64,000 bases of DNA, taken from NCBI GenBank assembly GCA_047495785.1, contig JBLDXI010000074.1, forward strand, positions 806,001 through 870,000, read 5' to 3'. The translations under genes were made by a program, and so were the position numbers. Below, one piece after another: positions 1 to 64,000 of the stretch. Each line of letters opens with the position of its first letter. The first letter of the stretch is position 1. A model generated the notes under the pieces. That model was given only the letters and a program-made list of their open reading frames with translations, searched no databases and was not told the origin of the DNA. This DNA comes from Lepidodermella squamata. Taxonomy: Eukaryota; Animalia; Gastrotricha.

Positions 1-3000
1 TGTTCAGTTTATAAGTCCCCGCCACAGGATTGCTCCCGATGACTAACGTTTGAGTATCTCCCGTCGGCAAATAATAATCCTCCGTCGAAAATTCACATCG
101 GGCATGTTCAGGGTAGCTAACAATCGATATCGCCTTGGAGGCTGAGTCGAAGGTAAAAGCTAACAGAGGCCAGCTTTCAGTTCCTAGGCTAACAGGTTGA
201 AAGGCGCAAGGGATATTGGTAGCATTGTTGTTTTCGGTGACTGCTGCATTCCATGAAATCAACGCGAGCTTTCCAGCCGAAAAATCGATTGAAATAGTAA
301 CGAAAGTGTCGAATTCATCAATCCAAGTTAATACTGCTTGCGGCTTAGATGAGAAGCCAACTGCTTGCATCTTGGTTACAGATGATCTTGGCATGAAGTA
401 GCCCATAACTGTGAAAGCATCACCAACTTTGTTTAAAGAAATTGTTAGGCTTGGCCCTTGTACAACAGCAAATGCTTGATCCCAACAAGTTTCGCAATCG
501 AAAGGCGTTTGTTTTGGATTGAATTCGACAAAATTGGTAGAAGCAAGATCAATAATTCCACTCAATTGATTCGCTGTTCCAGACTGATCTAGAGCTAACG
601 ATCGCTTTGAAGTAGATGAGTCTCCAAAATTTGTAACAAATCCTGTAGAGTGGAGAGGAAAGAATACTAAAACGCCATCCGGGAGTAAGCTAGATTGGAA
701 ATTGCAATCTGGAGGTTGGAAGCCTGCAGGGCAAATACAAACTGTAGCGGTTCCACATGTGCCCCCATTCAAACAAGCATAACCACCGCAGTAAGCCGAC
801 GAAGCTTCACAAGTAGCGCCACCTTTCAGCATCAAGGTTTTGCCTATCTCTGCACAGATTTCAGTGAATTTCCGATGAGGATTCGTGGGGCTGACAGTTT
901 TGGATTTCACAACAGAATTAGCTGGGCAGAAAGCTTCGGAGTTACCACTTTCAGAGACTGAATCCGACGAGCGCATGATCGTGTCGCTTCTTGCCAGTTC
1001 GGACTGCTGGCTGGCCAAGCAGTTTGCTGAAGAATCTAGAATCATTTATTGAGTAGAAGTACAAGTTCAACGAAAATTTTCTTGCCACTTTGCGGGATTA
1101 GTTTGAAGAAACTGGCACGATTCACGATAAGTTGGTTGAAATTATTGGTGTTGGTAAACTCGCCGAAACCGAAGTTGATCAGCCCAGTTGAAGAGATGAG
1201 CCTCATAATACCGGAGGCTCGTCCGACGAGTGACGGCTTGCAAGGACTAGCCGAAGATATGCTTTTGAAGCACATATATACATCTTCATTGGCCTGAACT
1301 TGAATGATCCATGTGCCGTTGTATATTGCGCCGAAGCTATTGCTTCCAATTGAAGGTTGATTATTCCACAGCGATCCATCGGCTAAATAAGCGGTGGACG
1401 ATGGCGGGAAGTTATACACATAAGCCTTAGGGTCACTTGGCTCCAAATCGATAGTTATGCCACCCTTCAGTGACGCACCACCCACGAAGCCCCAGTTCTT
1501 CGACGCGTCTTTGCGATCTGTAATATTATTTAATGAAATTATCAAAATTTCTACTCGAAAATAGCATTACATTGCAAGGCAATTCCTGTGTAATCCATGA
1601 AGTAAACCATAAAACCGGCACCGCGGGACTGTGTATTGCACGGGCAAATCCAGTCGTAGGTTATTTCAACTTGGAATGCACTAGTAGATTTGTCGATTCT
1701 CGCCTGTTCAATGAAAGGCTCAGTTGTAAGAAGGGAGGCAATAATATATAATATCTGTCAAAGCAACTAAAGGACATAATTCGAAAGTAAATCTTATATT
1801 CTGACATCTGAGCTTTGTGTCATATGGTATGGAGTGCAGAAAGTTTATGGCTATAATTATACGAGAAGGTTCCAGTAAATACCGAAAATTTCTTTACTTT
1901 AGTGTATAACACAAGTATGAAAACTTCCTTAAATTTCTCACCTTAGACCAGGCCATTGAAATTTCATTTTTCCTGGGTTGTGTTAGTGTGAAAGTGAAAG
2001 CTGTATCGCTCACGTAAGAATGGCCAACCAAGTTCCAGTTTCGATCTGCATGCAAACAAATATTTATCAACAGAACATACAACGTTTTGACCGCTATTTA
2101 CGGATAGAATCCATTCGATTTATCGAGAGTTCCGGGACGTAAAGAGAAGTGAACCCAGTTGGCGGGCTAACTATCGGTGTTACAGGCAGTCCAGTTTCTG
2201 GAAACCGAAAGTATGGATCTGCAAAATTGGATAATCTGTCACCTGTGTCAATCCTTACTACGTCAAACTCACAAACCTTCTTCCATTTCGTAGAAGCTGA
2301 ATTCAGATATCTCAATAACTTCTTTCGCTTTTGATTTGAGAGGGACGATCGAGGCGAACCCGAGCTTTACATTCCCACGGCGTATTATTCTCCTAATAGC
2401 GTAACCTCCAGTTTTCTCGAGACAAACGAATACACGGCTTGGATCATTTCGAGGCAGAAAGTAGATACCAATGTCATCGCCAACAACTTGCGCTATAAGG
2501 GTTGCATCATCAAAATCAGCATATGAGGATGCAAACAGTATGTTGTCGCAGAATCCGAATCCTCCCAGTGCCGGGGGATTTTGATCTGGAATCCAGGGAA
2601 GATTCTGTCCGCCTGTTCCGTTGAATCGAAGAGTTGCCCAAGCCATCATAGGCCTAATTCTTACTGCAAAACCTTCTAGGTTCGATTTAGCAGGATCTCT
2701 CAAGCCGTTGAAAGGAAATGCAGTGTTCTGCGTGTCTATCGATGATTCGTGAAACAGGTTTACAATCAGCCCGCCAAATGAGGCTTCGTTTGTTACGGCA
2801 AAATCGCCAGTAAGTCTGAACCTCACTTCAATCCGCCAGTTGTTGAGAGGGCGAGGAATTTCCTAGCGGGAGATTGGTAAAAATCCAATAGCGTATAAGA
2901 TTTGAAGCTCACTTGTGCCTTCCATACTACTGTATTCACCCTGCTGGCCAAGGTTGGAGATTGTAGGGTTAGAGACGATTTTGATGATGTCAATGAAGAT

Positions 3001-3217
3001 TTCGGATTTGTGATAACCGTCCAGCCATCATTCTCTGAGATGAAAACGTTTAGGCTATGATCGATTATTATAGTGTGGAAATACCAATATTCGTGAAATC
3101 CGAAATCGAAAATGATGACATGTATACAGGCGAATAGCCACCGGGTATCGCTACTTTCCGAGCGATCTGGCCTCCTGCTAGGCCCAACAAAACACTTAGG
3201 ACAGTCAAACGAATCAT
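1..3217 (-). CDS. Multi-exon secreted/membrane protein X2 (3' end outside the window): signal peptide, two L-type-lectin/ConA-like domains, Cys-rich + EGF domain, LamG-like domain; paralog of X1 (3358-8327)
   Basis: ATG 3217 gives MIRLTVLSVLLGLAGG (signal peptide). ORFs 2269-2826, 2094-2315 and 1042-1545 match X1 exons. The exon from 1035 down encodes CLNGGTCGTATVCICPAGFQPPDC...LLPDGVLVFFPLH, matching X1 CLNGGEC...CTCPKGFEPPDC...LPEGALVFYPLH, and appears to run to the window edge. Confidence 0.8.
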
Positions 3218-3357
3218 CCTCAAAAATAATTCCTGAAAAATGTGCCTGAGACTGAGAGCTTATTTGCTTATTTGCTTTAAATCAGGGTACGCAATTCAAA
3301 AAATTACCAAGTTGTGTTTGACATTCGTTATTTTATTCAAGTGACAGAAAAGTTTAA

Positions 3358-6300
3358 CTATTTCATTAGAAACAGGTAAATATGAAGTGCGATAAGGGCG
3401 GAAATGGTGACTAGGAAAGCAATGCAGTCGAAAACCCGATTTTTTGGTATTTTCCCGCAGGTTATTTTCTTGGCGAATTCCGTCTTCATATGAACCAGCC
3501 AGAATTGAATTATCGCCCAACTTGTCATAGCCGCAGATATCACGACAAGGAAAGCAATGTAATTGTAGAGTAACATCCGCTGTGGGATCTCTGGTACCAA
3601 CATAGTAAATTGTGATAGGCCCATAATCAAAGTTAAGAAAATATAGATCCCAAAGCAAAACCGGTCAGCCTCTTCCGGCGGCATCAGAAACGTGAAAGTT
3701 TGAATGCCGATCAGCAAAATCCAAGGCGCTACGATGTTGACTATCACAAAGCGGGGTTCGCGTTGAAAAGTGAACGAGAAAGTAGCAGAGCTTATTTGAT
3801 CGCCGAATTCATCCTGAAGAACCAGGGTTGTCGCATTGCTTTTCGAATACTTCCAATCACCGTCTTCAAGCTGCACAATTGGGTTGTTGTTTTGATCCAC
3901 ACTCTCCCGCAGCTTTAGCTCGATCTCAGAAAAAGCAATCATGTGTGCCGCTTCTTTTAGTCTTAACTCAATTACGCAAGTCTGCTGGTCGAACGGGAAT
4001 TTCGCAAGGTCAAATGGGCAGAAAGTCTTGAAAACACCCTTCCTCTTCCAGTAGAAGATCATGTCTCGCTTTTTCGTCGTCGGATCGTCTATGACTAAAA
4101 TTTCAGCCCGGTCGCTGATCAAGTCAGAGGACATCGGGATGTCATCAAATGCTGTTGCCAACTCAATTTGGGGCCTCCAGATCTTTTTCAAATCATCAAT
4201 GATTATCCTCTCGATTCCAGCTTTCTGGCTACTGGAGCAGGATGACACAATCCAGGCGACGTAGATTGTACCCGAAACAGTGAGTGATTGCTCAATATTA
4301 TTGAGCTCGAGGATTCTGTCGAGGTAGAAGCGAAGGTCTACGCCGAAAATGAATCCCGGTCGCATTGGCGGTGGAGATCGTCTGATTGGGCTCAGGTCGT
4401 TGCAAGATTCGACTAAATCTTGAACTGTAATGTTGGGAACTGCAGATGGGGTGTATTTTTCGATTGGTTGCTTGGGAATAGGTTCCACCTTCGACCTCTC
4501 AAACTGCTGGGGCTGAGTTGCAGATACCGTTGACGCTGGATTCGAAGTTGAAATGGCCAATGTTGGATTCGAGGTTGGAATTGCCGTAGTCGACGTAATG
4601 GTACCAGTAGAACTCGTAGTACTGCTCGAAGTTGTAGTTTCATCCGGAGGGTACTTGGTTGCGTGAGCTTTCGAGCAAGCGATCGAGAACTTTTCCAAAT
4701 CCACGTCGTTAAGTTTACGATTGTATAGGGCGATGCACTTGTAAGAAAATGCAACGTTACCCAGGCTTTTCGGGTAAAACCGTGTCACGGGGTTCAATCC
4801 AATAGCAAAACGGTTATAGCTCGAATCCTTTAATTCTACACCGCTCGGCAGAATGAAAACGCAGCTAGCATAGCTAGGGTACATAACCACACTGACTCTC
4901 CCGGCTGAATAGTCGAAGTTCACGGAAATCAAAGACCAGGTTCGAACTTCATTTGGCATAGCCAAACCGCAGTTGAAGCTGTCATATTGATCGAATCCAG
5001 CGTGAAAAGAGTAGAGTGTCAGCTTTTTAGATAACGTGCTAAACACTAGTGTTATATAGCTGTCATATCGATCCATCCAAGTTATGTAAGGCTGATCGTC
5101 GTACTTCGGGTCTGCACTTGCAGGTAGGAAGTAACCGATAATCGTTACTGATTTTGTAGACTGGAAGTAGCTTGCTAGATTTCCATCCTCTGCAACGATT
5201 TGGAAGGCTCCAAGGTAGGAGGCAGCGAAGTTTTCTTCAAAGCAAGTCGAGCAGTCGAAAGGTGGAAAGGTTTTTGGCATCCCATTCATGAAAAGAACAC
5301 TGGGATCAGCAACACCGATTATTCTGTTGCCCTTCCCAGATTGATCAAGCGCGAAACTTCGAGTCAGAGCCGTTGGTTCATCGAAGTTAGTCAGAGTTCC
5401 ATTTCTGTGCAGTGGGTAGAAGACCAGCGCACCTTCGGGGAGAGAGCTGGATTCGAACCTGCAATCTGGCGGTTCGAATCCTTTGGGGCATGTGCACATA
5501 GACGATGGGATGACATCACGGTCCCACCAGTAGTTAGGCCCCCCATTGCACTCGCCCCCATTCAAGCAGGTATAAGCAGCGCATATTTCCGAAGGTACGC
5601 ATTCTAAGCCGTATCGGTACATTAGGGTGTTGTTGACTATACGGCATAGCGATCGAAAGAATCGAGAATTTCCTGGGTAATAAGAATCCGAAGGCGCGGG
5701 GCTTGGTGATATTTTCAGTACTGAATTGGCGGGGCAGTGGAAAACAATATTGCTGTTGTAGCCAGCCCTAATGCCCGATTTTACTGCGACATTTGTTGTA
5801 GGCAGCTCAGTCTGATCGCCACAGCTTAGACCTGACTGATCTGAAATCAAAATTTCATATATTATTATATAATTAGTTAGAATTCTACCCAAAGAAACGT
5901 TACACTATAACAAGTACAGGGGTGGGAGGGGCTATCGTACCCCCTAGATCGCAAGGAAAACCAACAAAGATCGCAGGGGGCCCTTTGGTCATAAATTTGG
6001 CCCGAAAATACCAAAGTATTAGGATCCCCGAAGTAGGGGGTAACTAAGGGGTAGGGATTCGAGGATCCTACTTTGGTATTTTCGGGCCAAATTTATCAAA
6101 TGGTCCCTCCTGCGATCTTTGTTGGCTTTTTCACTTTGGCCTTGCGATCTAGGGGGTACGATCCCACTGATTCTGATGCAGCGTAAAAGGTACAAGGTTC
6201 CAGAAAAGAGAACTCACCTAAAGGGTAGACGCGGAAGAAATTGACAGCCTTTATTGCCAGGAAATTGTAATTTCCACCACCCGTGTTCAAGCTCAGTCCG

Positions 6301-8327
6301 ACGTTAACGCTAGCTGAGGCAATTGCAGCGAAAGCCCCAGCGATCTTACCGGCAGAAATCGGCTCACACCGCGGAGATCCTGGCTCCGTGAAGCAAAACC
6401 GTAATGTTTCGTCTGGCCTGAGTTGAATCGTTAGGGTTGCAGCGAATGGTATCTTTGGCAAGTCAAAATAAGCAACTGTGTAAGTTTCATTCAATAATTT
6501 GGAAGTAACGATGTAAGAATCGTTGCCGTCGAGTTTCGGGAAAAGGAATACTTCAAATCGATCGGGCCTCCGAGCTACGCGTAACGTCAACCCACTCCTA
6601 AGTTTTGCCGCACTCCCATAACCGGCAAAGTCTGATTCAGAAACTGAAAGAACAAATATGCGCGTTCAAAGGTATGGGCTGATTGAGGCTGATATGTATT
6701 ACATTTATACGCGATGCCTTGCTTGTCCATTAGAAAAATGTTAAAATTCCCGCCTATGTCGTTTGACGTCCAGTTGCTGTATGCGATGTCGAGCTGCAGT
6801 GAACTCACCGTATAGTCAAAGCTTGTCTGAAAATAGCAATAGATAGAAAAGTTAGCCACAAGCATAGGCATAATATCAGTATAGACTGTCTACTCACGAG
6901 AAATTGATGAATTAGCAGACCCTCCGGCGCCCATGGCGTTACACCCCTTTTCTCGTGAGTAGACAGTCTATACTGATATTATGTCTATGGCCTCAAGCCT
7001 CGAATCTTCTTACCCGACTCCAAATGGCGCCATAATCCACCTTTCGATTTTGCGCAATTTGAAAGTTCAGTGAAGAGTCCGATATGACCACACTACCCAT
7101 CGGGAGCCATTTACTAACTGTGTGTCATTAAAAGGGAAATTATCAGCTATAGCTCGAATTGGGTCATTAGCCTCATTATAGAAACTTACGAATGTTTGCG
7201 AATAGTCGAACTGAAAGGTCAGATAAATAAGACGTTGTAAAGTTTTCGGGAGGTGCTACGACAGGTACCGCTGGTGGGCCAACGTAAATCGGGCTGAACT
7301 TGAGATCTTGAAAATTCCTGTTTTCTCTCAAAGCAAAATAACATCATTCAATAGCTTACCAAGCTGCATTTCATAGAAGGAAAGTTCGAAAATCATCACT
7401 ACTTCCGTGGTATTGAGTTTGCTGACTGGAGCAGCAGAGACAATGCCAATTTTAGCTTCACCGCGATGAATGGTCGATCGCAGAGGGATCGCTTCGTTTG
7501 TCGAATAGCTGCAGGTGAAAAATCTGGCCGGGTCGTCTCTCGGCATGAAATGAATAGTCAATAAGGTATTGATCATTTGAACAATCATAACAGCATCGTC
7601 AAAGTCTCTGAACGGAGCGTCAGGCGTGATTTGGTTTTTGTTGAAAAGCACCTGGTTACAATTCGTGTACTGCCCATCGATAGAGTCGACGCGCCAAGCT
7701 TTATTCTGAACACTCGAGGCGTTATTTCGGGATGTCCCGAAAGCGCCGTCGGGCCGCACCCGTATCGCATGCATGTGCAGGTAAGACGTAGCTGGATTTT
7801 TCACGCCGTAATTTTCGTAAGTCACATCAGCTTGGTCGATTGACGATTCCTCCGCGATGTAGAACACGAAACCGCCGAATTTGGTGTAATCGGTCAATTT
7901 ATCATTGCCCATAGATGCGAATCTTATCTCAGCACGCCAGTTGACGATATGGCGAGGTATGTATTCCTGCAATCAAATTTAGCATTTCTGTTATGTTTAT
8001 TATCAAAAAGGTTCAACCTTGCTCCATAAAGATGAATTTCCCGATGTCTTAGCTGTAAAATCTCGGAATATTAAGCTCGCGCCGTCAAACTGAGGCCAGT
8101 CGTTGTTTGATTTCGTAATATCCCAATTCGTTGCAATAGCTGTTAGCACAAGTTACAAATTAGCTCGATTATATGTTCGACATTGAATCTAAACCTGATT
8201 CTGTGAATTCGTCCATGGAGAGTTCAGGGATAAAGACCGGTGTGAAACCTCCAAACGGGACAACGTTGCGAGCTTCAGGCGCCCCGAGAATCGCCGTCAC
8301 GTGCAACAGGGCGATGAAAAGCAGCAT
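3358..8327 (-). CDS. Multi-exon protein X1: signal peptide, two L-type-lectin-like domains, EGF, LamG-like domain, Ser/Thr-rich linker, Cys-loop ligand-gated ion channel (ligand-binding domain + 4 TM)
   Basis: ATG 8327 gives MLLFIALLHVTAILGA. Exons lie within ORFs 7328-7972, 6587-6871 and 6096-6590, and the terminal exon runs from about 5842 to 3358. Canonical C-x13-C loop CPFDLAKFPFDQQTC, IWRPQIEL motif, pre-M1 FQR, four hydrophobic helices (M1 FVIVNIVAPWILL, M2 after PEEADR, M3, M4 RVFDCIAF). Confidence 0.85.
5917..6169. mobile_element. Foldback/MITE-like element in an X1 intron
   Basis: Long imperfect inverted repeat: atcgtaccccctagatcgcaagg...ataaatttggcccgaaaataccaaagta mirrored by tactttggtattttcgggccaaatttat...ccttgcgatctagggggtacgat. 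No clear TSD. Confidence 0.7.
6863..6989. mobile_element. CATAG...CTATG MITE with 8-bp TSD (X1 intron)
   Basis: About 40-bp near-perfect TIR (cataggcataatatcagtatagactgtctactcacgagaaaa). Flanks gccacaag / gcctcaag match at 7 of 8 positions. Confidence 0.8.
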
Positions 8328-9012
8328 TTTGACTTAATTAAATTTCGTAAAAATCAGACAGTTGCAAGGGACAAATCTGCTTCGTTAGCGGAGGTGGATT
8401 TGGAAAGGAATTATTTGATTTTAATTATTGCTTCCTTTTTTATGTAATGCTTGTTATGGTTTAGTCAATAAGCTGTGTCAAGTAACAAATTCGGTGCGTG
8501 TCGGCTGTGGGTTTTAGGCTCCAAAACTCGAAATTCAGCGAGGCTTGATTAGTTCGGATATATTCATCATTCACTCCTTCAAGCCACTAAAAACGGTTCA
8601 CTCTGAATATCGCAGCAGAATGGAGTACAAATTACTGTTCTGTTTATGAGGTGGCTATTACCTGCCAGTTTGATCAACAGCCAAATTACGAGTAAAAAAG
8701 AAAGGAGTTAGCAAACGGTATCGGTTTATTTTTTGGTGAAAGCCTTCCATCCTCAGCGTATGGGAAAATTTAACAAAGAGTTTGTGGGAATTCCGTTAAA
8801 ATCTCCCGCATTTGGGTTTTGTTAGTTAATGATTATGATCAGGGTCAGGTGAAAGTTTTCGTAAAACTAGATTTGTCAACTTGACGAGATTTCAAAATGT
8901 GCGCAACAGCTCAATCGACAAATACTCACAAATTGCATGATTTAAGACACGAGTCACTTAGCTTATCGAAGAGACAAGTCAGAGCAGCCCAAAATAGTGT
9001 CTAGTAATCCTC

Positions 9013-9624
9013 CTATAAGGTATCAAATGATGGGTAGGCTGGATGTCGCGTTAAAGCATCGACGAGAGCGCCTTGAACTTGTAGGAACTCAGCATCGGTA
9101 ACACCGCGGTCCTCTAAGCCGGCATCCTCTAGCCATCTTATCCAAATCTTCCACCATGGCTGCTTTTTCGTATTTTGATTGGTAACTTTACGCTTTGCTG
9201 TCACGACGGCTTTCGCCTCGAGTACCTTCACCTCAACATAAATGATACCGCTTTCATCGAGCGAAGACTCGACGCCGATTCGGGCGACGCACGACATGTT
9301 ATTCGGCCGAATTTCGCGGTTACTAAAATATTCATCCAAACTCACTATGTTTCCAGCGGCCCAGTGCAGAAACCCGACAGCCGAAGGTTCGCTAAGCCAG
9401 TCGACACGACCTGCCAGGTGCTGTTGTAGTTTCTTGAGCACCGCGTTTTCAGTTGCGAACATGTGCGCCATTGTGAAGTTGCCGGCGAAGAATGACGTAG
9501 AAATAGGGCCCATTACAAGCGGCAAATCATCAGCCGTTGTCTCGTTGGCTCGTTTGACGTGCCATGCAGCTTCTGCTGCCCCTGCTCGCAGTGCTAATGA
9601 CCAAGCAAGTAGTTTCCAAATCAT
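9013..9624 (-). CDS. Intronless 203-aa putative secreted protein of unknown function
   Basis: ATG-initiated uninterrupted ORF with a signal-peptide-like N-terminus (MIWKLLAWSLALRAGAAEA) and higher GC than its flanks. No family recognised. Confidence 0.6.
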   Translation of the reverse strand: MIWKLLAWSLALRAGAAEAAWHVKRANETTADDLPLVMGPISTSFFAGNFTMAHMFATENAVLKKLQQHLAGRVDWLSEPSAVGFLHWAAGNIVSLDEYFSNREIRPNNMSCVARIGVESSLDESGIIYVEVKVLEAKAVVTAKRKVTNQNTKKQPWWKIWIRWLEDAGLEDRGVTDAEFLQVQGALVDALTRHPAYPSFDTL

Positions 9625-10605
9625 ATCAAAGATCTAATAATTGACTATGCATCAACGGAAAACATAAAATCGGGGTCAACGGAGCTTGATTTCAATAAGT
9701 TGGTTTGGTTGGTTTCGGTTCCAGCTTTTAAGCCATCACAACCGAAGCATAACCAAATGCTCCCAAACCTCGTTTGAAAGGAAGATACCGCCGAAATCGC
9801 TTTTCAAATCTTAGTCAGTTAAAGACTGGGTGCTATTCGAAGGGATCATAGGGGTTCTATAGGGAGAAATCATGATCGGAGGATCCAGACATTCCGTTGG
9901 CAAACTCAAACGGAATTGCTTCATAAAGCTACCGAAGATTTAATGGACATCAAAACCAGGGATCTGGACGCAACAAACCAGTTTCAGCTTTTATATCGCT
10001 TACGAATGAACTCGGCATGTTTTTTTCTGCCGGGAAAACACGCGCTCATCAATGCATTACAATTAAAGCGTGAATTAAACTCCGGAACAAATTTGAAATT
10101 CAAATTTGGAATTCGGAATTCAAGCCACTGAGAATCTATTCACTGTCAACAGCGGATTTTCGGAATATGGAAATTAATTTGAGATTTATTCATGAACGAT
10201 TTCAAATTGAAAATGGGGACTGCTAGTAATTTTTTCTCGAACGTTTCAACATCCTAAACTAAACACAGTGAACACAGTTTTTTCAACATCATGATAGTTC
10301 ACCTTTATTTGCTGTTGGACTTTCCGGCTCAATTTTACCAAAGTGTACAGAACTAACTGAAAACCTTCGATTATATTTCACAATTATCGAAAAAGGCGTT
10401 TTTATTCATCAAATTAATAAAAACTTAATTATGAATAATTATAAAAAATGCATTCATCCATGTGCATCAAAATTTCAAGAATAACTAGTAAAATTATCCA
10501 AGATACCTATTTTCTCGTTCGTTTTTTGGCAAGTAAATGAAGATGAAGCCGTAATATAACTGTTGTAAAATATTATAGGTAGCTTTTTAATTTGCTTCTC
10601 GCCGC

Positions 10606-13600
10606 TCATCGGATAAACGTCTTCTCCTTGCGCGACAGGTGAATCGGAACGACTCGAACCGGGTTTTTGTACACGCACCAGTCGGCATCGGCATCGCGGC
10701 CGAACGTCGCCAGGGTGAGCGGGCGCACCGTGTCGGGCCACGCGAAGGTGACCGGGCCCTGCGGGGTGACGGCCGTCGCCTGCAGCACGTCGCGCCTGTC
10801 GTTTCGGAACGCGCTGATTTGCCGTTGCGTCTCGGCGAGCCGGGTGTGCCGCGGCTTGGCGCCGTTGCATGGGTGACCGGGGCCTGGCTCGACGCCGCCT
10901 GAGCCGGTTCGCCAGGCGCACTGGCACCCGTTGACGTCGTGCGGCTCCCAGCCGCAGTAGCGGTCGACTTCTTGCCGCTCTTTGGCGTAGTTAATCCGCG
11001 ACAGATTGTACATCAAATTAGCGTCGTGATGAGTCTAAATAAAATTAAGGAATTAGGTCAAATCAAACAGCCCAAAATAGGTATTTACCGAATTTCAGGC
11101 AAAATAGCGCTCGAATTTAATAACGATTTTTTGATCAAACTAAATTTCGATTTTTTTATTAATAATAAAAACTTAAGAAATATATTGGGTGTAGTGATCG
11201 ACGGTATTTAGGCTAAGAAATTTTATCTCCACTAAATTATGTTTATCCGTAAAATTAATTTTATTTTAAGAGTTAGAGATAAAAATAATTTTATTCTAGA
11301 CTTCTGACCCCATTCCGATTGTTGCGTTGCCTGAAAATGTCCCTTTTCAACCCGGATTGTCCTGGTTTCGAGTTCAGATCAATACAACACAAAAAAACTA
11401 ATATTTTTATTTTATTCTCTGGGAAGTTCGAGCTTAAAATATTTTGCGAAGCTCCAGAATCAGCCATAAATGCCGGTTTTGTTAAAATTACTAAAGAGGA
11501 ATATTAGGTTGAATAAAATTTAGCAGCTAAAATTCGATAAAAAATCAAGTTAAATTTAAAAAACGTGTCAGGTTTTTGATTTGTTACTGTTGCGTCACAA
11601 TAATGTGAACTTTGGACTCATTTTGAATTTTGAAGAGGACATTCAATCGGGTTATTCATTTTCGAAAAGCAAGCGAAAATGAAGCTCTTCAACCCTTTAG
11701 CTACCATCACGTCGTAACACGTGATCCGGGTATCTGTTACCGGTCCGGTCAAAAATTCACTTCTTTGCATAACATGAACAAACACGTTACACTTGGCCCG
11801 TGTTCACGCTAAATGTCATCTGTTAACCCCGTTATTTATTCGAAAAATGGGTCCAAAGATCACTCGCAAAACATGTGTCAAGTTTAGGCCTCTTTTACAT
11901 AATTTATAGAAAATCAAGGTGAGCTCATAAAGATTGATGAAAAAATACAGGTAGCCGCTGTATACTGATATGAAGCCCCAGGATTTTCCCTGGAATTTTC
12001 AGAGTTCACCTTGATTTTTGAAAAAATTCTGAAAATCGGCCTCGTTTGTCGACCGTGAGTAATCAAGTGATTTTTGGTAGCTACCAAGGTTTTGGAAACC
12101 GATTTATCACTTGATAAGCAAGTATAACGTGTTTATATTTTGCACGAACGCGTTAACTCGGGTTGGTTGGCAATATTCTCGAGCTTTTGGTTTTCAAAAC
12201 TTTTCACCGCCAAAAGTGAGTAAACTCGGATCTAGAGACGTCTTTATACATTTTTTGGAAAAAATATCACGAGTTAACACATTCGGTCTAATACGAGTCG
12301 GTCCGGTAGCTAAAGGGTTAAGGCTATTACATATTTCATCTGTGGGAGAAGTATCGATTACCGATTTATCAATTTCCTACCAACAATTTTGGGATTTTCA
12401 CCATCAAGATTGAGCTTTCTCGAGCGAAACGGAAACCGCCATTTGGCAGAGATGCTCTTCAAGACAGTGGCATCAACCAGTAACCACCGGACACCCAGGT
12501 TGAAGCGTCCCAGGGCCGAACCGGTAACAGATACCCGGATCACGTGTGTTACGACGTGATGGTAGCTAAAAGGTTAGGGTAAAGTGTGCCGTCGAAAATT
12601 CACGTCACAATGCTGGTCAAACCTGAAAGCCTTTATTACATCATACGCAGGTTATGAAATAATGGCTAAGTTGAGATAATATGAATTTTTTCTTAAGGAA
12701 TTACGCTAAATAAATTAATATCTTGGACCAAAATTATTTTTATCTTTAAGGAGAAAATTATTTTTAAGGTCTAAAATAGCTTCGATCACTACACCCATTC
12801 TCTTCCAGCTTCTCTATTTTCTATTTCTATTTCTATTTTCAACAAATCTAAAAGACACCTTCAAGGTACATTATATACTAGGTTCCGATTCTAGCGAAAT
12901 TTCGCCCTACTTTAATTAGGATCTGTTGATATTTCCGATCACCTTCGAAATTTTGCGCGAGTTTCCTATTTTCATTTTCAAAAAAAAAAATTCGGTATTC
13001 TGACTAGAGTCAGAACTGAAACAGCGAGTGATCCAAGTGAGCAACCGATATAGGGTTCCAGCGCTAAATTTGAAGATTTGGTACTAGATTTCCAAAGAAA
13101 TTCCGGCTTTCAATTATTCCTTCGAATTCTCAATATTTTGTTCATCTATAATTCTAGCATCATCGCCATCATCTCCAACTGGAATATAAAATAATCTAAA
13201 TCCTTGGCAACTTTTATTGTCAAAATTCAAGATCAAGAAGTTGGAAAAATCAATTCGGGAGAAATTTCACGTTGCAATCAGCATCGCGATAAACTTGTGT
13301 ACTTTCGAAGGTCATTAGCAATTCGTTTTCTATTCATTGAAGTTGGAACCCTTTAGATCGAAGTTCAAAATTTTAAGAGCGAGATTTTAAAACGAAGATC
13401 AGCAAAATTATCTAAATGGGGACAACCATCCAAGTCTTTCCCGAAATAAAGGTCAGTTTCCGCTGTTATTCAATTTCCGCAATTAGACTTTTCAAATTTG
13501 CGGGACATTCAGATAAAACGGAAATAATTTAATTTGTCATCGTAAATTGCGAAAAGCTAACCTGCCACATTCTGATGTTGAACGGTTCGTTGAGGCTCTG

Positions 13601-13759
13601 GCAGCCACTGCGCATCTGCTCGTTGTACCACCGCTTCTGGTCGACCTCGCACAGGTGGTTCCAAACGCGGCTTCGGATGCGCTCCTCTTTACCCGAATCG
13701 CCGCCCTCGGTAAAATGCGGAAAAATGTCCCGCTCGCGACGACCATTGCACCGAACCAT
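10606..13759 (-). CDS. Two-exon protein of unknown function (~208 aa); exons 13759-13562 and 11034-10606
   Basis: Two GC-rich islands in AT-rich DNA. Donor TGGCAG|gttag and acceptor tttatttag|ACT join in phase 0: MVRCNGRRERDIFPHF...IRMWQ-THHDANLMYNLSRINYAKERQEVDRYCGW. Confidence 0.6.
11693..12317. mobile_element. piggyBac-like non-autonomous element, plus an inverted extra left end at about 12516-12573
   Basis: TIR CCCTTTAGCTACC...GGTAGCTAAAGGG followed by TTAA (left flank TCAA). 12516-12573 is the reverse complement of the first ~55 bp. Confidence 0.7.
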
Positions 13760-15767
13760 AATTATTTGTTGTAAATTCAAAAAACCTAACCAGTATAACT
13801 AAAAACGATTTTTTTAATATTACAGAGATGTAAAATTACACTCGGAAAGAGGTAATTAAAGTCAATTAAGAGTTCCGTCCTTTTTTCATTCTATTTAAAA
13901 GGTCATTCTCATTACGAGGAGTATTAAATGCGATAAAGAGCAAAAAATTGTTCATTAAACTGTATATTTTTAATTTCATATGAATGCGAGTTTTTTGCGA
14001 CCGCCTTGCTATTCAATAACAAAACACTTTCAAGAGAGGCAGAGAGGGGGGAGAAGACGGCTTGATAATACACGTCTTATAAATCATTACTGTTATTGAT
14101 TGCGCGTGTCTACAGCGCACTTTCAGCTTTTTATGAGTACGCGTCAAGGCATCCAAGGCAACGCGAATAACGCCTTTGTGCATGCCTGCGCGCAACTCGT
14201 CAGGTGAAAATTGGGGTTTAACTAATTTTTTTCACATATTTTGACACCTATATCAAATTAACGAGCGAGACAAGGCGAAGCGATTGATATACATCCCTAG
14301 TATTGGCGGAAAAAATGTTATATCGGCATTTTCACTTGGTCATGAGCCGTCATTTATTATTGAATTAATACTATTATTTTTTAGTCGCCTCAGCGTGCTA
14401 AGTGACGTATAGTAGTTCTTTTATTACACCTGTTAGACACGTTTTTTTCTGCTGCTAAGGTATATAAGGCGAACAACTTGAATTGTTAATAATAATGCGC
14501 ACTTGTTCGATTTCTTTGTCTTGCTTAATTAATATTTATTACAAGTGGCGCCTTTTTAATTTCAGGTGGCATCGGCAGTTCCGGTGAATTCGGTCACTGT
14601 TCGCAGCAAAAAATGAGTTTTTTAGCCGGTACTTTTGCAGATCGGTTGTTCCTGATGTATCGACCTCAACTGGTTTACAATAAAAATGAAAAATCGTGAA
14701 TGCAACTTTAATGATAATATTGTGTATTATGAAATGAGGATTTTTTCCTATACTCGAATTTATCTGAGCAGCTCATGAATCAGATTTTAGCTAATCACCC
14801 GTTCCTAAGAAAAAAATTAGAATCTTGAAATTGAAAGGATATTCGGAAAAATTCCCAAAAGTTGAAACCCCAAAAATTTGGGGTCTTCAGCACAAAAATA
14901 TCGGATTTCGAATTATTGCCAGAATTAATTGCGATTTATTTCCGCTATAATCGGTCAGTTTATGTGCTTCAGTTTGCAGAGTCGATATCGATTTCAATAT
15001 CGATTTTACTAAGCAGTGATTTTTCCGATATCAGCAGTCTCGACAGCATCATAACATGTTTTTCTACCTATAGGATCTATAGGACCATCGAGTGGTATGC
15101 CATCGGGGGCCGGCATCGGTATCAATCAAGTATAAAACTGAAAATGCTGCAACAAAACTTGTAACGGTTGCTGAAATTCAAGAGTATTTGGTATTTCCCA
15201 ACTCTCATTTTTTTTACGTAAGGTATTTTTTTTAATTTTCCTATGATTAATTATGGTAAACGCGTCTCACCAGGTGTTTTTGCATCTCATCACCTTTCTT
15301 CATAAAAAAATTACATTTTTCCTATATAATATATTTACGTTACAACTTTTACCGGTATCATAATATCACCCCTCACATTTTTGCATACTAAATAATTGTA
15401 AGGCGGGTCAAATTTGATGATAATAAAGTAAGAATAATACAGGTCTCAATGTGTTGCCCTGAAAAAATGTGTTACAGCAATATTATATCTAATATACCAA
15501 AAGTAATAAAAACGTGTGCGAAAAATATCTCGGTGCAATGTGCGAATAAAAAGATAACAAATATTCTATTTTAATCTGCGCACAATATGTGAGATAATTG
15601 GCCATAGCCTAATCTCACCCTGTACGTGGGCTTGAGGGGGCGTCGTTGGGTTTGCTCAGCGATAAGGCACGCCGCTTAATAAATCCGCCCATAAAGCCGC
15701 CATAATTCGCTGTTATACATTTCGTAACAAAAAGCGTCCAAACCCGGTTCCGACTTGGTACTGAAAA

Positions 15768-16344
15768 ATGTTCCATCAACATCATCACGATCAATGGGTT
15801 CCGTCTCACGGCGGCAACGTTCCGCCAAATGCGATTGAGGGCGGCCGAAGCGCAACCGGCGAGCCGCTGTTCATCGCCCGTGGCCATCTTGCGGGTGATC
15901 TTGTCATCGGCAAGGTCCACCCGTCGCACAGGTGCGCCTACCTTGGCAATAACATGCAGGAGAAATCCGAGCACAGCTACGAAGTCTTGGTCAACAACGG
16001 CCGGTCGACTTACTACTGGCAACACGCCGCCAATGGCCAGGTCCCCCATGGCGCTGTCGAAGGTAATATTCGAAATAAATATTAAAAAATTAATTATAAA
16101 TAATTTAAACAAATTTAAGGTGGCCGCACTCACACTGGCGAGCCCCTGTACGTTGCCCGGGCTCACCCGCCTCCGGAGCCTCATGGTAATTTTTTCTGAA
16201 TTTTTCCCGATTTTTTTGTAATTTTTTGTAATTTCTTTAGGACTTCACCCAGGTAAGCTGCATGCCAGCCAAGGTTGCGCCTGGATTTCCTTCAACGGTA
16301 CCGAGCACCGCATGACCCACTACGAAGTGCTGTGCAGGCGCTAA
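15768..16344 (+). CDS. DM9-repeat (DUF3421) protein 1; exons 15768-16062, 16120-16185, 16241-16344
   Basis: Two DM9 repeats: WVPSHGGNVPPNAIEGG...EPLFIARG...GKVHPSHRCAY...YEVLV and WQHAANGQVPHGAVEGG...EPLYVARA...GKLHASQGCAWISF...YEVLC. GT-AG junctions are in phase. Confidence 0.9.
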
Positions 16345-17162
16345 TAATTGAGCGCGCAAAGAAAACCCCGCCAGCAATAATTGATTTGACCTATTTAAAC
16401 ATAAATCGCGTCCCTGTGTAATTTCCTAATAATTGTGACCTATATAAAATAATCGTTGCTATTATATATCAAATTATATTTTATTTTTATTGTAATAATA
16501 ATAATAATATTGGGACACAAGTTTTTCCTTGTTATTTCAAACTCCCGACTTCGCAATGGTGCTGCTTTGACATTGTACATAGAACATCGGCGGGGTTTTA
16601 TTTTGGATTTTTTCCGACCCGCCACTATTATACTAACGTAACTTAACCATATAACATTCCGGCGTCTTTTGCCTGAACTCGGCTCCTATACTAAAACACT
16701 TCAGCTACAACATCTGCCTTCGGTTTAAATGCTGTAATTTATTCACTATTCAAGGTGCTATTTTCGCCAATAAAAATCGACGCTGAAAGATGCTTTTTTG
16801 TAATGCAAAAATGAGAAAATTCTCGATACTGGGACGAAAAGAGGAGTAGCATTACAGCCTTAATTGCTAAAATGCCCTAGAAATGTCCACCTATAATGAA
16901 GGTTATACAAGGCATAATCGCGCTCTGATTCACGTGGAAAAAAACTTGAGTGGAAAAAAGTTTGAGTTTCAGCCAAAAAAGGCGTGTAACCCATAATATT
17001 GCGCAACGTGCAAGTGTTGTGTAACAATAATAATATTAAAATTAATACAACACGCGAATGGACTTCAAACAAGACATAAGATTTTCGTGTTGAAAATTTA
17101 TACAAGGTAGTATTCATTTCAACTCTCAATTCCTAACACCTGAAAGCTGAAACTAACCAAAA

Positions 17163-18266
17163 ATGGCTCGCAAGTAAGCATTAACCTTCTATAAGTATTT
17201 TGATTATTATTTCATCAAATCATTTTCCCGTTATGAAGGATGGAATGTTGGCGCTGGGTTCCGGCCGAACACGGTTATGTTAGCGATGAGGCTGTTGAAG
17301 TCGGCCGAAGTGGTCTAACTGGCGAGTTGATGTTTGTCGGGCGAGTTTTCGACGCTAGCTCCGGCAGCATGATTCCAGGTCTCATTTTGCTCAATTTTTT
17401 CTCAATTTTTAAATTTCCGTTTTTCACAGGAAAAATTATTCCTAGTCACGAGGCTTGTTATTACGGGTCGCATGGTGAAGAACATCGATCTGAGCATTAC
17501 GAAGTGTTAACTGCTCGAAAACGCTGCCACTTGGCCTGGCTGCCGGCCTCGGGCGGCCAGGTACCAGCTGGTGCCATCGAAGGTGGTTTCAACACAAAAA
17601 CCTGTGAACCTATTTTCATCGCCCGTGCTGTTCCAAGCTCCGAACCTGAAGGTAGGAGGATTTATTTTCATATTAAATTGGGCGAATTTTTAGTTCTTAT
17701 TTCAACAATTTGAGAGTCCCATTGGTTCTATGTCAATTGAGCAAACGAAAATTGGGCAACGAAAATAGAGCAAGGGCTTTTGAGCAACGATATTAGAGCA
17801 AACGAATTTAGAGCAAAACGACTTTTCGGCAAAATGAGATTAGAGCAAAACGACACGAGAGCAAATTTAATATTAATGGCAGCTGTTATTTATTGTAAAT
17901 AAAATTTGCTCTAATCTCATTTTGCCGAAAAGTCGTTTTGCTCTAAATTCGTTTGCTCTAATATCGTTGCTCAAAAGCCCTTGCTCTATTTTCGTTGCCC
18001 AATTTTCGTTTGCTCAATTGACATAGAACCGTCCTATTTAGGCTTGGGTTATCGAAAAAATTATATTTTAAAAAAATTTTAAATTTCGGAAATAAATTGT
18101 AATAATTTTCAATTTTTTTGTTTTTAATTGAATTTTTATGCATTTTTCAGGGCTGCACGGTGGTCGCCTGACGCCATCGGAAGGCTGTGCCGTTATTTCC
18201 TATGGTGGTCATGAAATAGCTGCAATTTCCTACGAAGTCTTATGCGCCAAGTACCTTTACGTCTGA
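17163..18266 (+). CDS. DM9-repeat protein 2; exons 17163-17173, 17239-17378, 17430-17651, 18151-18266
   Basis: WVPAEHGYVSDEAVEVG...MFVGR...GKIIPSHEACYY...YEVL and WLPASGGQVPAGAIEGG...IFIARA...YEVLC. Splice phases are consistent. Confidence 0.88.
17724..18030. mobile_element. Foldback-type MITE (GG...CC termini, internal sub-repeats, 8-bp TSD) in a DM9-2 intron
   Basis: About 125-bp essentially perfect inverted arms built from gagcaaa(a)cga units. Flanks gtcccatt / gtcctatt. Confidence 0.85.
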
Positions 18267-18931
18267 TAAATCACAAATCTGAGCCTGCTAATTGGTGGAT
18301 CCTGTACATTTTCTATCTTAACCAATAATATTGTTGCTATTTACACAGTAATTAACGGGTTGTATGTTTGCAATAAAAATGTTATTATTCATGTACAATT
18401 TATTAAATTTTATTATTAAATTTTACCAAAGCATCTAGAAATTTTCAAACCTAAAATTGTCAGTTCTTAGAAATTGTTATTGTTGCCTTCAAATTTCCAA
18501 TACGATAAGAGGATGAATAATTGAAGAAAAAAAAGATAAAAAGGCCGGTACCAAGGTGGATCCAGGATCCAGGACACACATAATAACGACGCGAAAATTA
18601 GCCTTATCTCCCAGCCGCACACAACATTTTTTCTCGATAATTCGCAGTCTGGTCACCCTGTGACAAGCAAAGAAAAAATGTAACGAAAAAAATAAGAATA
18701 ATAATATATGTTTATGATACCCGTGCGATAGTAATAAAAATACCGTAATTAGCAGGTGGTGTGATAACAAAACAAGCCGGCGTGGCGTGAGTAGGTTAGC
18801 GGCTAATCGGAATTCTACCGCCGATAAGAAATCCCTATAAAAAAGCAGCTGTAGCACCGGCTTGAGTACTTCATTGCTTTTCGACTGTCTCCAATTCCGG
18901 ACAAATTTTTTCGAATTAAATTCCCGAAATA

Positions 18932-19905
18932 ATGGCGCACAAACAAGACTGCCCACGATGGGAAGCCGCCAGCAACGGCTCCGTCCCGCCCAATGCCGTC
19001 GAAGCCGGTCGAAGCGCCCATGGTGACGTCATGTTCGTCGGCCGTGCCCAGTGCGAGGGTGACCTAGTACCTGGTAAGGTGCTGCCCAAGGACAGGGTGT
19101 GCTATGTTGGGTGCAATAACCACGAGCACGGAGTTGCGACCTACGAGGTTCTGGTCAACTGCGGCAACTGCAAGCTGGTCTGGATCCCGGCGGCTAACGG
19201 CCAGGTCCCGGCTGGTGCCATCGAAGCCGGCCGCACCAAGACTGGCGAGCCGCTCTACGTCGGCCGCGCTGCGGTAAATTTAGCATGATTTCTATTAATT
19301 TCGGAATTTTCATTCTGGAAGCTATCCTAAATGAGGAATTTTGTTGTGTTAGACTCGAAAAATTGTAGATGCGAGTAGAAATCCCTATCTTCCCCATCTT
19401 CCTCTTCCCCCTCATTCTTTACCTTTGCTTCCTCACAAATTCATTCTCAATTACCATCATCCCCTTTCTTTCCCTTTCTTTCCCTATTCTTCCCCTTATG
19501 TACAATCCATAATAATTTTCTTTCCCTGTCTCTTCCCCTTCTTTTCCTTTCTTCTCCTTTTATTTCCTCTCCTTCCCCATTCTTTCCCCTCGGTTCCCTA
19601 TTCTTCCCCTTTCCTTTTCCCATCACCCCCCTTCATCCCTTTACCCCACCTTTTCATTGTAATCTTTGAAATTTGACGTATAATGTGTAAATATTATTCT
19701 CTAGCTCCTATCCGAGCCGACTGGCCAACACGCCGGCAAGGTCCACCCATCGCAAGGCTGCGTTTGGATTCCTGTAAGTTGCCATTAATAGCTCTCATCG
19801 AATTTTGAAAATAACCACTTTTTTCTCATCATTTTTCAGTACTGCGGCCACGAAGAACGCGTCTACAACTACGAAGTTCTGTGCCAACAATTCTTGTTCT
19901 ACTAG
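18932..19905 (+). CDS. DM9-repeat protein 3; exons 18932-19273, 19705-19773, 19840-19905
   Basis: WEAASNGSVPPNAVEAG...MFVGRA...GKVLP...YEVLV and WIPAANGQVPAGAIEAG...EPLYVGRA...GKVHPSQGCVWIPY...YEVLC. Confidence 0.9.
19380..19655. repeat. Polypyrimidine low-complexity tract in a DM9-3 intron
   Basis: C/T-only-like runs (ttcccct...) over about 270 bp. Confidence 0.7.
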
Positions 19906-20359
19906 ACGAAAAAGTGGAAAGCGCGTAATCAGGGTTGATATGAAATGGTGTCGACACGCTTGGCTGAACAATATCATCTTAAAGGCTTGAAGTTATTAGC
20001 ATGTATTTTATGCTATTCATGAGATGCCTCTTTGTAATAATCCTGTTTACGCTCTGTTAATCTAAAATACAACAAATAAACTGCCCGTTTTACCTGTCGG
20101 TGATTTCTTTCAACTGTTTGGTTGAAGACTCCCGTCTGCGGAAGAAACGTTTTTGTTATATATTTTCTCTTGCCAGATCAGAGGCGATAGATCTTCTGAT
20201 AAGTAGCAGAAGATTATGAGTAGGCGTATATAGTATGCAATTTTCATGAAAAATAATCGAAATTAGCATAATCGATAATAGCATGGCCTTCTGGATTTTA
20301 TTCGGTTTGCTTCTCAAACGATCATGATTCAAAAGCAATGAGCGGCGTTCAACGGGTTG

Positions 20360-21008
20360 CTAAGTTCGGTGGACATAGGTGGAAAATAGTTTGAACTGGC
20401 GATGTGTCAGTAATTGGTATACCACAACATTGATCATGCACAACGTGACACTGAAAGCCACCGGATTCGTCGAAAAAGGCTCTGGCGATGCCGTGCTGTT
20501 ACATTTGTCCTTATTGTTGCAACAATACCTATAAGTCGTAATCGGAGAAAATGACTTCGTCCACAAATAATTGAGAGCCATTATTTTAAACAAACTGGTG
20601 AGTTTCTTGGCCGTCGTTGTAGAAATCAAGCGGCTGGCAGTATAGGACACAACCTTTCGTGACGATCCTAGAACAGCAGTCTTGAACAACAGTTTTCTGA
20701 AAAACAGGAAATTGTTATTTTGAATTTTTAAAATAATTTTTTGCGCAAAATAGAAATAAATTAAGTACATAATTAAATTATATATTTTTGAATTTTCCGG
20801 AAATATATTTACGTAACAATAGCCGTCAGGTATTGAGCAGTTTGGCGCCGAGTTTGACCAGCACACAATTCCATCTATAGGATAAAAATCCAACTATTCG
20901 ATATTTTTTACTTGACAAATATTCTAACATCAAACCTGTAATTTTTGTGAAAATTGTCAAAATGACAAAAACCAGCACATTTTGCAGCGGCTGGTTTGTC
21001 GTCACCAT
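20360..21008 (-). CDS. Ly6/uPAR (three-finger)-like protein, probably GPI-anchored or with a C-terminal membrane anchor; 4 exons
   Basis: Spliced model: signal peptide MVTTNQPLQNVLVFVILTIFTKIT, then DGIVCWSNSAPNCSIPDGYCY, KTVVQDCCSRIVTKGCVLYC...H, QYCCNNKDKCNS and a hydrophobic tail. CCxxxDxCN is the LU-domain terminal motif. Confidence 0.75.
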
Positions 21009-22083
21009 GATATACTGTAAAATTACTGAGCAATTTATATTATTTGAAAATCGTGACTTGATTCACGTTGAAATGAACTCAAAAGCAGTACGACTGTTGC
21101 CGGCTTTATGTTGAATAGAAAGCGGTTCTATTTTTTTAGCGCTAATGAAAGGTTGGCAACGCTATTCAACGGGTTGCCATCTGATTCACCTGCTGTACCC
21201 TGAGGTGATATGGCATTCCTGAACAGCAAAGGACCCTGAATTTTAATTTAAAAAAAATTGATAAAAATACAAAGGGAAATTTGGGCTTAAATATAAATGA
21301 ATATAAAATTGATTTTTAGAGGAAAATTAACACGGTCTAAATGTTGGGGAATCTAGGGCTAGTTCCAGGATCTAGGGCATCCCCGTTGTGGGAGTTTTTC
21401 AATTTTTTTGATACAGAATATCTTTTAGGATCCAAATCGGAACCAAATTTTCGGTGAGCGGAACCAAACATTTGCTGTTTTGCTGTTTGACATCAACTCG
21501 ATTTCAGCCCTTGAAAGTACCCTCGGGCATTTTCAGCAGGCCGAAATCTCGTTTCTGCCCTCAACACCGTTAAGGTTAAGGATTCCTGAATTTCTCTATG
21601 GAAAATGATGAAGGCGGATTTGTTATTTCAACTGCGATAAGTCAAGTGCTGCGATTATTAGGAAACATAGGTAGATTAACTTGCAGGCATATGCATTGAA
21701 CATACTTATTTTTAGTCAATTCCCGACTCGACTAATATAAATTTTATCATAACCTCTTCTACGGTAATTGTTCCCCGCCGGCGATAATATTTTTATTTAA
21801 TCGAGAAGGGTCAAAAAATAATAAGGTTCCAGAAAACTTCAAAGCGAATAAAGCAATTCAGTCAAGCTTCAAGCTGGAAACTTTAGAAGACGTAAATAAT
21901 TCAGGTCAATAACTTTCGGAACCAATATAATATTCAATATAATATTTCACAGTTCAGAGCATACATCCAAATCTCCATCCACGAGTTCAATATCCAGTAA
22001 TTTTCCCCAGAAATGTGAGAAAACTCCCATCAGCAATTTCTTGTTCAAATCGGCTTGCAATTGCACTTGCTTGTTGGCCCGCT

Positions 22084-23217
22084 TTACACTTTAGGCCGGA
22101 AGACCTCGCTAATTCGCTGCGAACATATCGGACAGTTGGGGCTTTCTTTCTCATTTTCTTTATTAAGAATCTGAACCAGGCAGGAAAAATGAAGCGTATG
22201 GTTGCATGACAGCTGCACCCAATCGGCAAATGGTATATCACGGCCACACACATGGCAATCGCCAACTGATACGCCATCGTCCCTCCGATAGTCCTTCATA
22301 ATGTAGTCAACGGCCTCCTCCACTGCTCGTTTTGCTTGCATGATCGGCAAAGCTACCAGCTGGCAATATCGAAGCAAGACGTACCCCAGTAATTCAGCGA
22401 AACCTAACTCAGTTGGCGCTAGACCAAACTTAGTTTGACAGCCGTGGGCAAAGCTGTTCAGCTGATCTAAGCATTTTCTGCGAATAGATTCATTCTTTCG
22501 CGCAAATCGGCCTAATCCATTGTCAGTGAGAATCACGCGGTTGCCAATTTTGTCGAAAAATTGCTGCATTTCCGTATCATCTGCTCATAACGAGAACGAA
22601 TGAAGTATTTCAAAGCTTCAAAAGATAATACCCTTTAGCCATGTTTTCATAGATTCCTTCTGCGACGCCTCATCCATACCCTCGTTGTAATGCGTAGCGA
22701 CAACGATACAATTCGCAGCCCATTGAGAATCGAACATCTTGGAGATAAGAGTTAAATTGGCTCGTTCTTCTTTTGTAACGCGGCCATACTGCATCACAAT
22801 GACGATGCCATGCAGGCCCATTCTTGCTCTTCTTATGAAATAGGCCAAGTTGACTTTCAGTTCACTATTTGTGGAACCGCTATCCCCGAAACCAACTGTA
22901 TCAGCAAAAAGCGTGTTCATATTCGCATTCAATTTCCATTGTGGCTGTTTTGTAACGGAATTTGCGGTCGAGCCAACTGCGCATGGCGTCTTGCAAGCTG
23001 CCTCACTGACGTCCTGATTGAGCAGCATGTTGATTATCGTCGATTTACCTGTGCCGGCAGTCCCTAAAACGACGATAACGCGCCGAATCGCAACCTCCTT
23101 TTGGTCGAAAGTACTCTTCTGGCTGAAAGTAGCCTTTGCCAGTTGAAGAACGAGTCTGCCCATGTTTCCTGCATAGGGAACTGCAAGGTTGTGGAGTGCA
23201 GAGCCTTCATCTGACAT
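22084..23217 (-). CDS. AIG1/GIMAP-type GTPase + RING-H2 protein, subfamily A copy 1; exons 23217-22632 and 22580-22084
   Basis: G1 GTAGTGKS, G2 SVT, G3 DTVG, GIMAP-like box HGIVIVMQYGRVT, G4-like VATHY, NRVILTDN. C-terminal CHVC-x13-CNHTLHFSC...CPIC. 51-bp intron. Start codon (MSDEG) is uncertain. Confidence 0.88.
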
Positions 23218-24311
23218 TAGATAGCCGCAAAGGTAGAGCAGAATGTAACGAAAGTATGCAGAAGGTGTAGATTTAGCAACCCTCTTATTACGATTTTTTG
23301 TCGTACAAGGCTCTATGAAGAATCTTGAAATCGGGGAGCCAAAATGCAACTACTCTTTGAACTTTGGATTCAGTGAGTGATTCATATTACAAACAACATG
23401 CGATCAGGCAACACAGGCGTGAATGTGAAGCACGCGATTTTCGGAAGGCGTGGAACTAATTTTTAATTTTCACGCATTGGTTGCAAGAATTAGTCTCAAT
23501 TCTTGATCTCTTTATATCTATAAACAGTTGCTTCTCACTAACCGGAGAACATCATATCGTTAACGATGCGCCAAAACAACCACTTAGATGACTCATTCGA
23601 TCGTAGGTACTTCTAGTCGCCTAACGTAATGTTGAAGTACGTTAGGCCTTTTGAGCACCGATTTTTTCCTAATTTCGAACGTACTTTCCTCATAAAATCT
23701 ATAAATAGTAAAGTGGTTGTTTTGGCGCGTCGCTAACGATATTCGGATGTTTATACAGGAAAATCAGTTTTCGGATATCCGCAAAATATTGGTACCACCT
23801 TTTAGAGCATGAAATTCTGAGTAAAACGAGGTTAGACGCTTGGGGTCTCAAACCTAACGGGTCGGCTGGGGATGGGCTCAAATAGCAACAAATGCCTCAG
23901 GACCCCCGAAATTGCGCAATTTTGGGCAATTTCGGGAGTCTTGGTCCTCGGCAAATCACTATTTCCTTTTCCAAAAATTTATATTAAAATATTTTTTTCT
24001 CAGATAATGAAAGCAAAATAAATAAATAAATAAAAATTCAAAGGTCGTTTTTGGTGACCTGCGAACATCCGAATAAGACATTATGACATTCTATTAACAC
24101 CTAAATTTACCTCGTGCAGAATAAACCTGATTAAGTGTATTTTTCAAAACCTGGCTCCACATTTAATGGCGGGCCTTCATCAGTTGAATTATCCATTGCG
24201 CGCAAAAACGTATCTCTCGATATTTAATTGTTGAACAATGAAGTGTGGAACGCGGAAGCGTTAAAATTATTTCCATCCTCCATTTTAGAATAGCAAAAGT
24301 AAAGAAGTGTC

Positions 24312-25388
24312 ATGAGGGTGGTCCGGGATGTTCACATCAAAAGAGTAATCTACACCATTGGGACTTCGGGTACCGGAAAGTCAACGATTGCTAACATGGT
24401 GTACAACAACGACCACTCAGCTATTGCTTGCTCGGAACCTTGCGCCGTAGGTGCGTCAGCAAACTCGGTTACGAAACATTGTCGATGGATCTTTGAGCCT
24501 AAACGCGGCTACCTGTTCGCCGATACTTTGGGCCTGGGTGACCCTGAGAAACCGCTCCTGGAGGTAGCTGCGGAGCTGAGGAATATGATTGATACGGCCA
24601 AGTTGGGCGTGCATTGCATCTTGTTTGTGGTCAAGTTCGGCCGATTCACTGGGCCGCTGCTTACCAATTTGGAAGTCCTGCCACTTATCTTTGACAGCAC
24701 TTGGGCCGATCATTGTGTTTTGGTGGCCACTCATTACGAAGAAGAGTTCGGAGACTTACGAGCGGATCTAGCCAAGTGGGCTCATGAACAAGAAAAGTTG
24801 CAGGAATTTCTCAAGAAAATCAACTATCGTGTGATTTTTACGGATAATTCACTCGGCCGTAATGAGGAAGAAAACCGGTTGCTTTTGATTTGGAAATGTT
24901 TGTTTTATGTTTTACTATGTTTGTTTTTCAGCCCGATTCGACGCGACTGTCTCGCTCGACTGAACGGGTATATAGAGAATTTCGACTCGCTCACGCGCGC
25001 AGCAAGTGATGGCAAGCTTGATTACCTGGAGCGTATGAAATACGTTCTCAACAAATTGCTTGAAATATTGGGCGTGCGTAACAAGCAGAAATCTATCGAC
25101 GAGATGTTGCCGCGGTTGTTGCAGTCCGGCTGTGGCGTCGATACAGCCGTTACATGCCCACTGTGCATCGAAGATATCAACGTGCTGCAACTGTCTCAAA
25201 CGTCATGCAAACATGATTATCATACGGATTGTATTTCCCTTGTGGTGAAAAATCCAGGCGATCTCTGCCCCATGTGCCGCCAGCCAGTGACTCACATTTG
25301 TCGCCCTCTATTGCCCAATGAGCAGACGCCCAGCAAGTCCAACGCGCCTAATGGTCAGACGGCTAACGCCTCCAACGTCTCCGCCTGA
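24312..25388 (+). CDS. AIG1/GIMAP-type GTPase + RING-H2 protein, subfamily B copy 1; exons 24312-24877 and 24932-25388
   Basis: GTSGTGKS, DTLG, HCILFVVKFGRFT, VATHY, RING CPLC...CKHDYHTDC...CPMCR. A 54-bp intron sits at the same position as in B2 and B3. Confidence 0.9.
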   Translation: MRVVRDVHIKRVIYTIGTSGTGKSTIANMVYNNDHSAIACSEPCAVGASANSVTKHCRWIFEPKRGYLFADTLGLGDPEKPLLEVAAELRNMIDTAKLGVHCILFVVKFGRFTGPLLTNLEVLPLIFDSTWADHCVLVATHYEEEFGDLRADLAKWAHEQEKLQEFLKKINYRVIFTDNSLGRNEEENRLLLIWKCLFYVLLCLFFSPIRRDCLARLNGYIENFDSLTRAASDGKLDYLERMKYVLNKLLEILGVRNKQKSIDEMLPRLLQSGCGVDTAVTCPLCIEDINVLQLSQTSCKHDYHTDCISLVVKNPGDLCPMCRQPVTHICRPLLPNEQTPSKSNAPNGQTANASNVSA

Positions 25389-25878
25389 GATCATGGTCGA
25401 ACGGTCAAACGGCGCTAGTTCGCTAATTTAAACGTTACTCCAATGTGCTTATCCTACTTGTATTGCCAACTTGCCCATTCGCCATCCTCAGAACTCATGT
25501 TAGCGTGATAATAGGCTTATTTGCCTAACTGATTATAAGTCTGCTCGCGTCCTATAGTATTTACTAAAGGTGCGTTTTTTGACGCCTATTCATAGTTTAT
25601 TTAATAAAACTAAAAGGGGTATTTTATGATGAGTTTTTTGTATAAAAACTCATCAGAGTGCCAAGTGCCCACCCAACAGTCGCATCTACCACGACGAATT
25701 TCGATGTGAGCAAATATTACGGAAAATTGTTTGCGTTTGTAAAATGAGACTTCTGGTGACAACAGCAAATGCGTCGATAGCTGAATTGTCACGGCTCTTA
25801 TGTCGTCCTCAGCCGTTAACATATAGGCTGGATAGGTTGAATTGGCGCTTGGTTAATTCACCTGTTGGGTGAAATAAC

Positions 25879-26541
25879 TTGCCGCTCATTTTTGACAGCT
25901 CGTGGACTGATCGTTGCGTGCTGGTGGTCACTCATTATGAAGAGGCGATGACGGATCTAGACGCGAAACTGACAGAGTGGGCTGGTGAAGAAGGAGCTTT
26001 GCGGTCGTTTCTGGAGGAAATCAATCGACGGGTAATATTCAGTGAATATTATTCACCGATAATTCACTCGATCGCCATGAGGAGGAAAGTCAGTTTTGTG
26101 TAGATTTTTTGCATTGAAATCTAACACTTTACACGCAGTCCGATTCGGCGCGACTGTCTCAATCAACTGAACGCATTGATAGCTAATTCCAATTCGATCA
26201 CGCGCGCCGCAAGTCACGGCTTATTTGAACAACTTAGGCATAGAGAACGAAGTGATCACTTCGTTCTCTATGAACTTAGGTAAGCGTGTGAAATACATTA
26301 TCGAGAAAATACTGATACTGTTCGGCGTGCGAAATAAGCTGGAAATGTATGGATGAGATAATGCCACGTCTAATGGAGTCTGGTCACAGCGCCGGCACTA
26401 CAGTAGATTGCCATCTTTGCCTCGAGGAAATCAGCTAGCTGACGATGTGGCGAACGTCATGCAGCCACTGTTATCACTACGAGTGCCTGGGCCTAATAAC
26501 TGCCGTTTGTCCAGCTCACTAGTGACAACCGTCACTCGCCT
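25879..26541 (+). pseudogene. 5'-truncated, frameshifted subfamily-B GTPase-RING pseudogene
   Basis: Near-identical to B2 (35591-36218) from LPLIFDSSWTDRC onward. Lacks G1-G3, has indels, a 34-bp insertion at 26239 and a disrupted RING. Confidence 0.85.
26239..26272. mobile_element. 34-bp perfectly palindromic CATAG micro-MITE with perfect 8-bp TSD
   Basis: aacttagg[catagagaacgaagtgatcacttcgttctctatg]aacttagg; absent from the intact paralog B2. Confidence 0.85.
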
Positions 26542-26579
26542 TAAGTTCCGCTAAATAAAATTATTCGGTTTTAAATTCG

Positions 26580-26700
26580 TCCGGGTAGTAGAAATTCAGT
26601 TACCTATTGTAACGTTCAACCCTTTTACTTGCACGAGTGGAAAAAAAATCCAATTTCAAAGCCAGAAGTTTCCTCGATCACCTAAAAATGTCCGAGAAAA
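26580..26700 (+). repeat. Dispersed ~120-bp repeat, also at about 36940-37050 and 45522-45625
   Basis: Shared ggtagtagaa..cagtta..tcaaccctttt..aatttcaaa.ccaga...cctcg.tcacc.aaaaatgt in all three copies, same orientation. Confidence 0.7.
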
Positions 26701-27562
26701 CCACGCCACAGGGAAAGCAGGCAAAAGGGAAAACAGTGAGAAATTACTTTATGAAGATCGGCTTCATGGCGGGCAGCATAGAGAACGAAGCATAGAATTG
26801 ATGCATTTATTGGGCTTAAACTACTCCTCAAACCGCATTAGGAATCATAATTTACTATTTACTACGTCGTACACTGACGAGCTGTCACCAAATTTGTCAG
26901 TGAGCCTGAAAACATTGGTTGGCCTGTGTGGATACATCTTTTTGTTCGAATATACTATTTTTGTGTGGATACATCTTTTTGTTCGAAAATACTATTTTCC
27001 AGGTTTTAGCGTTTTTTGTCATTTTCCTGTAGTAAAGCTGAACATATTCTTAGCAAGGAGTGATGTCAATACCACCTCGTTAACCGAGACTTTCACTTTG
27101 GACCGGGCAGAAACGTTTCTGAATAACGAAATGAGATCCAAATTGGTTTTGACATTTTTGGGGGAATGCACCAAATTTGCAAAGCTGCATGTTTAGGGTT
27201 GTGCAATTGATGATTTTTTTGGAAATCGGCGACGTGGATGAATAGTGGACCACCTCTAGACAAAATCTGAACCTTCTGACAAGAAAAATGATTGCCACAA
27301 GTCACATCGGAAGCAAAATAGCTTTTTTCAAATTTGAACTTTTTCACCAAAAATAACAAGGAGCATTTTCGTCACCAATTTCTCAAATTTTATCCCAATT
27401 CAACGAGGATTTTAGGAAAGTTTACAACAGACAAGATCTATCGACTGGTGAAACCCGCTCCACAAAATTCATCATGGTTACGGAGTTATTAAAAAAATGC
27501 GAGGCAAACAAATTATCATCCGTACTTTAGTTCATTTCACAAAGCTCAGAAAGTTTTATTTT

Positions 27563-30435
27563 TTAGCCAAGTAAGCCAAATGATGTCGCAGTTTGACCAC
27601 TTGGAATACTAAATATAACTCTTTCAACTTCGTCATGATTATTTTGAGCAGCCAGTTGCAACGCTGTCATTCCCTTGCAATCAGCAGAATGTACATTCAG
27701 CGTGGCGTAACCGACCAGAAGCCTGACGACTTCGGTTTGTCCATTTTCAGCTGCGATGTGCAACGCCGTCGAGCCGTTTGAGTTCCTTGCATTCAAGTCG
27801 GATCCCAATTCATCTACGAGAAATTTCACTATATCATCATGTCCCAATTGAGCTGCTAGGTGCAAGGGTGTCCAGCCGTCCATATCAACAGCACCCACGT
27901 TCACATCGTATTTAGCGAGAATCGCGACGATCTCAGCATTGCCCATCTGAGAGGCGATGTGCAACGGCGTCCAGCCATCTTGACCATCTGCGTTTATGTT
28001 AGCGCCGAACTCTTTCACCAGCATTTCCACGATCTCAGCATTGCCAGTCTGAGAGGCGAAGTGCAGCGGTGTCCAACCATCTACGTTGGGCGAATTTACA
28101 TTTCTACAGTTACGGCTGGCTAGAAAGCGCACAATTTCACATGAGCTTCTTTCCGCAGCGACATGAAGCGGCGTCGAGCCGTTTTTATCAACAGCATTGA
28201 CGTCCGCCCCAAACGTTTCTGTGAGAATCTTCACCACATCCGTGTTGCCCTCCCTGATAGCGACAAACAGGGGCATCGAGCCATCTCGATCATTTGCGTT
28301 TATGTTAGCTTCGAACTCTTCGACCAGCATTCTCACCAATTTAGCATTGTAAACCTTAGAAGCCAAGTGCATCGGTGTCCAACCATCTATATTGGCCGCA
28401 TCTACATTTCTCCTGTTATGTCTTGCCAGAATGCGCACGGTTTCACATGAGCCATGTTCCATAGCTAGATGTAGCGGTGTCGACTTAAAACAGTCGATAG
28501 CATTCACCGTTTTCTCGTTCGCAAGTAATTCGACAATTCCTGTTTGGCCCTGCTGCGCGGCGATATGCAGTGCTGTTCTTTGCAACGGATTTTTCGCGTC
28601 GGCATCGATATTTTCTGCTCGAAGTAGGATACTCACGATGTTGTAATAGCCGTGTGCACAGGAATTGAGCAGCGGGATCAAACCATTGGGTCCCGCGTTT
28701 ACGTTGGCTTTGAAATTCTCCGCAAGAACACCTACGACTTCAGCGTGCCCGTTAACACATGCGATATATAATGGCGTAGAACCGTTATTTTGAGGAAGCT
28801 CTATATGCGCGCCAACTTTCCCAGCCAAAATTCTAACTGCTTCAGCATTGCCGAATTCAGCAGCGATGTAAAGCGCTGTCCGGCCCATCGCGTCTACAGC
28901 TCCAAGATCCATGCTAAATTTTCTTTTCAACAGAAGCCTCAATAGCCCATTTTGCCCTTTCTGAGCCGCGACCATGAGTAAATTCAAACCGTCCTCATCT
29001 TTAATGTTCACGTCGATCTTGCAGGACGTCTTCGATATGATTATTTCAAACTGAAACAAATCCATTTCGCCCAGTTTTGCGCGATTGGAACGAACCTGAT
29101 ACAGGTAACCTGGAACGTAGAAAGGGAACAAATCATCGTGCATCAAGAAGGTGTACCTTCCACATGAGCTTATTGTATTGAGTTGCATTGACGTCAATCT
29201 TTCTTTGAGATAATATTGGGCTTTGAGCCAGGTCCATTGCCCCTGCTCTCCTCCTATTGTCCTTAATCAGCATAGAGTAAACGAAATATTGGAATTCCTC
29301 CGAATAGCTTCTTTCTTTGTGGAATGGTTTGGGTTCTCTTCTGGAATGCATCAAATTTTCATTACAATATACTCAAAGAAAAGTGTTCCATGAGAGCTCC
29401 GCTAATAAAGAATCGGAATTTACCCATTTACGGCAATTTTACTACGATAAATTATATATATTGATCGTCGACTTACTTAATGATGTCATCTTCGGTCACA
29501 AACTGTGTTGAAAATGGAATGAAATAAGGCCAATGAATATTATGATTACGCGGAAGGGACTTACTGGCCTGTAAGAGTTGGCAAACTCGAAAAACGTCAC
29601 ACCTAGTGACCACCAGTCACTAGCCTCTGAACATCGCTCGTTGTTGAAGGTTTCTGGAGCTCTGTATGCAGGTGAACCGGCACCAATAAGTGTGGTGGTC
29701 TCCAACCTTGCATAAGAGGTAGAAGGTAGACGATTTCAGTCAGCTACTGTAAGTTCATTTAATAATTTCTTACCCAAGTCCGGACATTTTAGCCAGGCCG
29801 AAATCGCCTAGTTTCAAAGTCTTCTCGTCCTCACATAGGAATATATTTTCTGGTTTGATGTCGCGATGCAAAGCACGGCAGCGGTGAATTTCACAAACAG
29901 CCGACACTAACTGCCGCGCCCAGTCTCGAAGATCACTTTCAGGAATCTTTCTCTTTCGTTTGATGAATTGCGCCATGTCACCTCTCGAACAATGCTGCAT
30001 GACCAAGTAGTAAATGCTGTCACCTGTTCGCCCAGGGACTTTGCCCGCTTCGTGCCAGTTTTCTATACAAGGTTCAACGTATTTCGCCAAACCAAAATTC
30101 AAAAAACCAAATAATTACCTTCAAAAGCGTCGAGTATTGACACAATGTTGTCATGCTTTATACTTTTTATTATCGTGTGCTGTAATCTGATGGTAAGGCT
30201 TTTCATAATCATTATCTGACCACCTCACCTCTTTGCGACACAATTCCACAAGTTTCATCCCGCTTATGACGTCGTCATTCTTTTGGCGCTTTCGCAATAT
30301 ATCGTTGAGATTAACAGCCTTGACCACGCAGTCCGCGCAATCACCGTTTATTCTCTTGCAAAGCCAAACGCAACCGAAAGACCCTCGTCCAAGCTCTCTC
30401 GTTATCTTGAATTCCGTTGTAAATCTAGCTTCCAT
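27563..30435 (-). CDS. NEK-like Ser/Thr kinase fused to 14 ankyrin repeats; exons 30435-30229, 30179-30119, 30062-29774, 29706-29565, 29502-29477, 29340-29157, 29095-27563
   Basis: LGRGSFG, VVK, HDNIV, HRDIKPEN, DFG, GSPAYRAPE, DWWSLG motifs, followed by 14 TPLH-type ankyrin motifs. All junctions can be joined in phase. Confidence 0.88.
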
Positions 30436-31475
30436 TCGATCTATAATTGTAAAATAGTAACAGTACAAAAATACAAAGAAAAGACCATAAAAATGGTAAA
30501 CGCGACTACCCAGTCATTAGAAAAACCATAATGCAATTCCAATTTTCGAAAAATTCGCACCCTTTCTCGAACTTATGAAACAAATCAACAATTGAATGAA
30601 ATGGAATTGGTGAAATTTGTAAGTCAAGTTGTGCTATACTATTTTATGAGGCTATTAGATTGCGTATAAACTATCGCAAATTTTTCTTCTCACTTCTGAA
30701 CCTGCAGCATCAGAAATCAGAAGTCGCACATGTCCCTCAAGATCGATGTTATAGTTGTGCAATCTCACTGATAGCAATAAAGATAAGTAAATAGATGGCA
30801 AAAAGGTTTTTTGAATATTGCGCGAAATGGCCACAAATTTATTATATCTTGACCCACTACATACTTTGCACAGGTCAAACATTACGATGAACCGTTTACA
30901 GAATGAGAAAAAGTATGAACAATGTTGGATTACCCCTCCTAAGTATTGACCGAATGTCCTGGGATGTTCCTGTCAAGTTCCACCCCCAAATTTGCCAATT
31001 TAAATGCCTTGAAAGCTCTTATCGATTCGAATCGATTCGAGAACTAGAATGTCTACCCGGCGGCTGGGATGCGTAAACAAATGGGATAAGACAAATAAAA
31101 GACCTACTAAAATAAAGAACTACCAGAATAAAACAAACAAGTTTAGCCTCGCGATCTTGGTTGAATGAAGGATTAATTTAGACCCATGCTGCGTTTTCCA
31201 GTCTGGTTAGATGAAAAAAGTTAAAGTCTGCATCTTTCTGTATGTAAGTATAAATGATAAGTGATGGTGATAAGTAATAGACCAGTGATAGAGAAGCCAC
31301 ATAAAATTTCTACGCTAAGATGGACCGGCACGCGAACACGTGCTTCGATCTAAAAAAATGGTCGTAGGTGTTTTTTATAGTGTTCACGCCACTATGCTGA
31401 CTACATAGATGAATAAAAAAGTTGTCTATTGCCGACTATGCCGCACAAAAAACGGCCATTCAATTGAATCAGATT

Positions 31476-31900
31476 GAGGGTTATTTTCGAAGCTGTCTTT
31501 ATCGATAAAGTCGGCTTTATCTGCGGACGATAAAGCCGACATTATTGTTACAGTCAACTTTATGGGGTGGCATTTTCGAAGCCGTCTTTTGCTAAAGTCG
31601 ACGCGTAAAGCCAATTTTGCCATGATATTTCGTAGAATTAAATGAATGGCAGTATCATAAATCGCTCATCATTAGCCATGACCTACTTTTTGCCAGTCTT
31701 TTGTTGTGATAAATCATAAAAAAACGACGTCGAACAAGAGCTTTTAAGGTCAAATCATTCGTCTGTGGACAAAAATATGCCGATAAAGCTGACTTAAAGG
31801 CGATAAAGACGAGAATGGTCGTCTTTATCGGCTCTAGTACATTTATATATGCAGGATAAAGACGATTTATTACAAATAAAGTCGGCTTTATCTTCGAAAA
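31476..31900. repeat. Degenerate MITE-like region with gataaag(t/c)cg(g/a)c sub-repeats in both orientations
   Basis: Repeated gataaagtcggctttatc and ataaagacg units. The left end gggttattttcgaagctgtcttta recurs inverted at about 41072-41097. Confidence 0.5.
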
Positions 31901-32397
31901 TCACGTTGCGTGATAACTAGGTACAAACTTAGGGATCCCCAGGGACCCTATGGTTTGAAAAAAGTCGACAACGTTTGTGAATACTTGGGTTAACTTACCC
32001 TAAAGATTCGTTCTGTTACCCACCCCCCACCCCGCGATATGTCCTGCTAAGCTTGAATTTAAAAGGCGGCGCAGATTTGGGATCTCATGATTTCCCCAAA
32101 GATTGATTTCTAGAGTTTCACGCCTTGTTATTCTTTGGGCTGCATTTGCCAATATCAAATTCAAGTATCGATTTCACAAGTCATAAGAGTATTTTTGTCT
32201 TAACCAGTCTCGTAAGCCAATGCTGGAAATGTCTCAACTCCGCTGAAGTGAAAAATCCCAGTGCCTTGGGATGATACTTCTTATTGATGTTATAAGCCAA
32301 TTCCAACGGTTTTTTCTTGTTTTATGTTTCTTTCGCACCTATTGCATGATAGCAACTTCGCTCGAGAGCACGCATTGATGAAAAAGCCATTTCAGGT

Positions 32398-33455
32398 TCA
32401 AACTAGATCGGCTTGCATTCTAGGCCGGAAGACATTTTGAATCAACTGCGAGCAAATCGGGCAGCTGCGGTTTCCGTGGCGCATGTTTTCCCAAATGCAG
32501 GAGAAATGAAACGAATGGTTACATGTTGCCTGTGCCCATTCTTCAACACGTATCTCAGTGTTACAAATTTCACAAGTACCAACTGACACGTGAGCTTCGT
32601 TAGCAATGTACTCGATGGCCTCAGCCGCTCTCTGTTTCACGCCAAGCAACGGAGCGCTGATCCCCGGGAAATATCGAAGCATAATGTACTGCAACGTTTG
32701 GGCGATACCTATCGGCGCGGGACCAAACTTGGTTTGACACTTGTTGATGAACGCGGTCAGCTTGTCGAGGCAATGTCTTCGAATGGGTTCATTCTTCAGG
32801 GCAAATCTTCCCAATCCATTGTCAGTGAGGATAACCCGATTGCCAACCTTTCCAAAGAACTGCAACATTTCGTCATCTCCTGCCCTTACATGATAGTATA
32901 TTTTAATGGATTCGAAAGCTTGATATTATTACCTTCAAGCCAGGTGTTTGTTGATTGCTTTTGGGACTGCTCGTCCATTCCCTTTTTGTAATGCGTAGCG
33001 ACTACTATGCAGTTGTCGGCCCAACGAGGATCGAACATTTTCGAGATGAGAGCCAAATTCGCTCGTTCTTCAGCTGTAACGCGGCCATATTTCATCACTG
33101 TGACAATGCCATGCAAGCCCAGCTTCGCCCGTCTTATAAATGTTGACAAGTTGAATTTCAGTTCAGAATTTGAAGATCCACTATCGCCGAAACCAACTGT
33201 ATCGGCTAAAAGCGTGTTCATTTTCTCATTCAAAATCCATTGCGGCTTTTTGGTCACTGAACTTGCGGTCGAGCCAACTGCGCACGGCGACTTGCATGAA
33301 GCCTCGCTGATGTCTTGATTGTGCAGCATGTTGATAATCGTCGATTTGCCTGTGCCCGTAGTTCCAACAACCAAGATGATACGCCGGATTGCTACGTCCT
33401 TGTCATTGATTGCTGTATCGTCGATGGCGCTCTTATGTCTGCCGAGTAGGAACAT
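32398..33455 (-). CDS. GTPase + RING-H2 subfamily A copy 2; exons 33455-32933 and 32879-32398
   Basis: GTTGTGKS, DTVG, YGRVT, VATHY, RING CEIC...CNHSFHFSC...CPIC. 53-bp intron at the same site as A1. The ATG used by A3 is AAG here, and an in-frame ATG lies 7 codons upstream. Confidence 0.88.
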
Positions 33456-35224
33456 AATCAGTGCGACTTTTATGCTCAAACTGCGCTTTCCACTTAGAAT
33501 TTAACCAAGTTTGCTTCTAATGACACAACGAACGAATGGCACTTGATAAAGCAGCTGACAGAAGGAGAGGATAGGATTGAATTTAACAAAAAGGTTATAG
33601 GGTGCAAAATTCGAATGTGATGTTGACGCGGTCGATCATAAATAAAGGAAGCCGCCGTCGAGCACAGAACCTAGGATGCGGGTTTAGCACGGTCAGAACC
33701 TAGCGAGATTCGGTGGTTGAGGGCTATTTTGTAATTATCCTCCATTCGCAGTATCTTGACTTGCAACTTGCAGTATCAGAGCTGCGGAACTAGCGCAAAT
33801 TCAATTTTCGAACTTTCCTGACTATAACGCCTGCTTTAACGCTAGACATTGCATTGAATTGCGGATTCAAAGCAATACCGGATGTCATCATAGCCAAAAT
33901 TAACTGAATCGTAAAGTTTAGAGCCTATTAGGATTAATACTAATTATTGGGTCAAATTGTTCTAACCGAAAATTGAGGTGGAAAGTTATTTTGAAATGGA
34001 TTTTGGAAATAATTGAACCTTACAATGAATTTTTACTAGCTCTGACAATCCAAGTCATCAGTGAGAATAGGTGATAATGACATGAACTCCTTCATCAACC
34101 AAAGCTCACTCGTGGTATAGAGGGTTTACCTCAAACTATCATGCCAAATGTCGTGAGTTCTGTGCCCTGCGGCCGCGCATTCCTTGCTTGACCATAATCG
34201 CGCAAGTAAAAAAAATTGGCTAAACAGCTACAAACTTAAATCATGAATTATCAAAAACAATCTGTGACCGGGGCTCGTTATGGATACAAGAGATGCAGCA
34301 AACAGCCTTTTCATCATCCATGTGTATTAAACCACGAGTTTGTGATCCGCCCTTATACTTGCTTCAATAATTATATTCATCTAAAACCACGTTTTCTTGA
34401 AATTCTGCCAACCTCTACGAGGGGTGAGCCGAAATTTCGGGTAGCCAAAATACTCGGTACCAATCCGAACCGACCCGAATAGTTCGGTTGCCGTATTTTC
34501 AAAGCTTGATTAGGTTCGGTTCGGTTTGGTTATCCCGAAAAAAACCGAATTTTGTTTATTTCTGATTTGATTGTAGCTTATTTTATTAACAGTTTGAAGT
34601 CGTAGTCTTAATTGAGCACAGGTAGATTGTATTTACAGAATGTTAAAATCTCTGCTTTTTCGCCGTTCAATGAGCACCGATTCTGAAAAAAAAATTCTCC
34701 GTTTTATCGTGCCGCATTATACTGCGCCATATTTTCAATGATTTCGGAAATTCCACAGCTGGCAATTAGGTCATAAGATCAGCCTAAAGAAATATGTTGC
34801 TAATTCGATTCTTATTGCCGATTCCCAACCCGCTTTCCTTCTCCTCCATGCCTATACGAAGTATGGGGAAAAAGAGGTAAGGCTCGAGAGGCCTAGGCAA
34901 GAAAGCGAGAAAACCCGAGAAAACCACAGGCGGGAAATTTTTATCGGAAAATTTCTCCGAAACGCCCCTAGCTCGGGGAAGCTACTTCGGACTCCAGAGA
35001 GCAAAAAGCATTGAAAATCCAGATGATATCGTAGTGTCTATAGCAAAAGATTTCTATGTTCTTACCTTGCCTGCCTGCTTGCTCCTACTCCCAAGGTTCA
35101 AGGTCGATCGCAAAGTGCTCCGAGAGATGTTGGTGAGTGAATGTGCAGTTTTCATTGCCCAAACACTTTCAACCCCTTCGTGATCACAGTCTTCAATAGA
35201 ATAATAAACTAGTAAAGAGCTCTC

Positions 35225-36270
35225 ATGGAAGTGGTACATGATGTTCACGTCAACAGAATCATCTACACTATCGGGAGGTCGGGTAGCGGAAAGTCAACGA
35301 TCGCTAACATGCTGTATAACATTGAATACTCAGCTATCGCTTGCTCACGACCTTGTGCGATTGGCGATACAGCAAACTCTGTTACCAAAAAATGCCGATG
35401 GATCTTTGAGCCTAAACGTGGCTACCTGTTCGCCGATACTGTCGGCCTGGGCGACCCTGAGAAGTCGACCACGGAGGTTGCTATGGAGCTAAAAAGGATG
35501 CTTCGAACAGCCGAGCTGGGCGTGCACTGCATCTTGTTTGTCGTCAAGTTTGGCAGGCTTACCGCCGAAGAGATGAAGAATTTCGAAATCTTGCCGCTAA
35601 TATTTGACAGCTCGTGGACTGATCGTTGCGTGCTGGTTGTCACTCATTATGAAGAGGCGATGACGGATCTAGACGCGAAGCTAGCAGAGTGGGCTGGGGA
35701 AAAAGGAGCTTTGCGGTCGTTTCTCGAAAAAATCAATCGGCGGGTAATATTCACCGATAATTCACTCGATCGCGACGAGGAGGAAAACCGGTGAGTTTTT
35801 TTGTAGAATAATTGTTTATTGAAATCTTACACTTCATACGCAGTCCGATTCGGCGCGACTGCCTCAATCAGCTGAACGCACTGATAGCTAATTCCGATTC
35901 AGTCACGCGCGCCGCAAGTCATGGCTTTCTTGAACAACTCGAGCGTGTGAAATACATCATCGAGCAGATACTGATACTGTTCGGCGTGTGGAATAAGCAG
36001 AAATGTCTCGATGAGATGCTGCCACGTCTGATGGAGTCTGGCAACAACGTTGGCACTGCAGTAGACTGCCCGCTTTGCCTGGAGGAAATCAACGTGTCGA
36101 CGATGGGTCAAACGTCATGCAACCACTTTTATCACTACGAGTGCCTTCGCATGGTGATCAATAGCCCTGGGGATAGCTGCCCCTTGTGCCGTTCACCAGT
36201 GACAACCGTCACTCGCCCTTTGTTACGTGATGAGAAAGAGACCGAACCGCCGCCAGCCGATGGCAATTAG
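35225..36270 (+). CDS. GTPase + RING-H2 subfamily B copy 2; exons 35225-35790 and 35844-36270
   Basis: GRSGSGKS, DTVG, FGRLT, VVTHY, RING CPLC...CNHFYHYEC...CPLCR. Intron gtgag...cag of 53 bp. Confidence 0.9.
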
Positions 36271-39214
36271 TTCGAACGATCGAATGGCAAAGCTCGCCAA
36301 CTTAAATAAACTTTGCTCTGCTAATTTTGTTCATTTACTCTTGCATTCGCAAAGTTACCTTTCACGATTTCGGTGCAACTCATGAGAGCGGTGATTGGAG
36401 CTTTCGTTTTCTGTAGTACTTTGAATTTGAAAGCTCAGGAAACCTATTAATGTGAGTTACACATTGAGTTGTGCCAGCAGAATGTAAGTTATTATTGTAG
36501 CTATTTGAAGCCTGAAAATGTTAAACGAGTATATGTACAAGGATTGGCAACGCTCAGATTTTTTGCATATGCGATGTTAAAATAAAAATTCAGCAGTCGA
36601 TTTAACGCCGAAAAATCGGCTGCGTCGTAGCCGGGGCTGTGCAATCGACATTAGCCAGCTCAGGATTTCGCGGGGAACCGGAGCATCCTGATGGCCTAGC
36701 GATTTCGACTCATTTTAGGTTTTAGGAATAGTTGCGATTGAATTCTGATAAATTGAAACTTAAACAAAGCATTTCGAAATAATTTGATGCACCTTTCGAT
36801 CACGACCCCCTTATGGTTTGATCGAAAATGTTCTGCAGCTGTATTTAGCCATTAGATTGTTAGATTAGATTGTTAAGCTTGGATGGACGATGGATCATAT
36901 TCGGGCCGAAATAATATCATTCGGCCAAAAAATTCTGTCAGGGTAGTAGAAGTCGAGTTATTTCAACTTTCAACCCTTTTACCTGCAAGAGTTGAGGACA
37001 AATTCAATTTCAAAACCAGAAGTGTCCTCGATGACCCAAAAATGTACCGGACGATAACTTTTTGAAGATTCAGTTTCATGACAAGCAGCAACCACGGCTG
37101 CTCGGCTGTTTGCGGAAGACATAAAATTGAAGCAAGTTCAATTATTAGTTTTTATTTCGAACTGCATGTTAATTAATTGGCAACAGCAGCAGCAAAGCTG
37201 CCGCAGTAGCGCCGGGGGGAACCTTTGAGACTGATGAGAACAATGATGGTAGTTCTACCTGTAAACTATCGGGTTAGGCCTGAATCGAGCCTGCTGTAAT
37301 CTCTATGCATGCCAAGACCAAGATTCACAGCAACCTTTCCATAACCTCACGCAACGGCACCACTTAGCGAACGGCGTTAAGCGACAGCAGTGCTCGAGGG
37401 CGGAGACTCTGGCGTTGGACGGACTCTCAAGATGGCGTCCTGCGCCGTGCCAAAGGTGCTGGGTAAACGGTTGTACAGTTGTACACACTATGTACAAAAG
37501 AGGTGACACCCCTATCACCATGCATACCGTACGTATGCATCTTAGTTCTAAGTCGCGACTACGGTAGAAACTACGGTAAAGTACTGCGGCGCGGTATTTT
37601 TTCAGCACGGCACCATAGTTTTCACTAGTAGGCTTTCTTCTAGAAATGAAACTTTCCAGAAACTGTCTTGTTTGAAACGAACGCAAAAAGCACTCAGGGA
37701 CACCTTCAAAAGACTAGCATGTCCGAAACTGCATGATAGCTCAGTTGATAGGGGGCCTGTCTTCGAGGGTTCAATTGAGGGTTCAAATCTCATCTGCTAC
37801 TATCTGAGCTGTAGAAAGCCATAGGCGAGTCAAAGTGTATGCTAAATTGAACCAAGCGCTGACTATCGGAAAACTCAGCGGTACTGGGAGTTGAAGAGGC
37901 TCAGTTCGTGGAAGATAGTGAAGTAAGACCGGGGAACTGGTAGGGACGATCCCTACCATCCCTAGCGGTAGTTCACCGCTGAGTGGAGTGTCCGTTTCCT
38001 CGCTCGTAGAAAATAGGACTTATAATGCCTCTAACACGGGAGTCATAGAGAACTGAGTGATCTATGCAGGGAGTTATGAAAGTCTCAAGGCGATACGGGG
38101 CGGCTACCACGCACCTGAGAACGGATAATTCGGCGGTTCTGGGAGTTGTAGAGACTCAGTTCGTCGCCGATCAAGTTCGGACGCATCAAACTGCCGGTGA
38201 TAGCAGCCCAAGAGCCTAAGAGCAACAGATTCGGTCAACGGCGTAATGAGTTTCAACAACTGATCGAGTAACCTATGAGCAACATTGACAGACAGCGCAA
38301 GGACGCCGCCAACCCCCAGCTTCATAGGGCAGGCCGAACGCTTCGGCCAGTACCTTTTAAGACTCCTGAGTAGTTGCCACGCTTCATGTTTGGCTGTTAG
38401 ACCGTCTACCTTCTACAAAAAGAAGGTTAGTAATATCGCATCTCAAAATGGGGCGCCAGGATCGAGATAACGAAATGACCGCTCGTGAGACGGTCTCCAA
38501 TCTACCACCAACTTCGTAACGTAGCTTGCTCCCAGTACGACACGGCTGTAATGTAAAGAGTGGTTAACTAGTTTTAGATCAAAAAGCCAAAACTGAATAA
38601 TTAATGGAGAATAATGAATAATGCACAATGGCGGCACTGGTGGTGTCTTCTGCCAAATTGTCGCTCAAGCGTATGTTGGATTTTATCTGCCGTTTGCCGA
38701 GTTGTCGTTTTCGATCGAATAAAACAAATAATGTCGAATTGGGCACACAGTAGTTCAGTGGATAGCTGTCTGCTGGGCAATGAGCGTCAATATCGATGAG
38801 CATGACTTCGATCCCCACCCGGGTCGACCACGATTTATCTATGACGCCCTGCCCCAGCGGTGGCCGACCACTTCATTGTGTTACAAAAGGGAAAGTGGTA
38901 GATTGGGAATGTCAGCAAGACTGAACCAATCGCTACCTATCTGTCATCCTCAAGAGACCTCAACAAGCGACCCTAAGAGCGCTCATTCGGGACCCATAGC
39001 CTTGGCCCATCCAATCAACGAATGGGACGTCTCAAAAATCACAAAGAACTTTCATTTCATTTTTTTGTCAGATTGCCGAATTGTCGTTGCTCAATTGTCA
39101 TATAACCACGCAAGAATATCAGCAATCGCATTTAGACCCAAAAGCCAAAACTATTTGATATAATAAACAGCGTGCGCGAAAGGCGTGCATAGATTGTGCG
39201 CACACTGGCGGCAT

Positions 39215-39243
39215 ACAAACAAACAAACAAACAAACAAACAAC
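39215..39243. repeat. (AAAC)n microsatellite
   Basis: acaaacaaacaaacaaacaaacaaacaac. Confidence 0.9.
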
Positions 39244-39388
39244 TTGTCAACTCACAAACGGTGACAGTATGGGGGTTCCCCCCGGCATTAGTATTTATTT
39301 GGATTAACAGAAATCAACCAAAGTTTGTTTCGATGCAACCAATGAAGTTTTGCGGAAACTAGTTGCAACAAAAAATCAGCAATCTCTT

Positions 39389-39819
39389 TTACAGTAGTTT
39401 GTTAGCCCGTTCTTGACCCGCTTGAATTTCTCCCAAAGCGGCCATAACTTCGTCGCGGAATTCTGCCAAAGCCGCCAGCCCTCGGTCTTGGTTCGCGGGC
39501 GCAGGAGCTGCAGCAACGGCAGCTTTTCGTGCGTTCATGTAAGCGATAAAATTATTCAGGCGTTGAGGAGTTACAGCGACGCGATGACCGGCTGCAATGA
39601 AAATAAATTAAGAGTGCAAATCAAGCGTTGAGTGATGAATGCAAGCGTACCTGCGTTAAGGCGAATTAACTGGATCAGGATGAGGTCCAAAGTCGCCATC
39701 TCGCCGGGCGCACCTGGCTGCGGCAGCAGTGGCAAAGCGGCTAATTCGGCCGCTTTTTCAGCTGCAACACCCTCCCGAATTTGTTCCAAAATGGCACCGA
39801 GTTGCAGATGGTTATCCAT
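39389..39819 (-). pseudogene. Truncated member of the small coiled-coil/Mug135-C-like family; exons 39819-39651 and 39591-39389
   Basis: MDNHLQLGAILEQ...IQLIRLNA-AGHRVAVTPQRLNNFIAYMNARK...EIQAGQERANKLL then TAA where the 44983 paralog has TAC. No intact third exon. Confidence 0.65.
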
Positions 39820-41172
39820 GATGACTCGCAGAATGTAGTCGAAAATCACGCGATTACGATCACGAATGAGAAATAAAAACGAAGTTGCGGAAGAGGAAAA
39901 AATGTGTGCAATAATTTGAACTATTAAGTTGGATTTTTCAAAAATAATTATTCTCCTAACAAAACAAAAATGGTTTCACGATATTTCAAGCAGCCGACAA
40001 AACTTCAACGAAAATTTAGAAATTAATTCGTGCTGGCACATAACCGCGACAAATCAGCTTGGGACATTTCAGCCAAAATTGTAGGCAATTTTTTAATTTC
40101 TAGTAATTAATAAAGAATTGTGGGAATGGATTTTTGAGCTAGATGAAATTATGTAAAAATGTCTACTGAAAGTAGGACCTGATTTAATTTGTGAGTTTTG
40201 CGAAGAGAAAACGGCAACCTCGAATTTATAGATTGGCGAAGAAAATTTCAAAATTACCAAAAACTTGTTCGTCATAATTAGAAGAATGAAGGAAGAAAAG
40301 CTGAAGAATGGCAAATTTAATCCGGTCTGGTGGTTAATTAAATTTTTGGAGAATAGAAGCGATCAGAAGGTGGTGGCACGAGGTGTTAAAAAGTTATCAT
40401 TTTTTCATAATTTTTTCATAAAGGTGTAAATTACCTGAAAAGAGAAATTTGATTTTCGTCATTTTTCTTCTTGGTCTCCATCTCGCCAGAGGCCGAATTT
40501 CCACCTGATAGGATTTCTGAGCCAAATTTAGCCTCCTTCATACGGTTTCAACTGAATGAAGAGCGAAATCAATGGAACGGATTTGAATTGGTTCAGTTTA
40601 AAAATTGGCGGATCCTCATCGATTTCCTTGTCGAAAATCAAATTTACTGCGAAAATTTAAAATAAAAGCCAACGAGAATGAAAACATTAGCTTCTTTCGA
40701 TCAAAACTATGATGCTAGTCAAGTCTTCAAATTCGCGAATGCTAGAACGCCATAATTTTGAAATTAAATAAAACTGTTGTTGCAATTGGTTTCAATTGCC
40801 ATCCTTTTCGCTAGTTTTATTCTCTTTTTTTTGCGCCACCTCATAAACACGCGCGTGGAGAAAAGTGAGCGCAGCCGTGAGTTTTTTTCAGCTGGTCATC
40901 GCCTGAATTTAGTCGACTGCCGGCCGGACGATTCGTGCTCAATGGGGATTATTTTATTCATGATTAATTTAATCTCTCTCTCTCTTTTCATTCATTTTAT
41001 TCGATAAAATCGACTTGAGCTAATGATTACCTCGAAAATACCTACTCAGCCGAAAATATGGGTCATCTGTCATAAAGACAGCTTCGAAAATAACCCGCAT
41101 GGTTGGTAGATTAATTGAGCCTCTTAACAGGTAATTTCCGGTGTTCATTGATAGGATTTATTAAAGAGAATA

Positions 41173-42041
41173 ATGGCGGACTTGGAAGCTGTTCTGGCGC
41201 AAGGCTTAGCGGATTTGCAAGCCCTCGTCGCAACCCCTACACTTGTCGACGTGTCACCGTTGCCTCCTCACCAAGCACCCGATGAGTTTGAGCGCCTCCT
41301 GCTGATCATGTTGCAATTAATCTGGTTCGGGCCAGGTAGGTATATAACGAACTATGAAATGTGCTTTCTTTGACAATTTTGTTAAAATAAAAGTGTTTCT
41401 GCGCTTCACGTTCGTCCGCGACTTCATTCGATATCTTATGATGCGAGGCACAGCCAGAGCCAACAACGACGATGTGCGCGACATATTACTAGAGATTCGG
41501 CGCGAGCAAGTCGAGATTCGGCGAGGGCAAGACAAAATTCTTCGAATTCAGAAGAACATAGTCGACTGTACTTTTGAAAGGTAGATGCTCTTTTCAACTT
41601 GATAAAATATTTGATAAAATATCAAATATTTTTTCAACCAAATTATAATTATTAATAGGATTTATTATTAAAATTCCAAAATTTCAGAAAAATAATTTTG
41701 CAAAAATTAGAAAATTTAAAAACGAGAAAATAACAGAAAATAGGTATCAGATTGAAAAATTGAATTTTTCCTATTTTTACAGCCAATTGGATAAAGTCAA
41801 ACGCGCCAATTCCTACAACGAGTCGATATCGCGAGGCCCTCAAGATGTTCCGGTCCACTACCCGCGTAATCACGAGCTGGCTAGTGTCGATTTCGCAGCT
41901 CCTGCTACGCTGGCCGAGTTGAACGCGGCCGATTCTGCGATGTTAAATCGACTGCTGAATATTTTCAACATTGCCTATGCAAAAAATCTGAGCGTTGCAA
42001 ATCGTTGCATACTCGTTAAACATTTTTTAGGCTTCAAGTAG
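41173..42041 (+). CDS. Three-exon coiled-coil protein with a Mug135/DUF1773 C-terminal-like domain; exons 41173-41335, 41394-41580, 41783-42041
   Basis: In-phase GT-AG splicing; heptad segment DVRDILLEIRREQVEIRRGQDKILRIQ; C-terminus KRANS...DFAAPATLAEL...LNRLLNIFNI...NRCILVKHFLGFK. The domain call is from memory of the motif. Confidence 0.7.
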
Positions 42042-42268
42042 AGCCGTGTTTCGAAAATGTATAACGCTGTTATCACATGTTATAGTCATCTGTTATCTTC
42101 CAAAAATCAGATAATGTACGCCCTAGGTCAGATAACAGGCGCGTCCTTTTTCATTGTTTAATTTACGCAATTAAGGTCAAAAGACATTTCTTGACGAAAA
42201 TTGGCAAGTCTCTAATTAGGTCAAAATGCCTCAAATCTCTTGAATAATCTTTTAGACACGGATTTCTA

Positions 42269-42857
42269 CAGGGTTGCGTTTTTTTATCAAAACCGTGGTG
42301 CTATTGTTCAGCGTTGTGATCAATTTTTCAGTGAGCATCGCAACAGAGAAATCACAATCGGCACGTATCATGAACTGACCGGCTCGTAACTGACTCGTAA
42401 CTGACCGGCTCGAAGGCCGGTCAAGGCTAGGCAGAAAAGACAAATCACCGCGCGGATTAAAAAGATTCGGCCGCGGCTAAATCGTGACATGGCTGTAATT
42501 AATTTACGACCATGCACCATGTGGCCCTCGTTAATTTCTGACACCATGTCTTTTAAGAGCTTTTTTAGCAAAACTACACAGAAAAGAGTTCTTGCTTTTC
42601 TCCGCAAAAATCGAACTGGAAATAAAATTCAGAAAAATCGATCAATGTGGCAAAATTTATGAAAATTCAGTGGGTTTAGGTGATTTCTGAGCATTATTTT
42701 GAATCCAAACTTGCCGATAAATTCGAATTTCATCATTTTAAATTTTTGAATTTTTGATGGGGTTTGAAAAAGCTTCGAATATTCGTGTGTGTCATCAGGT
42801 GTCAATAGATGTAATTAGTCTCAAGCACACCGCGGTTTTAATAAAAAACGCAACCCG
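42269..42857. mobile_element. Tc1/mariner-type MITE (TA-flanked on the left)
   Basis: ta-cagggttgcgtttttttatcaaaaccgtggtg versus caccgcggttttaataaaaaacgcaacccg. Confidence 0.6.
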
Positions 42858-43023
42858 CAATTTTCGCAGCGCAAATTAAAAAATAAACCCGAATATCGTC
42901 CTTAATTTGATGCGCGCACAAGAACCAAAAATGCAGCAATGAAAAAATTCAAAAGCTGTGTTAAGACGACCATTGTGCGCATTTATTACGCAACATCAAC
43001 AAAACAACAGCGTTATATCACAC

Positions 43024-43130
43024 AACTGAGTGTTATTCTAAATTAGACTCGTAACAATCAGATAACAGGCTCGGCTCCGCCTCGCCTGTTATCAGCTTGT
43101 TACTCGCCTAACTTAGAATAACACTCAGTT
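43024..43130. repeat. Long imperfect hairpin, probably a transposon terminus
   Basis: aactgagtgttattctaa...gataacaggc-[tcggctccgcctc]-gcctgttatc...ttagaataacactcagtt. Confidence 0.65.
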
Positions 43131-44196
43131 ATCTAATACATAATGTCGAGATTTCGAGGATATTTGTTGTTTCAGCTTTTGTTGGCAGATGAAGACGATA
43201 AAATGATGATATCAGTGATGAGTATAGCCAAAAATAAAATGCCTGATCTCGTAATTATCTTTACAATTTTTCGAGCAGTATTTTATTTTAGGGTGAGGTA
43301 AAATCTGTCGCCCGAAAGGGTAAAAGTTCGCCCCATTTGTGTCGCCCAAAAATAAATAAAGTCGCCCGCATTGCGTGATCGCCGCACTAATCCACCTTAA
43401 TCCGCCCCTTACGGCGAAAGGCCGCACCTGACTGATAATCAGTCGCCTTGAAATATAAAATGTCGCCCCGTTAGAATACGAAAAACGCAAATGTGATGAT
43501 GATGCCTATTAGCCGCATCTCTATTCCTTTATGTATTTGGTATCAATATTAAATCGCGATAGGATACAATAGCGATAGCAATATCGCGCGGACGATTTTT
43601 TGGGACAATTTGGCAATCTGAGCAGTAAAGCAATAGCCGTAAAAGCAATAGCCACTAATGCTTGAGCAGGGACATATTAGGACATAAGACACTTACCAAT
43701 CGTCCACCGGCCAGGTTTTGCTTGGAGTAATGACTCATTAGTCATTACTCCAAGAGGTTTTGGGGCGGATTTATGTTCAAGGCATGCTTATTACAGCAAA
43801 TTACGTTGTGGAAGCGTTGACCTATTGTTAGTTTCTAACTTCCATGAATTCATGGCCTGGCGGTACCCCAATTCTAGAATATATATTCTAGATAATATAG
43901 AAAAAAAATTTCGGCTGAAATATCTCTTACTTTTCTCCGAGTCCTGAGTGAGGCGGGAAATAAAGAAGTTTCAAATATTATTATCTCAAGATATCGAAAT
44001 TCGCTTGTGCCTTAATCTAGAAAAATTACGGAAAATTTTTTAAAACAGGAAAACACTGGAAAATTAAGGAATTTTCTAGCCTGAAATTAATTCATCGCTC
44101 ACCACTATAACCATTCAATTGTTTCTAGAAATCATTATAAAGTGCCTGGAAATCTCAACGAGTTTATTTACCATGTAATTCTTAATGCAAAATCAA

Positions 44197-44983
44197 TCAT
44201 TGAAAGCCAAGGAAAGTTTTCAGTTGTTGCCGTCGGGCAGCAACAGTAGCATTAGGCTGCGCAGCAAGGCCGTAAAAAGCTAACAAACGGTTGACATTGA
44301 GGCTGGTAAGGAGTCGTGGCGCGGCGAAATGCGAAATCGACCCGGTGCAACGTTCGATTCGGTGGATACCGAATGGCGATCGATTCGCCTGGGCTCGCTG
44401 ATTTTTGATGCTCGTGGTTTATTTTTTGCACCTCGAAAAGTTGCCTGGTAATAAAAAGAGATGGTAATAAATGACGATTATGCAGAAATGAATCGAAATC
44501 TTACATCTCGTACAGAAGTCCATTGGCCCGTTCTTGACCCGCTTGAAGTGCCCCCATAGCGGCCATAACATCGTTGCGAAATTCCGCCAACGCCGCCAGA
44601 ACAGGGTCTTGGGCTGCGGGCGCCGGAGCTCCAGCGTTGCCAGCAACGGCAGCTTTTCGTCCGTTCATGTAAGCGCTGAAATCAATCAGTCGTTGAGGTG
44701 TTACGGCGAGGCGATGACCGGCTGCGGTTTACAATAAAATCAATGACAAATTATGTTGAAATTAAGAGTGCAAATCAACGTCGAGTGATGAATGAATGCA
44801 GAGTGAGTGCGTACCTGCGTTAAGGCGAATTAACTGGATTAGGATAGAGTCCAAAGCCGGGATTTCGCCGGGCGCACCTGGCTGCGGCAGCGGTTGCAAA
44901 GCGGCTAGATCGGCCGCGTTATCAGCTGCGAATTGCTGCCGAACTTGATCCAACATATCACCGGCTTGTAGATGATTATCCAT
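44197..44983 (-). pseudogene. Three-exon member of the coiled-coil/Mug135-C-like family with an apparent frameshift in exon 3
   Basis: Same intron phases (1, 2) as 41173-42041. Exon 3 reads QLFEVQKIN...YPPNRTLHRVDFAF, then in another frame LTSLNVNRLLAFYGLAAQPNATVAARRQQLKTFLGFQ*. Confidence 0.65.
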
Positions 44984-46815
44984 GGCTCGCAAAATGTCGA
45001 ATTTCACGCGATTTGATCACGAGTGAGAATAATGAACGAGTTTGAAAAAGGAGAACAATTATTTGGTATTTGAAAATTGGTGATTTGAAAATTTAAGTTG
45101 GATTTTTGCAAAATAATTTTTCTCCTTATACCAAGCGCAATGGTCGTACGATACTTCAAGCAGAGCCAACGAAACTATTTAGTCGTAGATATTTCAACCC
45201 AAATTGGAGAATAATTCGCGCAGCGACAAATCAGCTCGCGACAATTAGCCAAAATTCTGTTAAATCACAATTAGGCCATGGTCTCGAAGTGATGATCTTA
45301 CCTCGTACAGAAAACCACGCAGAATTTCATGACAATTTATTTATATTTTTAGTAATAAATTACGAAAACCTGGTTTATTTGCATGTGAAATTTTGGCGAT
45401 CAATCAGATCAATTGTTTCTAATTAGTGATTTTTAGATATTAGTCATTTGACACCGAATTATTTGAATTTCATTTTGGTACGAAAATCGCCACGATATTC
45501 GAAAGTATCCATTGACATCAATTGGTAGTAGAAGTTCAGTTATTTCAGCTCTCAACCCTTTAACCGGTTGAGGAAAAATATAATTTCAAAACCAGATAAG
45601 TCCTCGGTCACCCAAAAATGTCGAAAAAAACCACACTACAGCATCTATCAGTCAAGAGAATTCATACACTGTAAAAAATGGGAGGGTGATTACCCCGAAT
45701 TTACTCTAGTCAATTGTATGGCGCTTGGGGGGTAAAATACACACGGGGTGCATTGAAATTACTCTTCAGAGTTTTTTTCGTAAGGATTATTTACCACAGA
45801 GTAACTATCCTTCAGCATTTCTTTCATTGAAGATACGCAAGGGTGAGAAACCCGTGGTAAAAATCAATATGGCTAGTCTTATTTGTGTACATCGAATATA
45901 AATCGAACGCAAGCATAAATATGTCAGTCGAACATGATTGCTCCAATATGCTAAATCGCCCCCGACCCCCGAAGGTCAAGCCTAGTAATGGCTCTGTGCT
46001 GGCTACTAGAAAGCCTTTCAACTCTTATAGATACGGCCAGAATTTCTGTCTGAATTTGGCGTCAGAGGTGTGGTCAACGCGTATGCTAACAATTCAGTGC
46101 AAAATGCTGCGCGGAAGTTCCTTGCCAGAGTCACCAAATAAATCGATCCAGCGTCGAATCCGTGATAGATAGAGACATTTGCTGCATTAGAATCGCCGAA
46201 AAATTCTGCTACTGGCACAACACATTTGGTTGCTGGCACAGCCCTTCTGGAGAGGCCATTAAAACAGATTTTCGTTATCCTTTTCCTGATTTGAAGTATC
46301 CTCGCCCAGACTTGTCTCAAAAAATCGTTCCACCTTAAAAACGGTGATAACTACAAGCACGGGGTTTGATGCGTTGGATTTGCCAAACAATTCTGCTGCT
46401 GGCACAAAGCTTTCCATGCGTCGGCGGTGCGTCAAATGATGAAAGTTATCGATTTCGACGAGATTCAGCCTCATTTTTCATTTCAAAATTTATTTAAAAT
46501 CGTGCAATGATTAAACCCTCGCCAAAGCACCAGGGTAATCACTGGCGCTCTAACGAATGGTGCCATTTTTGGAGGTGGCACATGCTCACCTGGGGTCAAA
46601 AAGGTGACACAAAATGTCAATTTTGTCACATTTGGGGTCAAACCGTTAAATATCTCCTAAACCGTGTTTTAGTAGTACAAAAAAGAATTGCAGATTCTGA
46701 TTCAGCGCAAAATTTTACCCTTTTATCCACCAAGTATCATGACTGGCACACACTGTCGCACCACATGCAGCGACGCTAATGCCACTCGCGGATGACCTGA
46801 AAATGTCCCGAATTC

Positions 46816-47102
46816 CTTAGTGGAACCATCGAATCCACAAAATCGCCATTGGCTGGGCTAACATTTGTTGAAGGACGTGATTGGTTAGATTTTCCAGCAT
46901 CCTAGCGTGTAATTTCTTGAACAGAAAGAAATTCCTGAATTTCCCAGGTTCGATTCGCGGTGGCCGAGCGTCGTTTTTTCTGAGATTTTTTAACTTTTCG
47001 AGAAATAACGTGCTAAGATGCTGGAAAATCCAACCAATCAGGTCCTTCAACAAATTTTAGCCCAGCCAATGGCGATTTTGTGGATTCGATGGTTCCACCA
47101 AG
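46816..47102. mobile_element. MITE with ~100-bp inverted arms
   Basis: gtggaaccatcgaatccacaaaatcgccattggctgggctaa...ttagcccagccaatggcgattttgtggattcgatggttccac. Confidence 0.8.
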
Positions 47103-47395
47103 TCGTTTTTTCACTCCAGTTTCATGGTGGTAGGTGATATGAGGGTGCAATACACCTTGATTTGCTCAGAATAACGTCCTCTAGCTGGCACACTGGTGGC
47201 ACAATGTCCCAGATAGAGATAGGCGGAACCTATTGCTTCGTGATCTTTGTCGCACACTTCAGCCCGGTCTGTTCAACAGGCGGACGGGGTTCGAGCTTCG
47301 AGCCCCGTCAAGGTTGGCCATTTTTTCAGTGGCCTCTCTGATCAGAAATTACATACGAGGAAAAAATAAATAAGTTTGTGAACTGGTGGGTGTAT

Positions 47396-47725
47396 CATAG
47401 ATAAATAAAAAAGATAGATCTGACACTGTAGTACTTTTATGTGTGCCGAAATGATTCATCAAGAGTTTTGGCTTTCTTGGTCGCGTGACCAGTTTTTCAC
47501 TTGTCAAGAGCTCTATAAGAAGTACGGCCAAATCAGCGCATCTGACAAGTGATTTTGGGCTTCTATTTCAACCTAATTTATCTCAAATGACCTGTCCTTC
47601 AATTTCGACGGGAAAAATAGGGCATAGAGGTCCTACCTTCAGCTCGGCGCTCATCTAATCCAAATTACACATCGGCACACATAAAAGTACTACAGTGTCA
47701 GATCTATCTTTTTTATTTATCTATG
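47396..47725. mobile_element. CATAG...CTATG MITE with perfect 8-bp TSD
   Basis: About 53-bp TIR catagataaataaaaaagatagatctgacactgtagtacttttatgtgtgccga, flanked by gggtgtat on both sides. Confidence 0.9.
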
Positions 47726-48066
47726 GGGTGTATGCGATTTCTTTCTGCAAACACATACGACCCGCAAAAAAAAACGTATTGCTTATTAGCAAAAATTACA
47801 TGACGAGTATGTGCGCACTCCTTTACGATTGCATTTTTATTACTATGAATCATTCAAAAATCATTGCCCTGTGTAACCGCGTGGCAGTTCAATTATTTCA
47901 AATTCAAGGTGTACATTAAAAGAATAAAGCTCCAAGCACCGCATTCACATGACTAGTACCGACATTGTGAAAGGAAACATTGGGAATGCAAGAACAAATT
48001 AATAAAATTAGCGGAGGCAAGTACGTTTCAATTGGCGACCTTTGCCATTGTTCGTACTAATTCGTA

Positions 48067-49670
48067 CTAATTGCGATCAGCTGGTGGCGGCCCACCAGGG
48101 AACTGAGGGCGCGTGATGGCTGTAAGTGGTGAGCAGCACATAGGACAGTTTTTATCCGTGCGTAGTGCCCTGCTTAGGCAGTCGTGGTGAAACAAGTGAT
48201 TGCATGACGTATGACACATCGCCGACACTTTGATTTCCGTGAGGCAAATAGGGCAGTCAACTCCAGTGCCAACGATGTGGCCAGTCTCCTCCAAGCGATG
48301 TAACATCTCATCGATAAATCTTTGCTGATTTTTCACGCCGAACAGTATCAGTCTTTGCTCGATGATGTATCTCAAACGATCGTTTAGCTCAACAAAATTA
48401 TGACTTGCGGCGCGGGTGATCGAATTGGATTCTATTATCATTTTGTTTAGTTGATCGAGACAGGCGCGCCGAATCTGCCTGCGTATAAAGTGCATTAAGA
48501 TTGCATTAAAAATTCGCTCTATTCCGGGCCCATATTAGTTTAGTCCGGCCCCTAACCGTCGGTTGCGCAATTACGTAATAGCGGGTAATAGTTGGTAATA
48601 GCGGAAAAACGCTAAGTCAAAATTCTAAACAGAGTTTTGGCCGCCCTTGCAGATGTCAAAAGGGATAACGTCGATTTTAGTAGGGTTTTCATTCCAAAAT
48701 AAAATTCGGGGTTGGTATTCTTACTTGAATAAGTACGCATTTCTTGTTATTCGCAGTTAAACCTTGAGGCTAATACAATTAGTATATTAGTGTATTAGTC
48801 TCAAGACTTAAACGGCTTTATGGTTACGCCGGAAAGATCAAGAAACCTATAAGATATAAGATACTGAACCTTAGATCGAGCTTCACAATTCATAGGGAAA
48901 GGCCCTTTATTTTGCCAACAAATTTGACATTGCCACGTTATCTCAGCCTTCTAGATGAGATACTATCCTTGCTCAGTTTTAAATGTTGAATATTATCGTA
49001 CAAATATCAAATATTACGTAACCGATCATGCGCCGTCATGCGCAACCGATGTTTAAGGGCCGGACGAAACCACTTGGGGCCTGGATTTGAAACAAATTAC
49101 TCACCGGTTGTCCTCCTCGTAGCGACCGAGTGAATTATCGGTGAATATTACACGGCGATTGATTTTCTTGAGAAACGCCTGCAAAGCTCCTTCTTCCCCA
49201 GCCCACTCTGTTAGTTTCGCGTCTAGATCTGTCATCTCATCTTCATAGTGAGTGACCACCAACACGCAACGATCAGCCCACGTGCTTTCAAAAATGAGCG
49301 GCAATATTTCAAAATTATTCATCTCCTCGGCGGAGAGCCGGCCAAACTTGACGACAAACAAGATGCAGTGCACGCCCAAATCGGCTGTTCGAAGCATCCT
49401 TTTCAGCTCCATAACTTCATGCGTGGCCGACTTCTCGGGGTCGCCTAGGCCCACAGTATCGGCGAACAGGTAGCCACGTCTAGGATCAAAGATCCATCGG
49501 CAATCTCTGGTGACAGTGTTTCCTGTATCGTCAAGTGCACAAGGTCTCTTGCAAGCATCAGCGGAGTAGTCATTGTTATACAGCATGTTAGCAATCGTTG
49601 ACTTTCCGCTCCCCGATCTCCCGATGATGTAAATGATTTTGTTGACGCGAAAATCCCGTTCCGCCTCCAT
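48067..49670 (-). CDS. GTPase + RING-H2 subfamily B copy 3; exons 49670-49105 and 48478-48067
   Basis: GRSGSGKS, DTVG, FGRLS, VVTHY, RING CPIC...CNHLFHHDC...CPMC. Same intron site as B1 and B2, but 626 bp long. Confidence 0.88.
48523..49085. mobile_element. TIR element inserted in the B3 intron
   Basis: Degenerate TIRs tccgggccc..gtccggcccctaaccgtcggttgcgca / tgcgcaaccgatgtttaagggccggac..gggcctgga; accounts for the intron expansion relative to B2. Confidence 0.7.
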
Positions 49671-50099
49671 GAGAGCTCTTTAAAATCGTATTCTATGGAA
49701 GACTGGGAACAGAAATGGGTTGGTAGTGTTTGCGCAATGATAAACTGACCAACATCTCTCTGAGGTTTTCAAGATCGACCTTAAGTATTGGGAGTATGAG
49801 CAAGCAGGCAAGCTCGGTTTTCGGTGGCGCTTCTGATTTCTGATGGCGGGGCACTTCCTCCTAGACAGTTGCCAGCTGTCCCCCCAGTGCTCGCCGCTGG
49901 TTTTTCACCGCAGCTCTCCCGTGTGCTACCTGCTACCGTGTGCTGCGTGGGAAGTGATGATGGGTCACTGCACACGTGTAACCTACGCCCGCCCCATCGC
50001 GAGCCTCAAGCAAGTGTTTCAACTTGTACTCAAGTACCGGAGTTTTATTTTATCCAGCGACTTCGGTCGGCCGCTGTCGTGAGCGCAAATTCTTGTGCA

Positions 50100-50181
50100 G
50101 ACGCGGGCGTTGAACCCGTGCCTCACTAGAACCACACTAGCATACCCAATGCTAGTTGCCTAACCACTAGGCTACTGTGTC
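50100..50181 (-). mobile_element. tRNA-derived head of a probable SINE (body may extend to about 49820)
   Basis: Minus strand has A-box TAGCCTAGTGG and B-box GGTTCAACGCC, but an imperfect acceptor stem and an abnormal anticodon arm. Absent from the homologous A2/B2 spacer. Confidence 0.5.
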
Positions 50182-50816
50182 ACCATAGTGTGGTTTTTTC
50201 CGGCTTTCTCGTTAGACCTCTCGAGTCGAAAGATGCTCTATTTCTCTATCGTATAGGCCCTGATGAGAAGGGAATAAGAATCGAGTTAGCAATTTCGCAA
50301 AATATGTCTCTAGGCTGATCTTATGACCGGATTGCCAGCCTTGGGATTACCAACATCTTTGACAAAACGGGCACAGCATAGAGCTATAATCTGCGTACTA
50401 TCTTGCTATAAAAGTAACTAGCCATTTCAACTAGCTAGAACTGGTCATCAAACGTAGTAATTTGAAACGTATCTTCTTAATCATGAGCTGATATATATGG
50501 TAAAAAACACTCGGCTGCGATAAAGGCGGAGGATTAGGCGTAATTTCAAGATAGCGTGGTTACAAGAGGAATAGTTATTGAAGCAAGATATAAGTACCAA
50601 GTTCAAAGCGCCATAAGCATTTTCACATTTCACCTCGCCAATCCGAATTTTGGTCGCTTGAAAACTAAATTCAATCCTGTCGTCTCCTTCTGTAATCTGC
50701 TTTATTGAGTACCTGATATGTTTGTTGTCTCACTAGTAGCAAACTTCGTTGAATTCTAAGCAAAAAGCGCAGTTTGAGCATAAAAAGTTGCACTGATTAT
50801 CTGATTATCCCTACAT

Positions 50817-51862
50817 ATGAGCGCCATCAACGATTCAATAATCACTGACAAGGAAGTTGCAATCAAGCGTCTCATCTTGGTTGTTGGAACTACAGGCACA
50901 GGTAAATCGACCATTATCAACATGCTGCACAATCAGGACGTCAGTGTGGAAGCATGCCAAATGCCATGCAAAGTTGACTCGACCGCAAGGTCTGTGACCG
51001 AAAAGCCTCAATGGATTTTAATTGAGAAAATGAACACGCTTGTTGCCGATACAGTTGGTTTTGGGGATAGTGGATCTCCACATTCTGACGTGAAATCGAA
51101 TTTGTCAACGTTTATGAAAAGGGCAAGACTCGGCTTTCATGGCGTTATCATAGTGATGAAATCTGGCCGCGTTGTAAAGGAGGTACGATTGAATTTGGCT
51201 CTCATCGAATCCATGTTCGATCATCAATGGGCCTCCAACTGCATTGTTGTTGCTACGCATTACGATGGGAAAATGGATGAGGAGTCTCAAAAGCAATCTA
51301 TAACCGATTGGCTTAAAGGTAATAACATCAAGCTTTCGAATCCATCACTTTATACAATCATGTAAGGGCAGGAGATCCCGTAATGTTGCAGTTCTTCGAA
51401 AGACTTGGCAATCGATTGATCCTCGCCGACAATGGATTGGGCAGATATGCTCAGAAGAATGAACCTATTCGTAGAAATTGCCTCACCAAGCTGAACAGCT
51501 TCATCAACAACTGTCAAACCAAGTTTTTTCCTGCGCCGGAAGGTCTCGCCGAAACTTTGCAGAGCATTCTGAGTAAATATTTGGAGATGTACACCAGCAC
51601 TACATCGCAGGAGCTAAAAAAGAGGGCGGCAGAGGCCCTCGAGTGCATTGGCAAAGAAGCTGGCTTGTCAGTTGGCAATTGCGGCTTATGTAAAAAAGAC
51701 ATAGGCGTTGAACAATGGGGACAGGCAACATGTCACCATTCGTTTCATTACTCCTGCGTTTCGGACAAGCTGCGCCAAGGAGAGCGCAACTGCCAGATTT
51801 GCGAGCAGTCGATAAGGAATGTCTTTCGGCCTAAATTGCAAGCCGATCTAGTTGAAAGTTGA
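50817..51862 (+). CDS. GTPase + RING-H2 subfamily A copy 3; exons 50817-51318 and 51372-51862
   Basis: GTTGTGKS, DTVG, SGRVV, VATHY, RING CGLC...CHHSFHYSC...CQIC. 53-bp intron nearly identical to that of A2. Confidence 0.9.
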
Positions 51863-53138
51863 AAGTTGAACTTAACTTCAATAAATCAGTGCTCTCGAGC
51901 GAACGTTCCAGTATGCAATAGGTTTGAAAGAAGCATGAAACAAGTCACCACTATACCATTGATAACTGATTATCGATTTTTATCAAATTAAAAATTATCT
52001 TTATGAAACTAACTTCATAGCACTGCTGAATTGTTTAACATCGCGCCTGTGCAAAACATCTGAGTGTTGCCAATCGTCAAACAACGCGTCAAACAAGCGT
52101 CAACGAACTGTTGAACGCTCCTATGCGCTTTTCAAACAAATTATAACCTCCATCGTAGCTCTGTTCATCGTCACTGTCCTTGCTTTTTCACCATTTCACC
52201 ACCGAGTCGCGTACGACCAAAACGCGGAACTCGCTCAGCTCATCAGGTTCAAGTTGTTGTTGTTGCCGTCATGTCCGCCGTCGCAACCAACGCAACTGAC
52301 AGGGTCGTATTCATCGCCAGCTCTGATTTCACCAACAACTCTGCCCAGTCCATCGCCAATTAGAGCCAGACCAAATCAACAAGGCATTGCCAGGAACCTT
52401 CATCCGAACTTCGCGGCAAAGCCGCCTCCTTCGGCAAAAGCCATAACTGTGGAACCTAGGCCGGAAAATAAGCTTTGATTAAAAATCGGAAAGCAGTGAA
52501 ACAGTTGTTGAACGAGTCGATTGAACCGTTCAGATGAGATAATAGCTTACCATAAGAAGAGGCCTTGCCAGCCCAACAGCTTCTTTCCCATAGTTCCGGT
52601 CAACACACGATGGGGCGTCAACGATTTTCAAGCCTTGCCAGCCGATCCTCGGAAATGAATCACATGCATCATCTGAAAGCAAAAAATAGGTCAACTACAA
52701 AAATTAAAAGGTCAAAGCTTACAATCGAATGCCAATCGAATGCCAAGTTCGCTCAACCTTCGAATGGCAAGAAAAGTAGCACGGAAAAACTCGTAACTTG
52801 AGTACAACTCTGATTACCAGAGCGAAAGACGTAGTGTAATCGGAACTTGAAACGGCTCAAAATTCGCTGGGTTTCCTGCTAAAACTAAATCAAGATGCGA
52901 CGGTTTAAACTTCGGAGAAATTACCAAGAGAATTCTTAATGCGCCTCGGCATGCACATCTTATTGATGGCCAATTTAAATGAACTCACAGAACAATTCTG
53001 AAAATAGACAACAGAAATTAATCAATCGCCATAGACAACGCGAAAATATGGAAAATAATAACGTAAAGCTTTCTGGCTAGCAAACGTAATTTTTGAATGT
53101 TATGAAAGAATGTCGACGACAAGCGAATAAAGTAATAA

Positions 53139-53404
53139 TGATGGGTGTGATCGAAGCAAGCAGTTTAGCATCGGTTTAACTATAAGTTAACTACTAGTTA
53201 AACCTAACCTAATCGCAACTTAACCTTAAGTTTAACCGATAACCTGTGATCGACAATTTAGTTACGGTAAATCTAATCCTAAACTAAAGTTAACTAGTAG
53301 TTAACTAGTAGTTAACGTTCGATCACATGGCATTTGGTTAATTTATCGTAAACTTTTAGTTAACTTGAGTTTAACTGCTAGTTATTTTTCGATCACACCC
53401 ATCA
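53139..53404. mobile_element. MITE with tagttaac internal sub-repeats
   Basis: TIR tgatgggtgtgatcgaa / ttcgatcacacccatca and many agttaact palindromes inside. Confidence 0.65.
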
Positions 53405-55912
53405 ATGAGCAACGTGTCTTGCAAGTGCGCGCGTGCAAATGTTTTTATTACCCCCTAATAATGCGCACCGCCGACCCAAAAATGCGTAAAGGCCGTGGCA
53501 CATAACGACCCTCGACAGACGTGGCAGTTTTTACAATAAGAAGTAAAGAATTTGCTGAAGGCATGGCAGATTTAAATGAACAAATGACGTGTGAAGCCTA
53601 CGAATTTTTCAACCCATAGTTGTAATTTAAAACCCGGTTGAGATAAAGAAGGGTGAAAGGAGGCTATAATTAGTCGTTGGGTGGGTTGCCAGAAATAAAA
53701 ACAAATGGCTTCATGCTTTGTTTGAGAAGAAAACCTGTCGTTTAGTTTTTTCAGCGATTTGGCACGCGACTGATTTGGCGCAGAAGCAAAGATGCATAGT
53801 TTTTCGCCATTTGTTTCTATTTTAGGCGACTCGTTCTGGCGCCTAACCCACGACAATTAGATGATCGTAAAGACTAAGAATTTCTTCTTCCAAATAAGGA
53901 GAAAAGTGCAAAATTCGAACATGAATCATTCAAATGTTGTAAAAATTACCATTAAGGTGGATCTTTTGAAATTATGCAAATAGATCTTAAAATGCATCCC
54001 CGCTATCGACACGCCCCAGTTTGGAGTCACCATTTTCTGGACCCGGAAAACAATTAGTTTAAACTTTTTGAAATTTGGCGTTGATATCATCGTGACACCG
54101 TTGATATGACCAGTAGCTCACCCTTACGTCTCCACCAATGTCACCGGCGTTCGACTGGGTTATCGTGTTTCTGATTCTTATCTCGCCGATTCGCTAAGTT
54201 TTGTGATTCAGGTCTATGATGACCCGAGATTGATAGGCCCAGCATAGCAGCCCTAGACCAGCCCTTCTCTCTGGCCCTTTCATACAACAAATAATTTGGG
54301 TGAGTACAAATCTGTCGCCCAAAATTAAATAAGTGCGCCACAGTTCTGTGCGCGCAGGTTGCGTAATCCGCGCCCACGTTCACGCAACGTCGCGCTACAG
54401 CACGTCAAGCCGCGCGCATATTAAAATACGTCGCACCTTAAAATAAATAATTGATATAGTATATTAATTGGAAAAACCTAAAAAGCGCCCGAATTGAGAG
54501 CGCAGTGCTCTAATTTGGTCGTTCATTAGCTGCTTTTCAATTATCAAAGGCGACGTTGCTCCGCCCAGAATTTTCGAGTTTTTGCGCCAAAATTATGATT
54601 TATTTCCCTTCAAATGTATCACAAGATCCGAACTGGGGTGTAGATTCGACCCCAACTTTCTCGATTTATCCCTCAAAAATCGAAAATAAATAACGGTAAC
54701 GGTGAAACGTCGACGATTGCGACGTGGGCTTGCAAATCCGTTAAGGAGCCTTGTGCCAGAGCTTTCAAGTCCGCCATGATAAATTCTTTCGATGAACACC
54801 GTAAATGACCAGTTAAGAGACTCGATTATTCCACGAACAACGACGGGAATTTAAGGCGTTAAGAATGTTTAGCAAAAAAAGCTGACAGTCATCGAGCCAC
54901 GCGATCTCATGCCGCACATTTGCATGAGAAGACCAGCGAGAAAACTGAGACATTCTGAAGTGGATTGATTGAAATAATTTCTTTGTTCCAGAATAAATTC
55001 TCCAACGAGCTGCTGGTTACTATTTCTTCGAACGGTCACTTTACCATAGGTCTATTCAGCAATTTCCGTATTTGAAATTGATTAATTTTGGTCAATTTTT
55101 TAACGAGAATTATTTTTACTCATATTTATTCATTTTTGTTTGATATAAATGCTGACCTAGATGGGCTGACCTAGACCGCTAAGTGGGTCAGGTCACTCAA
55201 ATAAAGAGCCTGTCATTCGTTGACCGATTATTATCGAAAAGCCGGATCGCCGCTGAAATTACAACCGCCGCCATAATGACCCAGCCCTGTTTTTCGGTTC
55301 CTTTCTAAAACCGAATGACCCTCGGCGATTTTCCTGAACACGACCTTTGGCCTCTTAAAATTCAACCATGTTTTGTATGCAATTAAGATTTTTTTCTGAA
55401 AGACTTTCTGAGAATAGAATTAATAGAATTTTTCAATTATCCCTTGGCTGTGTTTTGGCGTGGCCAAGTTCGCCCGTGGCGAGCAAGTGAGATATTAGAC
55501 GATAAAGTGAAAGGTCACGCTTCCAACATCATGTAATAGGCTTGTGGTTGTGGTTGCGAGTTTTTGTGATAATAAACTTTGCGTCCTGGTCATTAAAAGC
55601 GCCACACGCAACGCGTGGAGATGGATGATACCTATAGGTTAATTACCGGCGCCGTCATTAAGTCGGCAATATACTTACTCTATGTACAACATGGCGACTG
55701 AAAAAACTATATAGCGATAGATAATGAAAAAAAGTCACAGTAATTAATGGCCACGCTAAAAATATGAGCTTGATATCTGTTTGCATTGTCTGAAAAACTG
55801 TGTAAGAAAACCTGTAATTTTTATTTCTTTTTTTTCTGAAAAATCTTGAATAAGGAAAAATCATAAAACTAACATAAAAACGTTCGCAACCAGAATATAT
55901 TTTTATTTTAGG

Positions 55913-57564
55913 ATGCATTTTCGAGAGGCTTTGCGTTACATCCTGCTTTTGCCTATTCTTGTACTGTGCGATGATCCGGCTTGCTTGAATATAGCAGTGA
56001 CCAGTCGGCAGCAATTCTGCTGCGGTGGAATAATTTATTACGACCCAAGGTTCCTCTACACCTGCTGCGATGGGAAACTATGCCAGCTCAACAGCCAAAC
56101 ACGCGTAAAAAATAGGAGATATTGAACTTTATTTTCATAATTTTTAATTTTTTTTCTGAATTTTATTTTTGCGATTTAAGGATTCTCCGGATCCTACGAT
56201 GAGGATTGTTGATTTGGAACGGGTAGCTATTCCACAGGCGGTTATATCGAATCAGCTGCCGTTCAATGCTCCGGCGCTGCAAATTCCTGGGATAAATCCG
56301 ATTTTTACGCTAATTCCAGCAACAACCACAACAACTACAACCACTCCTCAGCCAACCATCGTGAGTCAGTTTGTGAAATATGTGTGATCTGTGATATTCA
56401 TAATCCAGTTCCTACCTTCTTTTAATCATCTTCGTTTTACAGTTCCGTAAGCCTTCCTCTGATCCTAAGTGAATTTATATTCCTTTACCTATGCCTATCT
56501 ATTTTCCTATTCCAATTCTATTGCTATATCCTATCATCCTAGCTTCAATAATTTCTCTTCGCATATTCCTATTTCAAGTCCTAATTCCTATTATTCTTGC
56601 TCAAATCCCATCACTCTTCCTAGTTCTATTATTCCTAGTTCCTACTCCTATCTTTCCTTTCCTTTCCTTTCCTTTCCTTTCCTTTCCTTTCCTTTCCTTT
56701 CCTTTCCTTTCCTTTCCTTTCCTTTCCTTTCCTTTCCTTTCCTTTCCTTTCTTTCCTTTCCTACTTTACTTGTGTCCAGTCTCTGATATTTCAATGGAAG
56801 TTCAATAATCTACAGCCATCCTAATTTTTCCCAGTTGTGTAATGGAGCTGATTTAATAAAACTCAAACGCATCCAGCCAACTCTTGAATGTTGTGCGGGG
56901 AAAGTTATCTACGACACGCGCTATTACACCTGTGGCGAGCGAATCGTCGATCAGTTCGACCTACCATCACAGTCTCAGCCCGCCCCAGGCCCGCAACTTC
57001 CAACATCATTCGTGCCCATGCTATGCGAGCAAAAGTCGTTCTACATCGATCCGAGAATTTTCAGTTTTTACAAGTGCTGTGGCAATGACGTTTTCGATAG
57101 GCGAGCTGAAGCGTGTCAACAGTCGTACCGTGTGGTCTATGAACCTACTGGAACTTACAGGGTGACACAACCAGGTAAATTATCCTAAAAATTCAAGAAA
57201 ATAGGTTATAAAAATTGGAATTACTGGAAATTGAAACAATTATAATATAATTTTTCCAACCAAAATCGACATTAAAATTATTTTAAAATGTGAACTTCTC
57301 AATTTTAGGTTTTAACATTACTGAAAAATTTGAAAAATTGAAATTTTCCCAGCAAATATAATTGACACTATAAAATCCTTTACAATTTAAGCGTTTCAAT
57401 GATAATCATTTTAACGTAGCTTTCCTCGAAAGTTTTGTTTGTTTCATTTATTTTGAACTAATTGTCCAGATCCTAATAATCCGGCGACGCGATCGGTGCT
57501 CATGTGTGGCTCATCCAAGTACATTTTCGCCGATTCCGACACCGCTAGCCGATACCGCTGTTGA
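55913..57564 (+). CDS. Secreted galaxin-like Cys-rich repeat protein 1; exons 55913-56104, 56181-56360, 56835-57174, 57470-57564
   Basis: Signal peptide; di-cysteine repeats CCGGIIYYDPRFLYTCCDG, CCAGKVIYDTRYYTCG, CCGNDVFDRRAEAC; Thr-rich linker; in-phase junctions. Confidence 0.75.
56652..56762. repeat. (TTTCC)n microsatellite in an intron
   Basis: About 20 tandem tttcc units. Confidence 0.95.
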
Positions 57565-58140
57565 TCGAAATCTAACAAATTATACGGCCCTATTTTTTCA
57601 GTCGACGGAAATGATGCAGATTTTGAATAAAATAAACCATTTTTTATGTCTTGAAATTAATTTTCATTTTTTTATACGGCAAGTGGTGAAACATTGAATG
57701 CGAGCTGATGTGATGATACGAAGGATTAAAATCTCCCACACATTCATAGCCGCTGTAATATATACTTCAAATAAAATAATTAGGCTGACAGGTAATGTGG
57801 CTGTTGGGGCAACAAAAAAAGATGCGCGGCTCCTCGCACGCGCGCATCAATATTGTCGCCTTAATAAGTGAGAGGCTTTTGCTATAATAATAATATTAAT
57901 TTTTTCAAAGGTAATTAGATTAGCAGATCATATGCATAACACAACACTCAGGTATCTTACACGAATTTTTTGTTTATTTTAAAAATTCATACTTAATAGC
58001 CACAGGTGAGAAAGGTCAAGGTAGTTTTTTATATTGACGATTGTGGATTTTTTATTGTGCAGTAATTTCTAGTCATTAAAGCTCGTTAATTTCATTGACA
58101 TACGTGAAAAGTTTTGTCTTTGGTAATAGGTTGGTATAAA

Positions 58141-60849
58141 ATGCGTTTTATATTGGCGTCAGTCTTTTTGACATGGGTTATTCTCGACATTTCCAAAGCA
58201 ACGGATCCATCCTGTGTCAACGTTGTAATCGCTAATCGGCAGCAATTTTGCTGTGGTGGGGTTGTTTATTACGATCCGTTGCTGACTTACACCTGCTGCG
58301 ATGGGCGGTTATGCCGATACGATACGAGTGGAGGTGGTGGAAGGGTAATATTCGAAAATCGACCATGTTTATCAATCGATTTTTTGGCAATCATTTAGAT
58401 ACCGTTACCGACGCCACCTCCTGAACCAATCGAGGTAACTAACAATTTTGCATTTTTTAATTTGTAACGGTGATAAAATTCGGTGGGAGTGAAATTTTAC
58501 TCATTATGCAAATTTAAAAATTGAAAATAATTTTATACAAAATCCAGGGAAATTTACGACATGACCGGATTGGTTTCAATTTCGATTTCAGATCAGCCTC
58601 TCAAGTCAATCCAAGCTTCAAAAACATTTCATAAATTTTAACAATAACAACTTGAGTTTGGCTCCTTTAGCACTGCGCCAGAAGTGGGATTGGGGATTGG
58701 GTGGGATTTTTTTTTGCATTTCTTGCGCTTTCTTACATTTGGGTTTAGGCTTGAAGCTCGATACGCGAGACTAATGAAGTTTCGATAATTCCTGGTATCA
58801 TTATTTGAGTCTATTTATTTAATCCTCCTTCAAACTTCAATACTTTTATATACTGTGAAGGAGTAACTTGGTCAGAACATTCAACCCTTTGCCAATTTAT
58901 ACTTGACAAAAACTAATTTTTCTACCTAAATTGTTAGCAAGGACATTCCTTGGCTCCTACAGCGTGTCCCATAAGCTGCGTGACCATTCCTTAATTTCTC
59001 AACTTTTGCAGGAAATTCAATCAATTTTTTTTGAAGGTAAACCTACCGGGATAATCTTCCTTTATATATCCTTTATTCGCGATTTCACCGAAGAAATTGA
59101 AAGTTACCGGAGAAAACCCGGAAAACCCCGATGGTTACTCATTTGGTAATTCTGGGTATTTTACCCGGTTTTACCCAGTCTACAATTTTTCCGGCCATGA
59201 GATATGACTTCGTTTCTCATTTTGTAGTTTCTGAACCCTTCTTTGTTTATTGTCTTTGTTTGCCTTACTTGTGGGACACACTGGAACCTTACTCCTTTGG
59301 ATAAGTACTTTTTCCTTTCACATCGATTAGCATAGGCCTCGAAAAATGTGGGCACTGCAATTTCCGAATTCAAGGACCTTGAAGCAGTGACGTTTTCATA
59401 AGCGAATTTCTTTCGGCAGTTTGGAAATTTATTTCACGGTGAAGTCGGTGAAAACGTGAAAAATGTGAATTTATGAAAAAAAATCTGAAAAAATCGAAAA
59501 TTAGGATATTTTCAATTATAATTTAGATGGTCCGACTGAATTATGCCGATTTTTCTCCTTGGTTTTTGGCTTTGTTAATTTGAATATTTCCTATAGCTCT
59601 GCAACGGCGTTGACATGGTTAAACTGCGCAAAATCAAGTCGAGCCTCGACTGCTGCGGCGGGACAATTGTCTACGACACGCGTTATTACACGTGCGGCGA
59701 CCGAGCCGCCCCCGTCGAACAGCCGCCCATCATCGACATAACGCTATTCCCACCAATTGTCACTACAACAACCCCTATGACCACGACTACAACGGGTTAT
59801 ACCCTGCGAAATGTCGAGCGGACATTCACGCCGATGAGGTGCGACCAGAAGACGTACTACGTCGATCCGAGGCTCGCGTCGTTCTACAAGTGCTGCAGTG
59901 CGACTGTGTATGACACGCGGTCCGAAGCTTGCCAGCAGTCGTATCGCATTGTCTACCAGCCGACTGGAACTTACCGAGTCACTCAATCAGGTGAGCGAAA
60001 TAATAATGACGAGACACTAAATTTAGGATTCCAACACAAAAGTTATATCCGAAATATGGGCTTTCAAGTTTTACTTCTTCCTCTCGAAATATCGAAACTG
60101 ACTTGTTTTGAGAATTTCTCTTCATATTTTTCAGAGCAGACCCAGTCTTGCTCGGGATGATCGAAAAATCAAGCAAGTAGTTCAAAATGGTCATATAAGT
60201 TTAGTGGATTATTAAGACTTCGAGTGTAAAAATTGAAATCAAAATTGTTGTAAGCACGGTCGCGAAGAGTGCGTGCGCTCAAGTTCGCGTGAAAAAACTG
60301 TTTGTAAAAAAAACCGTAGCGAAATCTCTCCAATGTACAACTTTTTTGGTTTTTTTAATAGGTTTTATAACAGCCGCAATCTACAATAGCATAAATGAGG
60401 GTCCGCCTGTAGTTTTTGCATGGCATCCACCTGGATTTAAGAAATTGAGAGAAATTGCACAGTTTTTCATAATTTTTCAAAATTAGACTCGAGGGTCGAA
60501 AAAATGAGATGCCTTTCCGTATGTTAATCAGCGTCTAAAATTGTCCATTGCCGAAATTCAGATAATATCGTTGATGTCACCGAAATTGTTTAGATAACTC
60601 GAGAATCACCTTGCAAACCTCCGTATGAAATGATGAAGGGAAATATTTAAAGTTAAAGAAATCGGGATATTGTTTTTACTGGCGTAACTTCGAACTATTT
60701 AAATTTCATCTGTTTTGAATGTTACGTTTTTTCTTTCTTTCATTTCAGACGCAAATGCACCTGCTCAAAGGTCGATTCTTGACTGCGGCAATTCAAACTA
60801 CGTGTTCACTGACGCGGAAACATCGGCAAGATATACTTGCTCAACTTGA
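58141..60849 (+). CDS. Secreted galaxin-like Cys-rich repeat protein 2; exons 58141-58344, 58399-58434, 59597-59990, 60749-60849
   Basis: Tandem paralog of 55913-57564 with the same intron positions (RQQFCCGG, YDTRYYTCG, EACQQSYR.VY.PTGTYRVTQ). Confidence 0.75.
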
Positions 60850-61094
60850 CCTCGCTTCTCATCATCGATGACCTACTTCTGTTTATTAGTTTCATAATTT
60901 TTTATATTACACAGGAATTTTAAGTAATAATTTTGCAATATTATTATATATTTTATGTCACACGGCGAGTCCGGTGTATGACTATGATTGCAAGAAATTA
61001 TTCATAAAAAATAGATTTATTATTTTCCTGAATCAATAAAAAATAATTGAGTGATTTTTCGATATTTTTTGGAATTTTTTATCTGTCCGATTTT

Positions 61095-62099
61095 TCAACT
61101 TGAAGGCTCAGCCACGCTTAAAACTTTAAAATCCTCAACTTCATGCGATTTGCCCTTGTAGCCCATGACCGCCTTCAGATCGCCATCGCGCAATTTGCAG
61201 ACCAGTAAAACAGCGCCTTTCGGGTTCGAACCAGGCGGCAGTGCCCGGCCGGCATACAGCGTCTCTTGTTTGTTCGAACTGCTGATGCGGAGACCGCATT
61301 TGATGGCCAGTTTCGGCAGTGAGTAGTCGGACGACGGCGGCGCCCAGTGGACGTGTAGTGAATTTGGCATGGTGTTTACGAGCACTTCGTACCGCGAGTC
61401 GGAAATTTCGGCACCGTCAAATGCGCCGAAGCAAGCTTTCTTAGACGGAATAATAGTACCTATAAAAATAAATAAACTAGTTTAATTACCGTACGACCCG
61501 AGAGGTAATTTCAGGTTGCTCAGCTTTCTAGTTTAGTCCCTTGATTCGAGGCATGAATTTTGAATCATAAAAAAATAAACACGAAATCGAATGGGATTGA
61601 AAAACCAAATCCGGAGAAAATAGTTAAAAACCGGGGAGAATACCAAAATTACCGATCGGGGTTTTCCGGGATTTCTCCGGTAAATTTTGAAAATCTTCCA
61701 TGTTCCATCCCTTCGATTATTAGTTATTAACTGATTAATCTAATTTTTAAACTATTAAGCTGATTAGCAATATTCGATATTCGATATTCGATATTTCGAA
61801 TTTTACCTGGTACAACGTCACCGCATTGCAAGCTGATACGACCGACGTAGTAGCTTTCGTTCTCAAGTTGGCACACCTCAACAGCTCCATTGGCTATTTC
61901 ACCATCACAGGCCTGAACCCACTTGAAGGCACTCAATATGCTCAGCGTATTCGATCGCTGCAGACTTCGCCTGCATAAGACAACATAGCAATGTTAGTAT
62001 AAATGTTCGAAAATCAAGATAAATTGAGTTTAATTAATTAAATAACTAATTAGTGAATGATAATCAATTCGATTTTACTCACCCTAAAATTAAAGCCAT
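61095..62099 (-). CDS. Divergent DM9-repeat protein 4; exons 62099-62083, 61970-61807, 61459-61095
   Basis: WVQACDGEIANGAVEV...YYVGRI...PGTIIPSKKACF...YEVLV and W...LYAGRA...FKVL. Confidence 0.8.
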
Positions 62100-62575
62100 T
62101 ATTGCTGGTCCAAACTCGGAGGAAAAATTACCCAGTTATGGCATGCGGGCCAAAAAATCGTATCAACTTCTAGAATAGACGCTATTCACTTCAGAAATGA
62201 GTTGGTATAAAAATAAAAAACTGATATCAGAACTTAATTTGGCGGTCAATGAAAAGCACCGGTTGCCGCGCAATCGCCGTACTTGAAACGCGCACCTATT
62301 CCCTTTCATGTAGATTATAGCCTCATTCACGGGTCATTCAAGCGTGACATGTCAATATCGCGGGTTGCGTGCCCTGCTAGCAGTGGGCCGGAAATAGAAG
62401 CAAATGACGTAATACTTTTGATGAGCAGAAAAAACTGGTGTTCTGGTGATCAATCACGCGACTGACTTGTGGACTGACTTGTGGGCAAATAATCTTCTAT
62501 TAATTTATATCCTTTATTAGTTAATCAAATAATTATAAATATTTTGTATAAATATTGGAGATATTTCCCGAAAAT

Positions 62576-63413
62576 TTAGTCCGCTATATGAAGAACTTTG
62601 AAGTCGCTGTTAATCTCCTGAACAGCGCCGTTGTAGGCCATAGTCGCTTTCAGCTCCCCGTCACGCACCTTGCACACGTAGTGGCTGTGGTACTTGTCGC
62701 CGGGCGGTCGAGCGTGACCTACGTATAAAACGTCATTGTTCGCCGCTTTCAGCCCGCCCTTGATTGAATGCTTCGGAACGGTGAAATCTGCCGATGGCGC
62801 CGACCAGTGCAGGCGGCAGTGCACAGGCTGGTGATTGACTAAAATTTCGTAATTCGAAGACTCGATGTATTTGCCGTTATAGGCGGCGATGCATAGCTTT
62901 TTTGAAGGAATCACGGTTCCTAGGTAAAATTAATAAATTAATTGATAAATTTTCAAAAACTACTAAAAATCAAACCTAAACCAAGAGTTTTATAACTTCG
63001 AAAAAATTGCAAAAATAATGATGAGGCTTTTCTAAATTAGAAAATGATGGATTTTAAAATTTAAAGGATATCTACCTGAATTTTTATAAATTACACTGAC
63101 CGCATTTTGAATATTTAAATGAATTAATAGACATAATTAATTTGTATTTGTAATATTTTGTTTACCTGGAATGATGTCCCCTGAATCTTGAAATGTGATA
63201 CGGCCGACGTAAAGTGGGCTTTCGTCTCCGATACGGCCGCACTCGACTGATCCTAAAGGTATGGGGCTGTCCTTGGACATCGGAGTCCAGTGAAGCTCCT
63301 CCATCAAACGATGCGTATTCATTCGATGGAGAGTCCTCGCTCCACCCCTGAGAAATGACAAGAAAATCAAATAATCTCACAATAGCAAAGTTTGCTCACG
63401 CTAGTAAAGACAT
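62576..63413 (-). CDS. Divergent DM9-repeat protein 5; exons 63413-63400, 63347-63166, 62919-62576
   Basis: WTPMSKDSPIPLGSVECG...LYVGRI...PGTVIPSKKLCIAAYNG...YEILV. Same exon structure as DM9-4. Confidence 0.8.
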
Positions 63414-64000
63414 TCCGCGAACAATTAATTCGAGAAATAAAGAATACGATACTTTACTGGGCTAATTTACGCCAGTGCAAGAGAGAAATTTGCCTCACTG
63501 TTTCAATAAGTATTAAATGTACCGGCATGTTGTCTATCTTATTCGCGGTGGTGGTTTTAAATGCAGTGGGCGATCCGGCTATTCATCCGGCTTATAATCA
63601 GTCAGCGCATGACAGGCCTATTTAAGCCTGACCTGACCTACAATGCGAATGTGGAATCTGGGTCGGCATTTATATCAAATGACTGAATGGTACAAATCAT
63701 AAATTGCAGGTCAGCGTAAATTGGTTGATTGCGCCTATAAACGAGACTGTTGAAAACTGCGCCCTGATGAAGAAACCGAGGAACCCGCACGGAACATAGC
63801 ATATTAAAATATGAGGAGAAATTTAGATTCATCATTACCACCAAGGTTGCATATATGAAGGCTCTGGCATGAAAAATTATGTACTCTCTACCATGCTGGG
63901 GTTAAATTAATTGGATAGCAAATCAAGTCGCGCAGATCGGAATCACAATGCACGATTCTTTCGCTATTTTCCCATTTCTATTTACTACCTCAACTTTTTA

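What the first reader, a model, noticed from the sequence alone, without database searches (positions are those of the whole stretch)
22084..51862. Head-to-head A/B pairs of GIMAP-type GTPase-RING-H2 fusion genes, repeated three times: candidate two-component ubiquitin-ligase defence system
Seen: six intact genes encode an AIG1/GIMAP-like G domain (G1, DTxG, GRxT box, THY, RVIxTDN) fused to a C-terminal RING-H2. They form two clearly distinct subfamilies with different intron positions (A: phase 1 after WLK/WLE; B: phase 2 after ENR/DNR). Every intact gene lies in a divergent A/B pair with 1.1-1.8 kb between starts: A1 23217/B1 24312, A2 33455/B2 35225, B3 49670/A3 50817. The only unpaired copy is a pseudogene. 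Known: AIG1/GIMAP GTPases are immunity-associated and dimerise through their G domains (GIMAP7 stimulates GIMAP2), and plant NLR sensor/helper pairs are also head-to-head. I do not know of a described GIMAP-RING paired system. Inference: A and B are co-expressed and form a GTP-gated heterodimeric E3 ligase, duplicated as a unit.
Basis: partly seen in the sequence, partly recalled or inferred. Interest (0 to 1): 0.92.

Follow-up and report, generated by a model that had tools for sequence, protein, structure and literature searches.

The report
Paired GIMAP-GTPase/RING ligase gene cluster
An unidentified invertebrate carries three back-to-back pairs of genes that fuse an immunity-type GTPase to a ubiquitin-ligase RING finger; the fusion belongs to a widespread but unstudied eukaryotic family, the pairs were copied as whole units, and whether the two partners work together is still untested.

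Summary
Six intact two-exon genes (325-360 aa) encode an AIG1/GIMAP G domain plus a C-terminal RING-H2 finger. They form two subfamilies, A and B (55-70% identity within, 32-37% between), with different intron sites, in three divergent A/B pairs. The only other copy in the window is a 5'-truncated, frameshifted B pseudogene. cDNA-like contigs of a public run show A1 and B1 spliced exactly as modelled.

The pairs were duplicated as units. The A and B trees mirror each other, synonymous divergences match, and the spacers of pairs 2 and 3 are collinear.

The architecture is not unique. About 48 clusters among the best 150 database hits share it: Hydra, the sponge Sycon, a choanoflagellate, an amoebozoan, Rhodelphis and Symbiodinium. 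I found no paper describing it. In Hydra, Symbiodinium and a protist contig the gene has no paralogue within about 10 kb, so pairing is specific to this lineage.

The A:B heterodimer idea is untested. Hints for it: subfamily-specific changes in the switch regions, and each subfamily has lost different conserved residues. Against it: both keep full GTPase and zinc-ligand sets. Other notes of this scan report more GIMAP-RING genes elsewhere in this genome, with unknown pairing.

Verdict: a new variant of a known kind, moderately interesting.

The parts
22084..23217 (-). A1 gene (coding sequence): exon 1 23217..22632, 51-nt phase-1 intron 22631..22581, exon 2 22580..22084; 360 aa. Transcript runs from at least 23316 to a poly(A) site at 21771.
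   Evidence: model, Pfam AIG1 + zf-RING_2; spliced contig, poly-T loose end at 21771, contig reaching 23316
23218..24311 (.). Spacer of pair 1 (1094 nt). About half is high-copy repeat (23481-24028), including a 189-nt MITE at 23554-23742 with 32-nt terminal inverted repeats.
   Evidence: depth up to 28767 against ~30 in DNA run X2; no RNA contigs at 23344-23480 or 24029-24302
24312..25388 (+). B1 gene: exon 1 24312..24877, 54-nt phase-2 intron 24878..24931 (in frame and stop-free, hence one 358-aa ORF), exon 2 24932..25388; 340 aa.
   Evidence: (joint 24876->24931, GT..AG)
25871..26540 (+). B-type pseudogene. It starts at about codon 123, has several frameshifts and stops, and holds a 34-nt palindrome insert. 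It is closest to B2 (77% nt) and shares B2's 3' flank (26553-26691 ~ 36909-37045).
32398..33455 (-). A2 gene: exon 1 33455..32933, 53-nt phase-1 intron, exon 2 32879..32398; 334 aa.
33456..35224 (.). Spacer of pair 2 (1769 nt). It is collinear with spacer 3 in blocks along its whole length, with about 770 nt of extra inserted DNA.
35225..36270 (+). B2 gene: exon 1 35225..35790, 53-nt phase-2 intron, exon 2 35844..36270; 330 aa.
48067..49670 (-). B3 gene: exon 1 49670..49105, 626-nt phase-2 intron holding a 573-nt MITE (48518-49090, 52-nt terminal inverted repeats), exon 2 48478..48067; 325 aa.
49671..50816 (.). Spacer of pair 3 (1146 nt). Pair 3 is an inverted copy of the pair-2 unit.
50817..51862 (+). 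A3 gene: exon 1 50817..51318, 53-nt phase-1 intron, exon 2 51372..51862; 330 aa.
   Evidence: (a loose end of RNA-like run X1 matches A3 at 23 of 23 bases)

Best explanation
The locus is a lineage-specific, birth-and-death cluster of an unstudied but widespread eukaryotic family: a GIMAP/AIG1-type GTPase with a C-terminal RING-H2 ubiquitin-ligase finger.

History. An old inverted duplication produced two subfamilies lying head to head. B keeps the ancestral intron and the RING 'linchpin' arginine. A has a moved intron and has lost that arginine. This A/B unit was then copied twice as a whole, and one copy was inverted.

Proposed mechanism (inferred, not shown). GTP binding drives dimerisation through the G domains, as in GIMAP7 and GIMAP2. 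That brings two RING fingers together into an active dimeric E3. The conserved 'GR' arginine then triggers hydrolysis and resets the switch. In this cluster the favoured dimer is A with B, made from neighbouring divergently transcribed genes. The likely role is cell-autonomous defence.

Shown: architecture, fold, splicing, transcription of A1 and B1, duplication as units, phyletic spread.

Inferred: E3 activity, GTP gating, A:B pairing, immune role.
For: Architecture and fold:
- Pfam AIG1 + zf-RING_2.
- Best PDB sequence matches are GIMAP7, GIMAP4, GIMAP1 and GIMAP5.
- The AlphaFold2 model of B1 (pLDDT 84.6, pTM 0.83) has GIMAP7, GIMAP5, GIMAP2 and GIMAP1 as top structural hits, then Toc34/33.
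- Family-wide near-invariant residues are the P-loop, the switch-I Thr, DxxG, the 'GR' Arg and all eight zinc ligands. The 'GR' Arg aligns to residue 108 of the GIMAP7 chain.

Duplication as units:
- Trees are (A1,(A2,A3)) and (B1,(B2,B3)), with similar branch lengths.
- dS is 0.33 for A2-A3 against 0.39 for B2-B3, and 0.95 for A1-A2 against 0.92 for B1-B2.
- Non-coding DNA of pairs 2 and 3 is collinear.

Hints of coupling:
- All six paired genes are intact at dS up to ~0.9, while the one partnerless copy is broken.
- 36 subfamily-specific fixed differences are densest at the end of switch I and in switch II.
- Against a 48-sequence outgroup consensus, A has lost the Arg after the last RING Cys (69% conserved). 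B has lost an Arg (81%), an Asp (92%) and a Gly (77%).
- A1 and B1 transcripts occur in the same run.

Literature: GIMAP7 stimulates its own GTPase and that of GIMAP2, and GTPase activity is regulated by dimerisation (PMC8201404).

Selection: omega is 0.14-0.47 in the G domain and 0.30-1.49 in the helical and RING parts.
Against: - No interaction, E3, GTPase or induction data exist.
- Both subfamilies keep complete catalytic and zinc-ligand sets, so either could act alone.
- The three pairs stem from only two duplication events, so retention of pairing is weak statistics.
- Homologues in Hydra, Symbiodinium and a protist contig are solitary.
- The B-like RING state (linchpin present, no tail aromatic) is the commonest in the family (23 of 48), so the 'complementary loss' reading is soft.
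- Transcript 5' ends lie about 1 kb apart with transposon DNA between them, so a shared promoter is not evident.
- Other GIMAP-RING genes noted elsewhere in this genome may be unpaired.
Confidence: 0.4

Rival explanations
1. Independent enzymes, with pairing inherited by descent. A and B are separate GTP-regulated RING ligases that each homodimerise and have different targets. The head-to-head layout is a relic of one inverted duplication and was carried along passively by two later segmental duplications.
For: - Both subfamilies keep all GTPase motifs, the 'GR' arginine and all zinc ligands.
- Family members elsewhere are solitary.
- Segmental duplication explains the mirrored trees and matched dS without any functional link.
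- Spacers are largely transposon-derived and not conserved between pair 1 and pairs 2/3.
- Both subfamilies match the family consensus equally well, 53-59 of 75 columns.
Against: - A and B have stayed adjacent since a split as deep as that from the Hydra homologue (32-37% identity).
- Both genes are intact in every unit at dS ~0.9, while the lone copy decayed.
- A has lost the RING linchpin arginine that 69% of the family keeps.
Confidence: 0.35
2. Asymmetric regulator/enzyme pair. B is the working E3, while A is a derived partner whose RING is catalytically weak. A would serve as a sensor, adaptor or inhibitor, as in MDM2/MDMX or BRCA1/BARD1-type heterodimers or plant sensor/helper NLR pairs.
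For: - A has S/S/E where 69% of the family has Arg after the last RING Cys.
- A has a derived switch II (GDSGS against the family's GDP) and a derived intron site.
- B shares its intron site and phase with Hydra.
- A keeps a tail Phe eight residues after the last Cys, which B lacks.
Against: - B3 has also lost the linchpin (Cys).
- B has lost other strongly conserved residues, including an Asp kept in 92% of the family.
- The roles assigned to the linchpin and the tail aromatic come from my memory of other RING dimers and were not tested here.
- No integrated decoy or extra domain is present in A.
Confidence: 0.15
3. Housekeeping membrane or organelle GTPases with a RING used for self-regulation (auto-ubiquitination, as proposed for TRIM23). 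On this reading the genes are not a defence system.
For: - The family is spread across very distant eukaryotes, including free-living protists.
- An E2 gene lies next to one protist member.
- The G domain is under purifying selection.
Against: - Local amplification, a pseudogene, a transposon-rich setting and raised omega (up to 0.67 overall, 1.49 in the A2-A3 RING) fit a fast-evolving conflict family better.
- The distribution is patchy and the clusters are small.
Confidence: 0.1

Closest known systems
Vertebrate GIMAP GTPases (GIMAP7, GIMAP2, GIMAP5, GIMAP1)
   Same: - AIG1-type G domain by Pfam, by PDB sequence search and by fold search.
- The 'GR' arginine aligns with the GIMAP7 arginine in LGRYT.
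- A helical extension follows the G domain.
- The genes are clustered in the genome.
- GIMAP GTPase activity is dimerisation-controlled and GIMAP7 acts on GIMAP2 (PMC8201404).
   Different: - No vertebrate GIMAP carries a RING.
- These proteins have no membrane anchor.
- Identity to GIMAP7 is only about 20%.
- A heterotypic A:B dimer is not shown here.
Hydra vulgaris LOC100213925 (XP_012563599, 'uncharacterized protein') and unnamed relatives in Sycon, Mylnosiga, Pyxidicula, Rhodelphis and Symbiodinium ('Gimap4')
   Same: - Same G domain, helical region and RING-H2 architecture at similar length.
- 34-38% identity to both A and B.
- The Hydra intron has the same site and phase as the B-type intron.
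- Hydra falls in the same well-supported 14-sequence clade of the tree.
   Different: - These homologues are solitary: there is no paralogue within 10 kb in Hydra or Symbiodinium and none in the protist contigs.
- None has been functionally studied.
TRIM23 (ARD1)
   Same: One polypeptide with both E3-ligase (RING) and GTPase activity, used in antiviral autophagy (PMC12075517, PMC5794181).
   Different: - The RING is N-terminal and followed by B-boxes and a coiled coil.
- The GTPase is of the ARF class, not AIG1.
- It is a single-copy conserved gene, not a paired expanding family.
Head-to-head paired plant NLRs (sensor/helper pairs such as RGA4/RGA5, from my own knowledge)
   Same: Divergently transcribed neighbouring paralogues of an NTPase immune family, proposed to act as a hetero-complex and inherited as a unit.
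   Different: - The NTPase class (STAND ATPases) and the output are different.
- No integrated decoy is seen here.
- An interaction is demonstrated for the NLR pairs but not here.
Heterodimeric RING E3s (MDM2/MDMX, BRCA1/BARD1, RING1B/BMI1; from my own knowledge)
   Same: Two paralogous RINGs in which only one is fully competent. The A-type RING lacks the Arg after the last Cys that most of the family keeps.
   Different: - Those RINGs dimerise through RING-flanking helices or tails, not through a GTPase.
- The RING asymmetry here is only a sequence hint.

Membership tests
AIG1/GIMAP GTPase family (Pfam PF04548) | Match to the AIG1 profile above the curated cut-off | tested here: met
   43.8-61.6 bits against a cut-off of 27, for the A1, B1, B2 and A3 exon-1 products
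AIG1/GIMAP GTPase family (Pfam PF04548) | GIMAP-type G-domain fold, closest to solved GIMAP structures | tested here: met
   The B1 model (pLDDT 84.6) has GIMAP7 3zjc as top Foldseek hit (E 2.6e-12), then GIMAP5, GIMAP2 and GIMAP1, then Toc34/33. phmmer against PDB gives GIMAP7 at E 6e-11.
AIG1/GIMAP GTPase family (Pfam PF04548) | G1 P-loop, switch-I Thr, G3 DxxG, and a hydrophobic 'conserved box' followed by the GR arginine | tested here: met
   All are present in all six genes. G17/G20/G22/K23, T54, D71/G74 and R111 are at least 90% conserved across 50 family rows.
AIG1/GIMAP GTPase family (Pfam PF04548) | GTP binding and dimer-dependent hydrolysis | not testable with these tools
   Needs biochemistry.
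RING-H2 E3 ubiquitin ligases (zf-RING_2, PF13639) | C-x2-C ... C-x-H-x2-H-x2-C ... C-x2-C ligand pattern | tested here: met
   The pattern is intact in all six genes and in 48 outgroup clusters. The RING region of the model has pLDDT 95-98.
RING-H2 E3 ubiquitin ligases (zf-RING_2, PF13639) | Profile score above the curated cut-off (27.3 bits) | tested here: inconclusive
   B2 34.4 (above), A1 27.3 (at the cut-off), B1 26.8 and A3 21.8 (below).
RING-H2 E3 ubiquitin ligases (zf-RING_2, PF13639) | E2 binding and ubiquitin transfer | not testable with these tools
   Only indirect evidence: CP-x-C is kept (A3 has CQ-x-C); the Arg after the last Cys is kept in B1 and B2 but not in A1-A3 or B3; an E2 gene neighbours a protist homologue.
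Two-component head-to-head immune gene pair (as in paired NLRs) | Divergent adjacent arrangement inherited as a unit | tested here: met
   There are three divergent pairs, with mirrored trees, matched dS and collinear spacers.
Two-component head-to-head immune gene pair (as in paired NLRs) | Co-expression of the partners | tested here: inconclusive
   Spliced A1 and B1 contigs occur in the same RNA-like run. That is one sample, and contigs give no reliable expression levels. A shared promoter is not shown.
Two-component head-to-head immune gene pair (as in paired NLRs) | Physical and functional interdependence of the partners | not testable with these tools
   No multimer prediction or assay was available. 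There are only sequence hints.

The most novel reading that the evidence does not exclude
A and B are obligate partners of a GTP-gated heterodimeric ubiquitin ligase. Nucleotide-driven pairing of two diverged GIMAP G domains would assemble an asymmetric RING dimer, in which B binds E2~ubiquitin and A supplies trans-acting or regulatory contacts. The two genes would be kept head to head and amplified together as a defence module. This would be the first mechanistic output assigned to a GIMAP-type GTPase.
Probability: 0.25. Interest if true: 0.8.

Novelty: new variant of a known kind. Interest (0 to 1): 0.55.

Why it matters
What GIMAP/AIG1 GTPases do biochemically is still unclear, despite their strong links to immunity in vertebrates, molluscs, corals and plants. 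A natural fusion to a RING finger gives this GTPase class a readable output, ubiquitination. The fusion recurs from amoebae to sponges and cnidarians, and I found no paper describing it.

This locus adds a compact, expressed set of three co-duplicated A/B pairs with short introns. That makes three questions directly testable with recombinant proteins:
- Does G-domain dimerisation gate an E3 ligase?
- Is the dimer heterotypic?
- Does such a module act in invertebrate defence?

If the pairing turns out to be only historical, the finding shrinks to a new, unannotated GTPase-E3 family.

Tried and rejected
- **Word-indexed protein search with B1:** no hit. This was a sensitivity limit, because the exhaustive phmmer search found 547 hits.
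- **Genomic context in other species:** the closest homologues (P0001, P0006, P0007, P0008) sit only on 1.5-2.7 kb transcript-like contigs from different samples, so they give no context.
- **Hydra, Symbiodinium and protist contigs:** none shows a paired paralogue.
- **Literature:** searches for AIG1/GIMAP with RING/E3 found no description of this architecture. The GIMAP surveys of cnidarians/dinoflagellates and of Biomphalaria do not mention a RING.
- **ESM Atlas feature and fold searches:** only AIG1 clusters with other partners came up.
- **Earlier notes of this scan:** searches by sequence or combined words returned nothing, and places outside the window could not be addressed.
- **Haplotig or assembly artefact:** rejected. 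The pairs are only 72-84% identical in DNA, and the DNA run covers A1 and B1 at single-copy depth.
- **'Complementary RING degeneration' as strong evidence:** downgraded, because the B-like state is the commonest in the family.
- **Organism:** not identified. Run labels are coded.

Full report
**1. Observation**

The window is animal DNA. It holds a Cys-loop channel ligand-binding domain and a DM9 ORF, and its introns are about 53 nt long. Between 22084 and 51862 there are six two-exon genes, and their exons were already visible as ORFs. I located GT..AG introns that join them in frame.

| Gene | Strand | Exon 1 | Exon 2 | Length |
|---|---|---|---|---|
| A1 | - | 23217..22632 | 22580..22084 | 360 aa |
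| A2 | - | 33455..32933 | 32879..32398 | 334 aa |
| A3 | + | 50817..51318 | 51372..51862 | 330 aa |
| B1 | + | 24312..24877 | 24932..25388 | 340 aa |
| B2 | + | 35225..35790 | 35844..36270 | 330 aa |
| B3 | - | 49670..49105 | 48478..48067 | 325 aa |

- A introns are phase 1 after WLK/WLE. B introns are phase 2 inside the Arg codon of ENR/DNR.
- The 54-nt B1 intron is in frame and has no stop, which is why B1 appears as a single 358-aa ORF.
- The B3 intron is 626 nt because a 573-nt MITE with 52-nt terminal inverted repeats (48518-49090) sits in an otherwise 53-nt intron.
- Identity is 55-70% within a subfamily and 32-37% between subfamilies.
- Start-to-start spacers are 1094, 1769 and 1146 nt.

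**2. Domains and fold**

- Pfam gives AIG1 at 43.8-61.6 bits (cut-off 27) and zf-RING_2 at 21.8-34.4 bits (cut-off 27.3).
- The C3H2C3 ligand pattern is intact in all six genes.
- By sequence, the nearest solved structures are GIMAP7, GIMAP4, GIMAP1 and GIMAP5.
- I predicted the B1 structure with AlphaFold2, using the ORF with its retained intron because a spliced protein has no reference, aligned with 49 family rows. The model has pLDDT 84.6 and pTM 0.83. The RING reaches pLDDT 95-98, and only the intron-encoded loop and the C-terminal tail are poor.
- Foldseek ranks GIMAP7, GIMAP5, GIMAP2 and GIMAP1 first, then Toc34/33 and the IRGs.
- Three long helices lie between the G domain and the RING.
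- Residues at least 90% conserved across the family are the P-loop, the switch-I Thr, DxxG, the Arg of the 'GR' motif and all zinc ligands. That Arg aligns to residue 108 of the GIMAP7 chain, which by my count is native Arg103. Its reported role as catalytic arginine is from my memory.

**3. Transcription**

One public run (X1, labelled only as a guess at RNA) behaves as cDNA.
- One contig skips exactly 22581-22631 (CT..AC on the + strand) and ends in a poly-T loose end at 21771.
- Another contig skips 24878-24931 (GT..AG).
- The DNA run X2 keeps both introns at a single-copy depth of about 30.

A1 and B1 are therefore transcribed, spliced as modelled and present in the same sample. X1 contigs reach 23316 on the A1 side and start near 24303-24446 on the B1 side, with none at 23344-23480 or 24029-24302. 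The two 5' ends are thus about 1 kb apart.

Half of that spacer is high-copy repeat. Depth reaches 28767, and the repeat includes a 189-nt MITE at 23554-23742.

Loose ends in X1 match A3 exactly (23 of 23 bases). They also match a B-like sequence that is not in the window. More paralogues are therefore expressed.

**4. Other copies in the window**

A tblastn search with the six proteins finds one more copy, a B-type pseudogene at 25871-26540 (+), just downstream of B1.
- It lacks about 120 N-terminal codons.
- It has several frameshifts and stops and a 34-nt palindromic insert.
- It is closest to B2 (77% nt) and shares B2's 3' flank.

**5. Duplication as a unit**

- In a six-gene tree in which A and B root each other, the topologies mirror one another: (A1,(A2,A3)) with support 88/87 and (B1,(B2,B3)) with support 87/89.
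- Branch lengths are similar for partners: A1 0.23 and B1 0.34, A2 0.15 and B2 0.07, A3 0.41 and B3 0.37. Alternative topologies are not rejected (p-AU 0.08-0.14).
- Synonymous divergences match: 0.33 (A2-A3) against 0.39 (B2-B3), and 0.95 (A1-A2) against 0.92 (B1-B2).
- Pair 3 is an inverted copy of pair 2. Similarity extends through both UTR flanks and in collinear blocks along the whole spacer.
- The pair 1 spacer retains only about 25 nt of similarity before the B start codon.

The A/B unit was therefore duplicated twice as a whole.

Omega is 0.29-0.67 overall. It is lowest in the G domain (0.14-0.47) and higher in the helical region and the RING (0.30-1.49).

**6. The family elsewhere**

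The word-indexed search found nothing. The exhaustive phmmer search of 1.84 billion cluster representatives gave 547 hits, 23 of them below 1e-30. Among the best 150, 48 clusters have a P-loop followed about 250 residues later by a RING-H2, at 295-480 aa.

Named members:
- Hydra vulgaris XP_012563599, 'uncharacterized protein'
- Four Sycon ciliatum proteins
- Mylnosiga fluctuans (a choanoflagellate)
- Pyxidicula operculata (Amoebozoa)
- Two Rhodelphis marinus proteins
- An MMETSP transcript
- Symbiodinium natans 'Gimap4'

In a 43-row tree, A and B are each monophyletic (100/100). Both fall in a supported 14-row clade with the Hydra protein, but their relation to each other inside it is unresolved. 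A and B are as far from each other as from Hydra, so the split is old.

The Hydra gene has its coding intron at the same site and phase as the B type (AG|A in the Arg codon of ANR). The B intron is therefore ancestral and the A intron derived.

No second copy lies within 10 kb in Hydra or Symbiodinium, nor on the protist contigs carrying P0019. On those protist contigs an E2 (UQ_con) gene lies about 500 nt upstream on the same strand, a small independent link to ubiquitin.

I found no paper that describes an AIG1-RING protein. The GIMAP surveys of cnidarians/dinoflagellates (PMC8857920) and of Biomphalaria (PMC7053062) do not mention one. The Biomphalaria survey lists death, kinase, ARM and Hint partners instead. 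Large ESM Atlas clusters show AIG1 with Macro, PARP14-RRM, Hint or RanBP zinc-ribbon partners, but none with a RING.

**7. Does A work with B?**

Nothing here tests this directly.

*Hints for coupling:*
- Adjacency has survived since a very old split, while the spacers turned over.
- All six paired genes are intact at dS up to about 0.9, while the partnerless copy decayed.
- The 36 subfamily-specific fixed differences are densest at the end of switch I and in switch II. From my memory of GIMAP structures, these regions form the G-dimer interface.
- Each subfamily has lost different family-conserved residues. A has lost the switch-II Pro and the Arg after the last RING Cys, which is 69% conserved in the family (S/S/E in A). 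B has lost an Arg (81%), an Asp (92%) and a Gly (77%).
- A keeps a tail Phe eight residues after the last Cys. B has C/T/T at that position.

*Against coupling:*
- Both subfamilies retain every catalytic motif and match the outgroup consensus equally well (53-59 of 75 columns).
- The B-like RING state is the commonest in the family (23 of 48).
- B3 has also lost the Arg after the last Cys.
- The three pairs represent only two duplication events.
- Homologues elsewhere are solitary.
- Other notes of this scan list GIMAP-RING genes 61 kb and 539 kb away.

**8. Mechanism**

The best-supported reading is a nucleotide-controlled E3. GTP-dependent G-domain dimerisation is the mode known for GIMAP2 and GIMAP7 (PMC8201404). 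It would bring two C-terminal RING-H2 fingers together, and hydrolysis triggered by the conserved arginine would reset the switch.

My estimates for the partner question:
- About 0.4 that the relevant dimer here is A:B.
- About 0.35 that A and B act independently and the layout is only inherited.
- About 0.15 for the asymmetric regulator/enzyme version.
- About 0.1 for a non-defence role.

The immune role is an inference from four things:
- The family's associations with immunity elsewhere.
- The birth-and-death pattern of the cluster.
- The transposon-rich setting.
- The many other AIG1 and RING-H2 fusions that other readers noted in this genome.

**9. Comparison and verdict**

- By fold and motifs, these proteins are members of the AIG1/GIMAP family and of the RING-H2 class.
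- They work most like TRIM23, which has an E3 and a GTPase in one chain (PMC12075517), but with another GTPase class and the opposite domain order.
- The gene layout recalls paired plant NLRs.

The fusion family appears to be undescribed but is already present in public protein sets. The co-duplicated divergent A/B pairing is, so far, specific to this lineage. I rate it a new variant of a known kind, with interest 0.55.

Noticed in passing
window 48518-49090: A 573-nt MITE with 52-nt terminal inverted repeats (79% complementary) sits inside the B3 intron. It inflates a 53-nt intron to 626 nt without breaking the gene model.
   Followed up: partly
window 23481-24028 (MITE 23554-23742): This is a very high-copy repeat in the A1/B1 spacer. 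Summed contig depth reaches 28767 against ~30 for flanking single-copy DNA in the DNA run. The core is a 189-nt element with 32-nt inverted ends (94% complementary).
   Followed up: partly
window 27566-30433 (-): This is a probable single gene between pair 1 and pair 2. Protein-kinase exons (30433..29499, Pfam Pkinase) are followed on the same strand by a 544-aa ORF of about 14 ankyrin repeats. That kinase-then-ankyrin order resembles RIPK4/ANKK1. The splice junctions were not worked out.
   Followed up: partly
window 24878-24931: The B1 intron is 54 nt, in frame and free of stops. Intron retention would therefore add 18 hydrophobic residues rather than truncate the protein. The RNA contig shows the spliced form.
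   Followed up: yes
protist metagenome contigs carrying P0019 (ENA ERZ27248668, ERZ27249030; no DNA served for either): A 260-aa ubiquitin-conjugating enzyme gene (UQ_con) lies about 500 nt upstream of the GIMAP-RING gene on the same strand, on two independent contigs. A Tox-ART-HYD1 (weak) ORF and a separate RING gene lie nearby.
   Followed up: no
window 36501-47102: The 12 kb between pair 2 and pair 3 has no Pfam-recognisable ORFs but many dispersed repeats and long palindromes. Repeats: 36501-36719 ~ 42041-41812, 36942-37045 ~ 45524-45621, 39390-40004 ~ 44511-45176. Palindromes: 46816-47102 and 43016-43138.
   Followed up: partly
window 17240-17713 (+) and 3358-5892 (-): A DM9-repeat ORF (E 1.6e-23) and a large ORF with a Cys-loop channel ligand-binding domain lie upstream of the cluster. 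DM9 proteins are lectin-like immune factors in some invertebrates (my own knowledge).
   Followed up: no
RNA-like run X1, loose ends at window 22880, 23055 and 24483: Contigs that run off the A1/B1 reference continue into sequence identical to A3 (23 of 23 bases) and into a B-like sequence that matches no copy in the window (best match 21 of 30 to B2). More family members are therefore expressed, and at least one lies outside the window.
   Followed up: partly
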